DNA of 64,000 nucleotides from a virus. Taxonomy: Duplodnaviria > Caudoviricetes. This document shows positions 1 to 64,000 of the stretch, one piece after another; position 1 is the first letter of the stretch, and the number at the start of each line of letters is the position of its first letter. The stretch lies in the IMG/VR virus record IMGVR_UViG_3300020050_009209; one strand, written 5' to 3'. The translations under genes were made by a program, and so were the position numbers. The notes beneath the pieces are model-generated. The model saw only the letters and a list, made by a program, of their open reading frames with translations. It made no database searches and had not been told where the DNA came from.

Positions 1-756
1 GGACTATTCGCGCCCAAGCTCAGTCCCTCATTCGCGAAGTTGGCCTTCCGTGTTCTGGAGTCTGTAATCTCGTTTGGGACGACAGTCCAAGACAGTCTTC
101 GTTCTCGTGCGGTTGAGGATGTTCGGGATCGAATGCTCTTGGCTGTTCAGCGCTACCGAGAGCTGGCACTAGAGCATCCACTTGAGGCTGACCCTGAGTA
201 TGTTAACTGGCTTGGCCAGGAGGGGCGTGCCGAGTCTTGGGTTGCAAACTTCCCTCTAGGTCCTGAGTTCACGGAAAAGCACCGTAAACACAAGGAAAGT
301 CAGAGGTGGGTTCCTGAGGGTACGTACGCTATCGCGTTCGACGCTCGGGAGATCGATAAGGAAAGTGGGGGGTTTGCTTGGCATCCCTCGAAGGGTGGGT
401 GCTGGGCGAACAAGAAAGACGCAGAGCGCTATGCCATTCTAGGGGGAGAGACCCACGGTGATAACGGGGAGAATTGCTTCTGGAGCACACACGCCACGAA
501 CACCTCGGTACCGCTCTTCTCAGTTGCTCGGGTTGTTGGCCTCGGGGAGGTCTCACACATGGGAGAGACGATTATCGAGGTGGCCTACGACTACGGCACC
601 CCCTGGATGCAAGGGGAGACTCGAAAGGGGATCCCAGAAAAGGGGGGTGGGATCAAGCTCTTGACGAAGGAAGAGTATGACCTTCTACTACCTGAAGCGG
701 TACAGTTTTTCGAGAAGGCTGAGAAGGCCTCTCGGAAAAAGGAGAAAAATTCATGA
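1..756 (+). CDS. hypothetical phage protein (probably 5'-partial)
   Basis: Frame is open from base 1; stop overlaps the next ATG (ATGA). Confidence 0.7.
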   Translation, partial: GLFAPKLSPSFAKLAFRVLESVISFGTTVQDSLRSRAVEDVRDRMLLAVQRYRELALEHPLEADPEYVNWLGQEGRAESWVANFPLGPEFTEKHRKHKESQRWVPEGTYAIAFDAREIDKESGGFAWHPSKGGCWANKKDAERYAILGGETHGDNGENCFWSTHATNTSVPLFSVARVVGLGEVSHMGETIIEVAYDYGTPWMQGETRKGIPEKGGGIKLLTKEEYDLLLPEAVQFFEKAEKASRKKEKNS

Positions 757-959
757 CGAGCGCAGACAACAAAATCGAAGAGGCCCTAGAGGCGGCCCGT
801 AACTATGGTTGGATTGACGGAGCCCACCACAAAATGTGGGTCATCGATCAGATGGTTCGGAATTTGACCGGAGACGGGTACGATGCCTGGGTAGCCAACT
901 ACCAGCAGGGTGAGGATGGACCTAACACCTACACCTGGGACACAGGAATCGCACCCTAA
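753..959 (+). CDS. small hypothetical phage protein
   Basis: GGAG SD upstream; ATGA coupling. Confidence 0.7.
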   Translation: MTSADNKIEEALEAARNYGWIDGAHHKMWVIDQMVRNLTGDGYDAWVANYQQGEDGPNTYTWDTGIAP

Positions 960-992
960 CTCAACCTGAAGCCCTTAACCTGAACTTTTCGG

Positions 993-1018
993 TTAAGGGC
1001 TTCGCTCTTTCATTCGTA
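993..1018 (+). promoter_or_regulatory. class I phage promoter TTAA-N18-CGTA
   Basis: Motif lies 9 nt before ATG 1028; its TTAA sits in a hairpin arm. Confidence 0.75.
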
Positions 1019-1027
1019 GGGTCTGAC

Positions 1028-1117
1028 ATGAGCAACAACACAACCCACGACTACAAGATCACGAACATCCGAGCTGGCAAGGGGAACCGGTCCCACATTC
1101 TCTACGCGTGTCGATGA
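1028..1117 (+). pseudogene. 29-aa ORF, probable truncated gene remnant
   Basis: Has its own promoter and ATG, then an early stop. Confidence 0.35.
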
Positions 1118-1142
1118 CGATTCTGTTCCGTTTTGAAACTTA

Positions 1143-1178
1143 AGAGGGGTGGTAGTTAGTACTACCACCCCTTCTTTC
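1143..1178 (+). terminator. intrinsic terminator-like hairpin
   Basis: GGGGTGGTAG/CTACCACCCC stem followed by a T-rich tail. Confidence 0.6.
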
Positions 1179-1192
1179 ACATAAGGTAATGT

Positions 1193-1456
1193 ATGGCAAG
1201 TCTGAGTCCTGACTGGGAACCCTATCTTTTTACGAACAGCGTCCTATTTCGTAAGCGTGATGCACGTAGTAGTGCCAAGGCCGGGAAGGACTTCCTCCGG
1301 TTGTGGGGGCATGTGCAACCCACCCCTAGTTGGTTGACCCCACCTCCCCTCCCACCTCTATCGAAAGCTGCTGTAACCAAGCTGACTCAACTTTTTGAGC
1401 TAGCCAGCTCCGTGGTAGTTGTAAGGAGCCCTGTCTCAAAGAAGGAGGGCACATGA
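1193..1456 (+). CDS. hypothetical protein
   Basis: Coupled to the next ORF. Confidence 0.5.
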   Translation: MASLSPDWEPYLFTNSVLFRKRDARSSAKAGKDFLRLWGHVQPTPSWLTPPPLPPLSKAAVTKLTQLFELASSVVVVRSPVSKKEGT

Positions 1457-1773
1457 AGTACGAAATCAAGAACGAAGTCAAAGACAAAATCAGGGACGTC
1501 GTCTCCGATTGGATGGGTCTCAACCTAACCGAAGCTCAAGTGGAAGAGATTCTGAGTGTCCCCTCCCTCCGAGGCGAAATCGAGGAATGGGGTATCAGCG
1601 ATACCGTGACCCGAGAGAAGATCGGGGACTTCCTAGCTCGGAAGATCGTAGGTCGTTCCTGGCCTATGAATGGGGAAGACCAGAAAGGCAAAGATGCCTT
1701 CTACGCGTCCTTTGATACCCGAGCCAAGGAGCTTGGGTATCAGCTTCGTAGACAGTCCCAAAGGGCCAAATGA
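1453..1773 (+). CDS. hypothetical protein
   Basis: GGAGG SD; ATGA overlaps. Confidence 0.75.
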   Translation: MKYEIKNEVKDKIRDVVSDWMGLNLTEAQVEEILSVPSLRGEIEEWGISDTVTREKIGDFLARKIVGRSWPMNGEDQKGKDAFYASFDTRAKELGYQLRRQSQRAK

Positions 1774-1967
1774 GTAAGTACTCAGTTACGGTTCGTCAGT
1801 TTGAGGACCAATTGGTGGAAGCAGAAGCTCGGGTTCGTAGGTTGGAGCTAGAAAACGAGGAGCTAAGGTGCTACATCAAGGACTACAGGATCAACCTTCA
1901 ACGTGCACTAGACAACCTGCAACGTGCACTAGACCTTCTAAAGGCTCCAGGTGTAGGCTTAAAGTGA
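1770..1967 (+). CDS. small coiled-coil protein
   Basis: Heptad pattern; internal LQRALD duplication. Confidence 0.6.
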   Translation: MSKYSVTVRQFEDQLVEAEARVRRLELENEELRCYIKDYRINLQRALDNLQRALDLLKAPGVGLK

Positions 1968-2596
1968 GTACTTCAACTACCATTGACTCTCGTATTGACG
2001 ACATTCAAGCCAACTCCTATCGTGACTTCCATGCCAAAGGACTCGACTACCTCTGTATTCGTCGAGATCTTGAGCTAACACTCAAGGTGTACTTCTTCGA
2101 TGGTGACGCGTCGAAAATTGGCGAGGTCGTAAATCCGCATGACCATCGTTATCACTTTGAAAGTCGCGTACTTGCAGGAGAGGTAGAGAACGTTATCTAC
2201 TCTGAGACGAATGAACCAGCCGAACACTTCGACTTGTTCCACTACACGACTCCGCTCAACGGCTCGACACAGCCAGGGTTCAAGTATCTGAGAACCGCTC
2301 AACTTAAGCGAGACCGCACGGACAACCACCAAGCTGGAGCTGTCTGGGACAGCAGGTCGGCTGCAATCCACACGCTTTCGATCCGTAAGCCGGGTACCGT
2401 TCTGTTCCTTCGTCAGTACGTTGACGTGCTTCCGATTGGTACGCCAACCCAAACTTTCGTTCCTGCTGACCGTGGGGCTCCATCGTTGCAGGGGCTCTAT
2501 CGACGCTTCACACGAGACGAGATCATAGCCAAGATAGCAGAGTTGGAGGCACGTACAGGTAAGACTGTTGACGACCTCCTTAAGATTACGGTGTAG
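1964..2596 (+). CDS. cupin-like hypothetical protein
   Basis: HDHRYHFES...G and IHTL motifs; GTG start overlaps the upstream stop. Confidence 0.6.
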   Translation: MSTSTTIDSRIDDIQANSYRDFHAKGLDYLCIRRDLELTLKVYFFDGDASKIGEVVNPHDHRYHFESRVLAGEVENVIYSETNEPAEHFDLFHYTTPLNGSTQPGFKYLRTAQLKRDRTDNHQAGAVWDSRSAAIHTLSIRKPGTVLFLRQYVDVLPIGTPTQTFVPADRGAPSLQGLYRRFTRDEIIAKIAELEARTGKTVDDLLKITV

Positions 2597-2598
2597 TT

Positions 2599-2874
2599 AT
2601 GCCTCAGGATGGAACCCAGGCAATCCTAAACGAGGCCGTGAGCGTCATCGAGAGACTCTTCCGTAAAGGTAAATTTCAGGTGGTGGACCAAGCTCTCACT
2701 TACCTGAAGGTTGATGCTATACCGTCAGAGGTGCTACTTGGAATTCTAACCATAACCTTCCACGCTAAGGAACACCTCCCCTCTCGACCCGCTTTCTTAG
2801 CTGAAGCTGAGCCTGTCTTGGTTGCAAGGCTAGGATCTCAACGTGCCAACGCTCTACTGAAATACAGACGATAA
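2599..2874 (+). CDS. hypothetical protein
   Basis: Part of a tightly packed string. Confidence 0.65.
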   Translation: MPQDGTQAILNEAVSVIERLFRKGKFQVVDQALTYLKVDAIPSEVLLGILTITFHAKEHLPSRPAFLAEAEPVLVARLGSQRANALLKYRR

Positions 2875-3263
2875 TGATTGAAGACTCTCGTTCCAAAGTC
2901 CCAACCCCAAGCCATCCCACACCAGACAAGCTAGCCCCACTTCTTTACGAAGCTTACGGTAAAGCTCAGAATTGGGAGCGCCCCTCAGGGGAGGTCCTTC
3001 CCGATTGGTCAAGGCTCAGCGAGGAACCTCAGAGGGCCTGGTTACACCTAGCTAAAATGGCTATCGCACGTGTCAACGATGTGACCGGAGAGCAGTTGTA
3101 CGCATGTTTTCAGTATAGTCTTGTGCTACATCCGGTTACGGGGCGGTTCACTAGAGTTCCAAGCCAAGAGTGTTACCCGGAGTTTCCTATTGAGTTGCAG
3201 AGTGCTTGGGACTCCGCAGCTGAAGCTTTCAATAGGGTTGTACGAGGGGGTTATGCGTTGTAA
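2874..3263 (+). CDS. hypothetical protein
   Basis: TAATG overlap. Confidence 0.65.
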   Translation: MIEDSRSKVPTPSHPTPDKLAPLLYEAYGKAQNWERPSGEVLPDWSRLSEEPQRAWLHLAKMAIARVNDVTGEQLYACFQYSLVLHPVTGRFTRVPSQECYPEFPIELQSAWDSAAEAFNRVVRGGYAL

Positions 3264-3555
3264 GGACAGGTGGCATGGGGAACTTGTACTGACGTTCCAA
3301 CGACTTGCAGGTAAACCTCCTAAGGGCCGTCGATGGAATCGTGCTTGGAGACGTAGACTACTCTCAAGCTTTGAATATCACACGGAGGTTGCTGCGAGAG
3401 TTATGGCTGCGGAAATGGAGCGGGTCGAGAATGACCGGATATTGAACGACCTGATCAACATGGCTAAAGCCCATTGGGACGACACTCATGCTGTCCCGTA
3501 CGACTCTGAAACTGCTGAGAATTTGTACCTCAACTATGACTACCAAATCGACTAA
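3253..3555 (+). CDS. hypothetical protein
   Basis: ATG after GAGGGGG SD within ORF 3121..3555. Confidence 0.5.
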   Translation: MRCKDRWHGELVLTFQRLAGKPPKGRRWNRAWRRRLLSSFEYHTEVAARVMAAEMERVENDRILNDLINMAKAHWDDTHAVPYDSETAENLYLNYDYQID

Positions 3556-4378
3556 GCCAGGCGAGACCATCAAAGTTGCAGTAGCCAACAACGTCCTTCT
3601 AGAGGTCCCCATTTGGGAGGCTCACTTTCGAGGATCCAATTGGATGGCTGTAATTAACGTAGACGGATCCAGTCCTGGAGGTTTGAGCCGTAGGTTTATG
3701 CCAAGAGGCAAGGGGGATTGCTTCTACTTGCTTGAACAACTCCAGCTCTTCGACCCGATCGAATTTGGTGCGGACTACACGACCTCGGTTGGAACTAAGA
3801 AACGAGACCGTTGGTACGGTGTAGTCACTGCGGTCACAGACGGGCACCTAAGCATCGAGAGGACCTCGACAGGGGTAGCGGCCGTCCTGAGAGCCAAAGC
3901 GGCTAGAGAGTCCCCTAGAGATAGAGCAATGGCCCTCCGTGAGACCCTTCAGGCTCACCTAGACCAGGTGGTTGCCATTGAGAGGGAAATTCACGAGCTT
4001 GACCGGACCCCCGTGGAGTCTGAAGTGCCAGCAGATCTACCTACGGTACCGTTTTCCGTAGAAGACTACCAAGCGCCTGCGGTCCCACCTACAGCTGAGC
4101 AGCTAGCCGATTTGTTTAGCGAAGTCGAGCGTACAAAAGATTGCGTTGTGAGAGTTTGGGTATCCCCAACGAGTGTTCGAGTCTTGAAGTCACTTCCAGG
4201 CTTTACCCTGTGTTCTAGCCTCACCCCTGAGGTCTTTGGAAGTCTCTGGGGGGCAACGTTTTTAGTATCCCCAAAGATCCCACATGGGAGGGTATACCTT
4301 ACCCCAGGCAAACTTGAGGATGCCGATCTGGTACCAGAGTGGACCCCGGTACCAGAAGAATTGCAATCTTGGGGTTAA
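3536..4378 (+). CDS. hypothetical protein
   Basis: Long ORF; start chosen at MTTKSTK. Confidence 0.7.
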   Translation: MTTKSTKPGETIKVAVANNVLLEVPIWEAHFRGSNWMAVINVDGSSPGGLSRRFMPRGKGDCFYLLEQLQLFDPIEFGADYTTSVGTKKRDRWYGVVTAVTDGHLSIERTSTGVAAVLRAKAARESPRDRAMALRETLQAHLDQVVAIEREIHELDRTPVESEVPADLPTVPFSVEDYQAPAVPPTAEQLADLFSEVERTKDCVVRVWVSPTSVRVLKSLPGFTLCSSLTPEVFGSLWGATFLVSPKIPHGRVYLTPGKLEDADLVPEWTPVPEELQSWG

Positions 4379-4408
4379 AGATTCCTGACTCTCTCCGTAT
4401 GGTAGAGT

Positions 4409-4738
4409 ATGAAAACCACCACGAAGTTTACGGTTGAGCGCGACGGGCGTGAAGTTACCCTCCTGGTGGAGGCGGATTACTACCCTGGTTCTCCAGGAAG
4501 GACCTACGGACCTCCTGAGAACTGCTATCCCCCTGAGGGGTCGGAACTCGTGGTCTCCAAGCTGACTCTGAACGGCCAGGTTTGGGATGACGCCCTCACG
4601 GATGAGGAAGAGGACGACATCGTTAACACCATGTTGATGGAGGCGGACGCCGCTGAGGAGGAAAGTCCGGAGTACGACTACGACGATCCCCCTCACGAGG
4701 ACTTCTGTAGCTACGAGGACTACTGCGACTACGAGTGA
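4409..4738 (+). CDS. acidic hypothetical protein (probably leaderless)
   Basis: Class I promoter at 4375-4399; D/E-rich; YGPPENCYP motif. Confidence 0.75.
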   Translation: MKTTTKFTVERDGREVTLLVEADYYPGSPGRTYGPPENCYPPEGSELVVSKLTLNGQVWDDALTDEEEDDIVNTMLMEADAAEEESPEYDYDDPPHEDFCSYEDYCDYE

Positions 4739-4747
4739 GCCTCAAAC

Positions 4748-4781
4748 AAAAGCCGAGTGGGAAGTCCACACTCGGCTTTTT
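4748..4781. terminator. terminator-like hairpin
   Basis: AAAAGCCGAGTG...CACTCGGCTTTTT. Confidence 0.7.
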
Positions 4782-4800
4782 ACGTACTGGAAAGTTAAGT

Positions 4801-5073
4801 ATGAACCCTAGGAACCCTAAGTCCAAGTCGCCTAAGTCCAAGTCACCTCTCTGCTTCGAGGCTAGACGGTACGACCTCTCAGCCGAGGAGGCTCGGGAGG
4901 AGCTTCTGAGTATTCGTAGCCTCCTTGACGACCTTCTAACGAAGTCGTCAGACATGCATCGACTTCGAGTCGTATCCGAGTTGAAGGCAAAGTTGACCTT
5001 CGGATTTCGCACGATCGACGACTTGGCAGTTTTGAGTCATATCGCAAACCGACGTAAGCCGCGTAAGACTTAG
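4801..5073 (+). CDS. hypothetical protein
   Basis: ATG downstream of the terminator, inside ORF 4735..5073. Confidence 0.45.
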   Translation: MNPRNPKSKSPKSKSPLCFEARRYDLSAEEAREELLSIRSLLDDLLTKSSDMHRLRVVSELKAKLTFGFRTIDDLAVLSHIANRRKPRKT

Positions 5074-5089
5074 ACTTCACACAAAGCGA

Positions 5090-5129
5090 AGAAGGGGGAG
5101 GTTGCTAGAACAACCTCCCCCTTCTCTTT
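5090..5129. terminator. terminator between convergent gene blocks
   Basis: GGGGAGGTTG/CAACCTCCCC stem. Confidence 0.65.
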
Positions 5130-5734
5130 CACGGGTCTTGTGGGACAATCACGGCAACCGACTGGTCTGGGTAGTGAGTGATTACGTTGATTAGAGCCGC
5201 ATCCACAAGCTTCTGAGCCTGAGTAAGCAAGTCTTCGTCGACCTGCTCGAATGCGTCCTCGTGGTGATCTTCCAGCCACCCTGCACACTCACGATGAAGG
5301 TCAACGGTAGGTGCCTCAGCTTTGGTGCCCCACACGAAACGAACGCCGTCAACCTCAGAGCACTCCCTGACGTCCCCATCCCAGTCGTCAGCTTCGATGT
5401 AATGGTCGTCCCCAGGGGCAACTACAAGCCCACGGTAACGCTCCATGGGTACCTTCGTGGCAGCTCGGAATGCGGCCTCAAGGGAAGCTCTCTCACTCAG
5501 CACCTTACAGGGATCGCAGTAGCCAGAGTAGTGGAATCGAGGCGAGGCCCCACAGGTTATACATTCTGGTAGGTCGCAATGCTTACGAACCGCAGCAATG
5601 GCTCGCTCTTGAGCTTCAGGCCCCTCTCCAAAGGAGGACACGAAGACGAGAAACCTGCAATGCCCCTCATTTCCACCACAGAATGCTGCGTAGGGGTTCC
5701 CATTTCTATCGTAGGCTAGGATTGGTTCAGTCAT
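5129..5734 (-). CDS. hypothetical protein with CxxC pairs
   Basis: ORF; CITC and CDPC motifs. Confidence 0.7.
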   Translation of the reverse strand: MTEPILAYDRNGNPYAAFCGGNEGHCRFLVFVSSFGEGPEAQERAIAAVRKHCDLPECITCGASPRFHYSGYCDPCKVLSERASLEAAFRAATKVPMERYRGLVVAPGDDHYIEADDWDGDVRECSEVDGVRFVWGTKAEAPTVDLHRECAGWLEDHHEDAFEQVDEDLLTQAQKLVDAALINVITHYPDQSVAVIVPQDP

Positions 5735-6040
5735 GCTCTTCTCAATCAAATGTGTAGTGAAATATGCCCCACTTAACTTCAACCGACTCGTAGGCCTTAC
5801 TTAGGGAGGGAATCAAGTCGACTGCAAAGATCCGCATCCCCTCTATGGCGAGGTCTTTCTCAGCCTCAGATGGGATCTGGCATGCTTCGGAAAATTCCTT
5901 GCATGTGGCTTTTGACAGCCTCCTCCAACCGGAAGAGCTTGTCCTGAAGGTCTTTCGCCGTACCCTCTAGAATCTCTTGAGCCCGTTCTTGACAGAGGGC
6001 ATTGTACTGCTCCATGAGCAACTCTATGAAGAGTTTAGGG

Positions 6041-6418
6041 TCAATGTCTACTCCGTTGACAGACACCTTGACGTCTACTTCCAGTTCTCGACATGCGCTC
6101 GAATTCGCAGCGCAGCTTTCGCAGCGCGTGCGCCTCGATGCATCGGACGCGCTCCCTGCTCAGCCCGAGCACGTCGGCGATCTCTTGCAGCGTCATCGCG
6201 TACTCGGTCACCTCGTGCGGTTCACGCTCGCTCTCCCCCTCCTCGACGCGTGCCGCGCTCGCGTCGTAGATGCGGGGCCCAAAGGCATCTTCTAGGTCTC
6301 GCATCGTGCCGAGCCGCAACGACTCATCGCGCTCGAACTCGTCGGGGCGATGGGACAGGAGGAGCGCGCGCAGCCGCGGCGTCAGTCTGCGCCACTGCTC
6401 AGCCTGCTTTGGCGTCAC
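6041..6418 (-). CDS. sigma-70 region 4 domain protein (foreign, GC-rich insert)
   Basis: MTLQEIADVLGLSRERVRCIEAHALRKLR is a canonical sigma-70 region 4.2 HTH. Confidence 0.8.
   Translation of the reverse strand: MTPKQAEQWRRLTPRLRALLLSHRPDEFERDESLRLGTMRDLEDAFGPRIYDASAARVEEGESEREPHEVTEYAMTLQEIADVLGLSRERVRCIEAHALRKLRCEFERMSRTGSRRQGVCQRSRH
6048..6082. repeat. 35-bp direct repeat, copy 1
   Basis: CTACTCCGTTGACAGACACCTTGACGTCTACTTCC. Confidence 0.97.
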
Positions 6419-6422
6419 TTCG

Positions 6423-6457
6423 CTACTCCGTTGACAGACACCTTGACGTCTACTTCC
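6423..6457. repeat. 35-bp direct repeat, copy 2
   Basis: Identical to 6048-6082. Confidence 0.97.
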
Positions 6458-6624
6458 GAGTCAGCCTTCACCCCATCCGGGAAGTAGGTTCGAGCGAAGT
6501 CCACCTCCCCATCCTTTCCGGACATAGCTCCTAGAAGGAGCTTGGCAAAATCAGTGTTTCCGGTCAGACTCATTGCAGGATACTTCATGTCCTTACCTAC
6601 GTATCGACCAAGGTACGGTTTAAG

Positions 6625-8686
6625 CTATATTCGATCCACCCAAAGCAACTTCTGCATGGTTACGGAGTACCAACATCCGAGGAAGAACGTTGCAACCACT
6701 GAGATAATGGTACCTACTCCGGAGTAAGCCATTCCGAGGAACATGAGTAGCATGAGAACAACAAGGGTTGTTAGCGTGACTACAGCCTTCAATTGAAGCT
6801 CCTTGCTAACAATTTGTCGAGGTCTAGCGCTCGCTGGCGAATCCAATCTGGAACAGGAGGTCCTTCTAGGGACCTCGCCTTATTGATCCTACAACGGAGC
6901 TTTTCTCTTTCCTCATCCAACTCCGCTTTGATGCGGGCGGTCTGAGCTTTAGACACTCCTCGAAACTCTTCGTCATGGGCTTTACACAAGGTACTGACAA
7001 GCTTATTGCCTTCGTACCACTGAGTGTACGCAACCACTTCACAGTGATCACACGGGGTGTTCGGACCGAGACGCTTCTCTTGCTTTCCTAGCATTTACTT
7101 CCTCTCAGAACGCATTGCAAAACGTTAATAGCACAGATTCAGTGGAGGGTTGGTTGAACATTCGCCGCTCGAAGAGCCTCTAGGATTTTCTCGGCCTGGT
7201 ACTGCATGAACCCAGCTTGAATTGCATCCTTCGGGGGGAGGTCTAGCCCTTGATTAATTAGGCAACTTACCGTTTCCTGGATGTAGGACTCTCGTATACG
7301 TTCTGAGTCTACCGTCCACACCCCATCAGGGCTCGTAAAGCCTACTCTTGTGCGCGATGGTAGTATAGGGTGGACTTTTGGCGCCCCATGAATTCGGCAT
7401 TGCTCCGTAAGCTTAGCGAGGAATTCCTCGAAGGTGTAAGTGCTCACTTAACCAGCCTTGTATTGACTACAACCATAGCCTCCTTGTGCGTTAGACCTTC
7501 GAGATAGCCCGGACTAGCCCCCACAACCAAGAAGTTACCGTACATTGCTCTCCCGCTCGGTATGAATCGATTGAAAGGTAGGTGCTGAATGTCCCTGTTT
7601 GAGAGGACACTGAACATCCCCTCTCGGGTAAGCTCTAAGTTTGAAACCCCAAGTAGAAAATGAGCTTCCTGGAAGAGACGATCGTCACGTCTACCTAAGT
7701 CAACGATTTTAGGCTTGTCCCCAACTCGGTAAAGTACGGCCTTAGACTTGAGACTAGGAGTTGAGTTCAGGTTCGGGTTGTTCTTATGCAAGTCAATGCC
7801 TCAGTCTCGATCGGGTAGCTTACCGGTCACTGCCAACAACACCCAGGTTGCGAACATGGTAGCAAGATACAGGACCGGAGGAATGAAAACGATGTACCAT
7901 CTTGTCATAGAGATGATACCTACGGCAAGGGAAATCACTAGGAAAAAGTTGATAAGGTAGGCGACAAAGAAGGTTGAGATGACCCACTTAACGAGCGCAT
8001 CCGATTCAGCCTTGCTTTGACTCATGGGTAACGGTGACCTGTCCAAGTGCTTGTCGTAAGGTCCCACTCCATCGGAGTGTCGATAATGACCTCTGGGTCC
8101 TTCCGCCAAGTAGAGAGCCGAAAGGTTCCTCTGGGGCCTATAATCTGCCTAGTCTTTTGACTATCCCCTGTCTCTAGGTTGTAGAGACCAGGCCAAATCC
8201 GTTGACCTACGGGGAAAAACACCTCTCCTTTGGGGTTAAGCTGTACGGCTTCCCATTCGAGGAGCTTCTCTAGGGTCACGTCAGCAAACCCTGGTAGTTC
8301 TTGGATGTTGCGGTACCGACATTCGAAGAGCCTTGGGAGGGGCCGTAGCGCGTCAATAACCGCCTGCTTGCACTGAGGGCACCAGGTACTGTCATTCAAG
8401 GGAGCGTTACAACCATGCCCACTTCCCTGATAGCTGTATCGAGTCCCACAATGAGAACAGCGCTTGAGCTGATGAGTCGTCATATACTTCGTTACACTCA
8501 CTTCGACTCAAGCTCCACTGGAGTCGACTGGAAATTAGGTTGAGATGCCGCAAGCACCCAATTCAAGTAGGCATCATACCCGATCGTACCAAAGGACTTC
8601 CACGCAAGAGCTTCACGGGAAGGTTTCTCATTCAGGTTCGGCTTCGGGCAGTCGGGTCGAGTAATCATATCAGTAACTACGAACAT
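6625..8686 (-). other. string of small hypothetical ORFs (6625-6846 membrane, 6789-7094, 7139-7447, 7444-7791, 7801-~8025 membrane, 8022-8501 Zn-finger, 8498-8686)
   Basis: Abutting or overlapping minus-strand ORFs. Confidence 0.65.
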
Positions 8687-9164
8687 TGCACTCAGCTACT
8701 TAACTACTTTATAGGTAGTCTCCTTAGCACATGCAGAATAGAGAGGTGGGTGGGCTCTCTTAGCCACTTTTGCAATCGAAGGGAGAGCTTCACCAAAGGG
8801 GTTGCCCCCCAGCGCACGGGTCTAAAGTAGGGGCCGTAGTAAAATTCGTCTAACATCGGGGGTTACTTACGCTACCTCCCCTTGGTAGTCAAATGCTAGC
8901 ACGCAGAAAGGCCTACCCGTTTTAAGGTAGGCCTTCTCTTACCAGGTGAAGAGACTTGTGGTCTCTCCCGAGGAACCTAACTCTTGATCAGAAAGCTAGG
9001 GTTCCTCTGCAAGCGGACTCCCTCCGCACGATTATATTCATTGAGGTCTCTTTCGTCGCTACAAGGTTAACCTCAGGTAGGACCGAGTCCATACTCTAGA
9101 GGTGTTCTGGTTAAGGTGGCCAACCTCTCCAGTCATGTTACTTACGTTCGTCTCGCCCTACACT

Positions 9165-9536
9165 TTAACCAAGAACTTCGATTTTCTCCCCTGCGGTAAG
9201 AGTCTCGATCGTATCTAGGATCCAACGTAGCTCCCTACTAGGGGAGTTTACTTCGATGTCGGACTCGTCATCAATGTTTGAACCCGACAGTCGAACAGTG
9301 TCAGAGAGGAAGCAAAGGTCGAAAGACCAATTTTCAGTGGACCATTCCGCTTGAACTCCACCCTCTGGCGTTGGGTAGATGTAAACTCTGGCCTCTAGGA
9401 TATCTTCCACACGGGGGAGATACTCTCGTGCTGTCTCTATGGCTGCCCTCGAAGGTGCGAACCCACAGCCATCTAGCCACCCATCTTTGAGGTTAAGTAA
9501 CTCAGTCAACCTCGCGTTGATCGTTTCCAGACTCAC
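9165..9536 (-). CDS. hypothetical protein
   Basis: L..GWLDG...P...IYPTPEGGVQAEW pattern. Confidence 0.7.
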   Translation of the reverse strand: MSLETINARLTELLNLKDGWLDGCGFAPSRAAIETAREYLPRVEDILEARVYIYPTPEGGVQAEWSTENWSFDLCFLSDTVRLSGSNIDDESDIEVNSPSRELRWILDTIETLTAGEKIEVLG

Positions 9537-10762
9537 GACTTACCAAGCTTTGCTAGAGCCAAGGAGTAACCCGCATGTCGTTGACGTTCCAACTCCAACT
9601 GAGACACAACGTCCCAACCTGCGAGGAGAGCTGCCTCAAGTCGGACGATAGCCTCATCCGTGCTTGCGAGAAGCCTGGAGAGCCTCTCCACTGGAGCGCC
9701 GCGTTGAATCAGCCTTGAAGTTACGGTTACCATATAACCCCCTACGGGTTCGAGGTGATCTGGCTTAACTTTTCTTTCAGCTCTTGAGCAGAAATGTCGA
9801 GTTCGATCGAGCTGTTAAAGAGTGCGAGAACTTCGAGCGTCTTAGAGTGGATCAAAGTGGCCTCATCAAAGGCTGCCTTTGTCGTAACCGCTAGGTGCTT
9901 CCACCTCTCGGTCTCGGATCGCCAGTAGCTAACTTGGGCGCTTTTGTACATGTAGGTCAGCCCGATAGTTACAAGCAAACCAGCGAAAATCAAAACTACC
10001 ACTTATGCTTCTCCTCTAGACTCAGGTATGTACCGTGAAGTTCACCGAGTAAAGACACGTCTGCCGGATCCCGACTTGATGATCGACTTGGGCGATGGTG
10101 ACGCGTGTTGCCATCAGCAGCTAAGGCAACAGTAACTACGATCTGCATCGGAACTAACCTCTGGACTCAAGTATACCTCTGCCGGGTCCTCTAGAATCAG
10201 ACTCAGTCTGGACCTACCTCGAATTTGAATAGGCGGGTTAGGTCCTGGACGAGTCCAATCTAGGGTCTGAGTCGCCATTGTAGCTTCGAGGTGGTCAAGG
10301 TCCCACCCAGCAGCTAAGGCCACAACAACGCCGACCCGAATCGCAGACAACTTCAGAGTATCACCTTCGCGGGGGTACCAGCTAACTACTGGACCCCTCG
10401 CATACTCTGGGAAGGCTGCGAGTACAGCGTTAAAAACTTCAGGGGGCAACTTCATTACTGGCGGGCTCAACTTCCTCGATGTCGTTGATATCTGCCATAC
10501 ACCAGTAGCGACCTCGACCTACCCAAACAATTTGAGGGTTTTGTGCGGGGACCGTTTGACCGTGGAGGGGGTAAGCATCACTGCCAGGCATAAGATGATG
10601 CACGCGCACCTTACGTCGCTTGGTGTTGATCACGGGGTCACCGTAACCCCCTCGACCCATGTCCACAATCAAGATGTCAGCCTTAAGGGTCACAACATCC
10701 CCCTTCTTAAGGGGGAGCTTACGCTCGTCATGGTAGCCAAGGTACTTTTTGGTGGTGCTCAT
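9533..10762 (-). other. small hypothetical ORFs (9533-9733, 9742-10002, 10114-10470, 10439-10762)
   Basis: Class I promoters at 9743-9768 and 10772-10797. Confidence 0.65.
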
Positions 10763-10884
10763 AGAGTGTAGTACGAGATGGAGGGCTAGGCCCTTAACCT
10801 AGATCGACGGAGACAGGAAGGGCTTGATTTTTTCAGACAGGTGCTGTAAGCTAACCCTTAGAAACTCTAACTGAAAAGGTATTT

Positions 10885-11646
10885 GTGTACTCAGAAGACG
10901 CGTATATTTCCGTGGGTCGACCTGGAGCTGGATCTTGCGTAGTGCGGGCTAAAACGTGGCCTGGAGACGAGAAGCTAATAGAGAGGTTCTCCCGGAACTA
11001 TCCACCAGGCACTATTATCGCGCACAAAGGTTTGCGATGGGTGATTCGGTCAGGGGGAGCACTGGAGGCGGTGGCAGCGACCCCGGCCCTACCAACGACC
11101 GTGACTCCGAGCTACGTACCTCCAAGCCCCCAAGTAACTGGACCTGGACCTCAAGTGCAGCAGCTACCCGTCCAAGTTGAAGTTGACGAAGAGTTCTTGC
11201 TTGAACGCACGAAGCTCCACAGACCTTACGCTCCAGTAGATGTAAAGCCTCCAGTTTTCAGTGAGTACCCTACGCTAGAGGGTCTGGTGCGTGCAGATAT
11301 TCATTACTTCACGGGTAATGGGGCAAAGCCTCTAACTCTAAGCGAAGCGCTAGCTCGAATCAAAGAGCTTGAAGCTAAAGTTGGACTCCTTGAGTTGCAC
11401 ATAAAGAGACTGACGGGGCACACACAGACACCTGCACCTAATCCGAGTGTTGAGACTCCCCCACCTGTAGTAGACGTTGTAAGCACTCAGCCTGCAACCA
11501 TCAACCCTGGTGAGGTGTGGGTTTCCAAGGACCCTAGAAGGTCGACTCCGTTTACTGTGCAATCCGTGGATGAGGCTAACTTCTACACGACCGCTGGTCG
11601 ATCAATCAACCTTAGCCGCCTCCACTGCTACCGTAGGGTCAGCTAA
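10885..11646 (+). CDS. Pro-rich protein with a C-terminal domain shared with 22335..23099
   Basis: GEVW.SKD.RR...FTV.SV...R.I.LSR...YR. Confidence 0.65.
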   Translation: MYSEDAYISVGRPGAGSCVVRAKTWPGDEKLIERFSRNYPPGTIIAHKGLRWVIRSGGALEAVAATPALPTTVTPSYVPPSPQVTGPGPQVQQLPVQVEVDEEFLLERTKLHRPYAPVDVKPPVFSEYPTLEGLVRADIHYFTGNGAKPLTLSEALARIKELEAKVGLLELHIKRLTGHTQTPAPNPSVETPPPVVDVVSTQPATINPGEVWVSKDPRRSTPFTVQSVDEANFYTTAGRSINLSRLHCYRRVS

Positions 11647-11949
11647 GTCTACCCACTCGTAGTGGTTCTGAGGGATTAGAGTAGCGTCAAGCTTACTAAG
11701 GTAGGACTTGACGCTACTGATTTCTTGAACACTTAGATGGCCATACCACCCAGGGCTTCCGAGGTAGATCCAGTCATCCAGGTTAATCTGCTTTGAACCG
11801 TACGTACCGTAAGGTAGTGGTACGTAGTTGTCGTGCGCTCTCTCCAGGTCCGATGGGTTTTGATCTGGTCGCATCCCATAGGGGATCCCCCAGAGCACGA
11901 GATCCTTACCTCGATAGAGCACTCGAATAGAAGCTAGCTTCTGGTCCAT
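11602..11949 (-). CDS. hypothetical protein
   Basis: Class I promoter at 11958-11982. Confidence 0.7.
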   Translation of the reverse strand: MDQKLASIRVLYRGKDLVLWGIPYGMRPDQNPSDLERAHDNYVPLPYGTYGSKQINLDDWIYLGSPGWYGHLSVQEISSVKSYLSKLDATLIPQNHYEWVDLADPTVAVEAAKVD

Positions 11950-12187
11950 GCCTACCCTACGTAATGCAAACGCCAGCGTTAACTTGTTTTTGTGTACACC
12001 CTAGGCTTGTACACCCAGTACTCGTTCGACACGTAACCTACAATCGCAGTACCTGTAGCTATCTTATCGTAGGCGATTAGCCAGTCTTTGATCTTCCTCT
12101 CAGCTAGCACCATGGACAACTCAGACAAGCTCTCGGCTTGGAGCGTAACATCTCCCTGTAGGCCTCCACGGTAGTCGGCGAACACCA

Positions 12188-12418
12188 TCACCGCTCTTCC
12201 CGTATTTCCGACTTGGCGGCTCTCCTGGCGGCCTTCCGTGGCTTCCGCCTCACCCGAGCACGCTCCGCTGCTGACGTGATGAATACACACCCCCCGCGAT
12301 CCGCGATGCGCTCGGGCTTGGACATGTCCGTGTTTGGTTTTGTACCGTAAGCCTTCATGCGGTTCGGCTTTGAGCGTTTACGCTTTACTGGCTCATGCTT
12401 TTTCTTGGGGTCACTCAC
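12188..12418 (-). CDS. small basic (K/R-rich) protein
   Basis: GAGG SD; coupled to the CYTH gene. Confidence 0.55.
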   Translation of the reverse strand: MSDPKKKHEPVKRKRSKPNRMKAYGTKPNTDMSKPERIADRGGCVFITSAAERARVRRKPRKAARRAAKSEIREER

Positions 12419-12939
12419 GTCCTCACCTCAAGACCCATAGGGTTCATAGGAGAGTCCGCTAGGCTAGAGTTCGTGTACCGAGCATCAAGAGTTACCTCTT
12501 CTCCAAGCCACCCTGGAATCAAGAACGCTTCATTTTCGCTAGTCAGCTCAATTTCAGCCATAACTAGTCCCGCGTTCGCTCCATGGAACTCGTCAATCTC
12601 CCAAATGTGACCCTCTGGTCGGTGGGGTTGGTGGTGGTAGCGGTACCGAGTCTTAGATACGATCGACCGAGTACAACGAGCTAACAACTCCTTTGCATCC
12701 TGTACTGGAATCTCGTACTCGAACTCAGCACGCTTGAGCTTTCCTGCCCCCTTGATCGTAAGGTACCCAGTACCGCCCCACTTACCCCCAACGGTTCGTA
12801 TTCGCAGAAGGTGCTGACTATCTTCTAGGAGATAACCCTGCTCGTAGTGCTTTCCAGCCTCTGCAAATGCTCTCCAGGTGTCGTTCACAACGAGGAACTT
12901 GCGTTCAATCTCAATTCCCACGCCCACCTCCAATGTCAA
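12415..12939 (-). CDS. CYTH-domain (triphosphate tunnel) protein
   Basis: EIERKFLV, QGYL, RIR, EFEY, K.RY, WEIDEF, AEIEL. Confidence 0.92.
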   Translation of the reverse strand: MTLEVGVGIEIERKFLVVNDTWRAFAEAGKHYEQGYLLEDSQHLLRIRTVGGKWGGTGYLTIKGAGKLKRAEFEYEIPVQDAKELLARCTRSIVSKTRYRYHHQPHRPEGHIWEIDEFHGANAGLVMAEIELTSENEAFLIPGWLGEEVTLDARYTNSSLADSPMNPMGLEVRT

Positions 12940-13198
12940 ACGTCAAAGTGTTACCGTCAACCTTCGTGATGAGAGAGGCTCTACCTCCAAACAGGAGGTA
13001 AGACCCAACCAGGGTAGGGTCTGTAACCCCATAGGCTACGGACTGAGCAGCCTCGTAGAGATCGTGGTCTGGAAACCTAAGCCCTAGTTGCACCTCAGCA
13101 ACGAACTTCATTGCCGCAGCAATCAAGAACTGCTCAACCACACCAGCGTTCTCTAGTTCTCTAACTTGTCGCATTTTCCTCTTTGGAGTCAAGCTCAA
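12911..13198 (-). CDS. hypothetical protein
   Basis: ORF in string. Confidence 0.5.
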   Translation of the reverse strand: MSLTPKRKMRQVRELENAGVVEQFLIAAAMKFVAEVQLGLRFPDHDLYEAAQSVAYGVTDPTLVGSYLLFGGRASLITKVDGNTLTFDIGGGRGN

Positions 13199-13703
13199 TG
13201 TCCGCCTTCAACAGCTCAACGAATCTTGGCCACACTCGCTCACAGAAGTGAGTGCACCCAACATGATCGTGAGTGCTGATCTCCTCATACCAACTGGGAC
13301 GGTAGCTTGGCAAGGCTGTCTCACCATTTCTCCAGTCACTAATACCAAGCTCCGTAGAAAAGTCAGCTGCTTCTAGCAACCTCGTCTCTTTTTCGTACTC
13401 TGCCGTACCCTTCGGCCAGATACCCGAGATGAGCGTAGTCATGTTACGCTTCGTCTCCCGCTCGTCAATTCGGTCTGGCACTCCAGTAGGCTTCAGCTTC
13501 CCGTAGAGGTAAGTACTATCGCACTGAGTAAGGAACTCTCGGAACTCACAGCCTGGTTGGCTCCAGACGTAGACGTAGCTGCCATTATCTGACATGGCAG
13601 AGAAGAAGCCAATCGACGTGTCGATAACAATGATAGCCCAACCGCTTCGAGCGTCTCTCGGCAAGAAGAACCGTTTCAGATTGGGTTTTGCTAGGTCAGC
13701 CAT
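13161..13703 (-). CDS. phage protein, paralog of 40662..41180
   Basis: GWA...D...G.FS..SD.G.Y.Y.W......FR.FL. Confidence 0.75.
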   Translation of the reverse strand: MADLAKPNLKRFFLPRDARSGWAIIVIDTSIGFFSAMSDNGSYVYVWSQPGCEFREFLTQCDSTYLYGKLKPTGVPDRIDERETKRNMTTLISGIWPKGTAEYEKETRLLEAADFSTELGISDWRNGETALPSYRPSWYEEISTHDHVGCTHFCERVWPRFVELLKADIELDSKEENATS

Positions 13704-13993
13704 TAGCGCCTGCCTACCTCGGGGTAAGTGTGTTCCGTTTCAGTAAGCAATGAGGTGAAGCTCATGTACTTAGCCTCTGGTCCAAGAATCCTTAGTAGTA
13801 CCATGAACGCAGGTTGACATATCTTTAAGCAGGCGGGGCAAATCCACTTGATATTCAACCCATCGTAGGCAACGAAGATAGACGTAAACCCAGCTGCCTC
13901 GGCCTCTACGGTAGGGTAACTGCTACCACTAAGAGATGTGAAAGACTTCCCACAATGACAAGAGTGGGTCACCATTTTTTCGGAGTGATTCAT
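13703..13993 (-). CDS. Zn-finger hypothetical protein
   Basis: CHCG and CPAC. Confidence 0.6.
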   Translation of the reverse strand: MNHSEKMVTHSCHCGKSFTSLSGSSYPTVEAEAAGFTSIFVAYDGLNIKWICPACLKICQPAFMVLLRILGPEAKYMSFTSLLTETEHTYPEVGRR

Positions 13994-14163
13994 GTTTTCG
14001 CCAGTATCCGATCCGGTCCTGTAACGTTCAACGCTGTGAGCTGCTGAAGGGCTGAGCTGTAGCTCAGTTCATTCGACTTCCACTGTCGGAGCACCTCCCG
14101 TACTGCATCGTTAGCCCAGCGCATCAGGGTAGCTCTTCTGAGCTTCACGGTAACCTCGTAAGG

Positions 14164-14197
14164 CTAGGCCCTACTATCTCGGATAGTAGGGCCTAGT
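14164..14197. terminator. strong hairpin downstream of 14204..14398
   Basis: CTAGGCCCTACTATC/GATAGTAGGGCCTAG. Confidence 0.65.
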
Positions 14198-14203
14198 TCT
14201 GTT

Positions 14204-14398
14204 TCAGAGTTTGGCGATTCCGTCTCGAATGGCCTTCTGAGTGGCGGCATTCCAGCGGTAGGACTTGGCGTCCATTTGAAGGTTCATGAACGCATCGCTC
14301 TTGCTCATCCCATCGAGGGAGCCGAGAAAATTCTGGACCGCGATGGTCTTGACGTCTTTGCGGGTAGAGAGCTTCTGGATGATTTCTGCGGTAAGCAT
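14204..14398 (-). CDS. small hypothetical protein
   Basis: AGGAG SD; class I promoter at 14421-14446. Confidence 0.8.
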   Translation of the reverse strand: MLTAEIIQKLSTRKDVKTIAVQNFLGSLDGMSKSDAFMNLQMDAKSYRWNAATQKAIRDGIAKL

Positions 14399-15010
14399 TG
14401 TGTGTCTCCTTGCCTGATACTACGAAGTGAGACCAGAAAGCTTTAACCGACTTCTACGATTTTCTTCTTCGGCTGGTAGGGTTGGTGGGAGTCGAACCCA
14501 CTTGGTAGCTGCAAAGTCATGAGGGAAACGCGCTTCCTTCTATGGGCAGGTATCGGCCGTACCCCCAACTGTTACCAGGTGGGGCCATAGTCAGTGCATC
14601 CGCAACCTCACTTCAATTCTGAAGCTCCTCTCCGAGCTTCCTACTCCAGCTATGGCTTTCGCCCCTCGATCCGTTTTTGAGTGCCTTTCCGTCAGGCTCC
14701 AACCCTATAGTGCCGGTCTTTCCCGGCTGTCACTTGACTCACCCAATTCACCGTACGTCAAGAGTAAGGACGAAGGAGACTCAACACGACCACTTCCGTT
14801 GGGTGCCCCGATTCCACTACCCGCACACCACCACGACACCACACCACTTAATTAGTCCCGCCTACTTTACCACAAGCTGTACACACTCCATGCTTCATTG
14901 CTGAAGCTCCGTCATGGTACACATGAGTGCAACGCACCTGTAGGTGTTTTAGCTCTTCCTCGAAGTCCTTTATAGCCTTCTGGAGGTGCTCCTTCAAGGC
15001 CTTAGCTGAC

Positions 15011-15277
15011 TCAGCCTTCAACTTGGCCTCGCTCGGTAAGGACCCTACTCACCTCTTCTAGAAGGAATCTCAGTACAAGATTGGACGCTGGAGGGATGAC
15101 AACTCCTCGCCTCCAACGACTTACAATAGGCCTACTTGTATCGAAGACTATTGCCGCCTGAGCGTCGTTGAGTCCTAACGCATCGCAACCTCTAGTGAAT
15201 AAGCTAGTAAACACCTCATTTGCGGACGCAGGACTTACAGCTTGTAGATCAGCTCGCAAGGCTTCCAGAGGAGTCAC
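15011..15277 (-). CDS. Xre-like HTH protein
   Basis: LNDAQAAIVFDTSRPIVSRWRRG...P. Confidence 0.7.
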   Translation of the reverse strand: MTPLEALRADLQAVSPASANEVFTSLFTRGCDALGLNDAQAAIVFDTSRPIVSRWRRGVVIPPASNLVLRFLLEEVSRVLTERGQVEG

Positions 15278-15573
15278 AGGCTAATGACCCCCACAATCCA
15301 ATCCCCATTGATCTCCACATGGCCGGTAGGGCAAGTACACCCGTAGGGGTGAACGAGGGGGAGATCTGATGGGTCGTCAGGGTCCACGTAGACCATGACT
15401 ACCGTTGGGTTGACTGGGTCGTCAGCACGAAAGTGACGACAAGTGCCAACAACTTGACGCTGAGTCACCCCAAACTTCAGTTGCATTCCAGCAAGGGACG
15501 ATGGGGGGTCGTTTGCTTTGAACCACCGGGCTCGAATCTTCGAGCCCTTGGTGATGTAGGGTGCTTTGCTCAT
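15274..15573 (-). CDS. hypothetical protein
   Basis: Class I promoter at 15582-15607. Confidence 0.7.
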   Translation of the reverse strand: MSKAPYITKGSKIRARWFKANDPPSSLAGMQLKFGVTQRQVVGTCRHFRADDPVNPTVVMVYVDPDDPSDLPLVHPYGCTCPTGHVEINGDWIVGVISL

Positions 15574-15603
15574 ACAGACCTTACGTACCTCGTACTGAGA
15601 GCC

Positions 15604-16080
15604 TTAATCATAATCGTAGCTGGCAAACAGCCTATCTGCTGCCTCTTTTACCGAGAGGCCTTCCTCAAAGACAGTAAAGGGTTGCCCCACTGGGACTTTC
15701 TTACGCTTGACTCTCTTGTACTCTACCACATCCACGCACATAAGTACCTGAGCGAGGTCGTTTGGAGGGTCTTGGGGGGCTCCAAAAATGAACCGGGCGT
15801 TTGGGACTGGAGCGAGCATCAAGTTGGGGTGAGACTCGAACATCTTCTTTATAGCCTGGAACCTAGGTTTCAGGTCTACTTGACTATCCACCTTGAACGT
15901 CGACTTTGAGGGCTGACGGTCTTGCTCAGCTATGAGCTTCAGACAAGTCTTGCACTTCGGTACGAGGTGAGGGGCCACGTACTTAGGGTCGATGTTACGA
16001 CCACACCACATGGCGTCCTCGGTTTCAAGTAACGCATGAGCAACGAGGTGCCCCGAGACGATACCTAGAATCCACTTCAT
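15604..16080 (-). CDS. hypothetical protein
   Basis: ATG overlaps the upstream stop. Confidence 0.55.
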   Translation of the reverse strand: MKWILGIVSGHLVAHALLETEDAMWCGRNIDPKYVAPHLVPKCKTCLKLIAEQDRQPSKSTFKVDSQVDLKPRFQAIKKMFESHPNLMLAPVPNARFIFGAPQDPPNDLAQVLMCVDVVEYKRVKRKKVPVGQPFTVFEEGLSVKEAADRLFASYDYD

Positions 16081-16490
16081 TGCGGCACCTTGAGTCCTTC
16101 TACGAGGTCTTTCGCCTCTTTGAGTCCACACCCTGTGAGCGATCGAACAAGGCGAATCTTTTCAAGCTTATTGTTAAAAGTCGCAGATTTTACCCAGAGG
16201 GTGAGCAGGTCACGAAGATCCGAAAGCTTATCGGTCTCCATTCTCAACAGAACGTCAATGACCTCCTTAGGAGCCATACGTACATACACGCTCGTATCCG
16301 TGAAAGAGTTGTCGGCAAGTCCTTTACCGACCCGCCTCAGGTACTCTTTTCCACCGTCCACTGCGATGTTACCGCAAGTGCAAGTGAGGTAGTGGTGAAC
16401 ACTTACACTCTCAATCTCTGAGAGGCAAATGTGGCACTTGACCGAGTTGCGAGAAATTTTGATACTATCGTGGTCTGTGAGCATAGGCAT
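16077..16490 (-). CDS. Zn-ribbon domain fused to a ribosomal L7/L12 C-terminal-like motif
   Basis: CHIC...CTCG..AVDGG plus KIRLVRSLTGCGLKEAKDLVE. Confidence 0.7.
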   Translation of the reverse strand: MPMLTDHDSIKISRNSVKCHICLSEIESVSVHHYLTCTCGNIAVDGGKEYLRRVGKGLADNSFTDTSVYVRMAPKEVIDVLLRMETDKLSDLRDLLTLWVKSATFNNKLEKIRLVRSLTGCGLKEAKDLVEGLKVPQ

Positions 16491-16499
16491 AGTCTTTCT

Positions 16500-17012
16500 T
16501 TAGCCCCAAGTGAGGGCGCCAGCCCCGAGTTCATCAAGGGGCACTCTATCGAGAATAGGTTGTACGGCTTCGATGGTCTTCGTCATACCCAAGAGCCGGG
16601 ACAGGTTGTGCGGGTCCTGCCTGAGGCTTTCGTAGGCCCTTTGGACCCTAAGCCAGGGGAGTGCTCGGGTACCCCCGAGTTCGAGTCCACGGTCTACCTG
16701 GGAGAAGTAGAACATCATCCAATCCGTGACTTGTTGCACATCGCGCAAGTGCTTGGTTGTCCACACCAGAGCTACTGCAAGCCTGTGCTTACAGTGATTA
16801 CCCCGTTGGGAGTCTTCGCAGGTGCAGGTAGATCGACTTCCGTGCACATGGACGAGATAGTCTCCCTTGACCCCCTCTACAGCGTAACAGCCCCCCATGT
16901 CGTAAACCTCTCCGACAAGAGCCAGAGCGCGTTGGATACGACCCTGCAACTTTGGGTTCTTCTCCGTCCAAAGTTGAGCTAGCTCGTTCATCTGCTTCGC
17001 GGGGTTACTCAT
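16500..17012 (-). CDS. SWIM zinc-finger protein
   Basis: CTCED......CKH; class I promoter at 17022-17047. Confidence 0.8.
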   Translation of the reverse strand: MSNPAKQMNELAQLWTEKNPKLQGRIQRALALVGEVYDMGGCYAVEGVKGDYLVHVHGSRSTCTCEDSQRGNHCKHRLAVALVWTTKHLRDVQQVTDWMMFYFSQVDRGLELGGTRALPWLRVQRAYESLRQDPHNLSRLLGMTKTIEAVQPILDRVPLDELGAGALTWG

Positions 17013-17043
17013 GGCAGGTACTACGTAGGTTGACGTGGAGTCT

Positions 17044-19851
17044 TTAAGGCAAAATGCACTCCTCAGCCGGATCTTCCAGAAGAGGCTCTAGCATAAATCC
17101 AGTCAAAGGGGTCCCTTTAGCTGGGTGAAACCTCTTCGCTGCTTTTTTGGCTTCGTGCTTCGTGCGGAACACAGTTGCGTTCTCGACGAACCCAGGTTTA
17201 CAACCAGAGGAGTGCACCTCTAAGTAAGAGGCAGTGCCAATGATTCGAACGAGGTACCCTACTTGGGTCATATCGGACGGACATTCTCAGGGGCGAGTCG
17301 AAGGATCCTACCTGAGCGGTCCATCTTCACATGGACCAAGTTTTTCTTGTCCAGCTTACGAATAGTTCCGAACCGGTCCCCTCGCATCCAAGCATCCGTG
17401 CCAGGATGTAACTCAACCCTCTGAGGGGGGAGAGTCTCTACTACAGGATCACTTGCCATGAATTCGTCCTCATTCAAGGATAGGCTTTACACTGGGATGG
17501 GAGCAAGCGTACCTGCTGCTCACGTCGCACTTGGTTCCCATCATGACTGCGCAAGATGGTCACACACAGGGATGCCCCGAGTTCGATGTACGGGCGCTCA
17601 CTAAGGGGGACGGCTGAGAGGGGCATGGTTGCGATAGCTTCCTCCCCCTTAGATGAGACCGTTCGGAGTCGAAGCTCGACACCCTCGATAGCTTCGATGT
17701 AACACTCGAAGCACTCCTCAACCACCTCAGTGCTTGGGGTCTTAGCTACCGCTTCTCGCAGTTCACTGATACGCTCGCCACCCTTGCGATGACTCCGACC
17801 CCGCCAAGCCGTTCGCTCAGGGTTGTGCTTAGTTCTCTTCATGTGAAGTCCTACGTAGTGGAGTTGTGAGGGTTTAACCTACCGTTTCACTAGAGTGCCA
17901 GGTCGGACCTGCAACGCATTGATACAAGCGTCATCTCGCCTTACGTCGGGTCCCTTCACCCACAGAACTTGGCTAAACAAGTCGCAGCGAGTTCTTGCCT
18001 CCGAGAGATTTTGAGTGTTCGGGGCTACATTTCGTTGTAGGTAGGTGCACGCTGACCCACAGTGAGTAGGCTCGAAACCAACTTCAATTTCCCTCTCTAC
18101 CCAAATCTTCAAAGTCTCTTTCAATTTCGACCTCGATTTCCACCTAGCGAGTCTCCACAGTCGAGGCAGGTTGCTCCACCATGGAACATTGGCTTCTGGT
18201 TCAGGTGCTTACAGTTTGCGTCTGCCACCAGGGGTAGGTCATCCAGTCGAATTCCTCGTGGCTTCGAAGGCAAGCTGTTGAGGTCACGAACGCCCTGCCG
18301 AGTTACTTTGCTTTTCTTGCTCATTGTCTTCTCTATGCAGCCATCAGGCTTTTGATTTGCTCCCGAGTGGGGTCCTCTACTACTACACCCCATTCCCAAC
18401 TGTGAAGGTAATTTCCGCAGTTGCCAGCGCAAGTAGTGTCGACCATCGCAGTGGCCTGAGCATCTTCTTCCGTTTCACCTTCAGCAATGGCCTCCAAGTA
18501 GGCCTCCTGTACCTGGTCGTCACACAGGAGACCAGGGGCGTTATCTACAATCCAGTCTACGGCGATATCCAAAGCCGTGTCCAGACTGTCCCCCCAGATC
18601 ATAAGCTGAGTGTCCCTGTAAGCCCCGAACCACAGGACATACCGGTGCTTTACCCAGGATCGATCCGTACCATTTACAATGTGAATCATGCTTCAGGTCT
18701 CAAGTGTGAAGAGGAGGGGAAATCCGATTGACGTGGTCGTAGAAGGATGGACCCCTACGACGTCCCTTCCCCGCAGTAAACGTGCGAATCCAAGCCCAAG
18801 CTTCCCTGGTGCAGGGGCCGCATACAATGAACGTAGGGCTGTAAACACAGCCAGTTGCAGGGTGGGCATGACCCTCACAGGTGCGGCAACGATGACTTAC
18901 AAACTCTGGGTTGTCCACTTTAGTCTCCCACTTGTCTCGGTATCTGGAGTACCACCTCTTAACGAAAAGAGGGTGCAGAGTACCACACGGTGAGGTACCC
19001 GTTTACGAACTCTCGGTACGACTTCGTAGCCTCAGCCATCTCAAGGAAGAGATCGGCTTCCTCGTCGCTATCGAACACCTTCTTGAAGTCGTAGTGCTCG
19101 CCATCGATCTTGTACATACCTACCTTACGGATGGGACACTCAAACCCTTAACGAAAAAGAGGGGCAGGGTGTTACTAACCCTGCCCCTTAAGATTTTCCA
19201 GGTAGTTACTTGCCTTACCCAACTGGGTCCGGTCTTTCTCCGGATGGCATCATACAGTGCTCCTCGTGTTGTTACCTTTCGGGATACTTTTAGCTTACTT
19301 ACATCTCAGCTCAAGTCAAGTGGATTTTGCCTCTTTTGGGGCGATGTTCGCATTGTTGACTGCCTCTTGTACGATAGCGTCAGCAGCGTCCATGATACCA
19401 ATTCCAGTTGACCAGTGCATGGGTACTGCACGTTTACCGAGTTGCTTGCAAATCCAAAACTGAAGCTCAAGACCTTGCGTTTCGTGGAGTTCAGAGGTTG
19501 AGTAGGTTCCACGAGGAAGCAACTTCAGGGGTGGGCGTTTACCTACCATGGTGGCAATCGCATCCCCACATGGGTCCTTGATGCCCTCGAAGTAGTAGTG
19601 ATGTGTTCGCACAATCAACCCCCTCCCAACTTTAGGTGAGTCTTAGCCAGCAACTTTGCCTGGATTCGGGTCTTCCCTTCACTGGTACTAATCTGAATCC
19701 AAGCAGGTTTTCCTGGGATGGCCCAGAACCACAGGTGAGATAGAAGGCTCCACCAGGACTTTGCATGAGTAAGCCAAACGCCACCCTTCGCATCAATCAC
19801 AATCATGCCGTGGAGGGCGTAGGCTTTAGCTCGAATGATTTCGACTGTCAT
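17044..19851 (-). other. string of small hypothetical ORFs (17044-17271, 17268-17477, 17474-17842, 17879-18124, 18121-18324, 18333-18689, 18700-18918, 19316-19618, 19615-19851)
   Basis: Coupled ORFs; class I promoters at 17852-17877 and 19126-19151. Confidence 0.65.
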
Positions 19852-20549
19852 GACTCCTCAAGAAACTTTGACCATCGGTCATATAGCTTATTCTTGACAA
19901 TTTCTTGGTGGGACCAGTGATCGCTTGTAGTGACGTGATCTTTTCGAACCCATTTGGCGACTGAGGTGGAGAACTCCGAGTCTTCAAAGGATTCAGCAAC
20001 CCGAACCACTACTCCCTCACGGACTCCCCCTAAAGCCGAGGGAGCTGTAGTAAACCTATCGGTAACCTCCTTGAGTTGACTCTCGGTTGTAACTGAGAAC
20101 CTACCTAGTAGCGGAACCGTAGCTACTTCGAGTTGCTCTGCCCAATCCTCAACCAACTCCCAAGACTCCCAGCGAAGGGTAATTCCCTCAAGAGCCCCCT
20201 CAAGATCTCGCACTCGCACCCCAAAAAGTAGTAAGTAGCTTGGGAGGCTTGTGTACTCGATGCTATGCTTTGCGTAGCACCACTCCCCAAAGATCTGGAT
20301 CCCCTCAGGAATACCAGACCTCACTTGAGCGTGCAGCGCCTTCAAAGCATCAAAGCTTGGGTGCTTTGGAGCCTTAGCGTGGCTCCGTGCGTACACTGCG
20401 TCATGCTCAAGGCAGACGTTAGAGCCGTCCACTTTCTCAGTGACGATGATCTCTCGGTTGAGCAACCCATCAAGGGTTACGATCCTCTTGTCATCGTTAG
20501 TCCCACCAGGAGACCAGGTGAGATGGGGAGTTCTGTTGTACTTGTCCAT
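19848..20549 (-). CDS. RNA ligase family protein (Rnl2-like)
   Basis: Motif I TEKVDGSN, FGEW, EGVVVR, KWVR. Confidence 0.88.
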   Translation of the reverse strand: MDKYNRTPHLTWSPGGTNDDKRIVTLDGLLNREIIVTEKVDGSNVCLEHDAVYARSHAKAPKHPSFDALKALHAQVRSGIPEGIQIFGEWCYAKHSIEYTSLPSYLLLFGVRVRDLEGALEGITLRWESWELVEDWAEQLEVATVPLLGRFSVTTESQLKEVTDRFTTAPSALGGVREGVVVRVAESFEDSEFSTSVAKWVRKDHVTTSDHWSHQEIVKNKLYDRWSKFLEES

Positions 20550-20618
20550 AACACTGGCCTTTCTTACTGGTACTTACGAAAAGCCAGTGCTTAGACTTAA
20601 CTACTTTCTACCGCTCTG

Positions 20619-21236
20619 TCACGGAAAGAGAGGTCTCACATCAAGAAGGGGCTCTTCCTCCGCCACCTTTACGTCATCCTTAGGGTCTTCCTCCGTCTTC
20701 ACGTCAGCCTCAGGAGTCTCGGCAACCGTCAGACCCTTTTGCGTAAGACGCCACCTACCCACTCCAAAATTCTGCAAAACCCCCCTATTGCGTAGAGTGG
20801 TAATGAACCCTCGAAGCTTAGGTAAACGAAGGGGGTCAGATGGGCCGTAAACGATGGAGGCAATCTCGCCTACGCTTGCCCCTGGGTTGTCTCGAAAGGC
20901 TGTGACAATCGACTTTACGACAATACCTCTAGGGCTGTAAGGTTGGGTGCTCGTGTTCACCCTAAGCCTCTTTTTAGAGGGCTTCTTCCCTTGAGAATCC
21001 CCCTTGGGGGCCTTGAAAGTCTCTTCTTGTGTGCTTGAGCTACTGGTACCTTGCTGCTTAAATGCAGCAATAGCCGCAGCTAGGATTGGAGGGGTTTTTA
21101 GAGCCCCACATCCGGCAATCATAGCAATGACCTCCGCATCCTCTAGAGTCAGGAACGGGTGGAACCTACTTACAAGTGACTCTAAGTAAGTCACAACATA
21201 GGTAGGTAGGTTTCTCTTCGCTTGGTCTTTCTTCAT
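20619..21236 (-). CDS. winged-helix-like DNA-binding protein
   Basis: PGASVGEIASIVY...LRNRG......GRWRLT. Confidence 0.6.
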   Translation of the reverse strand: MKKDQAKRNLPTYVVTYLESLVSRFHPFLTLEDAEVIAMIAGCGALKTPPILAAAIAAFKQQGTSSSSTQEETFKAPKGDSQGKKPSKKRLRVNTSTQPYSPRGIVVKSIVTAFRDNPGASVGEIASIVYGPSDPLRLPKLRGFITTLRNRGVLQNFGVGRWRLTQKGLTVAETPEADVKTEEDPKDDVKVAEEEPLLDVRPLFP

Positions 21237-21289
21237 TTGATCCTTCTTTCCACTAGGGAGTTAGTGTAAGGTACACCTACACCAACTCC

Positions 21290-21604
21290 CTAGCTAGCCC
21301 AGAACTTTTCAGCCATTCTCATGGCTCTTTGGATGTTTGCCAAACCCACCGGGTTTGCCGAATGCACCCTCCACGTCATTGAACGTAGAGTCCCAAAGTA
21401 AGCTCTCTTCTCGATAAACTGAGCTACCAGGTATCCTGTACCCGAGGTGCTCCCGAGGTCATGATCAAAGTCAATCTCGGTAACCTCACCTCTCGCCAGA
21501 ATTCGACAAGCCTCCATAGCAGAGGAGACTCCCACCCAACCCTGAGGCGGGTGCCGGTCAGGGGTAGACGGGTCGTCAATTTGGTCGTCAAGCCACAGTT
21601 TCAT
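21290..21604 (-). CDS. cyclic-phosphate-processing receiver domain protein
   Basis: KLWLDD...DFDHDLG..TGY...HSANPVG. Confidence 0.85.
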   Translation of the reverse strand: MKLWLDDQIDDPSTPDRHPPQGWVGVSSAMEACRILARGEVTEIDFDHDLGSTSGTGYLVAQFIEKRAYFGTLRSMTWRVHSANPVGLANIQRAMRMAEKFWAS

Positions 21605-21605
21605 G

Positions 21606-21827
21606 TTATCTACTACGTAACTTCGCCTGCCACGCTAAAGCAAGACGTACAAGTTTCCTAGCGGTTCGTAGGTCTATCTCTCTTCCAAGTACACGAATCC
21701 TACGGGATGGGCTGCTAGGTATTTCGTACACGGTGTACCGAAACTTCTTCCCAGCTGCCTCATCCGGTACAATTAGGTAGTGCTTCCCGTAGTACCCAAC
21801 TCGCGACTTGGTCTCAAGAACTGCCAC
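21606..21827 (-). CDS. hypothetical protein
   Basis: GGAGG SD. Confidence 0.6.
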   Translation of the reverse strand: MAVLETKSRVGYYGKHYLIVPDEAAGKKFRYTVYEIPSSPSRRIRVLGREIDLRTARKLVRLALAWQAKLRSR

Positions 21828-21841
21828 TTACGCCTCCACGG

Positions 21842-22279
21842 TCACAGACAGAAACGATCGGAGAAGATGGTTTTGGTAATCCGATCAGCGGAGCGACAGA
21901 CGCGACACTTATCCGACACCAGTTCGATGTATCGAGTATTGTACCAGTCACGATTTGCTAGGTAAGCGTCCAAAGCTTTTCGCACTGGAAGCGGAACGAT
22001 CATGACGTCAAAGTCACTAATGTCTAGGTCCTTAAGGGCCTCCAAGACCGGGTCACTCATCTTAAAAGAGAGTTGAATGTCGGTCCAACGACCACACTTT
22101 GAGGGTACCTCTACCTCCTCGGTCTCCAACATGAGGGCGTTCGACCTCTCGGGGGAACAAGCCGCAAGAACCTCCCCCGTGTTAAAGGAAAACGTGTGAG
22201 GGGACGAGAAGTTTCCTACTCGGAGGTCATTCTTCAGGGTGACAATGGGGATGCCCAGAGTGATACTAGGGGTGCTCAT
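21842..22279 (-). CDS. hypothetical protein
   Basis: Class I promoter at 22289-22314 points to the second ATG. Confidence 0.7.
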   Translation of the reverse strand: MSTPSITLGIPIVTLKNDLRVGNFSSPHTFSFNTGEVLAACSPERSNALMLETEEVEVPSKCGRWTDIQLSFKMSDPVLEALKDLDISDFDVMIVPLPVRKALDAYLANRDWYNTRYIELVSDKCRVCRSADRITKTIFSDRFCL

Positions 22280-22334
22280 GCTCATGCCTACGGATTCTTG
22301 CAGGTGGGGCTTAATGTAAAAGCTGGCGTGTCAA

Positions 22335-23099
22335 TCACTTCAGCTTACGGTAACGGCTCATACGACTCAGTTTGATTGTCCGGTGGTCGGAGGTGTGAAC
22401 CTCTTCGTCCTTGAGATTTACCGAACGTACCGTAAAGTAGTTGGCACGTCTACGATCTTTGGAGATCCAAACCTCCCCAAACTTCGGGATAGGGTTGGAA
22501 TCATCAGTCAAGCTTGCTGCTTGAACCGGAAAGTTCGAGTCCTGGACTCTCCCTACTGTGTTATCCTCCTCAGTGAGACCAAGGGTGTAGGCCCCAACGG
22601 TGGGGGGAGTGAACCCGGCGCCTTCTGTTCGCATAGTCCGACTTTTGCGGCTGTCTGCGTCACTGAGGATGTGCTCCCAGCAACGAAAGCCGATCTTGCC
22701 ACCTACGATGTCGTCTACTGGGGCATCCGGCTCGACCGCTGTAGTCGCATCGTCGTATACAAGAAACCCCTTGTCAGTGGTGGCCGTTGAGTCAGTGATC
22801 GTACATACGTCCAAGTCATTGCGGGAGGTGGAGCAAAAGCCTCTACGAGGCTCAACAGGAAGCCGAGGGAGCCACGGCGTGCGCCTGTGGACCCCAGTGA
22901 ATTCCCTCACGTCCTCTTCAAGGGGGCCACCTACGAGCTGCTCCAAGCTAGCTCGTTTCTTTGCCATGATAGCCTCATCTGATGCACGAGCGTTTCGCCA
23001 TTCGGTAGGGTCTTCCCCAGCCAACCAAGCAGCGTAAGCCCCCGCTGCACAAGCCCACTCCATTAGAGTGAGCCCCTCAGAATTTTTCTTATTGCGCAT
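22335..23099 (-). CDS. hypothetical protein with shared C-terminal domain
   Basis: GGTGTA 9 nt upstream; domain shared with 10885..11646. Confidence 0.65.
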   Translation of the reverse strand: MRNKKNSEGLTLMEWACAAGAYAAWLAGEDPTEWRNARASDEAIMAKKRASLEQLVGGPLEEDVREFTGVHRRTPWLPRLPVEPRRGFCSTSRNDLDVCTITDSTATTDKGFLVYDDATTAVEPDAPVDDIVGGKIGFRCWEHILSDADSRKSRTMRTEGAGFTPPTVGAYTLGLTEEDNTVGRVQDSNFPVQAASLTDDSNPIPKFGEVWISKDRRRANYFTVRSVNLKDEEVHTSDHRTIKLSRMSRYRKLK

Positions 23100-23113
23100 A
23101 CCTAGTACTACAC

Positions 23114-23842
23114 CTACCAGCGACTACGCTGCTGCTTTTTGGTTTTCACTACGGGGCCTTTACCCTGAATCCAAGCATCAAGGTCTGCCACGGTGCAGAT
23201 CATCGAGTTGTAAATGTCTTGCTGCTGGGGGTTGAGCAAGAATTGCACGGTACCGTCCTTCGCAAGTTTCGGAGACAAGGCAAAGTACTTCAGTCCAGCG
23301 GCTTTGATGCGGTCAGCAATCCCAGTTGCTTCTGCGGCCTTAAGGAGAGCCTTTCGATCCTCATGCGCTTTTTTCCAAGCTTGCTTGACTTCAGTAGGGA
23401 GGTTCGATGCTACTCCGATGCACAACCCTGCGTTATCGAAGACTCCACCACCCCCAAGCCAAATGACAGCGTCGTTTGCCTTGATTGCCTCGTAGATCAC
23501 AAGGAGTCTCTTGATGACCTTCGGGTCCTCACTGAAGATCCCAAAGGAACACTCATCCCATGCGCCCCAGGTAACCGTCCCCTTCATAGGTGTAGGGGGT
23601 TTTTGACCGCTCCAAGTTGGGAGGAAGATGCCCTGAAACCCCTCCCCCTTGAACCAGGTGAGTGCGGCTGGTACGGTACGTGTAAGCCGAGACGTTACGC
23701 CATCCCCATCATCATCGCATTCGAAGTAACGTCTCAGCGGTTTGATGCCCCACTCGTGCTCAGCACACAGTTCCGATCCAAGGCTTACTGCGACAACCTT
23801 GGACCCACGAATCACTACTTCTGCGTTTCGTCCGATTCTCAT
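23114..23842 (-). CDS. hypothetical phage protein
   Basis: Class I promoter at 23852-23877 defines ATG 23842. Confidence 0.75.
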   Translation of the reverse strand: MRIGRNAEVVIRGSKVVAVSLGSELCAEHEWGIKPLRRYFECDDDGDGVTSRLTRTVPAALTWFKGEGFQGIFLPTWSGQKPPTPMKGTVTWGAWDECSFGIFSEDPKVIKRLLVIYEAIKANDAVIWLGGGGVFDNAGLCIGVASNLPTEVKQAWKKAHEDRKALLKAAEATGIADRIKAAGLKYFALSPKLAKDGTVQFLLNPQQQDIYNSMICTVADLDAWIQGKGPVVKTKKQQRSRW

Positions 23843-23877
23843 GTTTAACCCTACGAAAGTAGAGAGAGTACGCTTAA

Positions 23878-25020
23878 CTAAAAATCTCGCATGTGAGCCA
23901 GATCGATACATAGGCTGTCTATTCTGAGCAAGTCTGGCTTCTTAGGAAGCTTCGACACCTTAGAAAGCTCGGTTAGCTCCACGTCTTGCTTCGCTGCCCA
24001 TTCAACAAGCTCATAGTAATTCCAAGCTCCGGCTCTAATGCGTAGCAAGTCCTCAGCATCTGGACGTCTCACGATAACCTTACCCTCAGTGAGGATCTCA
24101 CGGCACATCCGTAGGAGCCGCACTAGGTGCATGGCATGTTTCGTGTCGTACCCAAACTGCTCCTCTAGCTTCGCACGATCTGGATTGCGATTCTTCTTCC
24201 AATCCTGAAATTGCTGCCACTCTCGCAGTTTACTCGTGTAGCGTCGCTCCAAGTCGAGCAGCTCAATGAAGTTCGTGGAGAACCCCAGAGAGGTCGCTGC
24301 TGCGGTCCAGGTCTTCTCCTCGATGTCTTTCCAGGACCACTTGGTGATCTCTAGCAGCCTACGGTAGAACTCATCCTTGATGGATTGCCGGTTGGCTGGT
24401 CCAAGCTCCTCTAGCTCATGCCAATTCCACTCGTCCATACGTTTATGAATTGTAGAGGAGGCAGCTGCAAGCTGATCGGCCGGGATAAGAGTATGCTCCG
24501 GTAGGTTAAACTCTGCCCGTGTTGGAGGTGCTACAGGTGGGGTCTTAATCCACCTGTAGTGAGTGTTGATTCTCTTGAGCTGCTGAGTCGCATACCCACT
24601 GAACGTGTGCTTCGCCCGCTGAGATAGAAACAACTCGCGACTTCCCAGGAGAGTTGTCCCCCGTGGGGATACGACCAGGTGATCACTTTCGTCCGTGTAG
24701 AGGATCTCAAGGACGTTTGGGTTACACTCGGCCGCAAGTTTCATGAACTTGCGGAGTTCGAAGATCGTCAAGTCAGGCTCGGACTGAGTGACTTGCTCTA
24801 TTGTGCTCAGGAACCCTAAGTAGTATTCACGCGGAGCGATCATAACTCCACGCAAGTCAAGATCGCTTGTAGGGAGGTTCGTCCCATAGGCGTGACTACC
24901 GTGACGAGTCAGATAGATTGTCCGACTCGGTACCCACGGTAAGTTGCCGGAATACACTGGCTTCCAATCAAAGAGAAGCGTACTCTTGACTGAGATCAAG
25001 TCACTCCTTGGTGTACCCAT
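23878..25020 (-). CDS. RlaP-like / pol-beta family nucleotidyltransferase
   Basis: GSHAYG...SDLDLRG, NPNVLE, YDTKHAMHLVRLLRM. Confidence 0.88.
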   Translation of the reverse strand: MGTPRSDLISVKSTLLFDWKPVYSGNLPWVPSRTIYLTRHGSHAYGTNLPTSDLDLRGVMIAPREYYLGFLSTIEQVTQSEPDLTIFELRKFMKLAAECNPNVLEILYTDESDHLVVSPRGTTLLGSRELFLSQRAKHTFSGYATQQLKRINTHYRWIKTPPVAPPTRAEFNLPEHTLIPADQLAAASSTIHKRMDEWNWHELEELGPANRQSIKDEFYRRLLEITKWSWKDIEEKTWTAAATSLGFSTNFIELLDLERRYTSKLREWQQFQDWKKNRNPDRAKLEEQFGYDTKHAMHLVRLLRMCREILTEGKVIVRRPDAEDLLRIRAGAWNYYELVEWAAKQDVELTELSKVSKLPKKPDLLRIDSLCIDLAHMRDF

Positions 25021-25606
25021 GGAACCACCCCTTTCCACGCGTGTCCGGACGCTGACAGTGAGCCTGAGCCTCAGCGAGACTCAGGCCTCGCTTACCCCGC
25101 ACAGCCTTGGGGGGGCCGCTAAAACTAAATTTCACGATCTTGTAGGTGTTGTTCGAGGTAGGCTTGTTGCTCATAAGCCCACCTACGGAGATTAGAGCTG
25201 GCTTTTTAACCCCTTTCTCTACCTCAAGCTTTAGATACGCAATACATGCCGCCTGGAGCTTTGAGAGGTACTTCCCACACTCTAACCCATGGAAATGCAA
25301 GTTCTTTTTTGGAGCCCCTATAGCTGACTCCAGAGTCACAACCAGTTGCATCGCTGACTCCACAAGCTCTTGCGTGACGGCACGTTTACGGTTCGGAGTT
25401 AGCCGGAGGATACGAGCAGCGGGAAAATCTTCCTGGGTGATTCGGCAAGTGTCTTGAGCTTCCTTAAGTTCGTTCGCCTCCCAACGTTTCGGCTTAACCT
25501 GCACCCCAAAGTAGGGACCCCCAGGCTTTCCAGAGTACGATAGGACGTAACCTAATAATTCTTGAGACTTGAGGCCCATAGTTGATCCGTTAGTGTGGAG
25601 GCCCAA
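25001..25606 (-). CDS. hypothetical protein
   Basis: ORF in string. Confidence 0.55.
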   Translation of the reverse strand: MGLHTNGSTMGLKSQELLGYVLSYSGKPGGPYFGVQVKPKRWEANELKEAQDTCRITQEDFPAARILRLTPNRKRAVTQELVESAMQLVVTLESAIGAPKKNLHFHGLECGKYLSKLQAACIAYLKLEVEKGVKKPALISVGGLMSNKPTSNNTYKIVKFSFSGPPKAVRGKRGLSLAEAQAHCQRPDTRGKGWFHGYTKE

Positions 25607-25986
25607 GGGGACTCCAGTAAAAATCGAAAAAGGTTGAGATTGTACTCACGAAAAGAGCAAGCCTCTCCTAAGAGCCGCTTGGGGTGGACCCAAGAAACGA
25701 ACACTCCTGGTTCCAGTGTGGCAGGGTCTCCTTGCCATTGAGTAATTATGTAGGTCCAAACCAAGCACTTACTTACAGAATCTACCCGAGTAAGTACATG
25801 GTCGGCCCTAAGGACCTTTACTCCCGTCTCCTCCTGGACCTCTCTCACTAGAGCGTCAAATGGTGTTTCATCGGTTTCCAACTTACCACCAGGTAATCCT
25901 AGATCGTACTGGTTACCTCTTCTGGAAACAGCTAAGAGAGCCCCTTCATGGAGGAGTAGCCCAACTACGGCGATTGGTTTAAGCAC
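25552..25986 (-). CDS. NUDIX hydrolase
   Basis: Nudix box GGKLETDETPFDALVREVQEETG. Confidence 0.92.
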   Translation of the reverse strand: MLKPIAVVGLLLHEGALLAVSRRGNQYDLGLPGGKLETDETPFDALVREVQEETGVKVLRADHVLTRVDSVSKCLVWTYIITQWQGDPATLEPGVFVSWVHPKRLLGEACSFREYNLNLFRFLLESPWASTLTDQLWASSLKNY

Positions 25987-26222
25987 TACCGCAACCTTGT
26001 TGGGTTCGTGGAGTTGACCGCATCTGCAAGGTCATCGTAGAACCGTAGCTCGTCGAATCTCCCTGGAATGACCACAGCGTCCCGACTTTGACCTAGGCTG
26101 TCTGCATACTCTAGAGCCGCCTCCTCGGAATAGAAGACTCTTCGAGTAGCTAGAGTGTAACGACCCAGGCTGTTGTCCTCCTTGCGATCTTCTCTTGCGA
26201 TTACGATAAACTTCAGACTCAT
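25986..26222 (-). CDS. hypothetical protein
   Basis: Start MSLKFIV within ORF 25986..26396. Confidence 0.5.
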   Translation of the reverse strand: MSLKFIVIAREDRKEDNSLGRYTLATRRVFYSEEAALEYADSLGQSRDAVVIPGRFDELRFYDDLADAVNSTNPTRLR

Positions 26223-26400
26223 CCAGCAACCTTTTTCACATCGACCTGTTCGCAATCCCTGCGGTGGGTAAACCAATCCCATTGCCGGGTCGAGTTGCGG
26301 CAATAGCCCGGTGGCGAGTGATCTTGGGGGTACTTCTTGCAATTGAGGCAAGCCTCCCCCATGCCGACTGCATTGGCTTCTGGGTGGCAGACACATGGGT

Positions 26401-26661
26401 TCATTTGACTAGGCATTGACAATCCTCGCACCAAACTTCAGGCGTAGCCACCCAATCGATAGCTACACCAAGGCTAAGGTGGCCGACAAGATTTCCATGG
26501 GTCTCACACACGGTAGACCAAACTGCGGTAGGGTCGTCCTCCATCCCAGCCTGAATGCTGTGGTAAACCCCAACGAGAGTCTTCGTGGACCGGACCTTAC
26601 GCTGTAGAACACAGCCCTGCAATCCGTTGTAGTTGTAAGCTTTGGTGACTTGCCTTCCCAT
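26401..26661 (-). CDS. hypothetical protein
   Basis: Class I promoter at 26671-26696. Confidence 0.7.
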   Translation of the reverse strand: MGRQVTKAYNYNGLQGCVLQRKVRSTKTLVGVYHSIQAGMEDDPTAVWSTVCETHGNLVGHLSLGVAIDWVATPEVWCEDCQCLVK

Positions 26662-26729
26662 ACAACCCCCTACGATTTTCTCACTTGGAGGTTTAACCAG
26701 CCAGAGCTAGGATCGTAGTTACAGGTAAG

Positions 26730-27080
26730 ATGGCTACCAGTAAGCATAAAACCACAGTTCTCAACACGAAACCCCCATGCCCTCACGCTGAAACCAGTTA
26801 CTTTAATTGGTGTGACAAATGTGCGAAACTTTCCGCTGGCAAGAAACCCAATCCTAAGTTCAAGGCGGGGGACTTCGTCGTTGTTGATCGTGACGGGGAC
26901 GTTGGTGTCGTACGAAAAGTTAAGATGGTACTTTTCGGCACTGCCACCCCAACCCCTTCTTGGCAAGAGGAAGTCGACGTAGACAGCTTGTCGGGGCGGA
27001 CGACATGTCCAGCCAGTTTTCTTTCGCGTCTTGTACGAGAGTCTTCCGTCCCAGTTCGCACTGAGACGGAAGAAACCTAA
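26730..27080 (+). CDS. hypothetical protein
   Basis: ATG ORF. Confidence 0.5.
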   Translation: MATSKHKTTVLNTKPPCPHAETSYFNWCDKCAKLSAGKKPNPKFKAGDFVVVDRDGDVGVVRKVKMVLFGTATPTPSWQEEVDVDSLSGRTTCPASFLSRLVRESSVPVRTETEET

Positions 27081-27083
27081 CCC

Positions 27084-27392
27084 TCAGTAATCGTCTCTCT
27101 CGTTCCTACGGCCCTTCGTCGATCGGGGTTTCTTCCCCTCCCCTCCTACAAATTCTACATACTTAGATGTGGCTGGGGCTGGAGGGGCGGATGTCGAGTA
27201 GCTCCCAAAGGCTGGAACTTGAGGCGTCTCACCAGCTCTCCGCGCCTTGTTGGCAGCCACACAGGACTTACAACGCTTCGGAGGGGTGTAACCCTTCGAG
27301 GCAAAGAACTCTTGGTCCCTTACCGAGTGGATGAATTGCGCACGACAGTTGGGTTCGATGCAAGTGAGAGTGAGATCAGACAGAGCGTTCAT
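27084..27392 (-). CDS. zinc-ribbon domain protein
   Basis: C....C...F..S..DQEFF..KGY.PPKRC..C. Confidence 0.8.
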   Translation of the reverse strand: MNALSDLTLTCIEPNCRAQFIHSVRDQEFFASKGYTPPKRCKSCVAANKARRAGETPQVPAFGSYSTSAPPAPATSKYVEFVGGEGKKPRSTKGRRNERDDY

Positions 27393-27407
27393 GAACGTAG
27401 CGGTCCC

Positions 27408-27686
27408 TTATTTGTGGAGAGTTTCAAGCAGTTGTGTAACAAAGGCGTCTCGTTCGCTTTCAATTCGAACGAGGTCCTCACTGAGGCGACAAGCCCTGCT
27501 TAGCATAGCCTCAATTTCCTTAGCTTGCGATTCTACATTGAGAGATGTAGAATCTGCTAGTCGTTGTCGAGCTTCGTCCAGCTCTCGGCCCTTCTCCTCT
27601 ATTCGAGTCGAGTACAGACCTAAGGTGGACATTGCTTGACTATCGACCTTACCGAAGAAGTAAGAGTCAAGGTGCGTAGGACCCAT
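27408..27686 (-). CDS. coiled-coil hypothetical protein
   Basis: GGAGG SD. Confidence 0.6.
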   Translation of the reverse strand: MGPTHLDSYFFGKVDSQAMSTLGLYSTRIEEKGRELDEARQRLADSTSLNVESQAKEIEAMLSRACRLSEDLVRIESERDAFVTQLLETLHK

Positions 27687-27765
27687 CCTCCCCCATATAC
27701 ACTAGATTCCAGCACCCGTCTAGGTTTTTTCGCACTTACCTAACCTAAACGGTGTAAGAGTGTTC

Positions 27766-28370
27766 ATGCCTCTCGACTTTGACTTCAATTACGATGAGCG
27801 CACGGACTCAATTCAGAGGCTGGGGCACTACTCATCTGCCAATAATCGTGAGGCAACCCGTGAAGAAGCTTTGATGTGGGATCGTATTCATGAACTAGAG
27901 AAGCTTCTAGAGAAGGATTGGCCAAAGCCGTTCCGGTCCCTCTTCGACCATATTCTTGCGGTAACCACTCCTTGCGTTGAGCTGAGCGCTGCTGATATAG
28001 GACGGCTCTTGAGGTACGCACCACATTACATACACACTGTAACGGACCCTAACTTAACTAGTAAGCAGATCGTATGCTCCATTCGACTCATGGTAGACGG
28101 CTACCCTACAATGATTTGGATTAAGGCGAGCATGGAGGTTCCAAGTGGTACGATTCGTGAGGCACCTGGTTGGTAATGTCAACTCCTAAGTTCCAAATAC
28201 GTACCGTCATTGTTCGAGGTAACACTTACCTACGAGTCGAGGACGTAGCTGAGTATATTCGGGAGTGTGGGTATGGAGAGGAGACTGATGTACGTAACCG
28301 ATTGAAGAAAGCTGCCGATATCCTTACCGACCAGACCTGGTACTTAGATGGACCTCAAACTCCTACTTGA
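27766..28370 (+). other. two hypothetical ORFs (27766-28176, 28170-28370)
   Basis: GGTGTA 9 nt before ATG 27766. Confidence 0.6.
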
Positions 28371-28752
28371 GATGGGTATTACAGTGGAGAGTCTACGGGA
28401 GGTAGATCAAGCTCCATCTCTAGCTGTAGCCAGCTCTAAGCTAGAGGCCCTTAAGCTTCGATTCAAGAGGGAGTTCAATCGGCTTGCCCTAAGCCTTCAC
28501 CCCGACCAGACCGGAGGGGATCCCAAAAAGACGGAGAAGTTTAAGCACCTCTGTCAACTGAAGGTGGAATTTGAAACACTTCAGGCGAAGGAGCCTACCG
28601 TAGCTCCTACGGAGGATGACCTAACCCCTCCTCCTATTCGTATTCGATACTACCCAGTCGCTCGGAAAGTTGACTCAGTGAGTCCAGACCAAAAAGCCTA
28701 CCGAACGGCGAACATGACTCCCTCTGACGTAAGGCCTAAACGTGACAGATGA
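28348..28752 (+). CDS. J-domain protein
   Basis: FNRLALSLHPDQTGGD...KF. Confidence 0.75.
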   Translation: MDLKLLLEMGITVESLREVDQAPSLAVASSKLEALKLRFKREFNRLALSLHPDQTGGDPKKTEKFKHLCQLKVEFETLQAKEPTVAPTEDDLTPPPIRIRYYPVARKVDSVSPDQKAYRTANMTPSDVRPKRDR

Positions 28753-29092
28753 GCTAAGTACCCCAATCGACCTACCAGACTTTACACATCTGTCTGTGCC
28801 GGAACTAACGTCCCTCCGGAATCACATTGCGATGCAGACAAAGGAGGCCAGAAAGAAGGCCAACGTAGCCATAGCTAAAACAGGCTCACCAACCCTCAAG
28901 TCTCTTTGGATGAACTACGTTAGCCTACGTTCGGATACGAGCGCTGAGGCTCGTAGAGCTGCCAGTAAGCCATTCTACAATGAGCTTTTGCGGCACCCGA
29001 TAGCCTTCCTTGCGTACTCCTACGTGAACTCTCTCCTGATCCTGGATCAAGCGATCGTTCAGGACATGCTACGTAGGTCAAAAGTAGGTTAA
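28742..29092 (+). CDS. hypothetical protein
   Basis: Coupled ORF. Confidence 0.55.
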   Translation: MTDELSTPIDLPDFTHLSVPELTSLRNHIAMQTKEARKKANVAIAKTGSPTLKSLWMNYVSLRSDTSAEARRAASKPFYNELLRHPIAFLAYSYVNSLLILDQAIVQDMLRRSKVG

Positions 29093-29125
29093 ACCGTCCG
29101 CCAAAGATTACGTAGGGGTTAGAGT

Positions 29126-29869
29126 ATGAGAATTAGAGTAGTATCTGACCTGCATTGTGAGATGCACAGGGACCGAGGTTGGACCTTGGCTGTAGAGATT
29201 TGCCAAGACCTCGCATTTGACGTTCTAGTTCTTGCCGGAGACATTGCAACGGATGCAACACTAGATCCGGTACTGACAATGTTCTGCGAGCTAGTTGCAC
29301 CTAAGCCCGTTCTATTCGTACTAGGAAACCACGAGTACTACGGAGGTTCCGTAGCTGGTACCGAGACAAAAGCTAGAGCGGTAGCGGAAGTGTTCCCCAA
29401 CCTTCACGTATTGGAGGGAGATATCGTAGAACTACAGGGCCAAAGGTTCCTGGGGTGTACCCTTTGGTACGAGCACCCTAACTGGCTTCCCTCAGACGCA
29501 GACTTCGGGGACTTCAATCACATTGAAGGGTTTGCTGACTTTGTCCACCAGCAAGCAATGGACTCAGCAGACTTCCTTCGGTCCTCGATTCAACCTGGGG
29601 ATGTAGTGATCACACACTTCCTACCTCACCCAGAGAGTATCGCACCTAAGTATAGGTTCTCGTCCTCGAATGGGTACTTCCTGCACAACGTGTCAGACAT
29701 CGTAAGGTGCGGGGAGGCCAAGCTCTGGATCCACGGTCACACGCATAGCAGTGTAGACTACACGATTAACCAGACTAGGGTAATCTGCAACCCATTCGGA
29801 TATGCTACAAGACCGTACCCAGGAGAGCCAAATCCTGAGTTCAAGTCTCTACTTACAGTGAGGGTTTAG
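29126..29869 (+). CDS. calcineurin-like metallophosphoesterase
   Basis: SDLH, AGDI, GNHE, THF.P, HGHTH; class I promoter at 29089-29114. Confidence 0.93.
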   Translation: MRIRVVSDLHCEMHRDRGWTLAVEICQDLAFDVLVLAGDIATDATLDPVLTMFCELVAPKPVLFVLGNHEYYGGSVAGTETKARAVAEVFPNLHVLEGDIVELQGQRFLGCTLWYEHPNWLPSDADFGDFNHIEGFADFVHQQAMDSADFLRSSIQPGDVVITHFLPHPESIAPKYRFSSSNGYFLHNVSDIVRCGEAKLWIHGHTHSSVDYTINQTRVICNPFGYATRPYPGEPNPEFKSLLTVRV

Positions 29870-29871
29870 CG

Positions 29872-30057
29872 ATGGGTATTTTTTGGGAAGCTGCTTTCAA
29901 TGCTGCATTGTCAGCGTTAGTCAGCAAGGAGTACCATGACTCCCCTTCGAGCAGGGAGGCGCTGGTCCGGAGGGCTGGTGAGATTGCTACCGCAGCAGAA
30001 GCCGAGAGGGCCCGACTAGAGAGGCTCTTACTAGAGGACGTGCCTTATCGAGGGTGA
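29872..30057 (+). CDS. hypothetical protein
   Basis: Abuts the upstream gene. Confidence 0.5.
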   Translation: MGIFWEAAFNAALSALVSKEYHDSPSSREALVRRAGEIATAAEAERARLERLLLEDVPYRG

Positions 30058-30059
30058 AG

Positions 30060-30774
30060 TCACTTACAGTAACGGTGTAAGTTAGCACCAAAGGGGAAAT
30101 CATCGGCGCTAGGAATTGGACCGTGGACGAAAAGCTCCATGGCTTCCGGATTCCCGCACCTTCCTGAGTTTAAGCGGTGGGGGTAATGGTAGGCACCACA
30201 CCTACAAATTACCCCTTTCTCTTTACGCCTCCACCTACAAAGCGGTCGACCCAAGCGACACTTCGCAGAGTGTCGCTTGGGTCCATAGCATCTTGTTGGC
30301 TTGGGGTTATTTTCCAATACGCTCAAACCTAGTGGTGTACTTAGCGGTAGACTTGGTGCGTTTAGCTCGTTTGCGTCGAGTTACCTTAGCGGTAACTTCC
30401 CCCGCAGTTTCATCCACCTCAGCCTCCACGGTAAAAGCTTCCGCGAGTCTAATTTGAGCCTCGTACTCTACACGAGCCTCCTCTAACCTTTCCCTCTCAG
30501 CTTGAGTTTGACGTTCCATCCTCTCATAGGATTCCTTAGATCTTAGGTAAGACTCTCTATGGCTCGGGTCATACCTTGGAGTTAATCCCAGTATGGATAG
30601 GGTTGTCCAACAACCCCAAATGAGCGTAACCCCAAAGACCACGGTATTCGAGGTTACAGGCGTAACCTCGAATACCGTATGGGGGCAAAATCTGGACTTG
30701 AGTAGCCATAGTACGATGGCGGATAGAGTAAGCCACAAGTAGGTTTGTAGGTACTCCTCCAAGTAAGTCTTCAT
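30060..30774 (-). other. two hypothetical ORFs (30060-30326 Cys/His-rich; 30307-30774 membrane)
   Basis: Coupled ORFs; hydrophobic segments. Confidence 0.55.
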
Positions 30775-31271
30775 GTCAGCTCCATGGGGATTACGTAGAC
30801 TGGCTTACCTGACTTTGACGCCATTTGCAAGGTTTGATAGGTGCCCGACTTGTAATCCTCAGCCCGCCAGAACCCGACTAGGAATGCACAGTTGTCGACT
30901 AAGTACTGGTTCCTAGTCTTGTAACTCGACTTCAAGTGAAGCGGGTTCTGCAACTCTATGACTCGATCCGCCTTCCTTGACCACTCCTGAGTATCTCTGG
31001 GTTGGCTCTCAAGGACGTCTGGAACGACAACGACAAGAGAAGGAGTTGCCCTCCCTGAAAGGGCTCTAATCTCTAATGCAGCTTTGAGGGCCTCCGTGTC
31101 CGCACCTAAGGCACCTCCAAAGTAGATGGCATCTACGTTCGTATTGCCGACAAGACCTCGCATTGCGTTGAATATCCTGAGGGTATCCTTGTAGGTTACC
31201 TGTCGATGTCCCGTGATTGCAGCGACTCTAGGCACAGCTACCTCGCAAGAGCCAGTTACTCTGTAGGGCAA
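30771..31271 (-). CDS. SLOG superfamily (YspA/DprA-like) protein
   Basis: AITGHR, GGALGAD, RNQYLVD, SGTYQT...A...GKPV. Confidence 0.8.
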   Translation of the reverse strand: MPYRVTGSCEVAVPRVAAITGHRQVTYKDTLRIFNAMRGLVGNTNVDAIYFGGALGADTEALKAALEIRALSGRATPSLVVVVPDVLESQPRDTQEWSRKADRVIELQNPLHLKSSYKTRNQYLVDNCAFLVGFWRAEDYKSGTYQTLQMASKSGKPVYVIPMELT

Positions 31272-31294
31272 AGCGCCTAACCTCTAGGGGGTCT

Positions 31295-31696
31295 ATGGGG
31301 AGTACTAGGTTGGACTTGGAGTGTGACTCAAGGTCCAACCTATGTGGAAAGCAAGCGTGCTTTTCCGTGAGGAGGTTCCAGAAGTTACATCGGGGACACT
31401 TTGTCATCGCTTTTCAAATCATAGTTGAAAATCCAGGCTCTACCGCCACTCAAGTTGCTAAGAGTATTGGACTAAAGTCCGCCAGCATCTCGTCTAAACT
31501 TACAGCTCAAGTTAACGAGGGGAAGCTGATCCGTGTAGCTGGAGAGGGGGTACGAGGGGGGTACGGTTACTACCTACCTCCCACTACCCCCTCTTCTAGT
31601 CCCCCGTACCCTTCTAGGTGGGACAGACTTTTCAGCGCTGACTTTGAACAAAGTCCCAGTCACTCTGAGCATCCGCCATCGTCATCCCAACGATAG
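31295..31696 (+). CDS. winged-helix protein
   Basis: NPGSTATQVAKSIGL...ISSKL.....GKL. Confidence 0.55.
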   Translation: MGSTRLDLECDSRSNLCGKQACFSVRRFQKLHRGHFVIAFQIIVENPGSTATQVAKSIGLKSASISSKLTAQVNEGKLIRVAGEGVRGGYGYYLPPTTPSSSPPYPSRWDRLFSADFEQSPSHSEHPPSSSQR

Positions 31697-31979
31697 CCGA
31701 CTCGAAGAAGTGCTCGTTCTTGCGCTCAGCTTCCATCTCAGCGCTCTCGGGCTTCGTCTCCGGGTGAAAGATCTCCCGGTAGTACTGCTTCGTGGCCTCT
31801 CGCTGGCTCTCAAGCGTCCCAGGGGGGCACTTCGTCACGGAGGCGCTCACCACCCCATCAACCTCCTGGACCTTGCCGTTCTTGACGGAACGGCAGTAGG
31901 ACTTCGCAAGAGTCTCCGTGGGGAAGGTTGCGGAACCGGTGGAGCCATTCTTCTGAGTGAACGTAACGCGGAAGGCCAT
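31632..31979 (-). CDS. hypothetical protein
   Basis: GAGG SD; class I promoter at 32004-32029. Confidence 0.7.
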   Translation of the reverse strand: MAFRVTFTQKNGSTGSATFPTETLAKSYCRSVKNGKVQEVDGVVSASVTKCPPGTLESQREATKQYYREIFHPETKPESAEMEAERKNEHFFESAIVGMTMADAQSDWDFVQSQR

Positions 31980-32029
31980 GTGGACACCTCTTTCAAGTCT
32001 CCCTACGTAAGTCACGGCTGACGAGTTAA

Positions 32030-32353
32030 CTACTTTTTAGAACCCAGATCAAAACCAAGCCTCAGTAGGTGCAACACGAGCCACTCTGCATCCGCCCATT
32101 GGACCTTGGTCTCGATAGCTGTAGGTTGAGGTGCGAGACCAACGCGAAGGTCTCCTACCTGTAAGTAGTTGTAGCTTCGATCCTCAGAGCGACGGACCAC
32201 TGCTGAGGCTACGTCCCGCAGGGGAAATGGTTCGTTTGGGGTTAGAAACGACTGGAGGCTCTTTAGAGCCTGGTCTCGTTCGGGGGAGGGCTCAGACCCT
32301 GGGGATCCCTCGGCAGTAAGGGTGGAGATGAGGATTTCTAGTTCTTTACGCAT
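32030..32353 (-). CDS. hypothetical protein
   Basis: GGTGTA 10 nt upstream. Confidence 0.55.
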   Translation of the reverse strand: MRKELEILISTLTAEGSPGSEPSPERDQALKSLQSFLTPNEPFPLRDVASAVVRRSEDRSYNYLQVGDLRVGLAPQPTAIETKVQWADAEWLVLHLLRLGFDLGSKK

Positions 32354-32406
32354 CCTAACCTTATACACCGGTTAAGTTTGCAGCGAGGCCTTACGTAAGG
32401 GTACAC

Positions 32407-32715
32407 ATGACCCCCCAAGACGAGCCTGAGTACGCTTCGGTTGAAGCTTTGGCAGAATTTCTTATGGACGACAATCGAGACAGTTTCTCAGTCGAGGATG
32501 TCATCAAGCTCGCGGAACGTACCCAAGGCTCCAACCTCAAGATCATTCACGAGTTGAAGGCCTACGGTCTGAAAATGGTAGCAAGGCAGCCAGTGAGGGT
32601 CGTTCGAGGCTTCAAGTCGAACTCCCATGATCGTTGGTCCGGTCCGGGCAGCTCTCCGTCTCATGGAGGTTCTGGGTGGGAGCAGATTATCGGGTTTGCG
32701 GGGCAGAAGGGCTGA
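32407..32715 (+). CDS. hypothetical protein
   Basis: Class I promoter at 32372-32397. Confidence 0.7.
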   Translation: MTPQDEPEYASVEALAEFLMDDNRDSFSVEDVIKLAERTQGSNLKIIHELKAYGLKMVARQPVRVVRGFKSNSHDRWSGPGSSPSHGGSGWEQIIGFAGQKG

Positions 32716-32975
32716 GTCACTTAGAGGTAGGAGTCTTCAAGATTTCCGAGTACAACTCCTGAAGACGCTCTCTCCTACCAACACGCTCTGGGTGCTTGGC
32801 TAGCTCCTCAGGGTCCGTTTGAAGAAAGTTGTAGATCTGCTCCCAGTACCGACCCTCTATTTGATTGAGGAGTGCTTGGATGGGGTCTGCGGGGTCTTCC
32901 AGGTCATTCTTAGTTTTCTCGTAGGTCGCCAAGTACAGGCGAATGAATTCTGGTGGAACTGGTGTAATCATAGAG

Positions 32976-33938
32976 GTGCTCCATCCTAACCCCAAGATGC
33001 TGTTACGCATAGCCCAAGGTGACGCCTTTGGTATGGCGTGTGAATTTCGAACCGACAACCTGAAGGCAGCCTTGGAGTTCGATCGGTATATCCGTCATCC
33101 TGAGTGGGGTCCGGAAGCAGGTCATTACACCGATGACACTCAGATGTCTATCGCAGTAGCCGAGAGCCTTATCCACCCACAAGGCCGTCGTCCTCCGAAA
33201 TACGCACGCCCTGAAGACCTAACAAAAGAGGCTTTTGCTGAGGCCTTCGTCCAAGCATACAAGAGAGACCCACGACCTGGGTATGCGGTAAAGTTCCAGG
33301 CCTTCCTAGACTCAGTAAGCTCTGGTGCCGAATTCCTCTTGAAGATAAACCCGGAGTCAGATAAGAACGGTGCCGCAATGCGCTCCGTTCCGCTTGGCGT
33401 TATCTTACACGAACCCAATCTACTAGAGGTAGCTGCAACGCAAGCGAGCCTGACTCACAACACAGAGGGAGGTATTACCTCTTCTCAGATGGTAGCCCTT
33501 GCATCTAGGTTCGCCTTGTACGAGAGTGCTCCACTCACGGAGATTTTCGATTACATTGGAGACTGGCTACACCTGAGCAACCTACGGTGGGAGGGTGGCC
33601 CTGTAGTAGGACCTAACCTGGGGATGCTCACTGCAAGGGCAGCTATTACCTTAGTAATTGGTGAACCTAACTTACTGAGTATTGCAAAGAAGGCTATTAG
33701 CTGGGGTGGAGACACTGACTCTGTGCTAGCTATCGCCTGGGGTATTGCTAGTGCTCGAAAGGACGGAGCGGAGCTTCCTGACTTCTTACATAGAGACCTA
33801 GAGAACGGACCTTACGGTCGAGACTACCTAACAGGGTTAGGTGAGAACTTGATGTGGTACTTCGCTCCACCTAGCTTTGAATTTGCTGCTGAATTTTACG
33901 TAGGCACGAACGCAGCCTTGCACCTCAAGAAGGACTGA
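32976..33938 (+). CDS. ADP-ribosylglycohydrolase (DraG/ARH family)
   Basis: GDAFG..E, YTDDTQM, NGAAMR..P, TH, GGDTDS. Confidence 0.92.
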   Translation: MLHPNPKMLLRIAQGDAFGMACEFRTDNLKAALEFDRYIRHPEWGPEAGHYTDDTQMSIAVAESLIHPQGRRPPKYARPEDLTKEAFAEAFVQAYKRDPRPGYAVKFQAFLDSVSSGAEFLLKINPESDKNGAAMRSVPLGVILHEPNLLEVAATQASLTHNTEGGITSSQMVALASRFALYESAPLTEIFDYIGDWLHLSNLRWEGGPVVGPNLGMLTARAAITLVIGEPNLLSIAKKAISWGGDTDSVLAIAWGIASARKDGAELPDFLHRDLENGPYGRDYLTGLGENLMWYFAPPSFEFAAEFYVGTNAALHLKKD

Positions 33939-33939
33939 A

Positions 33940-34545
33940 ATGAGTATACTTACCGGTAGCAAGATCAAGAGTGAAGTTGAGGCTGGTAACATCCGTATTA
34001 CCCCATACTCAGAGGACCAACTCAACCCAGCTAGCTATGACCTTACCCTTGGGGATGAGCTTAGGGTCTACAAGGATTGGGTAGGGTACAATGAGCACGC
34101 TAGCCACCCAAGGGCTGGTCAGGACATGTCCCCTTGCGCCAAGGTGTGTGACGTCAAGCAAGAGCTTGAAACGGTAAGTTTCCAGATCCCACCTACGGGA
34201 TGGGTACTAAGACCAGGTATCGGCTACCTCTTACATACAGTAGAGCAAGTGTGGACACGGAATTACGTGCCAATTGTAGATGGGAAGTCTTCGATTGGTA
34301 GGCTATTTGTCCTCATCCACTTCACGGCTGGATTCGGGGACCCAAACTTTGACGGTCAGTACACTCTAGAGGTGTCTGCTCTCCACCCAGTACGAATCTA
34401 CCCAGGTATGCGTATAGGTCAGATTCGATTCCATACGGTTGAAGGGGAGTTGGACCGCCCGTATGAAGGCAACTACAAGGAGGGTACCGCAAGGGGAGCT
34501 GTAGCCTCAAGGTCGTGGAATCAATTCCCTAAGAAAGATGACTAA
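33940..34545 (+). CDS. dcd: dCTP deaminase
   Basis: NPASYDLTL, GKSSIGRL, TAGFGDP.F.G..TLE, GMRIGQ. Confidence 0.93.
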   Translation: MSILTGSKIKSEVEAGNIRITPYSEDQLNPASYDLTLGDELRVYKDWVGYNEHASHPRAGQDMSPCAKVCDVKQELETVSFQIPPTGWVLRPGIGYLLHTVEQVWTRNYVPIVDGKSSIGRLFVLIHFTAGFGDPNFDGQYTLEVSALHPVRIYPGMRIGQIRFHTVEGELDRPYEGNYKEGTARGAVASRSWNQFPKKDD

Positions 34546-35074
34546 CATGCTCATGCCCAAGCGCTTGCCTATCCGATACTACCCAGATGCCATCCTCCAC
34601 CAGAAGTGTGCACCCGTAACCGAGGTTACGGAGAGCGTGAAGCAGCTAGCTTCCGACATGCTTCTTACGATGATGCAGTGTCGAGGGCTGGGGTTGGCTG
34701 CACCTCAAGTTGGGGTGCCTATTCGACTTTTCGTTGTTGACGTAGAGTGGCCAGATGGCGTAGAGAACTCCACCTCCTACATATTCATCAACCCTACTTT
34801 GAGGTTGCTTGAACCCACTGTAAAGTCTGTCGAGGGCTGCATCTCGTTCCCAGGAGAACGATTTGAGCTGACTCGTGCAAGTCGCATTGAGGTTGACGCG
34901 CTAGACCTCGATGGTAAGCCCTTCACTCTCGAAGCAGAAGGGCTCCTTGCTGTAGCTATCCAACACGAGTACGACCACCTAGAGGGAAAGACTGGAGCGG
35001 AAAGTCTTTCCTGGCTAAAGCGGAACCTACTACGTAAGAAGGTCGAGAAGCTTACTAAGTCTAACGTACGGTAG
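34538..35074 (+). CDS. def: peptide deformylase
   Basis: GLGLAAPQVG, EGCIS.P, QHEYDHLEG. Confidence 0.95.
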   Translation: MTNMLMPKRLPIRYYPDAILHQKCAPVTEVTESVKQLASDMLLTMMQCRGLGLAAPQVGVPIRLFVVDVEWPDGVENSTSYIFINPTLRLLEPTVKSVEGCISFPGERFELTRASRIEVDALDLDGKPFTLEAEGLLAVAIQHEYDHLEGKTGAESLSWLKRNLLRKKVEKLTKSNVR

Positions 35075-35103
35075 TATTACAGCGTATCGAACCAAGGACG
35101 CCC

Positions 35104-36231
35104 TCAGCCATCCTTGGTTCGATACTTACCATTAAGCATTTTGCTAATTACTGATTGGCTTACTTTATAGAGTTGTGCCATCTCTCTCTGTGTTAAACCT
35201 TTGGCTTGAAGGGCCTTCACCTCAGCTACATCCTGAGTGCTAAACTTAGGTTTATTTGGGTTACCACTACCCAACCAAGCTCTGGACTTGGCAAGACGGT
35301 TCTCTGGCTTTACCTCCCTACCAAACATAGGATTACCAGGACCTTTCCTAGCTTCGGAGAGTTGCCTCTTAAAGTCTTGAGACCTCTTGGATCCATAAGC
35401 CGGATGATCTGACCCACGAAGTCCAAACAAAGGGGCGTTCTCGCCTGAGTAAGCACCTTCAGCACTTCGAGTTTTGACTGTCGCGGCTCGCTTGGCTCTC
35501 GCCTCATCGGACAGAGTTATGCCATCCCCTCCAGGGGTTAGGTTGTACCCATACCCTCGCTCGTTAGAGCGGTACCTGGCAACCCATACTTTTTCTTGCT
35601 CATAGGCTTCTTTTTCGTTTTCACATATTTCCAGGGTTTCGTACATGAAGTTACCTTCTCCGTACTTTGCCATGGCGCTATGTACAAGGCTGAATGCTTT
35701 GTGGTCTGGGTGCTTAGACAACCAAACGTGCATACCCCATCGAGACGCGGGGTCTTTTGACTTACCGACGTACCGTTTACCGTTCACTTTGTTAGTGAGG
35801 CAATACACACTTGGCTGCACGTCAACTGGTTTCTCCCTGCCAATGATGGTTACGTTAGCGGAGCAAACCCCTAATCTAGCGTGAACTAGATCTATTGCCA
35901 CTTGTGGGTCGAAGTCCCCACAGGAGAAAACATCGAAGCTAAAGAACTTTTGGAGAGGCCAAGCATGAATGCTGATGTGGCTTTTACTAATGATGCAGGT
36001 TCCAGTAATGCCGCCCTCATCACGGAATACCCCTGTTGCCCTTGACTGACGCAACACCTCAGGGTCCATGGGAACCTCCACAAAGTTAGGACCCACTAGA
36101 ATATCCATGTCGAGAGCGGACACAAGATCAACAAACAGGTTGGCTAGTGTCTCCTTTGTGAATACAAGAGGGTCATTAACAAATGCGTCAATGAGGACGT
36201 GAACTCCCGCGCTCTCGATAACTCGACTCAT
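35104..36231 (-). CDS. SpeD-like pyruvoyl decarboxylase fused to a GIY-YIG/NUMOD3 homing endonuclease
   Basis: GGITG..IISKSHISIHAWP...DVFSCG, then VYCLTN..NGKRYVG...RW..H, GYNLTPGG and NPMFG repeats. Confidence 0.85.
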   Translation of the reverse strand: MSRVIESAGVHVLIDAFVNDPLVFTKETLANLFVDLVSALDMDILVGPNFVEVPMDPEVLRQSRATGVFRDEGGITGTCIISKSHISIHAWPLQKFFSFDVFSCGDFDPQVAIDLVHARLGVCSANVTIIGREKPVDVQPSVYCLTNKVNGKRYVGKSKDPASRWGMHVWLSKHPDHKAFSLVHSAMAKYGEGNFMYETLEICENEKEAYEQEKVWVARYRSNERGYGYNLTPGGDGITLSDEARAKRAATVKTRSAEGAYSGENAPLFGLRGSDHPAYGSKRSQDFKRQLSEARKGPGNPMFGREVKPENRLAKSRAWLGSGNPNKPKFSTQDVAEVKALQAKGLTQREMAQLYKVSQSVISKMLNGKYRTKDG

Positions 36232-36255
36232 TTCCTTTTTCCCTTCCTAGTAAAC

Positions 36256-37095
36256 TCAGAACTCTGTACCGAGAGTTGGAACCCAAAGGTCAGAGGTGTT
36301 TTCCCACGTAATGTAATCTGGAGTCAGTAGTGCGAACCCACCATCCCTCCAGTGCTTACCCCATGAATTTTTCACGAGGAAATTGCCGTCTACGTACCCT
36401 ACGATCATCATAGCGTGCCCACCTGCGGTAGCTCCCTTCGGGGGGTCTACGATCGAGGGTCCAAGGCGCTGCAAAAAAGGGTGGTCGACAAGGGTGCCGA
36501 AAACAACGGGGTGCTTTGCTTGCAGTGCCGACTTGATTGCCTCAAGTCGGTCATCTCCAGTCTCCCTGATTCGGTAGTAGGAGTGGATGCGATGACCTAC
36601 CGCCTGACGCATAGCCTTGATGCTAGGGGCCGTGTAGACCTTAGACTCGTCGTAAGCCCAAATGTTCTCGTCGCAGACTCCAAAGCGACTGAGCACCTCA
36701 AAGCAATTTCGGATGTAGGTCCCCTCATCCTTGTCAATGTCACCCTGGCCATCCCCGTCATCGTCCATCATCCCACGAGCTAGAGCGTAGATGAATAGAC
36801 GAGAGACCTGAATCGTAGGGCGAGGGCTTCGCTTCTCAGAGACAGCTAGGGTAGCCTCTCGGATAGCGTTAAGTAACTCAATGCTATCTGCTGTAGCGTT
36901 TCCCGCACAGGAGGACAGCCCGAACTGATTGGTCTCAGTGGTGAAGCTAGATAGGTCCACGTCCCCATCCGCCATCACTAGACTTGGCTTGAGGTTGGTG
37001 GTGAAGTCCAGGTCCTTAGCGAGCCAATCGAACTCGTTCCCATTCTCATCAATACCTACAGTAGGGTCTGGCTTATATCCGAATAGGGTGGTCAT
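36256..37095 (-). CDS. papain-like cysteine peptidase (C1)
   Basis: Q..LSSCAGNA, GGHAMMIVGY, VKNSWG..W.DGG. Confidence 0.92.
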   Translation of the reverse strand: MTTLFGYKPDPTVGIDENGNEFDWLAKDLDFTTNLKPSLVMADGDVDLSSFTTETNQFGLSSCAGNATADSIELLNAIREATLAVSEKRSPRPTIQVSRLFIYALARGMMDDDGDGQGDIDKDEGTYIRNCFEVLSRFGVCDENIWAYDESKVYTAPSIKAMRQAVGHRIHSYYRIRETGDDRLEAIKSALQAKHPVVFGTLVDHPFLQRLGPSIVDPPKGATAGGHAMMIVGYVDGNFLVKNSWGKHWRDGGFALLTPDYITWENTSDLWVPTLGTEF

Positions 37096-37097
37096 GC

Positions 37098-37517
37098 CTA
37101 AGTACCTCTGATAGAAGAGTTAGCGGTCTCAGTAGACACTACCGTAAGTTCCAGTGTTTTCGGCGGGGCTGGGACAACTGAGCCGGGGACCTCGATTGAG
37201 TGGTCCGTCACTAGCTGTATGCGACCCTCAGTGGTGCGTAGAGCGTCATAAATAGTCCTAGCAATACTCTCAGGGATCTTTGTACCCAGGGCAAAGGCTT
37301 TGACTCTAGTTAGCTTGATACCCCAAGATGGGGGTTCGGATTCGCAGATTCCGTCATAGTCTGGATTGAGACATTGAGTGCAAGTACAGTCCTCCTTTGC
37401 CCCCCATGCAAGGATCAGTTGCTGGGGTTGGTCTGCAAGCTCAACCTTACCTCCAGCTTTCGTGTAAGCTCTAACGTCACGTAACAACTCAAGAATATCC
37501 GTGTACATTGTCAACAT
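37098..37517 (-). CDS. hypothetical protein
   Basis: ORF. Confidence 0.55.
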   Translation of the reverse strand: MLTMYTDILELLRDVRAYTKAGGKVELADQPQQLILAWGAKEDCTCTQCLNPDYDGICESEPPSWGIKLTRVKAFALGTKIPESIARTIYDALRTTEGRIQLVTDHSIEVPGSVVPAPPKTLELTVVSTETANSSIRGT

Positions 37518-37576
37518 GGGGTTAGTATACTCTATGTTAGCTCAATACACAATCCTTTCATACCCTATCCAGGGTT

Positions 37577-37921
37577 ATGAGAACCCTACTAGCAGTGGCC
37601 ACCGCCCTAACTCTACTTGGCTGTCCCGGTCGAGAGGCGCCTGGTCCAAATCCCGTCACACCTCCGGATACGGATCTTTGCGGAAAGATGTGTAAACACC
37701 TTGGACCAAAGGTTGACGGGGGACTGGGATGCGAAGAAGGCATGCCAGTGTATGACTCCGACCGTCCAGGCCCCAAGGATGTCCCCAACATGAGTTGCGA
37801 GACCTTTTGCCGTACAGCTCAGGATCGTGGAGCCTTCCTTAACCCTCGATGCCTGACTCTCGTGAAGAGCTGTGAGGAAATCGAAATCGCAAGGAAGCGC
37901 AAACCTGAAACTTGTAATTAA
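37577..37921 (+). CDS. Cys-rich lipoprotein
   Basis: Signal peptide with lipobox LLGC; many Cys. Confidence 0.7.
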   Translation: MRTLLAVATALTLLGCPGREAPGPNPVTPPDTDLCGKMCKHLGPKVDGGLGCEEGMPVYDSDRPGPKDVPNMSCETFCRTAQDRGAFLNPRCLTLVKSCEEIEIARKRKPETCN

Positions 37922-38003
37922 GTCGCACACTTAGCTCTAGCTTAAGCTAGGTGTGGGTAAAGACTACCCATTTCAAAACTTCTACTTATACCCTACAAGG
38001 AGT

Positions 38004-38549
38004 ATGGCCTTCGACCATCTATTTGAAGGTATTGTTACGGCTCTGGTGTCAGGGGGTGGTACAGCTTCGTCCACAATCCTATTTTTCCGCGACTTGAAGT
38101 CTCGCGTGGAGGTTCTTGAGAAGCTTGTAGGGACAGCCGACCATAAGACTGGACTCAGTCACACCGTACACGAACTCTCTCAGAAACACGATAAGAGTGA
38201 AGATCAACACGACTCTATAGGTGGGCGAGTTGAACGTCTTGAGGCTCTATGCAGTAGAGTTGATCGTCTTGAAGGGGAGTCTTCCGCCAATAGGCGGAAG
38301 TCTTTCCCAGGGGGGGAGTCTCTGGAAGAGGCTCAAATTAGAGAGCTTAATCGTCGACTGAAGGACGCAGAAGAGACGATTACTCGACTTGAAGCTCGAC
38401 AGAAACGATATGTACTTGCGGATGATCTTGATGCGTCTGATCGTCAACGAGCTGACGAAATTGGACATCTCAAGAACACTCTCGCCCAAATGCATGGTTT
38501 GCTTCAGGGGCTGCAAACCGCACTTGGGTACCATCACTTGAAACGTTAA
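38004..38549 (+). CDS. membrane-anchored coiled-coil protein
   Basis: AGGAG SD; N-terminal hydrophobic segment. Confidence 0.65.
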   Translation: MAFDHLFEGIVTALVSGGGTASSTILFFRDLKSRVEVLEKLVGTADHKTGLSHTVHELSQKHDKSEDQHDSIGGRVERLEALCSRVDRLEGESSANRRKSFPGGESLEEAQIRELNRRLKDAEETITRLEARQKRYVLADDLDASDRQRADEIGHLKNTLAQMHGLLQGLQTALGYHHLKR

Positions 38550-38677
38550 CCAACACTGGAGATTAAGAATGTCAAGCCCGGAGCCCAAGCTATTTAAGCG
38601 TCAATCTCAACAGATGCGTGCAGTAAGAACAGAAGCCACGCATCTCGTAGAGGAGCTGACAGCGTTCCTTGAGCGAG

Positions 38678-38932
38678 CTAAGACTGAACCCCCTCCAGTT
38701 TACGTAGACAACGAGTATCAAGAGTACGGTAAGTCAGCCTAGGCACTGGCAACTCACTCTCAGTCATTGCATTGCGCCTACGGTGAAACGCGGACCATTT
38801 TGACGATGGGCCACCGCACTCGTCGCACTTGCAATACTTCCAGTAGTCACGCCCCTGATCCGACCTGCGGACCCAGTGATTCGTTCGCTTGGGTCGTCGA
38901 GCCGAGCGGCTCACCGCTATGTCGCTTTCCAA
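38678..38932 (-). CDS. hypothetical protein
   Basis: ORF with CKC..C. Confidence 0.45.
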   Translation of the reverse strand: MESDIAVSRSARRPKRTNHWVRRSDQGRDYWKYCKCDECGGPSSKWSAFHRRRNAMTESELPVPRLTYRTLDTRCLRKLEGVQS

Positions 38933-40638
38933 TACAAGACCGGTAGTGGAGTCTCCACGTCTTCAGGGGTACTTACAGCTGCGAGTACTGATCGGAAACT
39001 CTCCACCTGATCTCGACTCATGTCCACTTCAAGTACATAGTGGGCAAACACCTCAGCGAACGCCTCATCAATGTTACTAGCTCCGTAGGTGGAGACGGGT
39101 GCCACTGGAGCGGGGTTGTTCTCGTAGCTCTCAAGCCAAGCTTTTGTAGCAGGGTCGTTCTTTGCTTTTTGATGTGCTTGCTCGTTGTGAGCTACGACAG
39201 CTGAGTCTAGGTAAATGAGAGCTTCGGCCACCAGAGTATGTACCAAGACTAACGCCTCTGCTGTCCATGTGGCCTTCGTTTCGTCCGTAACCCCGTAGAA
39301 GTCATCTACGTGCTCGTGGAACTTTGCGCGAGTACGATAAGCCTCATCTTTCGCCTTATCTACCTCTGGGGTCGTATCGAACTCTGGGGTGGCTATTGCG
39401 TCAATAATCTCGTTACTGAATTGCCGACTCAGGTCTGTGAGTTTACTCTCATCCCCTAGTCCGCTGTACTTAGTTACAGCTTTTTCTAGGTTACTCCCCC
39501 ATGTGTCGATAGCCTTACGGTACGGTTGGATCATACTCTCACGTACCAGCTTAACCTCAACGGTTTTCGCAGGTCTTGATACCGTGTGAGTCTTCACTAG
39601 GGACTCGAACTTTGCTCGCTGAGAAGATCGCATTTGCTTAAACCAATATCGGTGCCCAAGCTCGTGTACGACAAGCTCAACGATAAAGGAGGATGGTCTA
39701 CTGAAGATTGAGACAGTGTCCTTCCCGATAACGTAGTGACCTCCAACCCCTCCCCCATTATTAGAGTTCACTCCTCCACAATCACTGCACTGGATGAACA
39801 CGGTACCGTACCAAGCCTTTGCGAACCCCTTAGCCTTCAACTTGTTGAAGGCTTCGTCCAAGTAGCGCACATACTTTTTGAGGTCATCTGGAAGAAGTGT
39901 ATTGTCATCTACGACAACTTTCATTCCGTACAGGTCAAACTCCCTGAACCCAGCAGGGGAATCCTCGATGGCCTTCTGAGAGTAGTTCGCCTCCAACATC
40001 ACGAGTATACGATCGACCCAGTCGGTAAAGTCCAACTCCAGTTTGGTTCGACTTAGAGCCTTCAAGGCTGACGCTTCAAAGTTGATGGACTCTAGGAACG
40101 CGTACTTACGATGGTACTGACCCTCATCCGTAAGGGCCTCCATTTGGCTATGGGTCGCAGCCTTCAAGGTCCTAGCTACAAGCCGATCGACCATCTTCTC
40201 GTCGATATACCAAGAGTACCTGAACAAGTACCCTAGAGTCTTGGCTGACGCTTTTATCTTGCTGAAGATAGCATTTATCGCGTACCACCTAAGGTAGTCC
40301 ACAGGGTCATTGAAGTTGACATAACTATGGCCCTTAGGTAGCTTCTGAGCTACCGCTTCAATGTAGCGTTTGATGGAATCCACTCGGTCTTTGATGGACT
40401 CCAACGCCTGAGCAGCTATGGACCCAGAGCCAACCTGCTTCCGAAAGTCATCTAGGAAGTCGTCAAAGAAGAAGATGAGCTTCTCGTCGATGATGTTCGG
40501 CCAGTCACTGATGTCATCCGACAGAGACTTTTGGAGGCGTTGCTTAAGGTCTTTGCTACGCTCCTTGAACCAGGATTGAGGTAGCATAGCCGCTACCTTG
40601 ACATAGTACCTAGTGGCAACTCGAAGGGTAATACTCAT
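38917..40638 (-). CDS. zincin-like metallopeptidase
   Basis: VVHELGH and distal STYG..NIDEAFAE. Confidence 0.75.
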   Translation of the reverse strand: MSITLRVATRYYVKVAAMLPQSWFKERSKDLKQRLQKSLSDDISDWPNIIDEKLIFFFDDFLDDFRKQVGSGSIAAQALESIKDRVDSIKRYIEAVAQKLPKGHSYVNFNDPVDYLRWYAINAIFSKIKASAKTLGYLFRYSWYIDEKMVDRLVARTLKAATHSQMEALTDEGQYHRKYAFLESINFEASALKALSRTKLELDFTDWVDRILVMLEANYSQKAIEDSPAGFREFDLYGMKVVVDDNTLLPDDLKKYVRYLDEAFNKLKAKGFAKAWYGTVFIQCSDCGGVNSNNGGGVGGHYVIGKDTVSIFSRPSSFIVELVVHELGHRYWFKQMRSSQRAKFESLVKTHTVSRPAKTVEVKLVRESMIQPYRKAIDTWGSNLEKAVTKYSGLGDESKLTDLSRQFSNEIIDAIATPEFDTTPEVDKAKDEAYRTRAKFHEHVDDFYGVTDETKATWTAEALVLVHTLVAEALIYLDSAVVAHNEQAHQKAKNDPATKAWLESYENNPAPVAPVSTYGASNIDEAFAEVFAHYVLEVDMSRDQVESFRSVLAAVSTPEDVETPLPVLYWKAT

Positions 40639-40661
40639 ACTGGTGGCACTCAACAAGAAGG

Positions 40662-41180
40662 TTAACCTCTCAACGGTAACCCCTCGGCTGCCAACTCTTC
40701 TTGGAGTAGTAACCTAAGCCTAGGTAGAACCTTCTCGACAAAGGACCAAGATTGCCCTTCGCGTTTGGACACGGGGATGTCAACCCAGTCCTGGTAGTCC
40801 AAGTCTAGATCCTCAGTCCAGCTGGTGAGACTATGCCAGTCCTCTACCGTGGAGCTTAGATCCCGAGCCTCCTCTATAAGCCTTGTAGTTATCTTCCCTG
40901 CCGCCAGCATAGCATCAAGCTTTAACTGTATGGCCTTTTGGGTAGCATCTACGTCCCAAACCCAAGCCTCTCGACCTTGAGTAATTTTTCCCCAGAAGGA
41001 GTCAGGAGCCGTACTACACAGGAACTGCCTAAAGTCCAATGGACCGATGTTGGTCCACATGTACGAATAGTTCCCCCAGTCGCTTACGGTGGAGAAGTAC
41101 CCGTCCTTCAGGTCCAATACAACGACAGCCCAACCCTCGCCATTGATCGAGGGGATGTTGTAACGACGAAAAGAGGTCAT
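40662..41180 (-). CDS. phage protein, paralog of 13161..13703
   Basis: Shared N-terminal motif. Confidence 0.75.
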   Translation of the reverse strand: MTSFRRYNIPSINGEGWAVVVLDLKDGYFSTVSDWGNYSYMWTNIGPLDFRQFLCSTAPDSFWGKITQGREAWVWDVDATQKAIQLKLDAMLAAGKITTRLIEEARDLSSTVEDWHSLTSWTEDLDLDYQDWVDIPVSKREGQSWSFVEKVLPRLRLLLQEELAAEGLPLRG

Positions 41181-41198
41181 CCTATGTAGGACACCAAG

Positions 41199-41402
41199 TC
41201 AGTGTGGGACTGCCAAGAATCTGCTCACGTATTGACAGCTATCGAAACAACCCCGTACAAAGAAGTGGGACTCGTGAACCTTAACTACATGAACTGCATT
41301 GCAAATCTTGAAGTGTCTAGAGCACTGGGGACAGAACCCTGTACGAGGGTGATCCTTAGGCTCCACTAGAGTTAAGGTATGCAAACACTGAGGACAATTC
41401 AC
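41199..41402 (-). CDS. small Zn-ribbon protein
   Basis: Two CPQC motifs. Confidence 0.5.
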   Translation of the reverse strand: MNCPQCLHTLTLVEPKDHPRTGFCPQCSRHFKICNAVHVVKVHESHFFVRGCFDSCQYVSRFLAVPH

Positions 41403-41413
41403 ACAAAACCTCG

Positions 41414-42508
41414 TTAACGTAGGAACATGGGAGGTGGTTTGGGGGCCTCACCCACCTGAGGTAGTTCCTGCTTTTCCCAACTATCAATCAGACCGTCGAG
41501 TAGTTTGATGTCCTTCTTCAAATCCGAGATAAGACCCGTGGTAGTTTGAATTCGATCCTTGACTCGGTCATCCCACTCTCGCTGACCTAGGTCCTCAAGC
41601 GTTAGCTTTCTCCCCTGCGTTGTGTACAACACAAGTACCCTGCCAGCTTGGAGGTCACGTAGAGAAGACTCGGAGTCCCGCACGGAGTCATGTAAGACTT
41701 TCACAAGGTGCTGCGTGCCTTTAGGGCTCAGCTCAAACGGCTGGTAGCCGACACCAAGACACCTACCCTGCACTTGCCCCCAACCTGGACGCTCATACCC
41801 GTGAAGGACTACGATGTAGTCCTCACCTTGACGTTTGAGCTTGATGTTCCTGAAGCAGCAAGGACACGTCCCAGTGTTCTCACGAGTGCGAGGCTTTGAC
41901 TCCTCACGCTCCCGCTCATACGTGCTCACTCCAAGTGCATTGGACACCTGAGTTAGGAAACTCGTACTCTCTCGCAACCACTTGCGAATCTCGTAGTATG
42001 GTATCTTCTTAGGATCCGAATACTGAACGTAGTAACTCCTACTTGGTAGTAGCTCAAAGACAGCGCCTTCAGGTGATGTAAATCGAAGCCCGTTTGCACC
42101 TACCCACTCAAGGAAGGAGTAGCCGGTTAGGTCGAAGTTAAAGCCCTCGGAGGTAGGAGCAGTTACATCCATCGTGTAATGCTTCATCGCTTGCGGGCTG
42201 GACGGTAGAGACCTTACCTCTAAGTCCTTAGTTAGCTCCCATCTTGCTTGAACCGTTAACGGATTAGAGTCGGTTTCCAGATTTGGAGCATTAGGATCTT
42301 GCGGGTACCCGTGTAGTTGAACCAAGCCGACGAAAGGCTCTACAGTCCAGCCTCCAAGGTACTGAAGAACTTCAAGTAGTTGCTTCATCGTAATGCTGGA
42401 GTCAGCTCCCTTACGGAGCTTGACAAGAAGCGCCTTTACCTTCTCCTCGCTAAGAGCGGCAGCGTAGCGGGAGACTACTCGACTTACAGTGACTTTTGAC
42501 TCTACCAT
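41414..42508 (-). CDS. hypothetical protein
   Basis: GTCPCCFR...HGY.RPG.G...G.C.G; N-terminal RVVSRY motif. Confidence 0.7.
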   Translation of the reverse strand: MVESKVTVSRVVSRYAAALSEEKVKALLVKLRKGADSSITMKQLLEVLQYLGGWTVEPFVGLVQLHGYPQDPNAPNLETDSNPLTVQARWELTKDLEVRSLPSSPQAMKHYTMDVTAPTSEGFNFDLTGYSFLEWVGANGLRFTSPEGAVFELLPSRSYYVQYSDPKKIPYYEIRKWLRESTSFLTQVSNALGVSTYEREREESKPRTRENTGTCPCCFRNIKLKRQGEDYIVVLHGYERPGWGQVQGRCLGVGYQPFELSPKGTQHLVKVLHDSVRDSESSLRDLQAGRVLVLYTTQGRKLTLEDLGQREWDDRVKDRIQTTTGLISDLKKDIKLLDGLIDSWEKQELPQVGEAPKPPPMFLR

Positions 42509-43107
42509 GTGAAGTCCCCTTCCGCCTTCTTCATGCGGAGACGGTGAAGGATCATAGGCCCTAGGAATAGAGACGCAAAAGTACCACCTGCCCACCGTTT
42601 ACGGTCGTAGTCCGATAGGTTACGTGAGGCTCTCTCCCTACGCATCTTGATGTTGAAAGCGGCTGCATCTACGGTAGCCTGCTTGAACTCCCCAAAAACA
42701 GGAGCGTGAGCTAGCACCCACGTTGAGTAATCCACGAAACCTTCATCATAAAATGGCTCAACGGACGGAAACTGGCTCAGTGAGCCATGAACCATCTCGT
42801 GAGTCAACTTCTCCAAGGTCTGTCCTGGATTACCCTCTACAGAGGAGCACAGACTAATCTGCCCACTCACCATGTCGAAGCTCGCAGTAGCTCCACTCAT
42901 GTGCATCCCGTCTGGGAGCTTAAGTATTCTAGATTGAGGTTCCGTCCCGAAGGGACCTAGAGCCTCAACCAGAAAACTGTAAATGCGCGGAGCCCAGTCG
43001 ACCACAAACTGGTCCCAGTCCGAGTTGAACACTTGGCATTGAAATGCCTTGCTCGACGTCTTCATGGAGGCCGACTTGAGGTACCTCTGAGCTTCAGGAG
43101 GGAGCAT
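42502..43107 (-). CDS. HEXXH metallopeptidase-like protein
   Basis: THEMVH...DEGF. Confidence 0.7.
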   Translation of the reverse strand: MLPPEAQRYLKSASMKTSSKAFQCQVFNSDWDQFVVDWAPRIYSFLVEALGPFGTEPQSRILKLPDGMHMSGATASFDMVSGQISLCSSVEGNPGQTLEKLTHEMVHGSLSQFPSVEPFYDEGFVDYSTWVLAHAPVFGEFKQATVDAAAFNIKMRRERASRNLSDYDRKRWAGGTFASLFLGPMILHRLRMKKAEGDFTW

Positions 43108-43110
43108 CCC

Positions 43111-43935
43111 TTAGACTTCAGCTCTCTCGTTCTTGACGTCGAAGTGCTTGCGTAGGACCGACTTGATTTGGTCCTTGTACTTCAGCCAAGCTGGGTGCGA
43201 CATCGGGTTGTTCTTGAGGAACGGGATCATCTGATCCCTTACAATCTCGGCGTCCGTATACCCCTGTAGGAGCAAGTCAAAGTAAAGGTCCAGGTCTGGA
43301 GTGACTCTGGGGTTTACCTTCCTAGCCAACTCCTCTCGGATGTTGTCCAAGTCACTCTCTAGAAGGTACTTGTCGAGGTGGTCCCAAGCCCCTGGGTCCT
43401 CAATGACCCTCTCAACGCCTTCCAGGTCCGTCATGGAATCCGTGATGCTCTTGTCCTCATCACCTCTGGTGTCATGCCTAAACTGGTCGATAGCTAGCAT
43501 GTTGAGGGACGTGAGGATGTAGCTCTCCGCTCTCTTTAGAGATTGACCCGACAGGTTCCGTAGAGAGTCAGGCTTAGCTAGGAACTTGAGCATTAGCTCC
43601 GTCATCAAGTCTTCTGCTCGGTTCGGATCGCGATGCTTCATGAGTAGCATCTTGTAAGCCTTCGAGCCAAAGTTGGCGCCGTAACCACTAGGGATCTTAC
43701 GGTCCATCTCTCGTGCGTTCTGAGGCTTGAAGTTCTCAGCAGGTTGATCCTTGATGGGTGGAAGTCCCTCCACCCCGTTCATCAAGAATAACCCGTAGAT
43801 AACTCTCCCGAACCCAGCAGCGGGCCCAGCTGCTAGCTTCACTAGAAGGTTAGCCAGCCTATATCCCCATGGAAGGCTGGCATATACCTTACGACCTAAC
43901 TCACTAGCGACTCTTACTAAGGCGTGTGTATCCAT
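43111..43935 (-). CDS. ECF-like phage sigma factor
   Basis: AEDLMTELMLKF and YILTSLNMLAIDQFR (region 2); LLLQGYTDAEI (region 4-like). Confidence 0.6.
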   Translation of the reverse strand: MDTHALVRVASELGRKVYASLPWGYRLANLLVKLAAGPAAGFGRVIYGLFLMNGVEGLPPIKDQPAENFKPQNAREMDRKIPSGYGANFGSKAYKMLLMKHRDPNRAEDLMTELMLKFLAKPDSLRNLSGQSLKRAESYILTSLNMLAIDQFRHDTRGDEDKSITDSMTDLEGVERVIEDPGAWDHLDKYLLESDLDNIREELARKVNPRVTPDLDLYFDLLLQGYTDAEIVRDQMIPFLKNNPMSHPAWLKYKDQIKSVLRKHFDVKNERAEV

Positions 43936-43961
43936 TACGGATAGTCTACGATAAAAGGATT

Positions 43962-45125
43962 CTACATCCCCCGAGAGACCATCCGCTGAGTGCCCTTTAC
44001 GGACAACCCAATGGTGGTTGCAATCTCGTTGAGATTGCAACCTTCGCTGAGAAGCTTGAGGATCTCAACCTCACGCTCCTGATTCCCCTCCGCAGACCAG
44101 CCCAGAGCCTTGCGGCTAGACTTACCAGAGGCAATCAGCTTCACAGTTTGAGTGAGGTCCACAATGACCTCTTGCTGACACCCATGAGGGTCGACGATAG
44201 CACTCTCCCATGAGACCTCTTCGCTACCCTCTCTTGGGGTGACAACAATCTCCTTGTGCCTACGAGACTTGGTTCGCAACCAGTTCACATAGATATTGAA
44301 GACAGCTCGGTACAAGTACTGCTTGAAGGTACCACGAGTCCTAGGAAGGTGAGGAGACCCAGAGGTATCGTAATCAACGACCTTCCGACCTTTGATTCGG
44401 AACTCCTCCCGAATCGCCTCGTACTTCTCAATGTCTGACTTAGAATAAGTAGCCTCAGAGGACATGCAATCCCCACTAATAGGAGATGGCGCCCACTGAC
44501 CCTTTAACCTAGGGCAACAAAAGAGGCACAAGGTGTGCACTTCCGAGAGGGTAGGTTCAAGACTACTCACTTCCGCATTACCCGTACGGTACAAGTAGAA
44601 GTTTTGGAAACGAGAAACCACCCAAAAGACTTGACGGGTCTTAGGGATCCCGAACTCCCGCTGAAGGTTCTCTCGTTCCTCCTCTTGAAGGTCCTTGGAC
44701 ATCAACCTAAGCTTGCTAGCATAGGAATTCATGTCGGTACCACAAGAAGAGCATACCCCGTGGTCCCTACTCTCCACTTCCTCTAGAAGAGCCTTAGAGG
44801 GACGCTCTACCTTCAATCCCTTAGGGAAGACTCCCAAGACGTATCGGTATACCGCCATCTTGAAAGCACTTTCTTGCATCTTCAGGTAAGCAGCAGCTGA
44901 GGAAGCTGTCACAACCTCAGGCAACCTTACCGAGTAGGAGTTGTCATACTTCCTTAGGAAGTCGGCTTCAAACAACTTGAGCCAGACATGCTGGATGATA
45001 TCCGCCGAGTTATCAGCTACCTTGTTAGCCTTTCGGATCGCACTACTCACAAAGGTGGAGTAATGCTTTACGAAGTCGTTGTTGTTCTTAGGTACGTAGT
45101 CTTCATCAGTCTTTTTAACAAGCAT
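43962..45125 (-). CDS. ECF-like sigma factor with a ~200-aa HTH/HNH-like insertion in region 2
   Basis: ADIIQHVWLKL..KYD / RGTFKQYLYRAVFN..VNWLR; region 4 EREVEILKLLSEGCNLNEIATTIGLS; start set by class I promoter at 45135-45160. Confidence 0.7.
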   Translation of the reverse strand: MLVKKTDEDYVPKNNNDFVKHYSTFVSSAIRKANKVADNSADIIQHVWLKLFEADFLRKYDNSYSVRLPEVVTASSAAAYLKMQESAFKMAVYRYVLGVFPKGLKVERPSKALLEEVESRDHGVCSSCGTDMNSYASKLRLMSKDLQEEERENLQREFGIPKTRQVFWVVSRFQNFYLYRTGNAEVSSLEPTLSEVHTLCLFCCPRLKGQWAPSPISGDCMSSEATYSKSDIEKYEAIREEFRIKGRKVVDYDTSGSPHLPRTRGTFKQYLYRAVFNIYVNWLRTKSRRHKEIVVTPREGSEEVSWESAIVDPHGCQQEVIVDLTQTVKLIASGKSSRKALGWSAEGNQEREVEILKLLSEGCNLNEIATTIGLSVKGTQRMVSRGM

Positions 45126-45756
45126 CGTCTTCCTTACGGAAGTTGGAGGTGAACACTTAACCGAAAACTTGATCCCACACACACACATGACTACTAAGTA
45201 GGATTGAGGTACTGAGGAGGGCTGCTCTATCTAGGGGGGTAGGGTTAGGATGACTGGTTAGGTTGAAAGGGATGTTCGTATCAGGATGATTGGTTTTTGA
45301 GTTAGTTTCGCTACGCTATACCAAAAAGAATAAGATCTGATCGGTATAGGAGGGGTTAAGGATGGTGGTCCTAGGTAGTAACCCCTATCTGAGTCTACTG
45401 AGTCCTTGAGGGACTCTTTGGTCGGAGTGAGTTATGAAGTACCTACCTCAATGCTCACTTACTTACGGGATCTGCCTAACTTTCCACAACTTCATGTTAG
45501 ACTGGAGCGACTCATCTTTCAGAGCCTCCTCTCCAAGGAGAGGACCTTAAGAGACCTTCTAGAGGAAAGAAGCTGACCCCTCTAGACTAACCCACACAGG
45601 CTTTTCAAGTACTGATCAGGAAGTGCTGTCACTACTTGTCCTACTTTCTAGTAGGTATGGAACCCTATAACCCATCCCTCGGTCACTGAGGTTGACCCCT
45701 CTCGTATAGACCTGAGAAACCCCTAGCGCAAGTCATTTTGTTCTGGTACCATCTCA

Positions 45757-46098
45757 TTGAGGTATTTCATGTACTTAGCTAGTGTTGTCGAGCTATCCGA
45801 TGTGAAAGATAGCCCAAAACTACGGGTCAACTTACCTAGCCCTCTACTTATCGGCTCCAAGGTGACTTTGAGCTGTAAAGTGCAGCGTAAGAGGGGACCT
45901 AGGACAGAGGAGCTTTCGATCCAAGGTGAGTTCAGGGTGGTCTCTTGTGTCTTCGATGTCGCCAAACAGCGTCAGTTAGTTTCTATCGAGACTACCCAGG
46001 TAGCTCCAGTGTGGAGGTCCATTCGAAATCCTCCTCAGAGGGGGTTAGCTCCTACTCACTCCCACTTCCTAGTTGATGGTAAGTTATGTCCGACCTGA
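45757..46098 (+). CDS. hypothetical protein
   Basis: ORF divergent from the sigma genes. Confidence 0.55.
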   Translation: MRYFMYLASVVELSDVKDSPKLRVNLPSPLLIGSKVTLSCKVQRKRGPRTEELSIQGEFRVVSCVFDVAKQRQLVSIETTQVAPVWRSIRNPPQRGLAPTHSHFLVDGKLCPT

Positions 46099-46266
46099 GT
46101 ATAGGTAAGCTCACTGATGCGCTACCTCTTGCGATCTGGTTACCTCGTAGTAGCTACGATGTTTACCGGGGGAGCCCATCGGAGATCATCCAAGAGCTTA
46201 CTGGGAACAAGTCTACTTCCATGCGGCAAGCCATCAAGAAGGTCACGAAAAGTCTTGAGGTGACTC

Positions 46267-46280
46267 GTCGAGTGAAGCTG
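46267..46280. repeat. 14-bp direct repeat, copy 1
   Basis: GTCGAGTGAAGCTG at the left GC-shift boundary. Confidence 0.9.
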
Positions 46281-46384
46281 CCCGCGCCCGACCGGCTGCG
46301 GCAGCTCAACGCGGTCGCCATCGTGCAGGTGCGCTCGCTGCTCACCTCGCCCACCGTGAAGCGCCTCGCGCCAGGGAAGAAGAC

Positions 46385-47926
46385 ATGACGAAACGACTCA
46401 AGCGACTGGAGCTGACGTGGATCGGCAAGGAGGACCGGCCCCGCCTGGAGCCACGCATCCTCCTTGAGGACGAGCAGCTGTCCTACGCGAAGCGCGTGTC
46501 AGACGAGGACATCTTCGACAACCGGCTGATCCACGGGGACAATTTGCTGGCGCTGAAGGCGCTGGAGCAGGAGTTTGCGGGGAAGGTGAAGTGCGTCTTC
46601 ATCGACCCTCCGTACAACACGGGTAATGCATTTGAGCAGTACGATGATGGCCTTGAGCACTCTCTCTGGCTATCGCTCATGAGAGATCGACTTTCGCTGC
46701 TGTGGGCGCTTCTGGCAGATGATGGTTCGATCTGGATTACCATCGACGACACCGAGGCTCACTACTTGAAGGTCCTCTGCGATGAACTGTTCGGTCGGGG
46801 GTCGTATGTAGGGAGCATTGTCTGGGAGAAAGACAAGGGAAGGCGGAGCGATACCGCGCTTTCGATCTCTCATGACTATATCCTGCTTTACGCCAAGAAC
46901 TCGAAGATTTGGGGTTCCCGACGGAATCTTCTTGTTCGCGAAGCCCACCAGGAAGGGCGCTACAAGAATCCTGACAACGACCCCCGTGGTCCGTGGTTGC
47001 AAGGAGACAATGGCACTGCAAAGAGTGCAAGTGAAGGAAGTCGTTGGCCAATCACTCTCCCGTCGGGGAGAGTGGTTCGCCCTCCAAATGGTCGCGGGTG
47101 GGCCTTCTCTATCGACACCTTCGAAACCGCGCGGTCCGAGGGACGTGTCTACTGCGGGCGTGATGGAGATGGTATGCCTATCATCAAACGATACTTGTCC
47201 GAGGTGCAGGATGGTGTCGTTCCCCGCAGTTGGTGGCCCGCCGACGATGCAGGGCACAACCAAGAGGCCAAGCGCGATCACCTCAACAAGCTGCTGCAGG
47301 GCGTGACTCCGTTCGCTACGCCAAAGCCGGAGCGTCTTCTTCAGCGAATCCTCACGATTGCGACCAACCCCGGCGAACTCGTCCTAGACTCTTTTGCTGG
47401 GTCGGGGACGACCGGCGCCGTCGCACAAAAGATGGGACGCCGCTGGATCATGATTGAACTCGGTGAGCACTGCTACTCACATCTCTTGCCGCGCATTCGA
47501 AAAGTGGTCGATGGCAAGGACCCCTACGGCATTACGACAGATGTCGAATGGTCGGGAGGCGGAGGCTTCCGCTTCTACAGGCTCGCCCCCTCGCTGCTTG
47601 AGAAGGACAAGTGGGGCAACTGGATCGTCAGCAAGCAGTACCAACCCGAGATGCTCGCCGAGGCGATGTGCAAGCTGGAGGGCTTCCGGTACGCGCCGGA
47701 TCGGGAGGCCTTCTGGAACCATGGTCACTCGACCGAGCGCGACTTCATCTACGTGACCACCCAGAACCTGAGCCCCGACCAGCTCCGCTTCATCAGCGAC
47801 CAGGTTGGCCCCGAGCGCTCGCTGCTCATCTGCTGTGGCGCTTTCCGGGGCAAGCCCGACTTCGCGAACCTGACGGTGAAGAAGATCCCGCAGGCGGTGC
47901 TCGCGCGCTGTGAGTGGGTCGAGTGA
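46385..47926 (+). CDS. mod: Type III R-M Mod subunit (N6-adenine DNA methyltransferase), probably C-terminally clipped
   Basis: LIHGDNL, IDPPYN, TPKPE.LL, VLDSFAGSGTT; GC-rich codon usage. Confidence 0.9.
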   Translation: MTKRLKRLELTWIGKEDRPRLEPRILLEDEQLSYAKRVSDEDIFDNRLIHGDNLLALKALEQEFAGKVKCVFIDPPYNTGNAFEQYDDGLEHSLWLSLMRDRLSLLWALLADDGSIWITIDDTEAHYLKVLCDELFGRGSYVGSIVWEKDKGRRSDTALSISHDYILLYAKNSKIWGSRRNLLVREAHQEGRYKNPDNDPRGPWLQGDNGTAKSASEGSRWPITLPSGRVVRPPNGRGWAFSIDTFETARSEGRVYCGRDGDGMPIIKRYLSEVQDGVVPRSWWPADDAGHNQEAKRDHLNKLLQGVTPFATPKPERLLQRILTIATNPGELVLDSFAGSGTTGAVAQKMGRRWIMIELGEHCYSHLLPRIRKVVDGKDPYGITTDVEWSGGGGFRFYRLAPSLLEKDKWGNWIVSKQYQPEMLAEAMCKLEGFRYAPDREAFWNHGHSTERDFIYVTTQNLSPDQLRFISDQVGPERSLLICCGAFRGKPDFANLTVKKIPQAVLARCEWVE

Positions 47927-47931
47927 AGCTG
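47918..47931. repeat. 14-bp direct repeat, copy 2
   Basis: GTCGAGTGAAGCTG at the right boundary; supplies the Mod stop codon. Confidence 0.9.
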
Positions 47932-48035
47932 GAACTTCCCTGGGGTGAGTCCGATGACGTCCTTGCTACTCTTTTGGTCCACGCTATGCTTCAGTTGAAA
48001 ATCAGTCAACCCGTACCATCCGCCTAAGAGGCCCC

Positions 48036-48221
48036 ATGAAACTAGTCAATGCTATCGCTCTCTCCGTTGTTTTTCTTGTCTTGGTAAGTTCCTGCGTCGC
48101 AGGCGTCTACCTCAAGGTCCAGGGTAAGCTTACTTGGGCTCCCTTTGGGATCTGGATGCTAACCGCAGGGTGCCTGCTTGCCATGGTTGGTTACATGATT
48201 CGAGGGTTGAATCAAAAATGA
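48036..48221 (+). CDS. small two-TM membrane protein
   Basis: Two hydrophobic helices. Confidence 0.6.
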   Translation: MKLVNAIALSVVFLVLVSSCVAGVYLKVQGKLTWAPFGIWMLTAGCLLAMVGYMIRGLNQK

Positions 48222-48295
48222 GATTCTATGGCTGGCGACCCGACCTTCCGGACCATCGAGACCATAGGCTCTCACTTGCAAGAGTTACTTCGTGA
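48218..48295 (+). pseudogene. remnant N-terminus of a C1 peptidase
   Basis: MRFYGWRPDLPDHRD resembles the bacterial C1 peptidase N-terminal motif, followed by an early stop. Confidence 0.45.
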
Positions 48296-48312
48296 AAGTG
48301 GAAGGGTGAGAC

Positions 48313-48588
48313 CTAAAGGTCCTCACGGATACGTTTGCGATCCCAGTTGTACTTGACAGCAAGTGCAACCGCCTCCTGTAGAAGCTCGGAGTTCTTAAGG
48401 GTGTTGTCCAACCCCAGAACCTGAGGTGGTCTAGAGACAAAGCAAAATGCTTCAATAGCCCTTTCGTAGGACTCCCACCTGTAACTCAGGCAGAGACAGT
48501 TGATGATTTGAACAAGAAGCTTTCGACGCTCCTTGTTCCCACCCTCCGCGTTAACCCAGGCTACCCAAGCTTCTTCTATGTGTCCCAT
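48313..48588 (-). CDS. hypothetical protein
   Basis: Class I promoter at 48598-48623. Confidence 0.65.
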   Translation of the reverse strand: MGHIEEAWVAWVNAEGGNKERRKLLVQIINCLCLSYRWESYERAIEAFCFVSRPPQVLGLDNTLKNSELLQEAVALAVKYNWDRKRIREDL

Positions 48589-48626
48589 AGAGTACTCTAC
48601 GGAAAGGCCTAGGTTAGACTTAACCC

Positions 48627-49145
48627 TTACCGACCGTACTCGTACACGAAAACAGGTATGCCCTGAAGCTGCTCCTGAATGATTGGTTCAATCACGGCCC
48701 AGTCCCCTCCGGCAAGCCCTGTTCCAATTTTCGGCATGTGTACGCTCGCGTTGAAAAACTTAGCGTACTCGGCAACCTGCCCCAGACAGGTCCGTAGGGC
48801 TTCGTATCGAATAGGCGGAATGGTAGAATCCACCGAGTGTCGCACACTCTCTTGGGCGATCATATTCACAACCGCCAAGTCGTCACTGACTTTGACAACC
48901 TGGATCTCTCCAAGAGCGAAAGATCCAGATGTTGTGACCATTTTGTCATCATAGTTTCCTCGGAACCCGTAGTTCCCTCGGAACCAATTACGATACTGAA
49001 TCTCTGGTTCGCTCCAACGCTTGGAGATAGAAAGTACGAAACCTGCCCCCCAAGCCCCAACGGTGTTGCAGATATGTACCAGCAGCTTTGGTCCAGGTTC
49101 TTGGGGACGCGTAGCATCCCCCTTTAGGTAAGTGATTGACATCAA
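48627..49145 (-). CDS. macro domain protein
   Basis: YLKGDAT, HICN..G.WGAGF, MPKIGTGLAGGDW. Confidence 0.9.
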   Translation of the reverse strand: MMSITYLKGDATRPQEPGPKLLVHICNTVGAWGAGFVLSISKRWSEPEIQYRNWFRGNYGFRGNYDDKMVTTSGSFALGEIQVVKVSDDLAVVNMIAQESVRHSVDSTIPPIRYEALRTCLGQVAEYAKFFNASVHMPKIGTGLAGGDWAVIEPIIQEQLQGIPVFVYEYGR

Positions 49146-50500
49146 TCAGGACTTTCTGAGTTGAAGTAGCCTCGGAGGACGTTGAAAGAGGATCGAAGGT
49201 TGCGGTAAACCTGAGCCCAGATTTCTTGCACCTTGTTGACATGCTCGAAAGCCCCATCCTCCCCCTTACGGTGAGCTACCTCATGGATGAGCGTAAGCAG
49301 TACCGTATCTTGTTCAAAACATCGGTGAGAGATGAGGACCTTACCGTTATTGTACTGACCCATGAGGAGGTTCGACCTGAACTCAACGATACTGACGTCC
49401 GAGAGAGTTACAGGCTCAACCTCATTGACGACTTTAATCACGTCCAGGAGCTTAGCTTGCTCATCCGTGCTCAGGTCTCCCCAAGAGAGTGTACGAGTGA
49501 CCTCCTTCTCCAGGGACTTCAGAATCTCCTCCTTGGCTCCAAAAGTCTGAGCCAGGACTGCCCCCAAAGGCTTAGAGACAACGATTCCTCGCTTACCCAA
49601 GTGTTCTACGCTCTTGCTTTCCTCCAGGTTGGAGACTGGGATCGCATTTGAACCGTAACGTTCCTGGAAGTTTACTTGTACGTCGTTTGCAATGGACTTG
49701 GAAACACCGTAGTTTGCCGTAACCTCATCAAGTCCCTCAGTCTCCAAGGTTGGCAGGTCCAACATCTGGATAAACTTAGGGAAAAGGATGGATGGCTCCT
49801 TATTTACCGAACTCAGTAAGATGCTACGGCAGTGGTACTTCAGGTTCCACGAGTCGACCATCCTACGGTCACGGTCAAGCTCCACATCCTTCAGGTCATA
49901 CCCAAAGTTGGTCTCAGGGGAGTTCATCACGAAGATCCCCTTCACGTAGATTCGACCCTTGAACTTGGGGTCGAGTAGGAGAGTCCCGTTTCCTGTGACT
50001 ACTTCAGACCGTTTGGCGGTACTCAGGAACAGGAAGCAGTCTCGAAACTTGTCCCAGTCAGACTTGGAGATGCCCCCCACTTCCACTCGGACGCGACTCT
50101 TGTCTTCCCGGCCGGTTTCGATTCGGAACATAAGGACGTCCTCCTGGAAGAGGTCATCGTATTCAATGGTAGGGATCCACACCTCGCTACCATTTCGAAT
50201 CTTGACGTCATGTCCAGCTCGAACAAGAGCCAGCACGCCCAACTTGAGACCCTCTCCAAACTTTCCAATCATGTTGGAATTACCATACTTGGTAGTATGC
50301 CCCAGCAAGAGGGCCTTGAGGGGTAGCGTGCATCCTTCGTTCTCGATACGAAGGTTGTCGTTGTACCAGTCAATCTTGACTGGCGCGTTATGTTCAACCT
50401 CCGCATCCCGAGCGTTCTGTACCAGCTCTCGGATGCCCTCGTAAGCCCCCCAGGTCGGGAGGTAGTTCGTCTTGATGGTGAGCTTAACTTTTGTAGCCAT
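49142..50500 (-). CDS. GHKL-type ATPase with C-terminal HEXXH domain
   Basis: RELVQNARD, G.T.K...IGKFGEGLKLG; LIHEVAH. Confidence 0.82.
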   Translation of the reverse strand: MATKVKLTIKTNYLPTWGAYEGIRELVQNARDAEVEHNAPVKIDWYNDNLRIENEGCTLPLKALLLGHTTKYGNSNMIGKFGEGLKLGVLALVRAGHDVKIRNGSEVWIPTIEYDDLFQEDVLMFRIETGREDKSRVRVEVGGISKSDWDKFRDCFLFLSTAKRSEVVTGNGTLLLDPKFKGRIYVKGIFVMNSPETNFGYDLKDVELDRDRRMVDSWNLKYHCRSILLSSVNKEPSILFPKFIQMLDLPTLETEGLDEVTANYGVSKSIANDVQVNFQERYGSNAIPVSNLEESKSVEHLGKRGIVVSKPLGAVLAQTFGAKEEILKSLEKEVTRTLSWGDLSTDEQAKLLDVIKVVNEVEPVTLSDVSIVEFRSNLLMGQYNNGKVLISHRCFEQDTVLLTLIHEVAHRKGEDGAFEHVNKVQEIWAQVYRNLRSSFNVLRGYFNSESPD

Positions 50501-50508
50501 GCCACACA

Positions 50509-50582
50509 TACGAGAGAGGTGGAGCCAGAGTTAACCGAAAAATTCTTTCGTTTGAGGTTAAGTCCTCCTTGTTGGTCTCGTA
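50509..50582. promoter_or_regulatory. back-to-back class I promoters
   Basis: Minus strand 50509-50534; plus strand 50558-50582. Confidence 0.75.
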
Positions 50583-50591
50583 AGTAGTGGT

Positions 50592-51010
50592 ATGGATACC
50601 GCAGCCAACCTCGCAAGCTTCCTTCAGGAAAACACCGGGTCCGTCTGCGGGACCTGGGAGGGCCACATGCCCGCTGCAAAGCAGCGTGAGCTTCTCGGTC
50701 GCTTCCTCGGCAAGGGGAAGATCTGTATCGAGGGGGATCGTGAAGTGGTAAGCTACACGGTGCGTGTGTGCTTCGGTACGGACTACAACAAGACCACTTT
50801 TAGTTGGAGGTCCTTGTAATGAGGTTCCAAGTTGGGGACGCTGTCAAGCACATCGAATGGCCTGACGAGGGGGTTGTAGTCGAAACCCTCTACAGGAAAA
50901 ACGACCAATCTCACAAAGGAGTCGGAATGACCGTACGTTTCGCGTACGGAGAGGTGTGGGTTGCTGTAAGTAAAGCAGCCCTTGTGAAAAAAAAACCCAT
51001 GATGGGTTAG
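50592..51010 (+). other. two small ORFs (50592-50819, 50819-51010)
   Basis: ATG 9 nt after the promoter; TAATG coupling. Confidence 0.65.
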
Positions 51011-51560
51011 GTTTCGGGGTAGATGTAGAGTGTGGATTGAGAGTTGAGAGCGGGACCTGAGTGTACCTGGTGTCACAGGTACGGGCACACATCAGTCTGA
51101 CGTTGACACGCGCCAGACGGTGACGGTTCGATTCCGTAACCTGGAAGTTCTTGGTAGTGGCTCGGGTCGCGCTTTCAGCTCTCAATCTGTACAGTGTACC
51201 TCCTCTGAGAAAAAAAAACGTCAAGGTGGAAAAAACACCTTGACCCCTCCTCAGAGGAGTACTATAGGTAAGGGGAAGGTGCATTCTTGCACCCATGTGG
51301 AAAGTCTAATGTCTTCAATTGCCATGAACCTACAAGTCACGAGAGAAGCTCAGCAATCGCTGAAGCTCTCCCATGCTTGCATTCAGGGTAGCTTTGCAGC
51401 AGGAGATTTGGCCACACTCTGGTATCCCACCTCTAAGCGGAACTCCAATCCAGAGGTGGGTAACAAAGGCGACTAGTAGAGACAGGAAACTCCTGACTCC
51501 TCTAAAGGTCGCCTGGGTAACCAGAGCGGCCTAAAAGCTTTCTGGGGTACGAGAAAACGG

Positions 51561-51586
51561 TTAAGGGTTCGAGCGGTGTCTACGTA
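51561..51586 (+). promoter_or_regulatory. class I promoter opening the tRNA cluster
   Basis: TTAA-N18-CGTA 14 nt before tRNA-Tyr. Confidence 0.75.
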
Positions 51587-51600
51587 GGGTACGATGATTC

Positions 51601-51679
51601 GGGGTTGTCCGGCTGGGACCGGAAGATGTCTGTAAAACAACTGGTTATACCTAACTAGGTTCAATTCCTAGCAGCCCCA
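51601..51679 (+). tRNA. tRNA-Tyr(GTA), atypical D arm
   Basis: GGGGTTG/CAGCCCC; loop CTGTAAA; GTTCAATTC. Confidence 0.7.
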
Positions 51680-51743
51680 CTGGAAAACAAGGAAAGTCAT
51701 GAAACAGAAGTCCATGCCCGTGAAAGACGGGCCAAAACAATAC

Positions 51744-51815
51744 GGGGTGTTAGCATCAAGGTGATGCAGGGAGCTTTTAACTCCACAGAGGCCGGTTCGA
51801 TTCCGGTGCGCCCCA
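51744..51815 (+). tRNA. tRNA-Lys(TTT)
   Basis: Cloverleaf; loop CTTTTAA. Confidence 0.88.
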
Positions 51816-51833
51816 CTCCAGCTTTGCTGGTAT

Positions 51834-51908
51834 AGGTGCGTAGTGGTTAACGGTTAACACACTCGACTCTTAATCGATGAAATGCGGGTTCGATTCCCGC
51901 CGCACCTA
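51834..51908 (+). tRNA. tRNA-Lys(CTT)
   Basis: Cloverleaf; loop CTCTTAA. Confidence 0.88.
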
Positions 51909-51915
51909 CGATTCT

Positions 51916-51986
51916 TCCGGATTCGCCTAATGGTAAGGCAGTGGTTTCTGATGCCACCCACGAGAGTTCGATTCTCTCATCCGGGA
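51916..51986 (+). tRNA. tRNA-Gln(CTG)
   Basis: Cloverleaf; loop TTCTGAT. Confidence 0.88.
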
Positions 51987-51990
51987 CTAG

Positions 51991-52037
51991 GACCTACGAA
52001 AGTAGGTCTAGCCTAATTAGGCGAAGTTCTTTGACAA
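51991..52037 (+). promoter_or_regulatory. boxB/boxA-like antitermination element
   Basis: GAAA-loop hairpin followed by GTTCTTTGACAA. Confidence 0.45.
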
Positions 52038-52042
52038 TCTAA

Positions 52043-52236
52043 CAGGACCTTGAGTGACTACACTGACGAGTTTAGGCTCGTGAAGCAGTTAGCCGTGATC
52101 GACTCCCGATTATACTGGGGGGCTACAGCGACTAGTATGTGAGTGTGTTGCTCTCTCCTGCTACAAATGAAGTGAAACCTGACCTAGGCCTCACAAGGGC
52201 ACGGGTTGGGTTAGGTAGGGGGTTGTGAGCCCCCTA
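52043..52236 (+). ncRNA. candidate structured RNA(s)
   Basis: Long closing stem plus a kissing-hairpin pair. Confidence 0.5.
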
Positions 52237-52241
52237 ATTTT

Positions 52242-52314
52242 TCCGACGTAGCTCAGTTGGTAGAGCGCTCGCCTGTTAAGCGATTGGTCCTGGGTTCGAG
52301 TCCCGGCGTCGGAG
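52242..52314 (+). tRNA. tRNA-Asn(GTT)
   Basis: Canonical cloverleaf. Confidence 0.93.
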
Positions 52315-52367
52315 CTAACATTGAAGTCTGCTAGGGTGGGTAATCTTCTTGTTACGCACACCTTCAT

Positions 52368-53090
52368 GTGAAGCCTAGTAGAGCTAAGTATCTGAATTGG
52401 GTTGTAGCTGAAAGTAGACGTAAGCTGAAACTCAAGGCAATTGAGTACAAAGGGGGTCAGTGTACCCAATGTGGTTACTCAAAATGTGTAGCTAGTCTTC
52501 AATTCCACCATCTGGACCCAACAAAGAAGGACTTCCAAATTGGAGGGACCCTGAGATCCTGGCTTAAGCTAAAGGTAGAGTTAGACAAGACAATCCTACT
52601 GTGTGCCAACTGCCATGGAGAGCACCACTACAAGGATGTCATTCAAAATAGCTTGAAACAAGAGACGGAGGTGCGGTTAGTTACTCCTGCAAGAGTTCCA
52701 TCTAAGTGCGGTATGGTAGCTCACTACATCAAAGGGTGTCGATGTTCTCTCTGTAGGGAGGCAAACGCAAAACGACATAGAGATTATGTCTTGAAGCGTA
52801 AGGGGAAGTCTCAGACTGTAGAGTACGCTGGCTGTAAAGTCGTGGGTGAGCAAGAAAAAGACTTACATACCTCCGTTAGGTATGTGGATTGGCCCTCAGA
52901 TGGAGAATTGAAGGCTTTGATTTGGGTTAAACCTGCTACCTCCTTAGCGAAGGAGATCGGGGTATCCTCGGTAGCGATAAAGAAGAGATGCAAACTTAGA
53001 GGAATCGAAACCCCTCCGAGAGGGTATTGGTCCAAAGTACACAAAAGTGCGTCGAGGCCTACTAATTTGAATGTAGTTATGCCAACTTAG
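52368..53090 (+). CDS. HNH endonuclease with C-terminal HTH
   Basis: C..CGY..C...L.FHH.D...LLCANCH..H. Confidence 0.88.
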   Translation: MKPSRAKYLNWVVAESRRKLKLKAIEYKGGQCTQCGYSKCVASLQFHHLDPTKKDFQIGGTLRSWLKLKVELDKTILLCANCHGEHHYKDVIQNSLKQETEVRLVTPARVPSKCGMVAHYIKGCRCSLCREANAKRHRDYVLKRKGKSQTVEYAGCKVVGEQEKDLHTSVRYVDWPSDGELKALIWVKPATSLAKEIGVSSVAIKKRCKLRGIETPPRGYWSKVHKSASRPTNLNVVMPT

Positions 53091-53154
53091 TCATCGTGGG
53101 ATGACGCCCGTTTCGTAATCGGGAATAAGGCGAGTTCAACTCTCGCAGTTGGCT
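53081..53154 (+). tRNA. tRNA-Thr(CGT)
   Basis: GCCAACT/AGTTGGC; loop TTCGTAA; overlaps the HNH stop. Confidence 0.85.
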
Positions 53155-53231
53155 CTATTCTGCGTTGCTTCTTCTTTCCCCCCTTAGCCTACATGTAGTA
53201 CGAGGGTAGATGGCAGAGATAGCGTAGGAGT

Positions 53232-53300
53232 GCGGTTGTCCGTAAGGTTCGGCCTGTCGTTGCCAACGACAGGTAGGTGGTTCGATTCCACTCGATCGCT
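53232..53300 (+). tRNA. tRNA-Gly(GCC), short D arm
   Basis: Loop TTGCCAA; U73. Confidence 0.78.
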
Positions 53301-53303
53301 CTG

Positions 53304-53375
53304 TGCAGGAAGGGACGGTCCCGGTCAGGCCTCATAAGCCAGACTCTCTAAGTTCAATTCTTAGTCCTGCTCCCA
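53304..53375 (+). tRNA. tRNA with CAT anticodon (Met/Ile2), minimal D loop
   Basis: Loop CTCATAA; 1:72 mismatch; encoded CCA. Confidence 0.7.
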
Positions 53376-53544
53376 ACGTTTCGGTGTAGGTGTCCTAGTG
53401 CAAACGTTTTTACCCTATGCAGACTACCAGAAGTTCTTTGACGAGCCTCTAGACCTACCTTATGTGTGGCCATCTGCAAGGCTCTGAACTTTTCGGTTAA
53501 AGTTTTCCCTGATGGTACGTAGGTTACGGTGTAAGACACGATAC

Positions 53545-53630
53545 GGAGAGTGCCCTAGGCAATGGAAGCCTTAGCTGACTGTAAATCAGTGGCCCTCAAG
53601 CAAGTGGTTCGATTCCACCACTCTCCACCA
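53545..53630 (+). tRNA. tRNA-Tyr(GTA)
   Basis: Loop CTGTAAA; long variable arm; ACCA end. Confidence 0.85.
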
Positions 53631-53848
53631 GACTTGACTCAAGTAGTGGCTAATAACCACTGAAAAGGTTACCACTGGTTGTAAGTCAAGTCTCTAACTC
53701 CCATAACTCCCCTACCCTATGACAACGAAAGTTCGAGGGATCAAATAGTGGAGCGACGGAAGCTCACTGGTCCTTGAGTTGAAATGTTCGGACTACCCTC
53801 ACGGAAGGGTTGTAATGTCTCTGGTACCGTGCTCTACTAGAGACAAAT

Positions 53849-53930
53849 GCGAAGGTGGCGAAACTGGCAGACGCAACGGATTTAGGTTCCGTCGAGTAAA
53901 ATCGTGAGGGTTCAACTCCCTTCCTTCGCA
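53849..53930 (+). tRNA. tRNA-Leu(TAG)
   Basis: Class II cloverleaf. Confidence 0.92.
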
Positions 53931-53932
53931 CA

Positions 53933-54031
53933 GAGTGTGGTGGTAGTAGCTGCGGCTGACGCCAGCGATATGGTTCAAAGGCCTTTGAACCATATGACTA
54001 GACTCAGTAAAACTCTGAGCCCACCACACTC
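53933..54031 (+). ncRNA. cloverleaf-like non-tRNA element
   Basis: 11-bp closing stem and three arms. Confidence 0.5.
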
Positions 54032-54051
54032 CAGCACTAAGTTACTTTCTC

Positions 54052-54134
54052 GCTCAAGTGGTGGAATGGCAGACACAGCAGGCTCAGAACCTGCCGCCTT
54101 TAGTGGTGTAGGGGTTCAAGTCCCCTCTTGAGCA
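54052..54134 (+). tRNA. tRNA-Leu(CAG)
   Basis: Class II cloverleaf. Confidence 0.92.
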
Positions 54135-54368
54135 CAAAGAGCTACGGTGAAAACGTATCAACGTAGCTCTTAGATGTCAGAGTCCCGGCTAGGAGTCCGG
54201 CAAAAAGATACTCGGTAAGTATGGCAAACGAGGGGTCCCCAAGCTCCTTGCCCGTTCGACACGGGATAATACGAGTGGGCGTTTGAGGTGTGTCGCAACA
54301 CGCTGATATCGAACCTTTGGTCCATCTAGGAGAGCGGTTCAAGATCTACTTATCGCTTACGCCTAAGT

Positions 54369-54827
54369 ATGGGTCATCCTCGAAAAACCAGAACTTTGTG
54401 TCAGATCTGCGGGAAACTTGTAGCTAACTTGAGATCTACGTTCTGCTCGAACGTCTGTCAGAATGAATCTCAGTATCGCTCGTTCATTGAGCGTTGGAGA
54501 TTAGGACAGGAGATTGGTAACAAAAGTTCCGGTCGAACCCTTCAAGTATCAAGTCATATTCGCCGTTACCTCCGAGAGAAGTTTGGAGATCGCTGCACGA
54601 AATGCGGATGGGCTGAGCGGCACCCTACAACGAAGCGGATCCCTCTTAACGTTGAGCATATCAACGGAGACCCATTTGACTCCTCAGAGGGTAATCTCAC
54701 GCTACTTTGTCCAAATTGTCATTCTTTGACCGTTACATTTGGGATTCTGAATCGCGGACGTGGTAGAACAAGTCGACATGGGGCTGTCGTCCAACGGGAG
54801 GACATGAGACTGGCAGTCTCAGAATAA
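54369..54827 (+). CDS. HNH endonuclease
   Basis: CTKCGW...VEHINGD....NL.LLCPNCH. Confidence 0.9.
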   Translation: MGHPRKTRTLCQICGKLVANLRSTFCSNVCQNESQYRSFIERWRLGQEIGNKSSGRTLQVSSHIRRYLREKFGDRCTKCGWAERHPTTKRIPLNVEHINGDPFDSSEGNLTLLCPNCHSLTVTFGILNRGRGRTSRHGAVVQREDMRLAVSE

Positions 54828-54850
54828 GGGTTCGATTCCCTTCAGCTCCA
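54780..54850 (+). tRNA. tRNA-Ala(GGC)
   Basis: G3:U70; loop CTGGCAG; overlaps the HNH 3' end. Confidence 0.88.
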
Positions 54851-55062
54851 CTCTTGAACGATAGGATCAAGGAGACCGCCCCCTTGCCAGGGAGTCGCCG
54901 AGTAGGCTGGAAGTGCATGGGTCATATCTATGCTCGTTCAAGAATCATCAAACTCCAACTGGAGCAATGGAATGCAAGGGGCAGGTACCCTTTCATGAAG
55001 GTGTTAAATAGGTGTACGGAAGGCTTAACCGTACCCTGGGAGTCCAGTTTAAGCCTGTTTTC

Positions 55063-55137
55063 GGCCCCATAGACTACTGGCGCATAGGTCGGCAACCTCT
55101 CACGTTGCAGGACCGGGATCGATACCCGGTGGGGTCA
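55063..55137 (+). tRNA. tRNA-Glu(CTC)
   Basis: Loop CTCTCAC; variant T-loop ATCGATA. Confidence 0.85.
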
Positions 55138-55164
55138 CTAAAGATTGGATACAGTACCTGAGCT

Positions 55165-55422
55165 ATGCTAGTGCAGGTCCAAGTAGGTAGGTTCAAGATC
55201 TCCTTTTCAGGCTCCGAGTTGTACTACATGACCTTCGAGTGTGTGGACTACAATGGGGTCATTCTTGCAGACTCTACGCAGAGGTATGAGGTTCTGAACG
55301 GGGCTCTTGGGGAGAGGTTACTCATTACACGGAAACATGAGTTTGGTTTCTGCCAAGACCTACCCTTTCACCTGGGTACTGCCCACTTCCTCCCAAAAGG
55401 AGTGACTGTCGATTTAAGTTAA
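55165..55422 (+). CDS. hypothetical protein
   Basis: ATG ORF between RNA genes. Confidence 0.45.
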   Translation: MLVQVQVGRFKISFSGSELYYMTFECVDYNGVILADSTQRYEVLNGALGERLLITRKHEFGFCQDLPFHLGTAHFLPKGVTVDLS

Positions 55423-55452
55423 GACCTGGGTCCTACTTGACGTAGGCACCTA

Positions 55453-55793
55453 AGACAGGTAAACCACCTACGTTAACTAGGTAGGTGCTGACCGAACCAG
55501 AAGAGTGGTTTCATTCTGGTGTAGATGGAGGTCTTAGTGCCTCTCGGGACAACGGACATCTAGGGTTATGGCTGGTCTGAAATGGTGGGGAGTTCCCCAA
55601 GAAAGACTATCCTGTACCGCTACCTCTAGAGGTAGTAACTAGATGTTGTCAGTGTGAAACCAGAACTCCCTCTCTTCACGAGAGAGCCTTGAAGGATGCG
55701 GACGGGGAAAGTAACGCGGTCAAGACAACTTTCTTGTAATCAGGCGTAGGTACGGCCTGAGTCTCCTAAGGGAGTACGAATAACGACCTGTTT
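55453..55793 (+). ncRNA. candidate ~340-nt structured RNA
   Basis: Own class I promoter at 55419-55444; paired 5'/3' ends; many hairpins; pseudoknot. Confidence 0.6.
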
Positions 55794-55862
55794 TGCAGGG
55801 AGGGACGGTCCCGACTGGGCCTCATAAGCCTAGTTCTGTTGGTTCAATTCCAGCCTCTGCAC
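55794..55862 (+). tRNA. tRNA with CAT anticodon, minimal D loop
   Basis: Paralog of 53304-53375. Confidence 0.72.
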
Positions 55863-55868
55863 CTTTCT

Positions 55869-55941
55869 GGTCCTGTCTGCTAGCGGTTAGGCAACCGGCT
55901 TTTCACGCCGTGTAACACGGGTTCGAGTCCCGTCAGGATCA
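55869..55941 (+). tRNA. tRNA-Glu(TTC)
   Basis: Loop TTTTCAC. Confidence 0.88.
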
Positions 55942-55948
55942 CTAGTCT

Positions 55949-56668
55949 CTAGGGTTGTCGTACAGGGTAGTTGTGTTTTTTAGGTGCGAACCCTAGCTTA
56001 CGTCTCAGGTACTTCTTTACTGCCGTATCTGATACTCCTAGTTTTGCAGCCACAGCTACATAAGAGGTACGAGTAACTTCTTCTAGTAATTGCTCAGGAG
56101 GGGGCCAATTGGTTTTGGTCTCAAGGTATAGACCTGCACATTTCATACACCTATTACCTCCTTTGGTTACAGGGGTGTCACAATGTACGCAGCGAGAGGT
56201 TACTGAACGGTACCGACTCGGTAGGTTCTTACCAGTGAAGGTTTTGGTTTGAGTGTGGCAGTTAGGGCAAAGAATTCGTAGGTTGTCTATACGATTATCC
56301 GAAGAATCACCGTTAATGTGGTCTAGCTGAAGGGTTAGGTCTTTACCATTCCAGCTGGGCTCAAGTTTACACTCGAAGCATTGATTCCTCAGAAGGCCTG
56401 CTCGAAGGACCTTAGTCTTTAAGTAGGAGCTACCAATAGCACTCCCAAGTGTTAGGTACTCCTCTAAGGACTTGGCCCTTGGTGAGATAGAGGACCCATG
56501 TGACCTACCACGGAAGTGGGTGGTGTCTAGTCCAAGTGACTTGATACGCGCCCCAACAAACTTGTAGTTACCTGGGCTAGTGGATAAGCCAAGCTCTCTC
56601 AGAGTTCCAGCCATCGTGATGTTGGAAATTACAGCCACTGTTAGTTCATCGTCGGACCAAGATCTCAT
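55949..56668 (-). CDS. HNH endonuclease with C-terminal HTH
   Basis: LQLDHINGDSSDNRIDNLRILCPNCH. Confidence 0.92.
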   Translation of the reverse strand: MRSWSDDELTVAVISNITMAGTLRELGLSTSPGNYKFVGARIKSLGLDTTHFRGRSHGSSISPRAKSLEEYLTLGSAIGSSYLKTKVLRAGLLRNQCFECKLEPSWNGKDLTLQLDHINGDSSDNRIDNLRILCPNCHTQTKTFTGKNLPSRYRSVTSRCVHCDTPVTKGGNRCMKCAGLYLETKTNWPPPEQLLEEVTRTSYVAVAAKLGVSDTAVKKYLRRKLGFAPKKHNYPVRQP

Positions 56669-56723
56669 GTATGAGCGTCCCCATAGATGAACTATCGATT
56701 CCGGTTCGATTAGAAGAAAATCA

Positions 56724-56799
56724 GCTTGATTAGCTCAGTTGGTAGAGCGCGATCCTGAAGAGATCGGCGTCGGGAGTTCGATTCTCTCATCAAGCACCA
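56724..56799 (+). tRNA. tRNA-Phe(GAA)
   Basis: Canonical; ACCA end. Confidence 0.93.
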
Positions 56800-56860
56800 C
56801 ACCTAAGAAGCGAGGAGATCCCTGTGTCTCTGATCAAGACACTAGTTTCTAGGTGTACCT

Positions 56861-56932
56861 GCTCTCTGACGCGACTGGAGTCGCGGACCCCCTGTCTCGG
56901 GGCTGAGACGAGTTCGATCCTCGTAGAGAGCG
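56861..56932 (+). tRNA. tRNA-Asp(GTC), variant loop
   Basis: Loop CTGTCTC; G73. Confidence 0.75.
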
Positions 56933-57043
56933 CTAGTGGTGGTTCATTTATGTACTTAACGATGTTCTCGACGAGATAGTCACAGGCTTTCGGACGCGAC
57001 AACATCAACCACCACGTTAACCTTTTGGGTTCTGAGCTAGTTT

Positions 57044-57116
57044 GCCCTTGTACGCATCTGGTTGAGGCGAGCGGATTGTCGATCCGTCGAGGTGGGTTCG
57101 ATTCCCATCAGGGGCG
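57044..57116 (+). tRNA. tRNA-Asp(GTC)
   Basis: Loop TTGTCGA; G73. Confidence 0.82.
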
Positions 57117-57285
57117 CTGCATCTGAAGAGATAGGGGTGCGCACCCTGCCGTCGATACATCTGGACTTCGGCTATCTCTAGATGCTCAATTTTGAGTGTG
57201 TTGGGTTCTAATCCCACTTTGGCGAGCTGATGAGGCTTCGGGTCCAGCCAGGGTTATGCGTCATGCATCGCATCAAATTCAATAT

Positions 57286-57359
57286 CGGTGTGTAGCTCAA
57301 TCTGGTAGAGCGCTCCGTTCGGGACGGAGAGGCTGGAAGTTCAAATCTTCTCATACCGA
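57286..57359 (+). tRNA. tRNA-Pro(CGG)
   Basis: Canonical. Confidence 0.92.
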
Positions 57360-57409
57360 CTGGTTCTGATGTCTGGTCCCCCGCCAGTCCATTAAGTTTT
57401 TATGCCAGC

Positions 57410-58105
57410 ATGGTGGGTATGACCCCAATAGTATCCACGTCCTACGACGGCTCAGCTAGGAGACTTTGGTTAAAGTCCTGTATGGTGTGCAGTAAAGACT
57501 TTTACCTACCTAAGCATCGACTGCTAGGCTCTCGTTCTTGTTCCAGGGTTTGTGCAGCTAAAGCCAGAGCTGATAGAAATCGGCAAGCTGGGCATACCGT
57601 TGAGGTTGTATGCACTCAGTGTTCTAGATCCTTTAGTCGTAAGGCTGCACACGCTAAAAGAGTAGGTACCACATTTTGCAATCAGACGTGTCGATGGCAG
57701 CATAGGAAAACACAACAGCCTACTAAGCTATGCCTTCAGTGTGGGGTTGCAGGTACTTCTAAGTACTGTCCAAAGTCTAGTTGTCGATCTCAGTTTCAGT
57801 TTGAGGCTTACATTGCGCGTTGGAAGTTAGGGTTAGAAACTGGAAACGAAGGGGCCTTAACAGCTGGGGCTATATCTCCCTATGTTCGTAGGTACTGCCT
57901 TGAGTTAGCTGGTAACCAATGCTCAGAGTGTGGGTGGGCTAAAGTCAACTCTGTCACAGGGAAGATACCACTAACGATTGACCACATAAATGGTGACTCT
58001 GCCGACTCTAGGCAATCTAACCTTAGAGTTTTGTGCCCAAGTTGCCACTCACTTACGCCTACCTATGGGTCTCTTAATCGAGGTAAGGGTAGAGTTCGAC
58101 GTTAA
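57410..58105 (+). CDS. HNH endonuclease with N-terminal Zn-finger repeats
   Basis: TIDHINGD....NLRVLCPSCH. Confidence 0.9.
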   Translation: MVGMTPIVSTSYDGSARRLWLKSCMVCSKDFYLPKHRLLGSRSCSRVCAAKARADRNRQAGHTVEVVCTQCSRSFSRKAAHAKRVGTTFCNQTCRWQHRKTQQPTKLCLQCGVAGTSKYCPKSSCRSQFQFEAYIARWKLGLETGNEGALTAGAISPYVRRYCLELAGNQCSECGWAKVNSVTGKIPLTIDHINGDSADSRQSNLRVLCPSCHSLTPTYGSLNRGKGRVRR

Positions 58106-58146
58106 AGGTTGACTGGGTGAGTACGTAAGGTAGGGTGAGGGTTCGC

Positions 58147-58218
58147 TCGGGTATCGTCCATCGGTTAAGACGACTGACTTTGAATCAGTAGAGCGTGGTT
58201 CGATTCCACGTGCCCGAA
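58147..58218 (+). tRNA. tRNA-Gln(TTG)
   Basis: Loop CTTTGAA; class I promoter at 58102-58127. Confidence 0.9.
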
Positions 58219-58291
58219 CTAGGAATAATTATGCATGTGTACTCTCAGGGTAGACGGTAAGTCAGTCGAGTCCGATACGAAGTGAATTTTC

Positions 58292-58364
58292 GGGGCTGTA
58301 GCTCATTTGGTAGAGCGCCTGGTTTGCATCCAGGATGTGGGGGGTTCGAATCCCTTCAGCTCCA
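58292..58364 (+). tRNA. tRNA-Ala(TGC)
   Basis: Canonical; G3:U70. Confidence 0.94.
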
Positions 58365-58366
58365 CT

Positions 58367-58465
58367 TCAACACATGAGGTGGTCGTGGGAGGCATCCCCT
58401 ACGAGGTTCGATTCCTCAATTTGCCTGGTGGTTAAATGAAGCCGTTCGACTCGGCAATGTGTTGA
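58367..58465 (+). ncRNA. tRNA-mimic with two T-arms
   Basis: 9-bp closing stem; two GTTCGA T-loop hairpins. Confidence 0.6.
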
Positions 58466-58468
58466 TCT

Positions 58469-58544
58469 AGGGTACGACGAGCTGGTTGCTCTTGAAATCC
58501 TGATAAGATTTCTGTGCTGGGTTCGATTCCCAGGTGCCCTACCA
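58469..58544 (+). tRNA. tRNA-Ile(GAT)
   Basis: Loop CTGATAA; ACCA end. Confidence 0.8.
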
Positions 58545-58587
58545 TTAGCGCGAGTGGTTAATCGACTTATGTCTTACCTTGGGGGGT

Positions 58588-59301
58588 ATGGTATCGATTA
58601 ATAGCACCCCTTACGCTCAACGCACTACCGCCCATAAAAAGGCGAACTCATTAGCAGTGTCCACCTTTAGACTTAGGCTTAAGGCCAGGGCAGTGGAGTA
58701 TAAAGGTGGTTGTTGTGTGGTATGTGGGTACTCAAAGTGCGTGTCGGCCCTACACTTCCACCATATTGACGAAAGTGCTAAGGACTTTACAATAGGTAGG
58801 AACTTACGCTCTTGGGAGAAACTTAAACTTGAGCTAGATAAGTGTGAGTTGATTTGTGCCAACTGCCATGCTGAGGTACATGCTCAAAAAGACGCAGAGA
58901 GTCTGAGGGTACGTAAGGTTGAGGTACTTAAGTTATTAGGGGCTCCTAAACTAGCCCCAGAGCATGGGCTACGCGGGTACACCAAAGGTTGCAGGTGTGA
59001 CGTTTGTAGGTTAGCTAACAGCGTAAGCGTAAGTAACTACCGAGAGAGACAGAAACTAGGAAAATCTAAACCTAGGAAGCCATCAATCAGACCTACTCGG
59101 ATAACTTGGCCATCCACTGAGGAACTAGCTCGAATGGTTAGAGAGTCCCCCACTGCTTCAGTGGCTAGTAAGCTTGGTGTGTCTGGGGTTGCGGTGAGAA
59201 AAAGATGTCTAAAGCTCGGAATTAAAACAACCCCACGAGGAGGTTGGGGGCACAACCAGTACTCAGAGTTACCATCAAATCCCACTAGGGTCGCGAAGTA
59301 G
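58588..59301 (+). CDS. HNH endonuclease, paralog of 52368..53090
   Basis: AVEYKGG..CGYSKC...HFHHID...ICANCH. Confidence 0.88.
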   Translation: MVSINSTPYAQRTTAHKKANSLAVSTFRLRLKARAVEYKGGCCVVCGYSKCVSALHFHHIDESAKDFTIGRNLRSWEKLKLELDKCELICANCHAEVHAQKDAESLRVRKVEVLKLLGAPKLAPEHGLRGYTKGCRCDVCRLANSVSVSNYRERQKLGKSKPRKPSIRPTRITWPSTEELARMVRESPTASVASKLGVSGVAVRKRCLKLGIKTTPRGGWGHNQYSELPSNPTRVAK

Positions 59302-59355
59302 TGGTTAACTCTTACCCTCTGGGTGACGTAAGGTCTAACAGAGAGGTGGTGCAAA

Positions 59356-59604
59356 ATGGGTTGTGGTTCAGGTCCGGTAACTGCGTTGGGTGTCGGGTTC
59401 ACTCCTCTCAAGGGGGAGCCTGAGGTCACGATCAAGTCCATCCTTGGGATCAACTACGTGTGTGTACGTAGGACCGAGCACTGGAAAGAGATTGTTGCGG
59501 AGTTCTCTGAGCTTAGCCATGCTGAGTTCTACGTGATGGCTCTTCAAACGAAGAAGTTGCAGATCCCTAGGGACTCTGCCACCCTTAGGGATCTGACTGG
59601 GTAG
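59356..59604 (+). CDS. hypothetical protein
   Basis: Class I promoter at 59305-59330; GAGG SD. Confidence 0.5.
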   Translation: MGCGSGPVTALGVGFTPLKGEPEVTIKSILGINYVCVRRTEHWKEIVAEFSELSHAEFYVMALQTKKLQIPRDSATLRDLTG

Positions 59605-59647
59605 TGTTTCAGAATATAGCTCGCCCACCATGTGTGGAAGGAGTTAC

Positions 59648-59673
59648 GGGACCGTCCCTTCGGGGGCGGTCCT
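59648..59673 (+). other. UUCG-capped GC hairpin (terminator or processing signal)
   Basis: GGGACCGTCCC-TTCG-GGGGCGGTCCT. Confidence 0.5.
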
Positions 59674-59684
59674 AGCTTGACCTT

Positions 59685-59755
59685 GGGTCAGAGGCAAAGG
59701 TTGCCGGGTGGTTTCCAAGTCCACCGTCGATAGGGTTCGATTCCTTACTGGCCCG
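59685..59755 (+). tRNA. tRNA-Trp(CCA)
   Basis: GGGTCAG/CTGGCCC; G73; loop TTCCAAG closed by a U-U mismatch. Confidence 0.7.
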
Positions 59756-59782
59756 CTAGTGTTTTGGTGTAGTGTTGTGTCT

Positions 59783-59856
59783 CGGGGTGTAGCTCAGCCT
59801 GGTAGAGCGTCGCGTTTGGGTCGCGAAAGTCGCAAGTTCGAATCCTGTCGCCCCGA
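59783..59856 (+). tRNA. tRNA-Pro(TGG)
   Basis: Canonical. Confidence 0.92.
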
Positions 59857-59905
59857 CAAAGGTTGCCAGTACTGGCAATAGTCTACTTGTGAGTTCGACT
59901 TAGGT

Positions 59906-60622
59906 ATGGCCAAGAGAAAACTTACACGAGAACTTCTCATCCCTATAGTAGCTAGGTGTACCTCTGTCATTGAGGTAATGGTAGAGTTAGGGTTGAGCAA
60001 AACGGGAGGTGGTAATCACCACCTAGTGACTTCTCGTATCAGGGAGTACGCACTAGACACCTCTCATTTCTCTCGCCGGTCAAGGTTGAATGGTAATGCC
60101 CAGAGTAGAGGGGCTAGAATAGTCACCCCTGAGGCTCTTTCCGTCTACAATCGTAGAAAAGGCTATCGCGAGGAAGCTAGAGTTCTAAGACGAGTTATGC
60201 TAGAATCTAACGTCCCCCATGTGTGTGCTGGGGACGGTTGTGGTTTGTCTGCTAATTGGAAAGGTAGACCTTTGCAGTTAGAGGTAGACCACATTAACAG
60301 GGATTACCGGGATAACAGGCTTGTCAATCTTAGGTTCTTGTGCCCTAATTGCCACTCTCAGGAGACTGCGGACTCAAAGTTAACGAAGCCTAGTAGGAGT
60401 GGAAAATCACGTAGTAGTAGTGGCTGTTCTAATCCACGACCTACAAAGGCTATTTGGCCCAGTAATAGTGACTTGAAGATTCTCTTGTGGGGGAAGCCTG
60501 CCGTAAAAGTGGCAGAGGATCTTGGAGTGTCTTCGGTAGCTATTAAGAAGTGGTGTAAGAGAAGGGGTATCGAAACTCCTTCTCGTGGTTATTGGGCTAA
60601 GTTATCGGCCCAAGTAAAGTAA
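59906..60622 (+). CDS. HNH endonuclease with C-terminal HTH
   Basis: LEVDHINRDYRDNRLVNLRFLCPNCH. Confidence 0.92.
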   Translation: MAKRKLTRELLIPIVARCTSVIEVMVELGLSKTGGGNHHLVTSRIREYALDTSHFSRRSRLNGNAQSRGARIVTPEALSVYNRRKGYREEARVLRRVMLESNVPHVCAGDGCGLSANWKGRPLQLEVDHINRDYRDNRLVNLRFLCPNCHSQETADSKLTKPSRSGKSRSSSGCSNPRPTKAIWPSNSDLKILLWGKPAVKVAEDLGVSSVAIKKWCKRRGIETPSRGYWAKLSAQVK

Positions 60623-60629
60623 AAGCAAC

Positions 60630-60702
60630 GTGAGGTATCTAGGCTGGTGCTTAGCCCTTCTTGACAAGAAGGTGTTGGAGGGTTCGATCCCCTCACCTCA
60701 CA
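60630..60702 (+). tRNA. tRNA-Val(GAC)
   Basis: Loop TTGACAA. Confidence 0.8.
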
Positions 60703-60855
60703 CCCATCTTTACTCGTACCTAACCTTTGGGGAGGGTGTCAGCGTAAAGCGTTTCTTGAGTCCTCCGGTATGGAGCCACCTTCTAGATCAAACTCGCTGC
60801 GATCGATGTAGGTTGTAGGAACTACTTAACTCAAGTTAAGGTAAAGGTGGGCCAT

Positions 60856-60931
60856 GCACTAGTAGCCCAACGGCAGAGGCAACTGATTCAAAACCAGTAA
60901 AGTATCCGTTCGAGTCGGATGTAGTGCACCA
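60856..60931 (+). tRNA. tRNA-Leu(CAA) with short variable loop
   Basis: Loop TTCAAAA; 5-nt variable region; ACCA end. Confidence 0.8.
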
Positions 60932-61054
60932 TAGAGAGTACCAATACTGTCAGGCAGGGTAGTCTCTAGTTAGGTGGGGTATGGTCTCCCACTCCACCTA
61001 AGGCGTTTCTCTTAACTCGACTTGCTTTGCAAGTCACACCAGAGATGTATCCAG

Positions 61055-62959
61055 ATGAACAAAGAAAATCTAGGCCCAGCAGAGCGCATTCTGCAAACGT
61101 TGCTTCAGTACACGGACCATGCCGTCCACAACCGACCAGGGTACACCGTAAAGGACGCCTCTGTTGTCGGAGTGAGGTGGCAACCTGTCACTCACAAGGT
61201 AGAGGGTGATGAGAAGGTAGTTTACACCCTTTCGAAGGTGGGCAAGAAGACTGTCCGTACGAGGTTGGGTGTTCTTCAGCCGGACAATCGAATCACTGGC
61301 CCTAGGGGGGCCTTGATTGGGGAGTATCGACCAGCTGGTCTGTTCCCTGAGGTTGTGACCTGGATGTACCGTCAGGTCACGGAGGTCTGGAAGCTTGACA
61401 ACGAGTTCGCTGCACGTTGGGCGAGTTACGCTTTCAAGCAAGAGCATCGAGACCTGAAGGTCATCCTGGCAGCCCTGATGCTTGTGCAGTCCCGTAAGGG
61501 AGACCCTGTTCTGGATCAAGGCAAGGTAGCCTTCTACGATGAAGACTTCCGAGACGTTGGAGAGGCCATGTTGCTGCTCCATGACAAGGACAACAAGGCT
61601 GGGTTGAACCCCAAGCTGCTTCTTCGAGTTCAGGAGATTCTGACCCTCCCTGGGGTGGTTGCAATCAACCGAGAGCTTGGTTTCTCACGGTCCCTACGTA
61701 ACCCGGCTCTGGGTCGTTGGCCCAAGGCTGTAACTAAGTGGCTTCGGTTCCGAGAGGAAAACCCCAAGCTTCTTGCAGGACTCGTTAAGGCTGGATTCAA
61801 GTCCACCGTAATGGAGTTGGCACGTAAGGTTGGGTACAAGCCGGAGTCCTCAAAGTTCTTTGAGGCTCTTCGGTGGAAGCAGGGGCAAGCCAAGGATGGT
61901 CACCGTTCAATTGCCATTGGGCAAGCGGTAACCGCTGCGGAATCCTGGAATGGTCTGACTGAAGAGCAAGTCTGTCAAAAGATTGCGTCTACTCGACCTA
62001 ACTGGAAGCGGATCGTAGGCCTTCTCCCTAAGGAGGTTGGAGTTACCCGAGCAATCGTGGCTGTAGCGATTGAGTCTGGATCGTTTAGCGACAAGGACTT
62101 GATCATTGCAACCCCGACGCTGGAGGAGCTTGGTCTCCTGGATGTTCAGGACATTCGAGCCCGCTGGGTTCGAGCCACGAAAGAGGCGGATGACATGCGT
62201 GCGGCGAACATTGCCACACGAGTCAAGAGCCAAGCGACCAAGGAAGTTCTACAGGATGCTGCGGACACAGCAATCAAGAAGGTTGTAGAGCAGGTCATGA
62301 AGGGGATTCGAATCTACTTCATGGTTGACATCTCGGGATCGATGGAAGGCGCGATTGAGTCCGCAAAGGGCTACATCAGTAAGTTCCTCCAGGCGTTCCC
62401 GAAAGACAAGGTCCATGTGAGTGTGTTCAATACTTCTGGACGGGAAATCCAAATCCCTCACGCGTCAGCGGCTGGAGTAGAGAACGCATTCAAGGGCATT
62501 AAAGCTGGAGGTGGTACGGATTATGGGGCTGGTATCCGAGCCCTCATGAAGTTCAAGCCTCAAGCTGACGAAGATGTCATCTTCTTCTTCGTAGGAGACG
62601 AGGATGCTAGAGAGTTCGCTACAGAAGTCAAAGCTTCTGGTCTGAACCCAACGGCATTCGGATTCGTCAAGGTGAATGCTCCTGCTGACTGGAGGACGAC
62701 TCTACCAGGTGGAGCTAGAAATGTGCTGGGGCAGCAATACTCGGCAGTACGAGACACTGCAACGAACTTGGGAGTTCCTTGCTTCATGGTGGACGCAAAT
62801 ACGTTTGACGACCCCTACGCAATCCCACGTACGATGCGGAATCTCATCTCAGCTACCCCTGTTGGTGTAGCTCGTAAGCAGCCCGAGACCACGCGAGTGG
62901 GTCTTGTGGACCTGATTCTAAAAACCGATATCATGCAGAAGCCGACCTGGGCTTCGTGA
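61055..62959 (+). CDS. vWA-domain protein, TROVE/Ro60-like
   Basis: MIDAS DISGS, GGTD, VGD; helical N-terminal region with GRW.KAV..W...LA..VK...L.R...KP resembling the Ro60 RNA-binding segment. Confidence 0.65.
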   Translation: MNKENLGPAERILQTLLQYTDHAVHNRPGYTVKDASVVGVRWQPVTHKVEGDEKVVYTLSKVGKKTVRTRLGVLQPDNRITGPRGALIGEYRPAGLFPEVVTWMYRQVTEVWKLDNEFAARWASYAFKQEHRDLKVILAALMLVQSRKGDPVLDQGKVAFYDEDFRDVGEAMLLLHDKDNKAGLNPKLLLRVQEILTLPGVVAINRELGFSRSLRNPALGRWPKAVTKWLRFREENPKLLAGLVKAGFKSTVMELARKVGYKPESSKFFEALRWKQGQAKDGHRSIAIGQAVTAAESWNGLTEEQVCQKIASTRPNWKRIVGLLPKEVGVTRAIVAVAIESGSFSDKDLIIATPTLEELGLLDVQDIRARWVRATKEADDMRAANIATRVKSQATKEVLQDAADTAIKKVVEQVMKGIRIYFMVDISGSMEGAIESAKGYISKFLQAFPKDKVHVSVFNTSGREIQIPHASAAGVENAFKGIKAGGGTDYGAGIRALMKFKPQADEDVIFFFVGDEDAREFATEVKASGLNPTAFGFVKVNAPADWRTTLPGGARNVLGQQYSAVRDTATNLGVPCFMVDANTFDDPYAIPRTMRNLISATPVGVARKQPETTRVGLVDLILKTDIMQKPTWAS

Positions 62960-62973
62960 AAGAGTAGAGCGTC

Positions 62974-63936
62974 ATGGGGTGGAGAGACTTGCTTCCAGAA
63001 AAAGAGGAGACTGTAATCTTCCCTTGGGTTGGAGGTAGGTCTCTTCGCTCCGGCTCTCGTACTTGGAAAATTCAAGGTGCGCTACCAGACGAGCATGGAT
63101 GGTATGCGTTTCGGATAGTGGGTCGTAATGCCACCCTAGGTGGACCTAGCGGTCCTGTAGTTGGGATGCTCGACCCGTACAAGGATGTTGGTTACCTAGT
63201 AGGAGACCACTTCGTATCTGATTCAATCCAAGCTCAGAGTGCTACTCAGGCGTTGCGTCAGATGAGTCCAGTGGGGCTAGTTGAGCCTGGACTAGATCGG
63301 TTCGCTAGAGTCTCCGTAGGGCGAGCGTTTGAGGGTGGCCCTCTTATCTACATGGGACTAGAGTTCCCTTTGGGTCCGGAGGAGCAAGTCCTTCAAATGT
63401 TCCTAGACCAAGCTCCAACCGTTCGTGAAGTCAAAGGAGTTCCGCCCGCGCTCGAAGCTGCCTTTCAAGTGGAAACTTGGCAACGTCTGGAAACAGAGAG
63501 GTTGCGAGTAGAAGCAAACGAGCGTCGCCGATTGGCGGAGGAGCAACGACGTAAGGAAGAGCAACGTCAACAGATTTTGAACCAGCTTGGGGACGCAGTT
63601 GGTCGCCGTCAAATGGCTCAACTCGACTTTGCAGAAGCTGCGAAGGCCTCCCTTGCGGTAGGGGGTGCTACTTACCTAGACCATCGTAGAGCCGTCACGA
63701 GAGGTGAGATGGTTGTAAGGTTCCGGTACATGAACCGTAGGTTTGAATGTGTGTGCGACGAGAAAACACTACAGATCATTGACTCTGGAGTGTGCCTTAC
63801 TGCACACAATGACGATGATGGGTTTGACGAGGGAGTGAAAGGAGACCGTTTCTTTACTCTTGAGTCCCTGCCATCCGTGTTGAAGGAAGCTCAGGATCTT
63901 GGCCGTCTTGTGGTGTATAGGCACGTAGATGGCTAA
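62974..63936 (+). CDS. hypothetical protein downstream of the vWA protein
   Basis: 14 nt downstream on the same strand; central coiled coil. Confidence 0.75.
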   Translation: MGWRDLLPEKEETVIFPWVGGRSLRSGSRTWKIQGALPDEHGWYAFRIVGRNATLGGPSGPVVGMLDPYKDVGYLVGDHFVSDSIQAQSATQALRQMSPVGLVEPGLDRFARVSVGRAFEGGPLIYMGLEFPLGPEEQVLQMFLDQAPTVREVKGVPPALEAAFQVETWQRLETERLRVEANERRRLAEEQRRKEEQRQQILNQLGDAVGRRQMAQLDFAEAAKASLAVGGATYLDHRRAVTRGEMVVRFRYMNRRFECVCDEKTLQIIDSGVCLTAHNDDDGFDEGVKGDRFFTLESLPSVLKEAQDLGRLVVYRHVDG

Positions 63937-64000
63937 CGAAAAAGACCGCTCAGTTTGGGTTTTCAGGCTGAGTAACGATCCAGTGGGTGTGCGCCCCATC

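Follow-up and report, generated by a model that had tools for sequence, protein, structure and literature searches.

A bipartite promoter-like motif, TTAA-N17/18-CGTA, and a candidate phage-encoded sigma factor in a huge phage

The phage DNA analysed here, a stretch of 64,000 nt referred to as the window, carries 34 exact copies of the bipartite motif TTAA-N17/18-CGTA on its two strands. The motif is very probably a promoter, and it would serve one transcription class of a huge phage. Judged from the sequence, the mRNAs of this class are quite probably leaderless for the most part. A private code, in which a phage-encoded sigma factor directs the host core polymerase to these sites, is on balance a probable explanation, with the protein termed sigma A as the favoured reader.

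The motif in the window

Chance level was set by 100 dinucleotide shuffles of the window, which gave a mean of 2.1 copies and a maximum of 8; none of the shuffles reached 34 (0/100). An unbiased scan of all 4-mer-N18-4-mer pairs places TTAA/CGTA first (n=28), the next unrelated pair having n=13. The spacer is N18 in 28 copies and N17 in six (those starting at 4375, 11958, 26693, 48620, 50558 and 53497), and the other spacers from 8 to 29 are represented by 0-2 copies each, except N26 with 4. One-mismatch variants number 84 versus 62.6 simulated and thus barely exceed chance, so that the eight core letters of the motif are almost invariant. The original prediction had listed 28 copies with a fixed spacer of 17-18 nt. 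The spacer is borne out by these counts, and all 28 copies are among the 34; the six that it lacked start at 8678 (-), 25184 (-), 26693 (+), 45093 (-), 48620 (+) and 61785 (+). The upstream TTTTCGG extension that it described is found in four copies (993, 53497, 45160 and 50534), and 980-996 is indeed identical to 53484-53500.

In its extended form, the motif reads G-TTAA-R, 15 variable bases, T-n-CGTA-R-G, and R-G-G directly follows CGTA in most copies. A patch just 5' of the motif is rich in A/T (67% versus 48% window-wide). TTAA and TACGTA are palindromes. The motif is the sole recurrent promoter-like signal in the window, which is poor in sites of the sigma-70 type: at a threshold of 10 or more matches out of 12, only 1 was found versus 5.0 simulated, and a count of sigma-70-like sites in the 35-54 kb region gave 7 versus 11.5.

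Gene starts, tRNAs and predicted RNA starts

The original prediction placed the ATG of most copies 8-9 nt after CGTA, and this holds for 20 of the 34 copies (18 of the 28 listed earlier), with N9 in 16 and N8 in 4. As a control, 4 of the 550 other CGTA in the window have an ATG at N9 that opens an ORF of 45 aa or more. The N9 copies on the plus strand are 993-1018 (ATG at 1028, an ORF of 29 aa), 4375-4399 (4409, 109 aa; the preceding ORF ends on the TAA in TTAA), 32372-32397 (32407, 102 aa) and 50558-50582 (50592, 75 aa). On the minus strand, they are 6598-6623 (ATG at 6588, 57 aa), 8678-8703 (8668, 56 aa), 9743-9768 (9733, 66 aa; the preceding ORF ends on the TAG of CGTA+G), 10772-10797 (10762, 107 aa), 17022-17047 (17012, 170 aa), 17852-17877 (17842, 122 aa), 22289-22314 (22279, 145 aa), 23852-23877 (23842, 242 aa), 25184-25209 (25174, 57 aa, in-frame within the ORF 25001-25579), 26671-26696 (26661, 86 aa), 45135-45160 (45125, the start of sigma A) and 48598-48623 (48588, 91 aa). 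The N8 copies, all on the minus strand, are 11958-11982 (ATG at 11949, 115 aa), 15582-15607 (15573, 99 aa), 19126-19151 (19117, 52 aa) and 50509-50534 (50500, 452 aa, phrog_6077), the last being divergent from 50558-50582. Two plus-strand copies have slightly longer distances: 29089-29114 precedes a 247-aa metallophosphatase at N11 (ATG at 29126), and 26693-26717 precedes an ORF of 116 aa at N12 (26730). The latter is divergent from 26671-26696 and has the palindromic TTAA at 26693-26696 in common with it. The sole convincing one-mismatch copy (TTTA/TTAG ... TACGTA; 21612-21639, minus strand) has an ATG at N9, which is the start of the gene 21290-21604.

Leaders of 22-25 nt follow four copies, every one with a Shine-Dalgarno-like run: 14421-14446 (-; 22 nt with AAGGAG, ATG at 14398, 64 aa), 20575-20600 (-; 25 nt with AAAGG, ATG at 20549, a 233-aa RNA ligase), 32004-32029 (-; 24 nt with GAGGTG, ATG at 31979, 115 aa) and 59305-59330 (+; 25 nt with GAGGTGG, ATG at 59356, 82 aa). 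Three plus-strand copies stand 15-27 nt before tRNA genes, namely 51561-51586 (tRNA-Tyr 15 nt on, heading a tRNA cluster), 53497-53521 (tRNA-Tyr, 27 nt) and 58102-58127 (tRNA-Gln, 20 nt). Copy 55419-55444 (+) is followed by about 350 nt without an ORF of at least 40 aa and then by tRNA-Met at 55794; 9143-9168 (-) has an ATG at N6 with a 25-aa ORF only, beyond which no convincing gene appears for about 440 nt. Copy 45093-45118 (-) lies within the sigma A coding sequence, without a start behind it, and is probably one of the roughly 2 chance copies expected. Copy 61785-61810 (+), within the VWA-domain gene 61055-62959, is probably due to chance or is an internal promoter. The promoter function of 48620-48644 (+), which has its TTAA in common with 48598-48623 and runs antisense into the gene 48627-49142, is doubtful.

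Of the 20 N8/9 copies, 19 have a pyrimidine immediately 5' of the ATG, versus 37 of the 68 remaining ATG genes of the window. Counting the A of CGTA as -10 would put the A of an ATG at N9 at +1. For ECF promoters, Todor et al. give pyrimidine-purine at the start site and, for leaderless ones, a start at A. The ATG spacing, the pyrimidine, the Shine-Dalgarno leaders and the tRNA placement together argue for a promoter with mostly leaderless mRNAs. For the original claim of leaderless mRNAs, the fixed 8-9 nt distance and the pyrimidine provide indirect support, and the start sites are predicted from the sequence. About 60% of the units would give leaderless mRNAs, and the remaining ones leaders of 11-25 nt (four of 22-25 nt with a Shine-Dalgarno) or tRNA precursors. 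The transcription units are tightly packed. Related sequence occurs in four RNA-labelled runs, only in the form of contigs, which may include DNA; some of them span promoters.

Other than a promoter, the motif might be a signal for translation, a boundary where recombination or module shuffling takes place, or a protein-binding site with no part in initiation. The TAA within TTAA is the stop codon of the preceding gene in 11 of the 34 copies, and a motif-borne stop (this TAA, or the TAR in CGTA+R) ends the upstream ORF in 13; together with the palindromic TTAA and TACGTA, these stops are what such a reading could build on. However, motif orientation strictly follows the downstream gene, the motif also stands before tRNA genes, the long-leader copies bring their own Shine-Dalgarno, and initiation is consistent with the -35/-10 distances and with the pyrimidine 5' of the ATG. 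A function other than that of a promoter is hardly credible.

Sigma A, sigma B and the related phages

Sigma A (43962-45125, minus strand) is a divergent ECF-like sigma factor of 387 aa, with an insert of about 200 aa containing four conserved Cys between regions 2.2 and 2.3. Sigma B (43111-43935, minus strand), a second divergent ECF-like sigma of 274 aa, follows 26 nt behind it. Sigma A matches TIGR02937 with an E-value of 3.8e-7, below the cut-off, and the scores of both proteins lie under the curated cut-offs of every sigma model. Sigma70_r2 is matched by 37 of 60 members of the sigma A family, whose profile gives weak matches to solved sigma factors; sigma B has weak ECF matches. The protein-atlas neighbours of both are sigma clusters throughout. 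Upstream of sigma B is ATCCTTTTATC (43950-43960), which belongs to another motif class than TTAA-N17/18-CGTA.

A sigma A homologue is present in all six genomes considered, the window and five related huge phages. De novo searches found that each of these five relatives has its own bipartite motif: TTGA-N17-CGTT in G002 and G004, TTGA-N17-GTGT in G001, AAAA-N16-CGTC in G005 and TATA-N18-CGTT in G003. The distance to the ATG peaks at N8, N9 or N11. A pyrimidine lies 5' of the ATG in 23/23, 15/15, 13/14 and 33/33 sites of four relatives, and 20 of 21 sites in G003 have a C at this position. The bases 3' of the -10 box vary among the relatives. In five of the six genomes, a copy of that genome's own motif directly precedes sigma A; in G003, the 90 nt upstream of the homologue contain no copy of the G003 motif. 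The relatives tested (4/4) keep the sigma A-sigma B tandem of the window, and identity to the window proteins is 33-52% for sigma B and 31-37% for sigma A. ATCnnnTTrTC stands 13-17 nt before the sigma B start in the window and in four relatives, which are all of the five genomes checked. A third sigma-like gene is present in the relatives as well, and by eye its product looks highly conserved among them.

Which factor reads the motif

In the proposed mechanism, a phage-encoded ECF-like sigma, together with the host core RNA polymerase, would bind TTAA as the -35 element and CGTA as an ECF-type -10 element. AAC is typical of the -35 element of ECF promoters, whereas the TTAA of this motif lacks it. 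The promoter of the original prediction is well supported by the bipartite form, the fixed spacer, the A/T patch, the placement before tRNAs and ORFs, the Shine-Dalgarno of the long-leader copies and the scarcity of sigma-70-type sites. The idea of one dedicated sigma is plausible and gains from the tandem ECF-like genes, the motif variants of the relatives and the position of sigma A in 5/6 genomes.

That the reader is encoded by the phage is likely, and sigma A is tentatively favoured among the candidates. Autoregulation occurs in about half of ECF sigmas and has been exploited to find their promoters. Since the sigma A gene lies directly behind a motif copy, sigma A would feed back on itself. 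If it reads this promoter, its own and the only one visible, the first sigma A molecules need another source. A co-variation of the helix-turn-helix of sigma A with the -35 letters is suggestive at most, as shared ancestry confounds it. From gene content only, the promoter class may be early or middle.

Another phage factor, namely sigma B, both sigmas together or the third sigma-like protein, is an unlikely but not negligible reader. In the window, sigma B is co-transcribed with sigma A, it adjoins sigma A in 4/4 relatives, and its weak ECF matches and sigma-like atlas neighbours suit such a role. Because of its second, different motif, sigma B could also be made at another time. Perhaps it is made late and enters with the virion; a reader delivered in this way would account for the first sigma A molecules. 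In such a scheme, sigma A would be a mere output of the class and drive a later one, as in the SPO1 cascade; the G003 sigma A without a G003 motif would agree with this. However, sigma B is better conserved than sigma A, and the third protein is highly conserved by eye, yet the promoter letters vary by genome. ATCnnnTTrTC also marks another class, to which the autoregulation heuristic would assign sigma B. On inspection, the sigma B N-terminus is a poor match to the tag proposed for virion cargo.

A host sigma factor, either of the ECF type, for example of the iron-starvation group, or an unusual housekeeping sigma, is an improbable reader; the phage sigmas would then serve later classes only. 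The iron-starvation IS box is TAAAT-N16-CGT (PMC2235872), and the motif, written as T-TAAnn-N16-CGT-A, has the same geometry, matching its spacing and 6/8 fixed letters. Both phage sigma genes belong to the motif class, and the source of the first phage sigma is not visible. In SPO1, the early class read by the host likewise contains phage sigma genes. Against this, the six related phages have five letter sets, which would require as many different host factors. Bacteria in general share one housekeeping promoter consensus, and ECF sigmas are as a rule kept inactive; both points speak against a host reader. The core is near-invariant, as in promoters for phage-specific factors, and the motif recurs in none of the 96 loci of two collection scans.

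A phage RNA polymerase that went unrecognised, single-subunit or very divergent multisubunit as in phiKZ, could also be what uses the motif as its promoter, with initiation perhaps at the G run just after CGTA. The R-G-G in most copies would suit this. Pfam models can miss phage polymerases that are very divergent, and the search with the single-subunit model had no positive control. However, two short boxes with 15-16 unconserved bases between them and spacers of 17 and 18 represent sigma-type geometry and not a contiguous promoter, and the bases after the -10 box vary among the relatives. Nothing polymerase-like was found among the large proteins of the window, nor were beta/beta' domains in any of the five relatives, three of which are complete, with positive controls. 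A phage polymerase is thus very improbable.

If the motif works as predicted, dozens of gene blocks in this phage would begin with one promoter that places the RNA start on the start codon. New in this picture are the related huge phages, which have their own versions of the motif but keep its spacing from the ATG and its pyrimidine rule.

The motif in the window and what it precedes

The best reading of the TTAA-N17/18-CGTA motif is that of a putative promoter class, served by the host core polymerase and a phage sigma factor. The original prediction that this motif recurs across the window is borne out: 34 copies are present, compared with 2.1 in shuffled sequences (the largest shuffle reaching 8). 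Without any prior, TTAA and CGTA also emerge as the commonest pair of 4-mers separated by 18 bases, with 28 occurrences, the runner-up among unrelated pairs having 13. The predicted fixed spacer of 17-18 nt holds as well, with N18 in 28 copies and N17 in six, while other spacers occur zero to two times, N26 (four) excepted. The logo of the motif contains a G 5' of TTAA (24/28), then R, a T two bases before CGTA (20/28), and R-G 3' of CGTA. The seven bases located 3-9 nt 5' of TTAA are 67% A/T, compared with 48% for the window, whose G+C content is 52%. One-mismatch variants number 84 against 62.6 simulated, and most are shifted readings of exact copies; a single new convincing copy lies ahead of gene 21290-21604. 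As these variants barely exceed the simulation, the eight core letters are almost invariant. A near-invariant core is commoner among promoters of phage-specific factors than among host promoters. Two divergent pairs of motif copies each share one palindromic TTAA, at 26693-26696 and 48620-48623. Sites agreeing with TTGACA-N16-18-TATAAT in at least 10 of 12 positions occur once in the window, against 5.0 simulated, and weak sites of this type in the 35-54 kb region number seven against 11.5 expected. Besides the motif, there is no competing promoter type in the window.

Most copies stand directly ahead of a gene. An ATG follows CGTA after 8-9 nt in 20 of the 34 (16 at N9 and four at N8), opening ORFs of 29-452 aa, and after 11-12 nt in two others. 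By comparison, only four of the 550 other CGTA tetramers in the window are followed by an N9 ATG with an ORF. The N-termini set by the motif agree with those of homologues for sigma A (a 387-aa ECF-like sigma, 43962-45125 (-)) and for a 452-aa protein (phrog_6077, profile positions 3-327). Four copies are followed by a leader of 22-25 nt, each with a Shine-Dalgarno-like run (AAGGAG, AAAGG, GAGGTG and GAGGTGG), and three by a tRNA gene, at distances of 15, 27 and 20 nt. The position of the motif ahead of tRNA genes and the presence of a ribosome-binding site only where the leader is long identify it as a signal for transcription and not for translation. Two copies, 45093 and 61785, are found inside genes, which is the number expected by chance.

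The product is uncertain for three copies: 55419, followed by 350 nt without an ORF; 9143, with a 25-aa ORF only; and 48620, which is antisense. The stretches 55445-55793 (+) and 8704-9142 (-), which follow motif copies and are ~350-440 nt long, contain no convincing ORF and have no match in Rfam; they may be sources of non-coding RNAs. The tRNA-Tyr(GTA) genes 51601-51680 (+) and 53548-53626 (+) each lie directly 3' of their own motif copy. Seventeen identical upstream bases are given for both tRNA-Tyr promoters; the identity of 980-996 with 53484-53500 belongs to another pair.

The motif is also closely connected with the gene preceding it. In 11 of the 34 copies (e.g., 4375, 15607, 29089 and 58102), an upstream ORF of 50 aa or more stops at the TAA within TTAA; in two more it stops at the TAG formed by CGTA and the following G, and in three at a TAG three bases 5' of TTAA. 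The -35 box also contains a stop codon in four of five related genomes (TGA in TTGA, TAG in TATAG). The typical module of the window is a stop codon in the -35 box, 18 bases, CGTA, nine bases and ATG.

The fixed distance between CGTA and ATG implies leaderless mRNAs. If the A of CGTA is set as position -10, the logo places TTAA at -35 to -32 and the A of an N9 ATG at +1. All 20 starts at N8/9 are ATG, and 19 of them are preceded by a pyrimidine, compared with 37 of the window's 68 other genes starting with ATG. The gene caller had called 16 of the N8/9 starts identically, and five of these have a Shine-Dalgarno-like run of at least 4 nt, which equals the 27% rate of random positions; in the other, internal genes, such runs precede 43 of 86 starts, against the same 27%. 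In the available text of Todor et al., likely ECF start sites are described as pyrimidine-purine, counted from the flipped -10 base, predicted leaderless ECF promoters as starting with adenine, and the region upstream as containing A/T-rich UP elements. Indirectly, these features predict that the RNA should begin on the A of the ATG behind N8/9 copies. The earlier claim that the mRNAs are mostly leaderless is consistent with the geometry of 20 of the 34 copies; further copies have leaders or precede tRNA genes.

Related phages with motif letters of their own

Small ORFs are numerous in the window and form blocks that alternate in strand; its 23 tRNA genes lie at 51.6-63.4 kb. The few recognisable proteins are an RNA ligase, an RlaP-type nucleotidyltransferase, a metallophosphatase, an ADP-ribosylglycohydrolase, a DNA methyltransferase, a papain-like peptidase and a VWA protein. 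One ORF, 35104-36231 (-), combines S-adenosylmethionine decarboxylase and GIY-YIG nuclease domains with a helix-turn-helix. A megablast search with a 20 kb query found no close DNA match in 50,697 cultured-phage records, and the distant protein matches are to phages of Pseudomonas, Vibrio and enterobacteria. Part of the window is present in 20 of the 24 sequencing runs listed (freshwater, wastewater, sludge, runoff), each holding less than half of the sampled words. Near-identical or related sequence occurs in aquatic, wastewater, sludge and runoff runs of 15 studies, with small shares. The four RNA-labelled runs with related sequence are represented by contigs, some of which cross promoters; 5' ends are unreadable from contigs.

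An alignment of sigma A led to 11 IMG/VR loci on contigs of 19-513 kb, with 26-37% identity, and the motif of the window is absent from all of them (~21 kb each). In the whole records of five relatives carrying a sigma A homologue (G001-G005), TTAA-N17/18-CGTA occurs zero to five times each, not exceeding a reversed-pattern control. Carriers of the same letters were also sought with a 16-base form of the motif. The six IMG/VR and 90 metagenome loci retrieved were treated as chance, since each has a single strict match, at most four loose copies and no tblastx similarity to the window; the loci with three to four loose copies include A/T-rich contigs. In loci L006 and L009, the signal TGGGATGG-N10-ATG was rejected as a promoter, being a tandem protein repeat inside a gene. 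This gene, at ~3300-4820 (-) of L006 and ~790-2420 (-) of L009, has about 12 tandem repeats of ~123 nt, each with TGGGATGG-N10-ATGTATGT, and probably encodes a beta-propeller-like repeat protein.

A de novo pair search was applied to G001 and G002 in full and, for G003 (448 kb), G004 (407 kb) and G005 (435 kb), to the first 400 kb. In the high-GC relatives, raw pair counts were dominated by codon periodicity, and they were replaced by a control counting each pair at spacers that keep its codon phase. Each relative proved to have its own top bipartite motif. In G002 it is GTTGA-N17-CGTT, with 61 copies against 12.8 in the control, an ATG peak at N8 (19/61) and a pyrimidine before the ATG in 23 of 23 cases. 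G004 has the same motif in 32 copies (TGAA-N16-CGTT: 32 against 7.2), again with the ATG peak at N8 (15/32) and a pyrimidine in 15 of 15. The motif of G001, GTTG-N18-GTGT, equivalent to GTTGA-N17-GTGT, occurs 37 times against 11.8, with the peak at N9 (12/36) and a pyrimidine in 13 of 14. AAAA-N16-CGTC is found 44 times against six in G005 (plus 39 at N15), with ATG peaks at N11 (10/43) and N8 (7/43) and a pyrimidine in 33 of 33. Finally, G003 has TATA-N18-CGTT in 42 copies against 0.8 (zero to three at other spacers), the peak at N8 (15/42) and a C before the ATG in 20 of 21. The copies in each relative cluster within one arm of ~100 kb. These private motifs indicate that the leaderless ECF-like design is a property of the clade, with letters specific to each genome.

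Sigma-like proteins and the candidate reader

Sigma A, with a motif copy 9 nt 5' of its ATG, is the favoured candidate for the reader of the motif. It matches TIGR02937 at an E-value of 3.8e-7 and 29.9 bits, below the cut-off of 42.9, and Sigma70_r2 at an E-value of 0.045. The match to TIGR02937 is split into two stretches ~200 residues apart, residues 17-66 and 265-386 corresponding to model positions 3-47 and 50-157. A second ECF-like sigma, sigma B (274 aa, 43111-43935 (-)), starts 26 bases 3' of sigma A. Its ECF matches are weaker, the best curated model being NF058625 at 20.9 bits (E 2.4e-4; cut-off 130), and its neighbours in the protein atlas are sigma families. In the curated model search, neither protein reached a sigma-70/ECF cut-off, and neither had a PvdS-specific match among the curated sigma models.

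The assignment of sigma A to the sigma factors gains from its family. An exhaustive search yielded 155 representative homologues, 11 of them at an E-value of 1e-30 or better. Sigma70_r2 is matched individually by 37 of 60 aligned family members and region 4 by a few, and the family profile gives weak matches to solved sigma factors. Residues ~100-260 of sigma A form an insert of ~200 aa between sigma regions 2.2 and 2.3, located where ordinary ECF sigmas presumably have their -10 specificity loop. Four invariant cysteines in this insert (C125, C128, C200 and C203) are kept in the 12 closest family members. These 12 also have in common an F-x-x-Y-L...N-W-x-R-T-x-x-R-R block, which by its sequence looks like region 2.3/2.4. 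Many distant family members, of 250-320 aa, apparently miss the insert. No tblastn match to sigma A was obtained from 50,697 cultured-phage records, and as a single query sigma A retrieved no relative from IMG/VR or the JGI metagenomes; closer relatives are present only in Logan contigs, whose sigma proteins are 91% and 97% identical.

What favours sigma A is the position of its gene behind its own genome's motif. In G002, G004, G001 and G005, the motif of the respective genome is found directly 5' of the sigma A homologue, with G-rich leaders of 15-23 nt. The original prediction of one dedicated sigma agrees with the placement in five of six genomes, the window included; the exception is G003, where the own motif is absent within 90 nt upstream of sigma A and also upstream on that strand in the locus. 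By a rough estimate assuming that 7-30% of genes carry the motif, five such placements by chance have a probability well below 0.001. Besides the G003 exception, the weak points of this reading are the family scores below threshold and the source of the first sigma molecules.

Sigma A is the least conserved of three sigma-like proteins, while the promoter letters vary between genomes. In its helix-turn-helix, SLP[KQ][TS] is common to the three TTGA genomes, and the TTAA and TATAG genomes differ there. The TTGA genomes are closest kin, and the AAAA genome is similar to them in the helix-turn-helix, which leaves the apparent co-variation of sigma A residues with promoter letters suggestive only.

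The second sigma-like protein may serve another promoter class. Sigma B adjoins sigma A downstream in all four relatives tested, and the element ATCnnnTTrTC is found 13-17 nt 5' of its start in all five genomes checked (window, G001, G002, G004 and G005). This element is rare in the window, with three copies including 43950-43960 (-) and 54344-54354 (+), the latter 14 nt 5' of the ATG of gene 54369-54827; sigma B may be its reader. The third sigma-like protein, ~205-215 aa long, contains two helix-turn-helix units that resemble region 4 and lacks region 2. Its gene is found at G004:112073, G005:237626, G001:153729, G002:73228 and G003:397412, and was not located in the window. In the four relatives read, the protein appears highly conserved by eye.

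A promoter class of this kind might alternatively be served by a phage polymerase. The beta/beta' polymerase domains PF00562 and PF00623 were not found in the five relatives, all 14 controls being positive; the single-subunit polymerase model PF00940 was searched without a positive control. A T7-like single-subunit promoter would be one contiguous block of ~20 bp reaching to the start. The motif is not such a block, since 15-16 unconserved bases separate its boxes and two spacer lengths occur. The preferred reading remains a promoter class read by the host core polymerase with a phage sigma. The "early" timing that the original prediction proposed for this class is at most suggested by the kinds of genes present: tRNAs, those for RNA repair, a methyltransferase and numerous small proteins.

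Comparison with known systems and meaning

Phage sigma factors with their own promoters are known from Bacillus phage SPO1 (gp28 and gp33/34). According to the available text of PMC8948821, gp47 of Salmonella phage 7-11 recognises GTAAtg-N16-aCTA and gp36 of phiEco32 recognises tAATGTAtA, transcription starting 6-9 bp away from the element. Like these three, the phage studied here, if it too lacks a polymerase, would re-target the host core enzyme by its own sigma, using promoters unlike the host consensus. It resembles 7-11, as described in the same text, in bipartite promoters with a fixed spacer, but has 34 copies in 64 kb compared with eight in the whole 7-11 genome. Unlike the phage-sigma promoters of 7-11, phiEco32 and SPO1, the motif combines a near-invariant core, a fixed distance to the ATG and CGT in the -10 box.

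In ECF groups, the -35 box is typically of the AAC type, whereas here it is TTAA, TTGA, TATA(G) or AAAA. The motif resembles ECF promoters in its bipartite structure, rigid spacer, CGT core, A/T-rich patch upstream and the location of the sigma gene behind its own promoter. The predicted CGT-containing -10 of ECF type is indeed seen in the window as a CGTA box at a rigid spacing, and the relatives have CGTT, CGTC or (T)GT as the core. In the available literature, a sigma gene behind its own promoter is regarded as a hallmark for finding ECF promoters, about half of ECF sigmas being autoregulated. The IS box of PvdS-type iron-starvation ECF sigmas is given as TAAAT-N16-CGT in the accessible part of PMC2235872. 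Written as T-TAAnn-N16-CGT-A, the motif has the same distance from TAA to CGT and shares both elements, but the fourth and fifth positions of TAAAT are not kept, being R and then any base. Sigma A itself differs from ordinary ECF sigmas in being phage-encoded, in its four-cysteine insert of ~200 aa in region 2 and in scoring below all curated ECF cut-offs.

Leaderless mRNAs include lambda cI from PRM, those in the transcriptomes of Deinococcus and mycobacteria, and those of Thermus phage phiYS40. The arrangement found here resembles bacterial and phage leaderless mRNAs, including those of Deinococcus deserti as far as the available text describes them, in a -10 box ~10 nt 5' of the ATG, no Shine-Dalgarno sequence and a start with A. 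Here, in contrast to known cases, the predicted leaderless starts go with a single promoter class outside the housekeeping type, internal genes retain Shine-Dalgarno sequences, and six huge phages share the arrangement despite their different promoter letters. In the available texts, phiKZ is reported to have no leaderless transcripts (PMC8244752) and AR9 to have long leaders (PMC5312081). Iyer et al. 2021, in the accessible part of the paper, describe group 2 jumbo phages as having sigma factors of their own and no RNA polymerase (PMC7824862), like the relatives studied here, which have sigma-like genes and no detectable polymerase. That account, as far as available, concerns proteins only, with no mention of promoters, of leaderless starts or of a sigma interrupted in region 2. 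A literature search of main texts, available in part, turned up no paper on the motif, on the split sigma A family or on huge phages that share a leaderless sigma regulon across a clade; the supplements of Al-Shayeb 2020 and Iyer 2021, outside its scope, may list sigma A-type families. Judged by these texts, phage sigmas with their own promoters are already established.

A wider reading, to which we give slightly less than even weight, is a clade of huge phages with a private, fast-evolving promoter code. The near-invariant -35 and -10 letters of each genome would be read by its own copy of an ECF-like sigma with a split region 2, and transcription would begin on the start codon. The start signals for transcription and translation would be merged in one 35-bp module, in which the gene before it often has its stop codon as well.

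Almost nothing is known about transcription in uncultured huge phages. Here, a single short rule points to the heads of ~30 transcription units within 64 kb, with similar numbers in five relatives, and fixes many true start codons, those of very small genes included. Six genomes (~290-450 kb) retain the leaderless arrangement as their letters drift, which points to sigma and promoter evolving together and offers candidate orthogonal sigma/promoter pairs for testing. If the wider reading is true, the four-cysteine insert would provide a novel means of recognising a -10 element, and these phages would represent a natural library of sigma/promoter pairs that are orthogonal to one another and have leaderless expression built in.

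Follow-up and report, generated by a model that had tools for sequence, protein, structure and literature searches.

The window analyzed here, a 64,000-nucleotide stretch from the genome of a ~382-kb phage, has a GC content of 51.7%, and its sole strong GC peaks are two inserts of foreign DNA (66.8% and 60.2% GC, respectively), each flanked by a direct repeat and each interrupting a small phage gene. The features of the first site are as follows.

5866–6047, minus strand: 3′ half of the phage gene split by insert 1, left stranded
6041–6418, minus strand: captured ORF, translated to 125 amino acids (Sigma70_r4, E = 1.2e-10)
6048–6082: left copy of the 35-bp target-site duplication, present as a single copy in the empty-site sister phage L011
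6083–6422, minus strand: insert 1, 340 bp of foreign DNA homologous to codons 1–111 of a 121-amino-acid Sigma70_r4-like gene
6415–6588, minus strand: 5′ half of the phage gene split by insert 1, truncated to 57 amino acids
6423–6457: right copy of the same 35-bp duplication, likewise single in L011

The 35-mer CTACTCCGTTGACAGACACCTTGACGTCTACTTCC is identical at all 35 positions between 6048–6082 and 6423–6457. The GTG start codon of the 125-amino-acid captured ORF overlaps the TGA stop of the truncated target gene (GTGA), and the phage repeat supplies the final 14 codons and the stop of the captured ORF. An identical 57-amino-acid truncated product is found on six contigs, and the intact 127-amino-acid form occurs in L011. 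Over residues 1–111 of 121, protein P0124 shares 95% identity with the insert 1 product, and at the nucleotide level insert 1 is 91.7% identical to contigs L005 and L006 across window positions 6423–6086 and no further. As judged from this similarity (92% nucleotide identity), the donor is a gene from a 71%-GC temperate-phage-like element, and its genomic context resembles that of a temperate phage. Insert 1 begins four nucleotides upstream of the donor start codon and ends ten codons short of the donor stop. We therefore reject the idea that it is a fragment of a sigma factor: it is a near-complete small gene. Its product fits a family of small Sigma70 region-4-like phage proteins (84 representatives match, mostly with alignments that begin a few residues at most from the relative's start), being a protein of the 120–160-amino-acid kind that aligns from residue 1 and carries a C-terminal region-4.2 helix-turn-helix. 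In the donor phage this small region-4 protein may have regulated late genes.

The second site comprises these features.

46086–46388, plus strand: chimeric ORF in which 65 amino acids of the target gene run in frame into a 35-amino-acid donor tail
46267–46280: left copy of the 14-bp target-site duplication, single in L008 (10182–10195), L009 and L010
46281–47917, plus strand: insert 2, 1637 bp of foreign DNA, made up of a truncated Mod-type methylase gene preceded by 104 nt from the end of the gene upstream of it in the donor
46385–47926, plus strand: captured N6/N4 (Mod-type) DNA methyltransferase, 513 amino acids (PF01555, E = 1.5e-45)
47918–47931: right copy of the 14-bp duplication, which gives the methylase its last two codons and stop
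47932–48027, plus strand: stranded 3′ end of the interrupted 96-amino-acid phage gene

In the window the 14-mer GTCGAGTGAAGCTG occurs solely at 46267–46280 and 47918–47931, with zero occurrences expected from shuffles. The stop of the chimeric ORF overlaps the methylase start codon (ATGA), and the donor tail of this ORF matches the tail of the gene upstream of Mod in relative L019. The captured protein carries the DPPY and FxGxG motifs, in the forms FIDPPYN and DSFAGSGTT, and is assigned by its PF01555 (N6_N4_Mtase) profile match to the Type III-like Mod methyltransferases. The donor gene was cut after codon 511; relatives of the methylase are 537–595 amino acids long, with 25–81 residues past the CEW motif, and these final 25–81 residues are missing from the phage copy. 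In relative L002 the gene lies in an SNF2 helicase–Mod–ResIII operon, and the phage copy is without Res. Insert 2 is closest to Polyangiaceae and Sorangium genomes; an exact-protein look-up of the window's own methylase returned no match.

An earlier sequence-only reading had described the two segments as arbitrary-ended donor fragments that lack mobility genes and are oriented and coupled for expression. Both are indeed cut within donor genes, but insert 1 is nearly a whole small gene. The remaining claims are borne out: each insert has the same orientation as the gene it interrupts and is joined to it by a stop/start overlap, and the content of the inserts as judged by profiles is a Sigma70_r4-like protein and a methylase only, with no transposase, integrase or other mobility gene in either.

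Alleles without the inserts are present in sister phages that come from other metagenomes. These phages and the other relatives were reached only via exact-protein look-ups; INPHARED (DNA and protein), IMG/VR (pattern and protein) and JGI metagenome contigs yielded nothing useful on phage relatives. In L011 the 35-mer is present once, between flanks that are 100% and 99% identical to the window, and the 127-amino-acid gene is intact. In L008, L009 and L010 the 14-mer is likewise present once and the 96-amino-acid gene, whose product (P0209) is found on many contigs, is intact. Deleting each insert together with one repeat copy in silico also restores the target ORFs at both sites. Both repeats are thus true target-site duplications, each being single in sister phages whose target gene is intact; the sequence-only reading had already described them as duplications of phage target sequence. 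The 99–100% identity of the empty-allele flanks to the window, together with the identity of the repeat copies, indicates that the events are recent. Other indels relative to the sister phages are deletions or replacements without duplications, and the footprint is thus specific to the two GC-rich inserts. No third GC-shifted insert bounded by repeats came to light on scanning the window together with about 45 kb of DNA from sister phages.

Similarity to the donor relatives (L005/L006, 92% nucleotide identity, for insert 1; L019/L012 for insert 2) ends at the junctions. The repeats were not found in these relatives, which have at most four nucleotides in common with them, and in them no repeat core lies beside the donor segment as att × att integration would have it; the notion that the repeats are att-like sites brought in from the donor can thus be set aside. 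Insert 1 shows a one-nucleotide microhomology (G) at its start-codon end and possibly CTTC, with three unmatched nucleotides, at the other end, whereas insert 2 shows GCTG (4 nt) at its 5′ junction and G (1 nt) at its 3′ junction. These values, 0–4 nt overall, were scored on donor relatives that are 74–92% identical, and the exact junctions are uncertain to that extent. Judged on these relatives, the junctions have the 0–4 nt of microhomology and the possible filler that mark NHEJ capture, and the comparison of donor ends with repeats suggested earlier gives a result that fits end joining. In neither insert do the two ends carry matching terminal inverted repeats. Neither insert has a poly(A)/A-run or other 3′ signature, both stop within ORFs, and no integrase or reverse transcriptase is encoded in or beside them.

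A further difference from the sister phages lies close to site 2.

48222–48316: 95 nt in place of the Ku gene of sister phages

Ku is conserved beside site 2 in the sister phages (TIGR02772, 213 bits against a cut-off of 150; PF02735, E = 8e-35). In the insert-bearing genome it is absent at the clade's Ku locus, and there is none within the 64-kb window. The Sorangium genome with the closest genomic Mod has Ku three times. With Ku in sister phages and in a Sorangium-like relative of one donor, end joining may have been available. The Ku replacement is about 290 bp from insert 2, and a methylase deletion scar lies about 650 bp from insert 1; the same lineage has lost both its resident methylase and Ku. 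No template for the filler at these scars was found in the DNA examined. The scars may have nothing to do with the inserts, given that these phages differ by an indel roughly every 2 kb. Of the six HNH and one GIY-YIG nucleases that had been reported nearby, a scan of ten ORFs bears out the one GIY-YIG and three HNH ORFs above the Pfam cut-off, with one more weak. All of these HNH/GIY-YIG ORFs are kilobases away from the inserts, and no link to them, to CRISPR or to restriction cutting was found.

The reading that we favor, tentatively and at somewhat short of an even chance, is that foreign linear DNA entered small dispensable phage genes on two separate and very recent occasions, independently of homology and not as mobile elements, and that each time a staggered break was filled in and end-joined to this DNA, with selection keeping the product. 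The break would result from opposite-strand nicks 35 or 14 nt apart that leave 5′ overhangs; after fill-in of the overhangs, a foreign fragment, derived from host DNA or a co-resident temperate phage, would be ligated between the ends by Ku/LigD-type end joining. Selection would then favor orientation and translational coupling to the interrupted gene, and the methylase would enable the phage to protect its DNA, by modifying it, from a Type III-like restriction system. When breaks are induced in bacteria, NHEJ integrates DNA fragments there and fill-in synthesis takes place (PMC5869714), and more recent gene flow is found in phages and hosts with Ku (PMC8136500). The two events (n = 2) suggest a mechanism common to both inserts, and their differing duplication lengths argue against a single dedicated integrase. 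Against this model, there is no Ku at the clade locus or in the window, replicative template switching leaves the same footprint, and there are two events only; nor does a candidate agent for nicks 14 or 35 nt apart emerge from the analysis. Of the recurring break and end-joining route put forward in the sequence-only reading, then, the junctions and the Ku genes of sister phages support a part, within the limits that these points set.

Both duplications directly adjoin the hexamer GAGTCA, a new observation (post hoc p about 0.001).

6458–6463, plus strand: GAGTCA abutting the site 1 duplication
46261–46266, minus strand: GAGTCA abutting the site 2 duplication

This adjacency raises the doubtful prospect that the captures are non-random and that a sequence-specific event at GAGTCA sets one edge of each duplication. 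The event could be a nick by some nickase; alternatively, it could be an Okazaki fragment's 5′ end, where priming at a T7-type GTC site with a 4-nt primer would put the end of the primer exactly at the edge. The displaced 14–35-nt flap or staggered break would then take up foreign DNA. If true, this would amount to a site-biased, recurrent gene-capture route in huge phages, and the resulting direct repeats would permit clean loss of a captured gene. HinfI-like (G^ANTC) or Nt.BstNBI-like cutting at GAGTC was rejected, since the cut positions of these enzymes disagree with the duplication edges. Nicking at pyrimidine dimers by a DenV-like enzyme was also rejected because it fits just one edge.

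The serious rival to break and end joining is replicative template switching (MMBIR/FoSTeS-like), which is possible but less probable. Here a nascent 3′ end primes on foreign single-stranded DNA via 1–4 nt of microhomology, copies 340 or 1637 nt and rejoins the phage template 35 or 14 nt behind the position at which it left, thereby generating the duplication. Large phages use recombination-dependent replication, with many invading 3′ ends. Short microhomologies are possible at four of four junctions, variable back-step lengths are natural to such a process, and scars some 650 bp (insert 1) and 290 bp (insert 2) away fit a complex local event. However, the 0–1 nt of microhomology at two junctions is short for priming, three nucleotides at one junction are apparently untemplated, and the filler of the scars, which could themselves be unrelated, has no template in the DNA examined. 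It is unlikely that a foreign fragment was instead linked, by two independent illegitimate crossovers, to two different copies of the phage genome, in a concatemer or in sister molecules, with accidental overlaps of 35 and 14 bp. The textbook account of phage mosaicism, cited in PMC8136500, is illegitimate recombination with selection afterwards; homology is not needed, and there are many phage copies per infected cell. Such crossovers should nevertheless give broad offsets, with deletions as often as duplications, whereas both events here are small duplications, and both duplications adjoin the same hexamer, which points to one local lesion per event.

Integration by an enzyme acting in trans, whether a casposase/Cas1-type integrase (14–15-bp duplications), a transposase or target-primed reverse transcription of mRNA fragments, seems very improbable. 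The 14-bp duplication matches casposon duplications in length. Variable-length duplications and cargo truncated at its 5′ and 3′ ends resemble retro-capture (PMC9578705, PMC9578709). Yet the terminal inverted repeats, the poly(A)/3′ signature and the integrase or reverse transcriptase that these enzymes would call for are all lacking in or beside the inserts, the two duplications differ in length, and each insert terminates within an ORF. Off-target integration by CRISPR or Cas1 was rejected because the inserts are 10–50 times spacer length. Least credible of all is an assembly chimera, in which reads of GC-rich community members were misthreaded into the phage contig. Differences between assemblies do cluster inside the inserts, and contig L004 breaks inside insert 1, a hint that these samples also contain related donor sequences. 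But the same junctions are found at 99.7–100% identity in contigs of at least three other samples, including L001 (sample 3300020046), L003 (3300005664) and L004 (3300020047), so they are not one-off misassemblies, an origin that the sequence-only reading had left open; nor would a chimera duplicate 35 or 14 bp on both sides or leave in-frame coupled ORFs.

Acquisition of cellular genes by virulent and huge phages has mostly been inferred from old, eroded events. The two events described here are fresh enough for the repair footprint to be read directly, with occupied and empty alleles as well as near-donor sequences available and junctions that combine long target duplications and very little homology, and they offer a rare before-and-after view of foreign-gene uptake by a virus without mobile-element machinery. 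The resulting model is testable: a staggered break or a back-stepping polymerase, Ku-dependent or not, linked to GAGTCA or not. The immediate pay-off would be a restriction-system methylase taken with its native translational coupling.

Our preferred reading, break and end joining, resembles NHEJ capture at I-SceI breaks in Streptomyces (PMC5869714) in its homology-free insertion at a break, fill-in, few-nucleotide microhomology and lack of mobile-element genes, and the availability of Ku in the phage clade agrees with the proposal of Ku-linked phage gene flow (PMC8136500). Unlike those capture experiments, ours is a natural event in a phage genome, with duplications of 14 and 35 bp that imply widely staggered nicks, a cargo of foreign genes predicted to be then expressed, and Ku missing at the clade's locus. 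LINE-1-mediated capture in poxviruses (PMC9578705, PMC9578709) likewise places cellular genes, with variable-length duplications and no mobility genes of their own, in a large dsDNA virus, but here there is no poly(A) and no sign of an RNA intermediate or reverse transcriptase, the insert ends lie inside ORFs and the system is a prokaryotic one. Direct target duplication on both sides is shared with transposon, IS and casposon insertion, from which these events differ in having no terminal inverted repeats, transposase or casposase, two different and unusually long duplications and arbitrary cargo ends. The phage “morons”, gained by illegitimate recombination as in mycobacteriophage Giles (Morris et al. 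2008, cited in PMC8136500), are also arbitrary-ended foreign genes without flanking homology or a recombinase. Giles and other moron cases were reportedly inferred without empty-site alleles or target-site duplications, whereas here the pre-insertion allele and near-donor sequences are both available. Finally, the captured gene is like the orphan DNA methyltransferases that phages deploy against restriction, in that it is a Mod-type N6/N4 methylase without Res in an expressed orientation, but unlike known orphan phage methyltransferases its recent origin is still visible in its foreign GC content, its truncated 3′ end, the tail of its upstream gene and the intact sister allele.

Two segments of foreign DNA in the window, the only strong GC peaks across its 64 kb (51.7% GC overall), are each enclosed by two exact copies of a repeat:

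6048-6082 and 6423-6457, 35-mer enclosing insert 1 (340 bp, 66.8% GC)
46267-46280 and 47918-47931, 14-mer enclosing insert 2 (1637 bp, 60.2% GC)

The 14-mer has no further copy in the window, and shuffled sequences gave an expectation of 0. Each insert interrupts a phage gene. On the minus strand of site 1, a phage ORF beginning at 6588 crosses the first repeat copy and meets a stop two codons on, and the rest of it picks up past the second copy. At site 2, codons 1-65 of a phage ORF run into foreign sequence and its last 31 codons come after the second copy. Neither insert has terminal inverted repeats. As the sequence-only reading had stated, no mobility genes lie inside them.

The key new result is the recovery of empty-site alleles from sister phages. 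A search with the chimeric ORF at site 2 found a 96-aa protein composed of exactly the N-terminal 65 and C-terminal 31 residues of the window's two halves, and this intact form is present on many contigs (NCBI, JGI, ENA and Logan). Three sister loci (L008, L009 and L010), which match the window at 92-100% identity across 10-20 kb, carry a single 14-mer in place of the window's insert and its two flanking copies. For site 1, sister locus L011, whose two flanks match the window at 100% (681 nt) and 99% (209 nt) respectively, has a single 35-mer and an intact 127-aa gene. Since the empty sites are single-copy and their genes intact, both repeats are genuine target-site duplications made at insertion; the earlier observation of two duplication-flanked inserts is confirmed and strengthened. 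The identity of the repeat copies and near-identity of the flanks say that both insertions are recent.

The sequence-only reading had allowed that both structures might be misassemblies. They are not one-off misassemblies, as the filled structures recur in other assemblies: one contig (L001, sample 3300020046) matches the window at 99.98% across 21.5 kb that take in insert 2, another (L003, sample 3300005664) at 100% across 10.8 kb that take in insert 1, and a third (L004, sample 3300020047) spans one junction of insert 1. The differences between assemblies cluster within the inserts, with all three of those in L004 (6342, 6366 and 6369, where the window has the donor-like base) and two of the four in L001 (47599 and 47602) falling there. 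The samples may have contained donor-related reads, or exchange with donor alleles may have followed capture. The window belongs to a phage contig of about 382 kb (the longest contig with its proteins is 381,772 bp) and has 23 tRNA genes; no close relatives were found among isolated phages or in IMG/VR.

We rejected the idea that insert 1 is a sigma-factor fragment: in an exhaustive profile-free search its matches were small proteins of one family (120-160 aa in most cases), aligned from their first residues. The best relative, a 121-aa Sigma70_r4-like protein (95% identity over its residues 1-111), is encoded on two contigs of 71-73% GC (L005 and L006) among neighbours of temperate-phage type (ImmA-like peptidase, HTH_3 repressor, PDDEXK nuclease, AAA_24 and helicase). 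Nucleotide identity to this donor relative is 91.7% across 6423-6086 and is gone outside; the insert runs from 4 nt upstream of the start codon to 10 codons short of the stop.

Insert 2 carries a methylase (PF01555) with DPPY and FxGxG motifs. Its relatives, at 537-595 aa, continue for another 25-81 residues past the CEW motif at which the phage copy stops; one cellular relative has the gene within an SNF2 helicase-Mod-ResIII operon. Among genomes, the nearest matches are a Sorangium MAG (79% aa identity) and a Polyangiaceae MAG (80% nt identity, 3' half). In the latter, the tail of the gene upstream of Mod matches the 35 residues fused onto the phage ORF, so the ATGA coupling of tail and Mod is native to the donor. 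A perfect 14-nt inverted repeat (46677-46690 and 46862-46875) surrounds a 171-bp stretch of the methylase's lower-GC middle, where the Polyangiaceae relative stops aligning; this is possibly the target-recognition domain.

Both inserts run in the same direction as the gene they interrupt, and the start codons of the captured ORFs overlap an upstream stop (GTGA and ATGA), which bears out the claim that they are oriented and coupled for expression. Shared orientation has a chance probability of 1/4, leaving selection for expression no more than plausible. A Mod-type methylase without its Res partner can still modify DNA, and the predicted benefit of the captured enzyme is therefore likely self-protection against a donor-type restriction system.

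Sequence shared with the donor relatives at the four junctions is short:

Insert 1, start-codon end: G (1 nt)
Insert 1, other end: possibly CTTC, set off by 3 unmatched nt
Insert 2, 5' end: GCTG (4 nt)
Insert 2, 3' end: G (1 nt)

Nothing like the 35-mer or 14-mer was found at the breakpoints of the donor relatives, which speaks against att-like sites in the donor as judged on relatives only 74-92% identical. The proposal of one recurring capture route through staggered cuts and end-joining is partly supported; with two cases, a shared mechanism is a hypothesis.

The insert-bearing lineage has lost a separate 259-aa N6_N4 DNA methylase that L011 retains; at the deletion scar (7095-7140, versus L011:567-1346), 650 bp from insert 1, some 30 nt of the gene's beginning and 20 nt of its end survive on either side of a 25-nt filler. 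Further features are:

35104-36231, minus strand, single ORF with an S-adenosylmethionine decarboxylase domain (residues 11-132) followed by a homing-endonuclease module of GIY-YIG/NUMOD3/HTH type (141-371)
49142-50509, minus strand, 455 aa, phrog_6077 match, about 31% identical to many Vibrio, Pseudomonas and enterobacterial phage proteins, one annotated as RIIA lysis inhibitor
53400-53440 (versus L008:15768-16169), DenV-like pyrimidine-dimer glycosylase (Pyr_excise) missing about 300 bp between imperfect 11-nt repeats; intact in L008
55949-56668, minus strand, HNH endonuclease, over Pfam's cut-off
57410-58105, HNH endonuclease, over Pfam's cut-off
58579-59301, HNH endonuclease, weak match
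59906-60622, HNH endonuclease, over Pfam's cut-off

The HNH ORFs are scattered among tRNA genes (55949-60622), where sister phages vary by gene-sized replacements.

Duplication flanking an insert needs either a filled-in break with long 5' overhangs or a polymerase that steps back on the phage template. We tentatively favour the former, in which phage DNA would be broken to leave long 5' overhangs, and these would be filled in ahead of ligation to the insert, duplicating the target on both sides. Our preference reflects the two junctions essentially without homology and one with possible filler, the ability of bacterial NHEJ to fill overhangs and trap DNA pieces at breaks (PMC5869714), and the Ku gene that adjoins site 2 in this phage clade. 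Ku has been associated with phage gene flow (PMC8136500). The sister-phage Ku is bacterial-type (TIGR02772, 213 bits versus a cut-off of 150), occurs in close and more distant sisters, and directly follows the site 2 gene (L008:10493-11269; L094:5543-6391); Ku is also found in a Sorangium genome related to one donor. However, there is no Ku within the 64-kb window, and at the position of the sisters' gene the insert-bearing genome carries 95 nt of unrelated sequence (48222-48316), which counts against end-joining. Ku was apparently present in the clade's ancestor and later lost from this lineage.

Template switching, with the polymerase quitting the phage template and returning slightly behind its departure point, suits the shortness of the microhomologies and the existence of further scars at distances of 290 and 650 bp, and we regard it as the somewhat improbable runner-up to the filled-in break. 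Less likely are an accidental offset between two crossovers that occurred independently, integration by an enzyme, and an assembly artefact.

At each site one flank starts, outward from the duplication, with GAGTCA (6458-6463, plus strand; 46261-46266, minus strand). Across 200,000 random placements in the insert-free window, the chance of a common adjacent 6-mer was about 0.001 and of a 5-mer about 0.004, figures that are post hoc and concern two sites. The shared hexamer hints at sequence direction of one of the two nicks. We know of no nuclease that cuts at that position of GAGTCA; more speculatively, priming of an Okazaki fragment at a GTC site of T7 type would fit the GAGTCA edge.

Follow-up and report, generated by a model that had tools for sequence, protein, structure and literature searches.

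A gene of a huge phage, found within the 64,000-nucleotide stretch analysed here (the window), encodes an ECF-like sigma factor, P0001, whose sigma2 domain is split by a winged helix that is itself split by a dead HNH/Zn module. The nesting, in three layers, is genuine and conserved, as analysis of the structural model, the family alignment and the relatives confirmed. No other part of the bacterial initiation machinery is as conserved as sigma2, whose specificity loop captures the flipped base of the -10 element; judged from profile coordinates, it is this loop of the ECF sigma fold that the 200-aa insert occupies. On balance we lean towards a reading in which the nested insert would contact DNA near the -10 element and give this huge-phage ECF-like sigma factor a private promoter specificity.

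The reading frame of P0001 is uninterrupted over 387 aa in both the ORF list and the translation, and a family profile searched against the window returns P0001 as its sole member (2.9e-81). A start at 45125 is supported by three lines of evidence: P0003, which is 91% identical, starts at the same first residue; the family alignment begins there too; and the upstream bipartite promoter-like motif (Table 1) sits between this start and the ATG of a longer ORF at 45188. Compared with its orthologue in L001, the whole coding sequence gives a dN/dS of 0.118. A search of the upstream intergenic region for known RNA families found none, and the folding energy of that region is not unusual (z = -0.9).

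Table 1. Coordinates of the sigma gene, its parts and its flanking features in the window
Feature	Position	Strand	Basis or remark
P0001, nested-insert sigma factor, whole CDS (387 aa + stop)	43962..45125	-	ORF list, translation
Sigma2 N-terminal half, aa 11-63, regions 2.1-2.2 including the ADIIQHVWLKLF motif	44937..45095	-	Pfam, family profile, VIA
Outer insert part 1, aa 64-98, strand and two helices of the winged HTH	44832..44936	-	VIA
Inner insert, aa 99-207, ZRANB3-like HNH/His-Me finger	44505..44831	-	profile, VIA, Foldseek
Outer insert part 2, aa 208-250, wing strands and third helix (WAPSP..G...YSKSDIEKY)	44376..44504	-	conservation, VIA
Low-confidence linker back to sigma2, aa 251-263	44337..44375	-	pLDDT about 61 (block 251-260)
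Sigma2 C-terminal half, aa 264-292, regions 2.3-2.4	44250..44336	-	TIGR02937, conservation, VIA
Sigma2-sigma4 linker, aa 293-345	44091..44249	-	model, middle part of TIGR02937
Sigma4-type HTH, aa 346-387	43965..44090	-	TIGR02937, weak GerE/HTH_38, three helices in model
Bipartite promoter-like motif TTAA-N18-CGTA	45135..45160	-	CGTA 9 nt before the sigma gene ATG
Single-element motif-like box GAATCCTTTTAT (weak)	43951..43962	-	15 nt before the P0002 start, overlaps the sigma gene stop codon
P0002, second sigma-like gene, 274 aa from ATG 43935, uninterrupted sigma2	43111..43935	-	phrog_1740, Sigma70_r2

A sigma2 domain in two halves

Pfam Sigma70_r2 (PF04542) aligns to aa 19-54 of P0001 at profile positions 2-37 of 71 and stops there, while TIGR02937 picks up again at aa 265, profile position 50; the segments FLRKYDNS (aa 56-63) and RGTFKQYLYR (aa 264-273) thus lie 200 aa apart. 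In Pfam coordinates the split comes after position ~37 and before ~42-45, in the 'fdp..g.sf' loop that joins regions 2.2 and 2.3. A sequence-only reading of this DNA had claimed an ECF region 2 divided by about 200 aa, and these stretches bear it out, with the proviso that the Sigma70_r2 score is 14 bits against a cut-off of 24 and that the NCBIfam score is likewise under its curated cut-off. The corresponding loop of Mycobacterium tuberculosis sigma-H, residues 72-79, reads a flipped -10 base stacked on W81, and all ECF open complexes solved have the -10 specificity loop next to DNA (PMC6411747).

The AlphaFold2 model has a pLDDT of 84 overall and of 95-98 in the N-terminal half of sigma2, with a pTM of 0.61 that leaves the inter-domain geometry uncertain. 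In this model the two halves reunite into one sigma2 fold, an outcome in favour of the earlier reading, which had named the lack of such a fold as the result that would refute it. VIA-align matches it to sigB, sigH, SigI6, RpoE, AlgU, SigK and sigmaE region 2 over 75-90 residues in the range 8..291 (starting at residues 4-13 and ending at 284-297), at rmsd 2.4-3.4 A and Z 6-8.1, bearing in mind that Z below 8 can arise from common helical arrangements. Conservation agrees with the structural match: a DxxQ motif in region 2.1/2.2 and an F..YL...N..R...R motif in region 2.3/2.4 are kept family-wide, the latter through the nearly invariant F267, Y270, L271, N281, R284 and R288. Sigma70_r2 is matched by 60 of 113 relatives (best E = 1e-8), and the family profile aligns regions 2.1-2.2 with Staphylococcus aureus sigB at E = 2.8e-4.

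Beyond the split domain, the TIGR02937 alignment reaches profile position 157 of 165 (E = 3.8e-7), GerE and HTH_38 weakly match aa 350-376, and the model shows a three-helix unit at the sigma4 position, aa 346-386; relatives match Sigma70_r4, r4_2, HTH_23 or GerE in this region. The linker that leads back into sigma2, aa 251-263, varies in length in the alignment and has a dN/dS of 0.44, and the linker between sigma2 and sigma4 is mainly coil with one helix at pLDDT 70-90. Region 1.1 and sigma3 are both absent, and it is the insert of 200 aa within sigma2 that carries P0001, at 387 aa, beyond the compact ECF size of about 170-200 aa.

Sequence searches of the PDB with single proteins were uninformative. 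P0001 alone retrieved no sigma, MerR or HNH structure (best hits a CAP repeat protein, E = 0.11, and BspA, E = 1.3), and the insert-less relative P0146 retrieved nothing relevant, its single row being a tRNA methyltransferase (E = 0.77). The residue mapping onto sigma-H therefore rests on Pfam profile coordinates and the ECF consensus. Foldseek with the whole P0001 model gave no match at E < 1e-3, and the domain assignments are based on VIA-align, sequence profiles and the consistency of the match lists.

A winged helix and a dead nuclease fold

The outer layer had been described from the sequence as an excisionase- or MerR-like HTH, an identification that its structural neighbours support. 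MerR, CbpM, RacA and small-terminase winged HTH domains match the model from residues 67-71 to residues 241-251 at Z 5.3-6.2. The same domain from the short relative P0027, modelled in isolation (pLDDT 85), shows a strand-helix-helix-strand-strand-helix topology, and VIA-align superposes it on the MerR family, RdfS, GIsul2 Xis, Pukovnik Xis and TorI at Z 4-5.9 and rmsd 2.1-3.0 A over 51-59 residues. Taken together, the structure searches give at least 30 MerR and excisionase structures at Z 4-6 and rmsd 2-3 A. The MerR/excisionase superfamily also dominates the top of the Foldseek list for the P0027 domain, but at E values of 0.15 or worse.

Sequence profiles see less of this relationship. Pfam HTH_17 is matched at E up to 0.01 by 4 of 113 full-length relatives (best 5e-5) and by 2 of 51 isolated domains (E = 0.016), with no match for P0001 itself; a PDB search with the winged-helix profile brought up no structure of a MerR or excisionase protein, its sole match being the CAP repeat protein 8vd6 (E = 5.5e-5, with significance in no individual stretch). 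The signature T..EA...LG ... P.P..G ... DI..L is shared with AlpA/Xis-type domains. In the winged helix, conservation falls mainly on structural residues (W, P, G), with P215 and G218 nearly invariant in the family; the net charge is small, at +3, and the second part of the outer insert is modelled at pLDDT 88-97.

The inner insert is an HNH fold with a predicted zinc site and lost catalytic residues. A profile of this layer (A2) matches the HNH domain of ZRANB3 (PDB 5mkw) at E = 3.1e-9 over profile positions 16-112, and VIA-align superposes 90 residues of the model, within 105..208, on the same domain at Z 7.3 and 23% identity. Foldseek ranks HNH domains first in PDB, BFVD and Atlas alike, the nearest BFVD and Atlas neighbours being ZRANB3 and HNH proteins of Megaviridae. 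P0001 keeps all four zinc cysteines (C125, C128, C200 and C203), of which the first and last two are invariant among 18 clade members and C128 is present in 17. The positions of the ZRANB3 D-H, N and H residues are taken by S171-R172, E195 and C204, and the column of the catalytic histidine holds R in eight clade members, K in seven and G, L or E in one each, with histidine in none. Together, the ZRANB3 match and this column devoid of histidine uphold the claim that the HTH is interrupted by an HNH-like zinc domain without a catalytic His.

Loss of the catalytic residues has not been accompanied by decay of the fold. D121, W168 and T198 are retained along with the zinc ligands by 18 representatives at 20-30% identity, the core is modelled at pLDDT 86-94, and the dN/dS of the layer, 0.115 (about 0.12), is like that of the rest of the gene; by this substitution ratio the layer is under purifying selection. 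Its charge is neutral. Pfam HNH matches none of the 18 clade inserts, and a word-indexed profile search for free-standing active relatives of the insert found nothing.

An intein was also considered and rejected. No Hint or intein family of Pfam matches, the only hit being Vwaint in 1 of 18 inserts at chance level (E = 0.14); the boundaries, RYVLGVFPK and CCPRLKGQW, are without splice-junction residues, and the HNH fold accounts for the whole insert. The absence of intein termini noted earlier thus extends to intein features of any kind among those sought.

Relatives, a neighbouring gene and promoter motifs

An exhaustive HMMER search yields about 155 relatives, all representative clusters from uncultivated huge-phage contigs. 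In most of them the match passes straight from q~11-98 to q~208-330, so that aa ~99-207 are missing; nearly all carry the winged helix, and the HNH layer marks one clade (support 0.93), two proteins of which are without it. Other clades have different extra segments around the winged-helix domain. P0146 (191 aa) also does without aa 64-264 and is the only relative of canonical ECF size. The homologues lacking the insert that were looked for therefore exist in two forms, most being without the inner layer and P0146 without both. Source annotations of the relatives read sigma-24 or sigma-70 family.

A word-indexed search with P0001 returned only one homologue, 91% identical. Among 50,697 records of isolated phages, neither tblastn with P0001, P0002 and the short relative P0028 nor blastn with 8 kb gave a match, so that at this sensitivity the family is not seen in cultured phages. 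It is a large family of ECF-like sigma factors from uncultivated huge phages.

Immediately downstream lies P0002, which matches the sigma factor family phrog_1740 (E = 9.6e-5) and has a contiguous Sigma70_r2 (aa 136-192, profile positions 17-70). It is 39% identical to the gene that follows the L002 orthologue, and in six relatives a gene of 248-288 aa begins 7-30 nt after the sigma gene. No similarity is detectable between P0001 and P0002, which are thus not recent paralogues.

Two motif classes accompany this pair of genes. The bipartite motif has the full consensus gGTTAAg..T.CGTAgGg, with a clear -35-like box, and GGTTAA-N18-CGTA occurs at 28 sites in the window (that of P0001 and 27 others) against 1.0 expected, with 0/100 shuffles. 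In its logo the spacer has no conserved bases save one T two nt before CGTA, and a sequence-specific extra element is accordingly not evident. Five copies are found in L001; a search for exact TTAA-N18-CGTA in L002 and L003 found none, and only looser GGTTGA...CGT boxes stand upstream of the orthologues there. The single-element class also exists, and precedes the sigma-like neighbour of the sigma gene in three phages: boxes related to the one before P0002, GATCCTCTTAT and GGATCTACTTGT, lie 15-17 nt before its orthologous genes in L002 and L003, and the related pattern AYCYWCTTRT has 8 matches against 2.2 expected. The sequence-only reading had proposed that the insert might explain promoter classes with no -35 element. 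A tie between P0001 and such promoters is not supported by the features analysed here: P0001 keeps a sigma4 HTH, its own gene stands behind the bipartite motif, and none of the evidence assigns the single-element class to it.

Possible roles of the insert and comparison with known systems

A domesticated nuclease fold that contributes specificity of DNA binding next to the -10 reader, as had been suggested from the sequence, is plausible given that the insert lies in the ECF specificity loop (PMC6411747) and that inactivated His-Me fingers that still bind DNA are known, Smad MH1 among them (PMC5714182). P0001 would bind a bacterial-type RNA polymerase core through its region 2.1/2.2 motif and sigma4. 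Projecting from the specificity loop, the insert would bring the winged helix and the non-cutting HNH fold to the upstream border of the -10 element, where they may add contacts to DNA just upstream of, or within, the -10 region, acting as sigma domain 3 does at extended -10 promoters or as the added domains of sigma-HetZ do. The outcome would be a promoter specificity private to the phage. The HNH layer itself would be a domesticated nuclease, acquired once and retained as a structural or DNA-contacting zinc module.

A bolder version of this mechanism, which we hold only tentatively, is that of a new sigma class. Here the winged helix would grip or reshape DNA upstream of the -10 element in cis as a substitute for sigma3 or MerR, reinforced in one clade by the dead HNH fold, and so open GGTTAA-N18-CGTA or -35-less ..CTTRT promoters that are closed to host sigma factors, with P0002 as the other member of a two-sigma cascade.

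Among alternatives, the one that survives best makes the nested insert a regulatory or protein-docking module, for an anti-sigma-like partner, P0002, a host factor or the polymerase surface, or else a Cys4-Zn redox or metal switch that gates the sigma factor. We regard it as possible, if doubtful. Protein-binding MerR folds are among the best matches (CbpM-CbpA, small-terminase N-domains and TniQ), although most of the structural neighbours bind DNA and were crystallised with it. In sigma-HetZ, too, the inhibitor PatU3 and the beta subunit are bound by the added domains (PMC13342950), and the partner gene of 248-288 aa always lies 7-30 nt behind the sigma gene; the position of the insert, however, is that of the -10 specificity loop, which adjoins DNA in solved ECF open complexes (PMC6411747). 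Even the neutral charge of the HNH layer, which would suit docking, has to be set against the R or K that replaces the catalytic histidine in 15 of 18 members and fits a phosphate contact.

A second alternative holds that only the winged helix matters, and that the HNH layer is a functionless, decaying remnant of a homing endonuclease that sits in frame in a tolerant loop. Such elements abound in the window and related contigs (for example, a GIY-YIG domain fused to an AdoMet decarboxylase), free HNH and GIY-YIG genes adjoin the sigma locus, the catalytic residues are lost, and other clades have differing extra segments while two proteins of the HNH clade have no HNH layer. A neutral remnant would nevertheless be expected to be degraded or deleted over the divergence of the 18 representatives, which keep the zinc ligands, D121, W168 and T198; this retention, a dN/dS matching that of the rest of the gene and a confidently modelled core make the remnant improbable. 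Least probable is that P0001 is no initiation factor at all, but acts on its own as a DNA-binding regulator or is related to nucleases and reuses sigma-like helices, or that its HNH is active with non-canonical residues: sub-cut-off sigma scores and Z values below 8 that may reflect common helical arrangements would allow the former, but the family-wide DxxQ and F..YL...N..R...R motifs, the Sigma70_r2 matches of 60 of 113 relatives, the sigma4 matches and the sigma-24 or sigma-70 names given by the sources argue against it, and substitution of all three H-N-H positions, with histidine missing in 18 of 18, argues against the latter.

To our knowledge, lineage-specific additions to sigma factors, such as those of sigma-HetZ, are located at the junctions of domains or within the region 1.2/2.1 gap. 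The family described here instead has a whole domain of DNA-binding type inside the specificity loop, in about 150 huge-phage clusters, and a second, dead nuclease layer in one clade. If the DNA-contacting role is correct, promoter specificity would here be built in a new way, and a nuclease would clearly have been domesticated into the transcription apparatus. The family amounts to a natural deletion series (no insert, one layer, two layers), and the two sharply defined promoter motifs of the phage are ready templates; orthogonal sigma/promoter pairs are useful in synthetic biology.

Each layer has its own nearest known system. With MerR and excisionase domains (HTH_17, Xis, RdfS, TorI) the outer insert shares its topology and structural neighbours, but it is single-copy, embedded in another domain and devoid of a dimerisation coiled coil or effector domain, and in the P0001 clade it is itself broken between recognition helix and wing. 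The ZRANB3-type HNH (5mkw) has the same fold as the inner insert, down to the helical stretch that separates the first CxxC from the FW..DH strand, whereas D-H/N/H has become S-R/E/C in P0001 and E/x-K/R in the clade, and the inner insert, unlike ZRANB3 and the giant-virus HNH proteins, is neither free-standing nor terminal. Smad MH1 offers the closest parallel in kind, as a nuclease fold minus its catalytic His recruited to a transcription factor (PMC5714182), although it is eukaryotic, belongs to another His-Me subgroup and has been shown to bind DNA, which for the inner insert is inferred.

For the protein as a whole, the ECF (group 4) factors, such as M. tuberculosis sigma-H, Escherichia coli sigma-E and Bacillus subtilis sigma-W, provide the best structural matches. 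P0001 has their sigma2-linker-sigma4 plan and their region 2.1/2.2 and 2.3/2.4 motifs, yet scores under the curated family cut-offs, and the specificity loop, about 8 residues in sigma-H (PMC6411747), is longer by ~100 aa in the family and by 200 aa in the P0001 clade. The CGTA -10 box of the bipartite motif is likewise ECF-like, as for sigma-W, at a GGTTAA-CGTA spacing of 18 nt in the phage versus 14-17 bp at ECF promoters (PMC5758882). The best functional precedent is sigma-HetZ of Anabaena, an ECF-type sigma factor enlarged by three added domains (PMC13342950). No sequence relation was detected, in that the family profile searched against the PDB did not match HetZ, and the folds differ, with neither a MerR winged HTH nor an HNH in sigma-HetZ. 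Its additions stand ahead of sigma2, between that domain and region 3.2, and behind sigma4; sigma2 stays whole and no addition is nested. Both recognition and unwinding of the -10 element have been shown to pass to these domains, which also bind a regulator (PMC13342950).

Architecture and folds of P0001

Every structural detail of the observation was confirmed: the sigma factor P0001 is ECF-like and carries nested domain insertions within its specificity loop. Its minus-strand reading frame, which ends at 43962, is intact and in its longest form runs from 45188. The evidence points to the ATG at 45125 as the true start, giving 387 aa, because P0003, a 91%-identical homologue on a 16-kb metagenomic contig, begins at the same residue, because the family alignment begins there, and because an over-represented promoter-like motif (45135-45160) falls between the two ATGs. 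On its own, P0001 yields database matches that are weak but collinear: Sigma70_r2 at aa 19-54 (profile positions 2-37 of 71), TIGR02937 at aa 265-386 (positions 50-157 of 165, E = 3.8e-7), and GerE/HTH_38 at aa 350-376. Given these collinear partial matches, the sigma2 signature is interrupted from aa 63 to 264, bearing out the split that the sequence-only reading had placed between FLRKYDNS (ending at aa 63) and RGTFKQYLYR (from aa 264).

The break lies between Pfam profile positions ~37 and ~42-45, in the short loop joining the region 2.2 helix to the region 2.3/2.4 helix. This 'specificity loop' (residues 72-79 in Mtb sigma-H) shapes the pocket that takes up the flipped -10 nucleotide, stacked on W81 (PMC6411747). 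Past the insert, aromatics are retained at the corresponding site, where F267 and Y270 are nearly invariant in the family; the sigma-H residues were mapped from the ECF consensus rather than a residue-level alignment, since PDB sequence searches with the insert-less relative P0146 gave no relevant match.

An AlphaFold2 model built with a 113-sequence alignment (mean pLDDT 84.4; pTM 0.61, at which its predicted inter-domain geometry is not reliable) was compared exhaustively by VIA-align with 48,161 PDB representatives, giving three coherent match groups; Z < 8 is not decisive alone, and each fold assignment has independent support. The sigma2 group comprises S. aureus sigB (Z 8.1, the highest), Mtb sigH (7.6), SigI6 and RpoE (both 7.5), and AlgU, SigK, SigC and sigmaE region 2 (6.8-7.0). 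These alignments cover just 75-90 residues, yet they reach from residue 8 to 291 of the model, which means that the two halves pack into a single sigma2 fold there; this was the decisive test set with the sequence-only reading, and it came out in that reading's favour.

The second group—MerR family, CbpM, RacA, TipAL, BmrR, SoxR, CvkR and a small-terminase N-domain—matches a winged helix (Z 5.3-6.2, 54-64 residues aligned, model 67-71..241-251). Folded alone (pLDDT 85; strand-helix-helix-strand-strand-helix), the winged helix of a short relative returned in Foldseek and VIA-align almost exclusively MerR N-domains and excisionases (RdfS, GIsul2 Xis, Pukovnik Xis, TorI), by VIA-align at Z 4-5.9 and rmsd 2.1-3.0 A over 51-59 of ~65 residues; with Foldseek E values of at least 0.15, the excisionase/MerR-like HTH claimed for the insert is assigned at fold level. 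That this HTH is itself interrupted by an HNH-like domain is upheld by the third group, the ZRANB3 HNH domain (Z 7.3, 90/117 residues, 23% identity, model 105..208), by a profile of 18 inner inserts that matches it (5mkw) at E = 3.1e-9 over nearly its full length, and by Foldseek, whose best matches in PDB, BFVD and ESM Atlas are HNH proteins.

History of the layers and state of the HNH domain

Exhaustive HMMER searching of 1.84 billion representatives recovered 155 relatives at E <= 1e-3 (69 at E <= 1e-10). All are metagenomic, several on 96-326 kb contigs, and are named 'sigma-24' or 'sigma-70 family' where a source name is given; INPHARED yielded no family member in isolated phages. Sigma70_r2 is matched independently by 60 of 113 aligned members (best 1e-8), Sigma70_r4 or r4_2 by some, and HTH_17 by four.

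Three alignment patterns define a core (aa 11-63 and 264-387), an outer insert (64-98 and 208-263) and an inner insert (99-207). Most relatives are 240-320 aa and, by pairwise mapping and alignment, join q~11-98 directly to q~208-330, as in P0027, where target residue 93 is followed by 94. Residues ~99-207 are present in 18 representatives, aligned end to end with P0001. On the proposed check for insert-free homologues, most relatives lack aa ~99-207, and one protein, P0146 (191 aa), lacks both layers, joining q63 to q265 and resembling a plain ECF sigma. In a FastTree phylogeny of columns common to the family, HNH-bearing proteins group in a single clade (support 0.93) that also includes two non-bearers, one truncated and the other divergent in the region concerned. 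P0146 branches within the insert-bearing proteins, so that its plain form is more probably a secondary loss than an ancestral trait.

Many members carry 170-420-aa extensions before the sigma core (P0033, P0063, P0070, P0077, P0083, P0092, P0110, P0140 and others), with DUF2924/RAMA domains in P0083. Elsewhere in the outer insert, P0047, P0086, P0094, P0073, P0102 and P0113 hold 50-90 extra residues of unassigned fold. The loop region seems to act as a hot spot where segments are added.

HMMER aligns ZRANB3 FWQVDH with F167-W168-V-V-S171-R172, LDNLQTLC with L193-S-E195-V-H-T-L-C200, and CTVCH with C200-L-F-C203-C204, which places R172, E195 and C204 at the H-N-H positions. As had been read from P0001 alone, the Zn domain lacks its catalytic His: across the 18 clade members that column has R in 8, K in 7, and G, L and E in one each. 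The Cys ligands are kept, C125, C200 and C203 being invariant and C128 present in 17/18 (His in the exception); D121, W168 and T198 are nearly invariant. Nei-Gojobori dN/dS against the 91% orthologue, a single pair, comes to 0.118 over the whole gene, with 0.115 in the HNH layer and 0.139 in the winged helix. Judged by these residues and rates, the HNH layer is probably catalytically dead yet maintained. Intein features were sought in the insert and none found, in keeping with the earlier reading; a word-indexed search with a profile of the HNH insert found no free-standing active relative.

Genomic setting

Every relative with gene calls, HNH-type and short-type, has a 248-288-aa gene 7-30 nt after the sigma gene, and the sigma gene always has a 170-640-nt gap without a called gene before it. 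Here the following gene encodes P0002, 39% identical to its counterpart on the related contig L002 (E = 1e-56); its N-terminal ~120 aa, likewise kept in L002 (39% identity), have no assigned function. Phage-like genes surround the locus: papain-like peptidase, AdoMet decarboxylase, dCTP deaminase, peptide deformylase, Ku, methyltransferases and homing endonucleases.

Upstream of the sigma gene, the 630-nt divergent intergenic region matches that of the related contig L001 at 97-98% identity, more closely than the sigma gene itself does (about 89-93% nt identity, dS 0.37); it matched no Rfam family, and its folding energy is not unusual (z = -0.9). The 375-aa decarboxylase-endonuclease frame has the look of an endonuclease either fused with its host gene or reached by read-through from it; that host gene stands alone (135 aa) in related phages. 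The Mod methyltransferase block has no counterpart in 93%-identical L001, whose flanks join directly (~5994-6005), which fits a recent insertion.

Features of the window and related contigs
Feature	Coordinates	Strand	Remarks
P0002 gene	43111-43935	-	divergent sigma-like; phrog_1740 E = 1e-4; uninterrupted Sigma70_r2 match
Intergenic region	45126-45756		upstream of sigma gene
AdoMet decarboxylase ORF	35104-36231	-	in frame with GIY-YIG + NUMOD3 + HTH_3 homing endonuclease
AdoMet_dc gene alone	L002 618-1025; L003 1526-1933		
Methyltransferase block	46281-47919		Type III-like Mod (PF01555)
Bipartite motif, examples	6598-6623, 17022-17047, 23852-23877, 45135-45160, 51561-51586, 55419-55444		
AYCYWCTTRT	40653-40662	-	
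AYCYWCTTRT	52343-52352, 54344-54353	+	others also present

Promoter-like motif classes and a proposed mechanism

The window has 28 copies of TTAA-N18-CGTA where 1.0 would be expected (0/100 shuffles), on strands matching gene orientation; the full consensus is gGTTAAg ... T.CGTAgGg, its gap also written N~17 before T.CGTA. About 19 sites have an ATG 8-9 nt past CGTA, implying leaderless or near-leaderless mRNAs, and three sites instead precede tRNA or ncRNA arrays, which argues for a promoter rather than a translation signal. It probably serves as the principal phage promoter class in this region. Its CGTA box resembles the typical CGT(A) -10 box of ECF promoters (CGTA in sigma-W), but its 18-nt gap exceeds their 14-17 bp spacing (PMC5758882). 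One copy directly precedes the sigma gene, where the G-rich triplet that follows CGTA might pass for a Shine-Dalgarno sequence. At the L002 and L003 loci, which lack the exact motif, looser GGTTGA...CGT boxes lie upstream of the orthologues. A modestly enriched single-element class, AYCYWCTTRT (8 vs 2.2 expected in the window), is spaced 14-17 nt from the start codons that follow it and lacks a -35-like partner; in the window, L002 and L003 alike, the downstream sigma-like gene has a related box 15-17 nt ahead of its start.

Autoregulation is usual for ECF sigmas, and on those grounds the bipartite class would be read by P0001. Alternatively, canonical CGT readout might fit P0002, with its uninterrupted sigma2, leaving the -35-less class to P0001, as the sequence-only reading suggested; the results speak neither for nor against that specific link.

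Emerging from the specificity loop, a duplex-binding winged helix would sit at the upstream edge of the bubble, where contacts with the DNA immediately preceding the -10 element would be possible, like those of sigma3 in primary sigmas. The HNH finger, inserted between recognition helix and wing and with a conserved basic residue replacing the catalytic His, could add backbone or minor-groove contacts without cleavage. The winged helix (+3) and the HNH layer (0) have little net charge, and the DNA-contact reading is tempered by the fact that some MerR-fold domains bind proteins; this functional reading is reasonable but unproven.

The open-access text searched yielded no published description of this nested-insert sigma architecture. 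The ECF sigma-HetZ is a precedent for added domains, since its own recognise the -10 element, unwind it and also bind an inhibitor (PMC13342950), but the HetZ domains are differently placed and unrelated to those of P0001. Smad MH1 is an example of an inactivated His-Me finger that has kept its DNA binding (PMC5714182), a precedent for the contacts we infer for the HNH layer.
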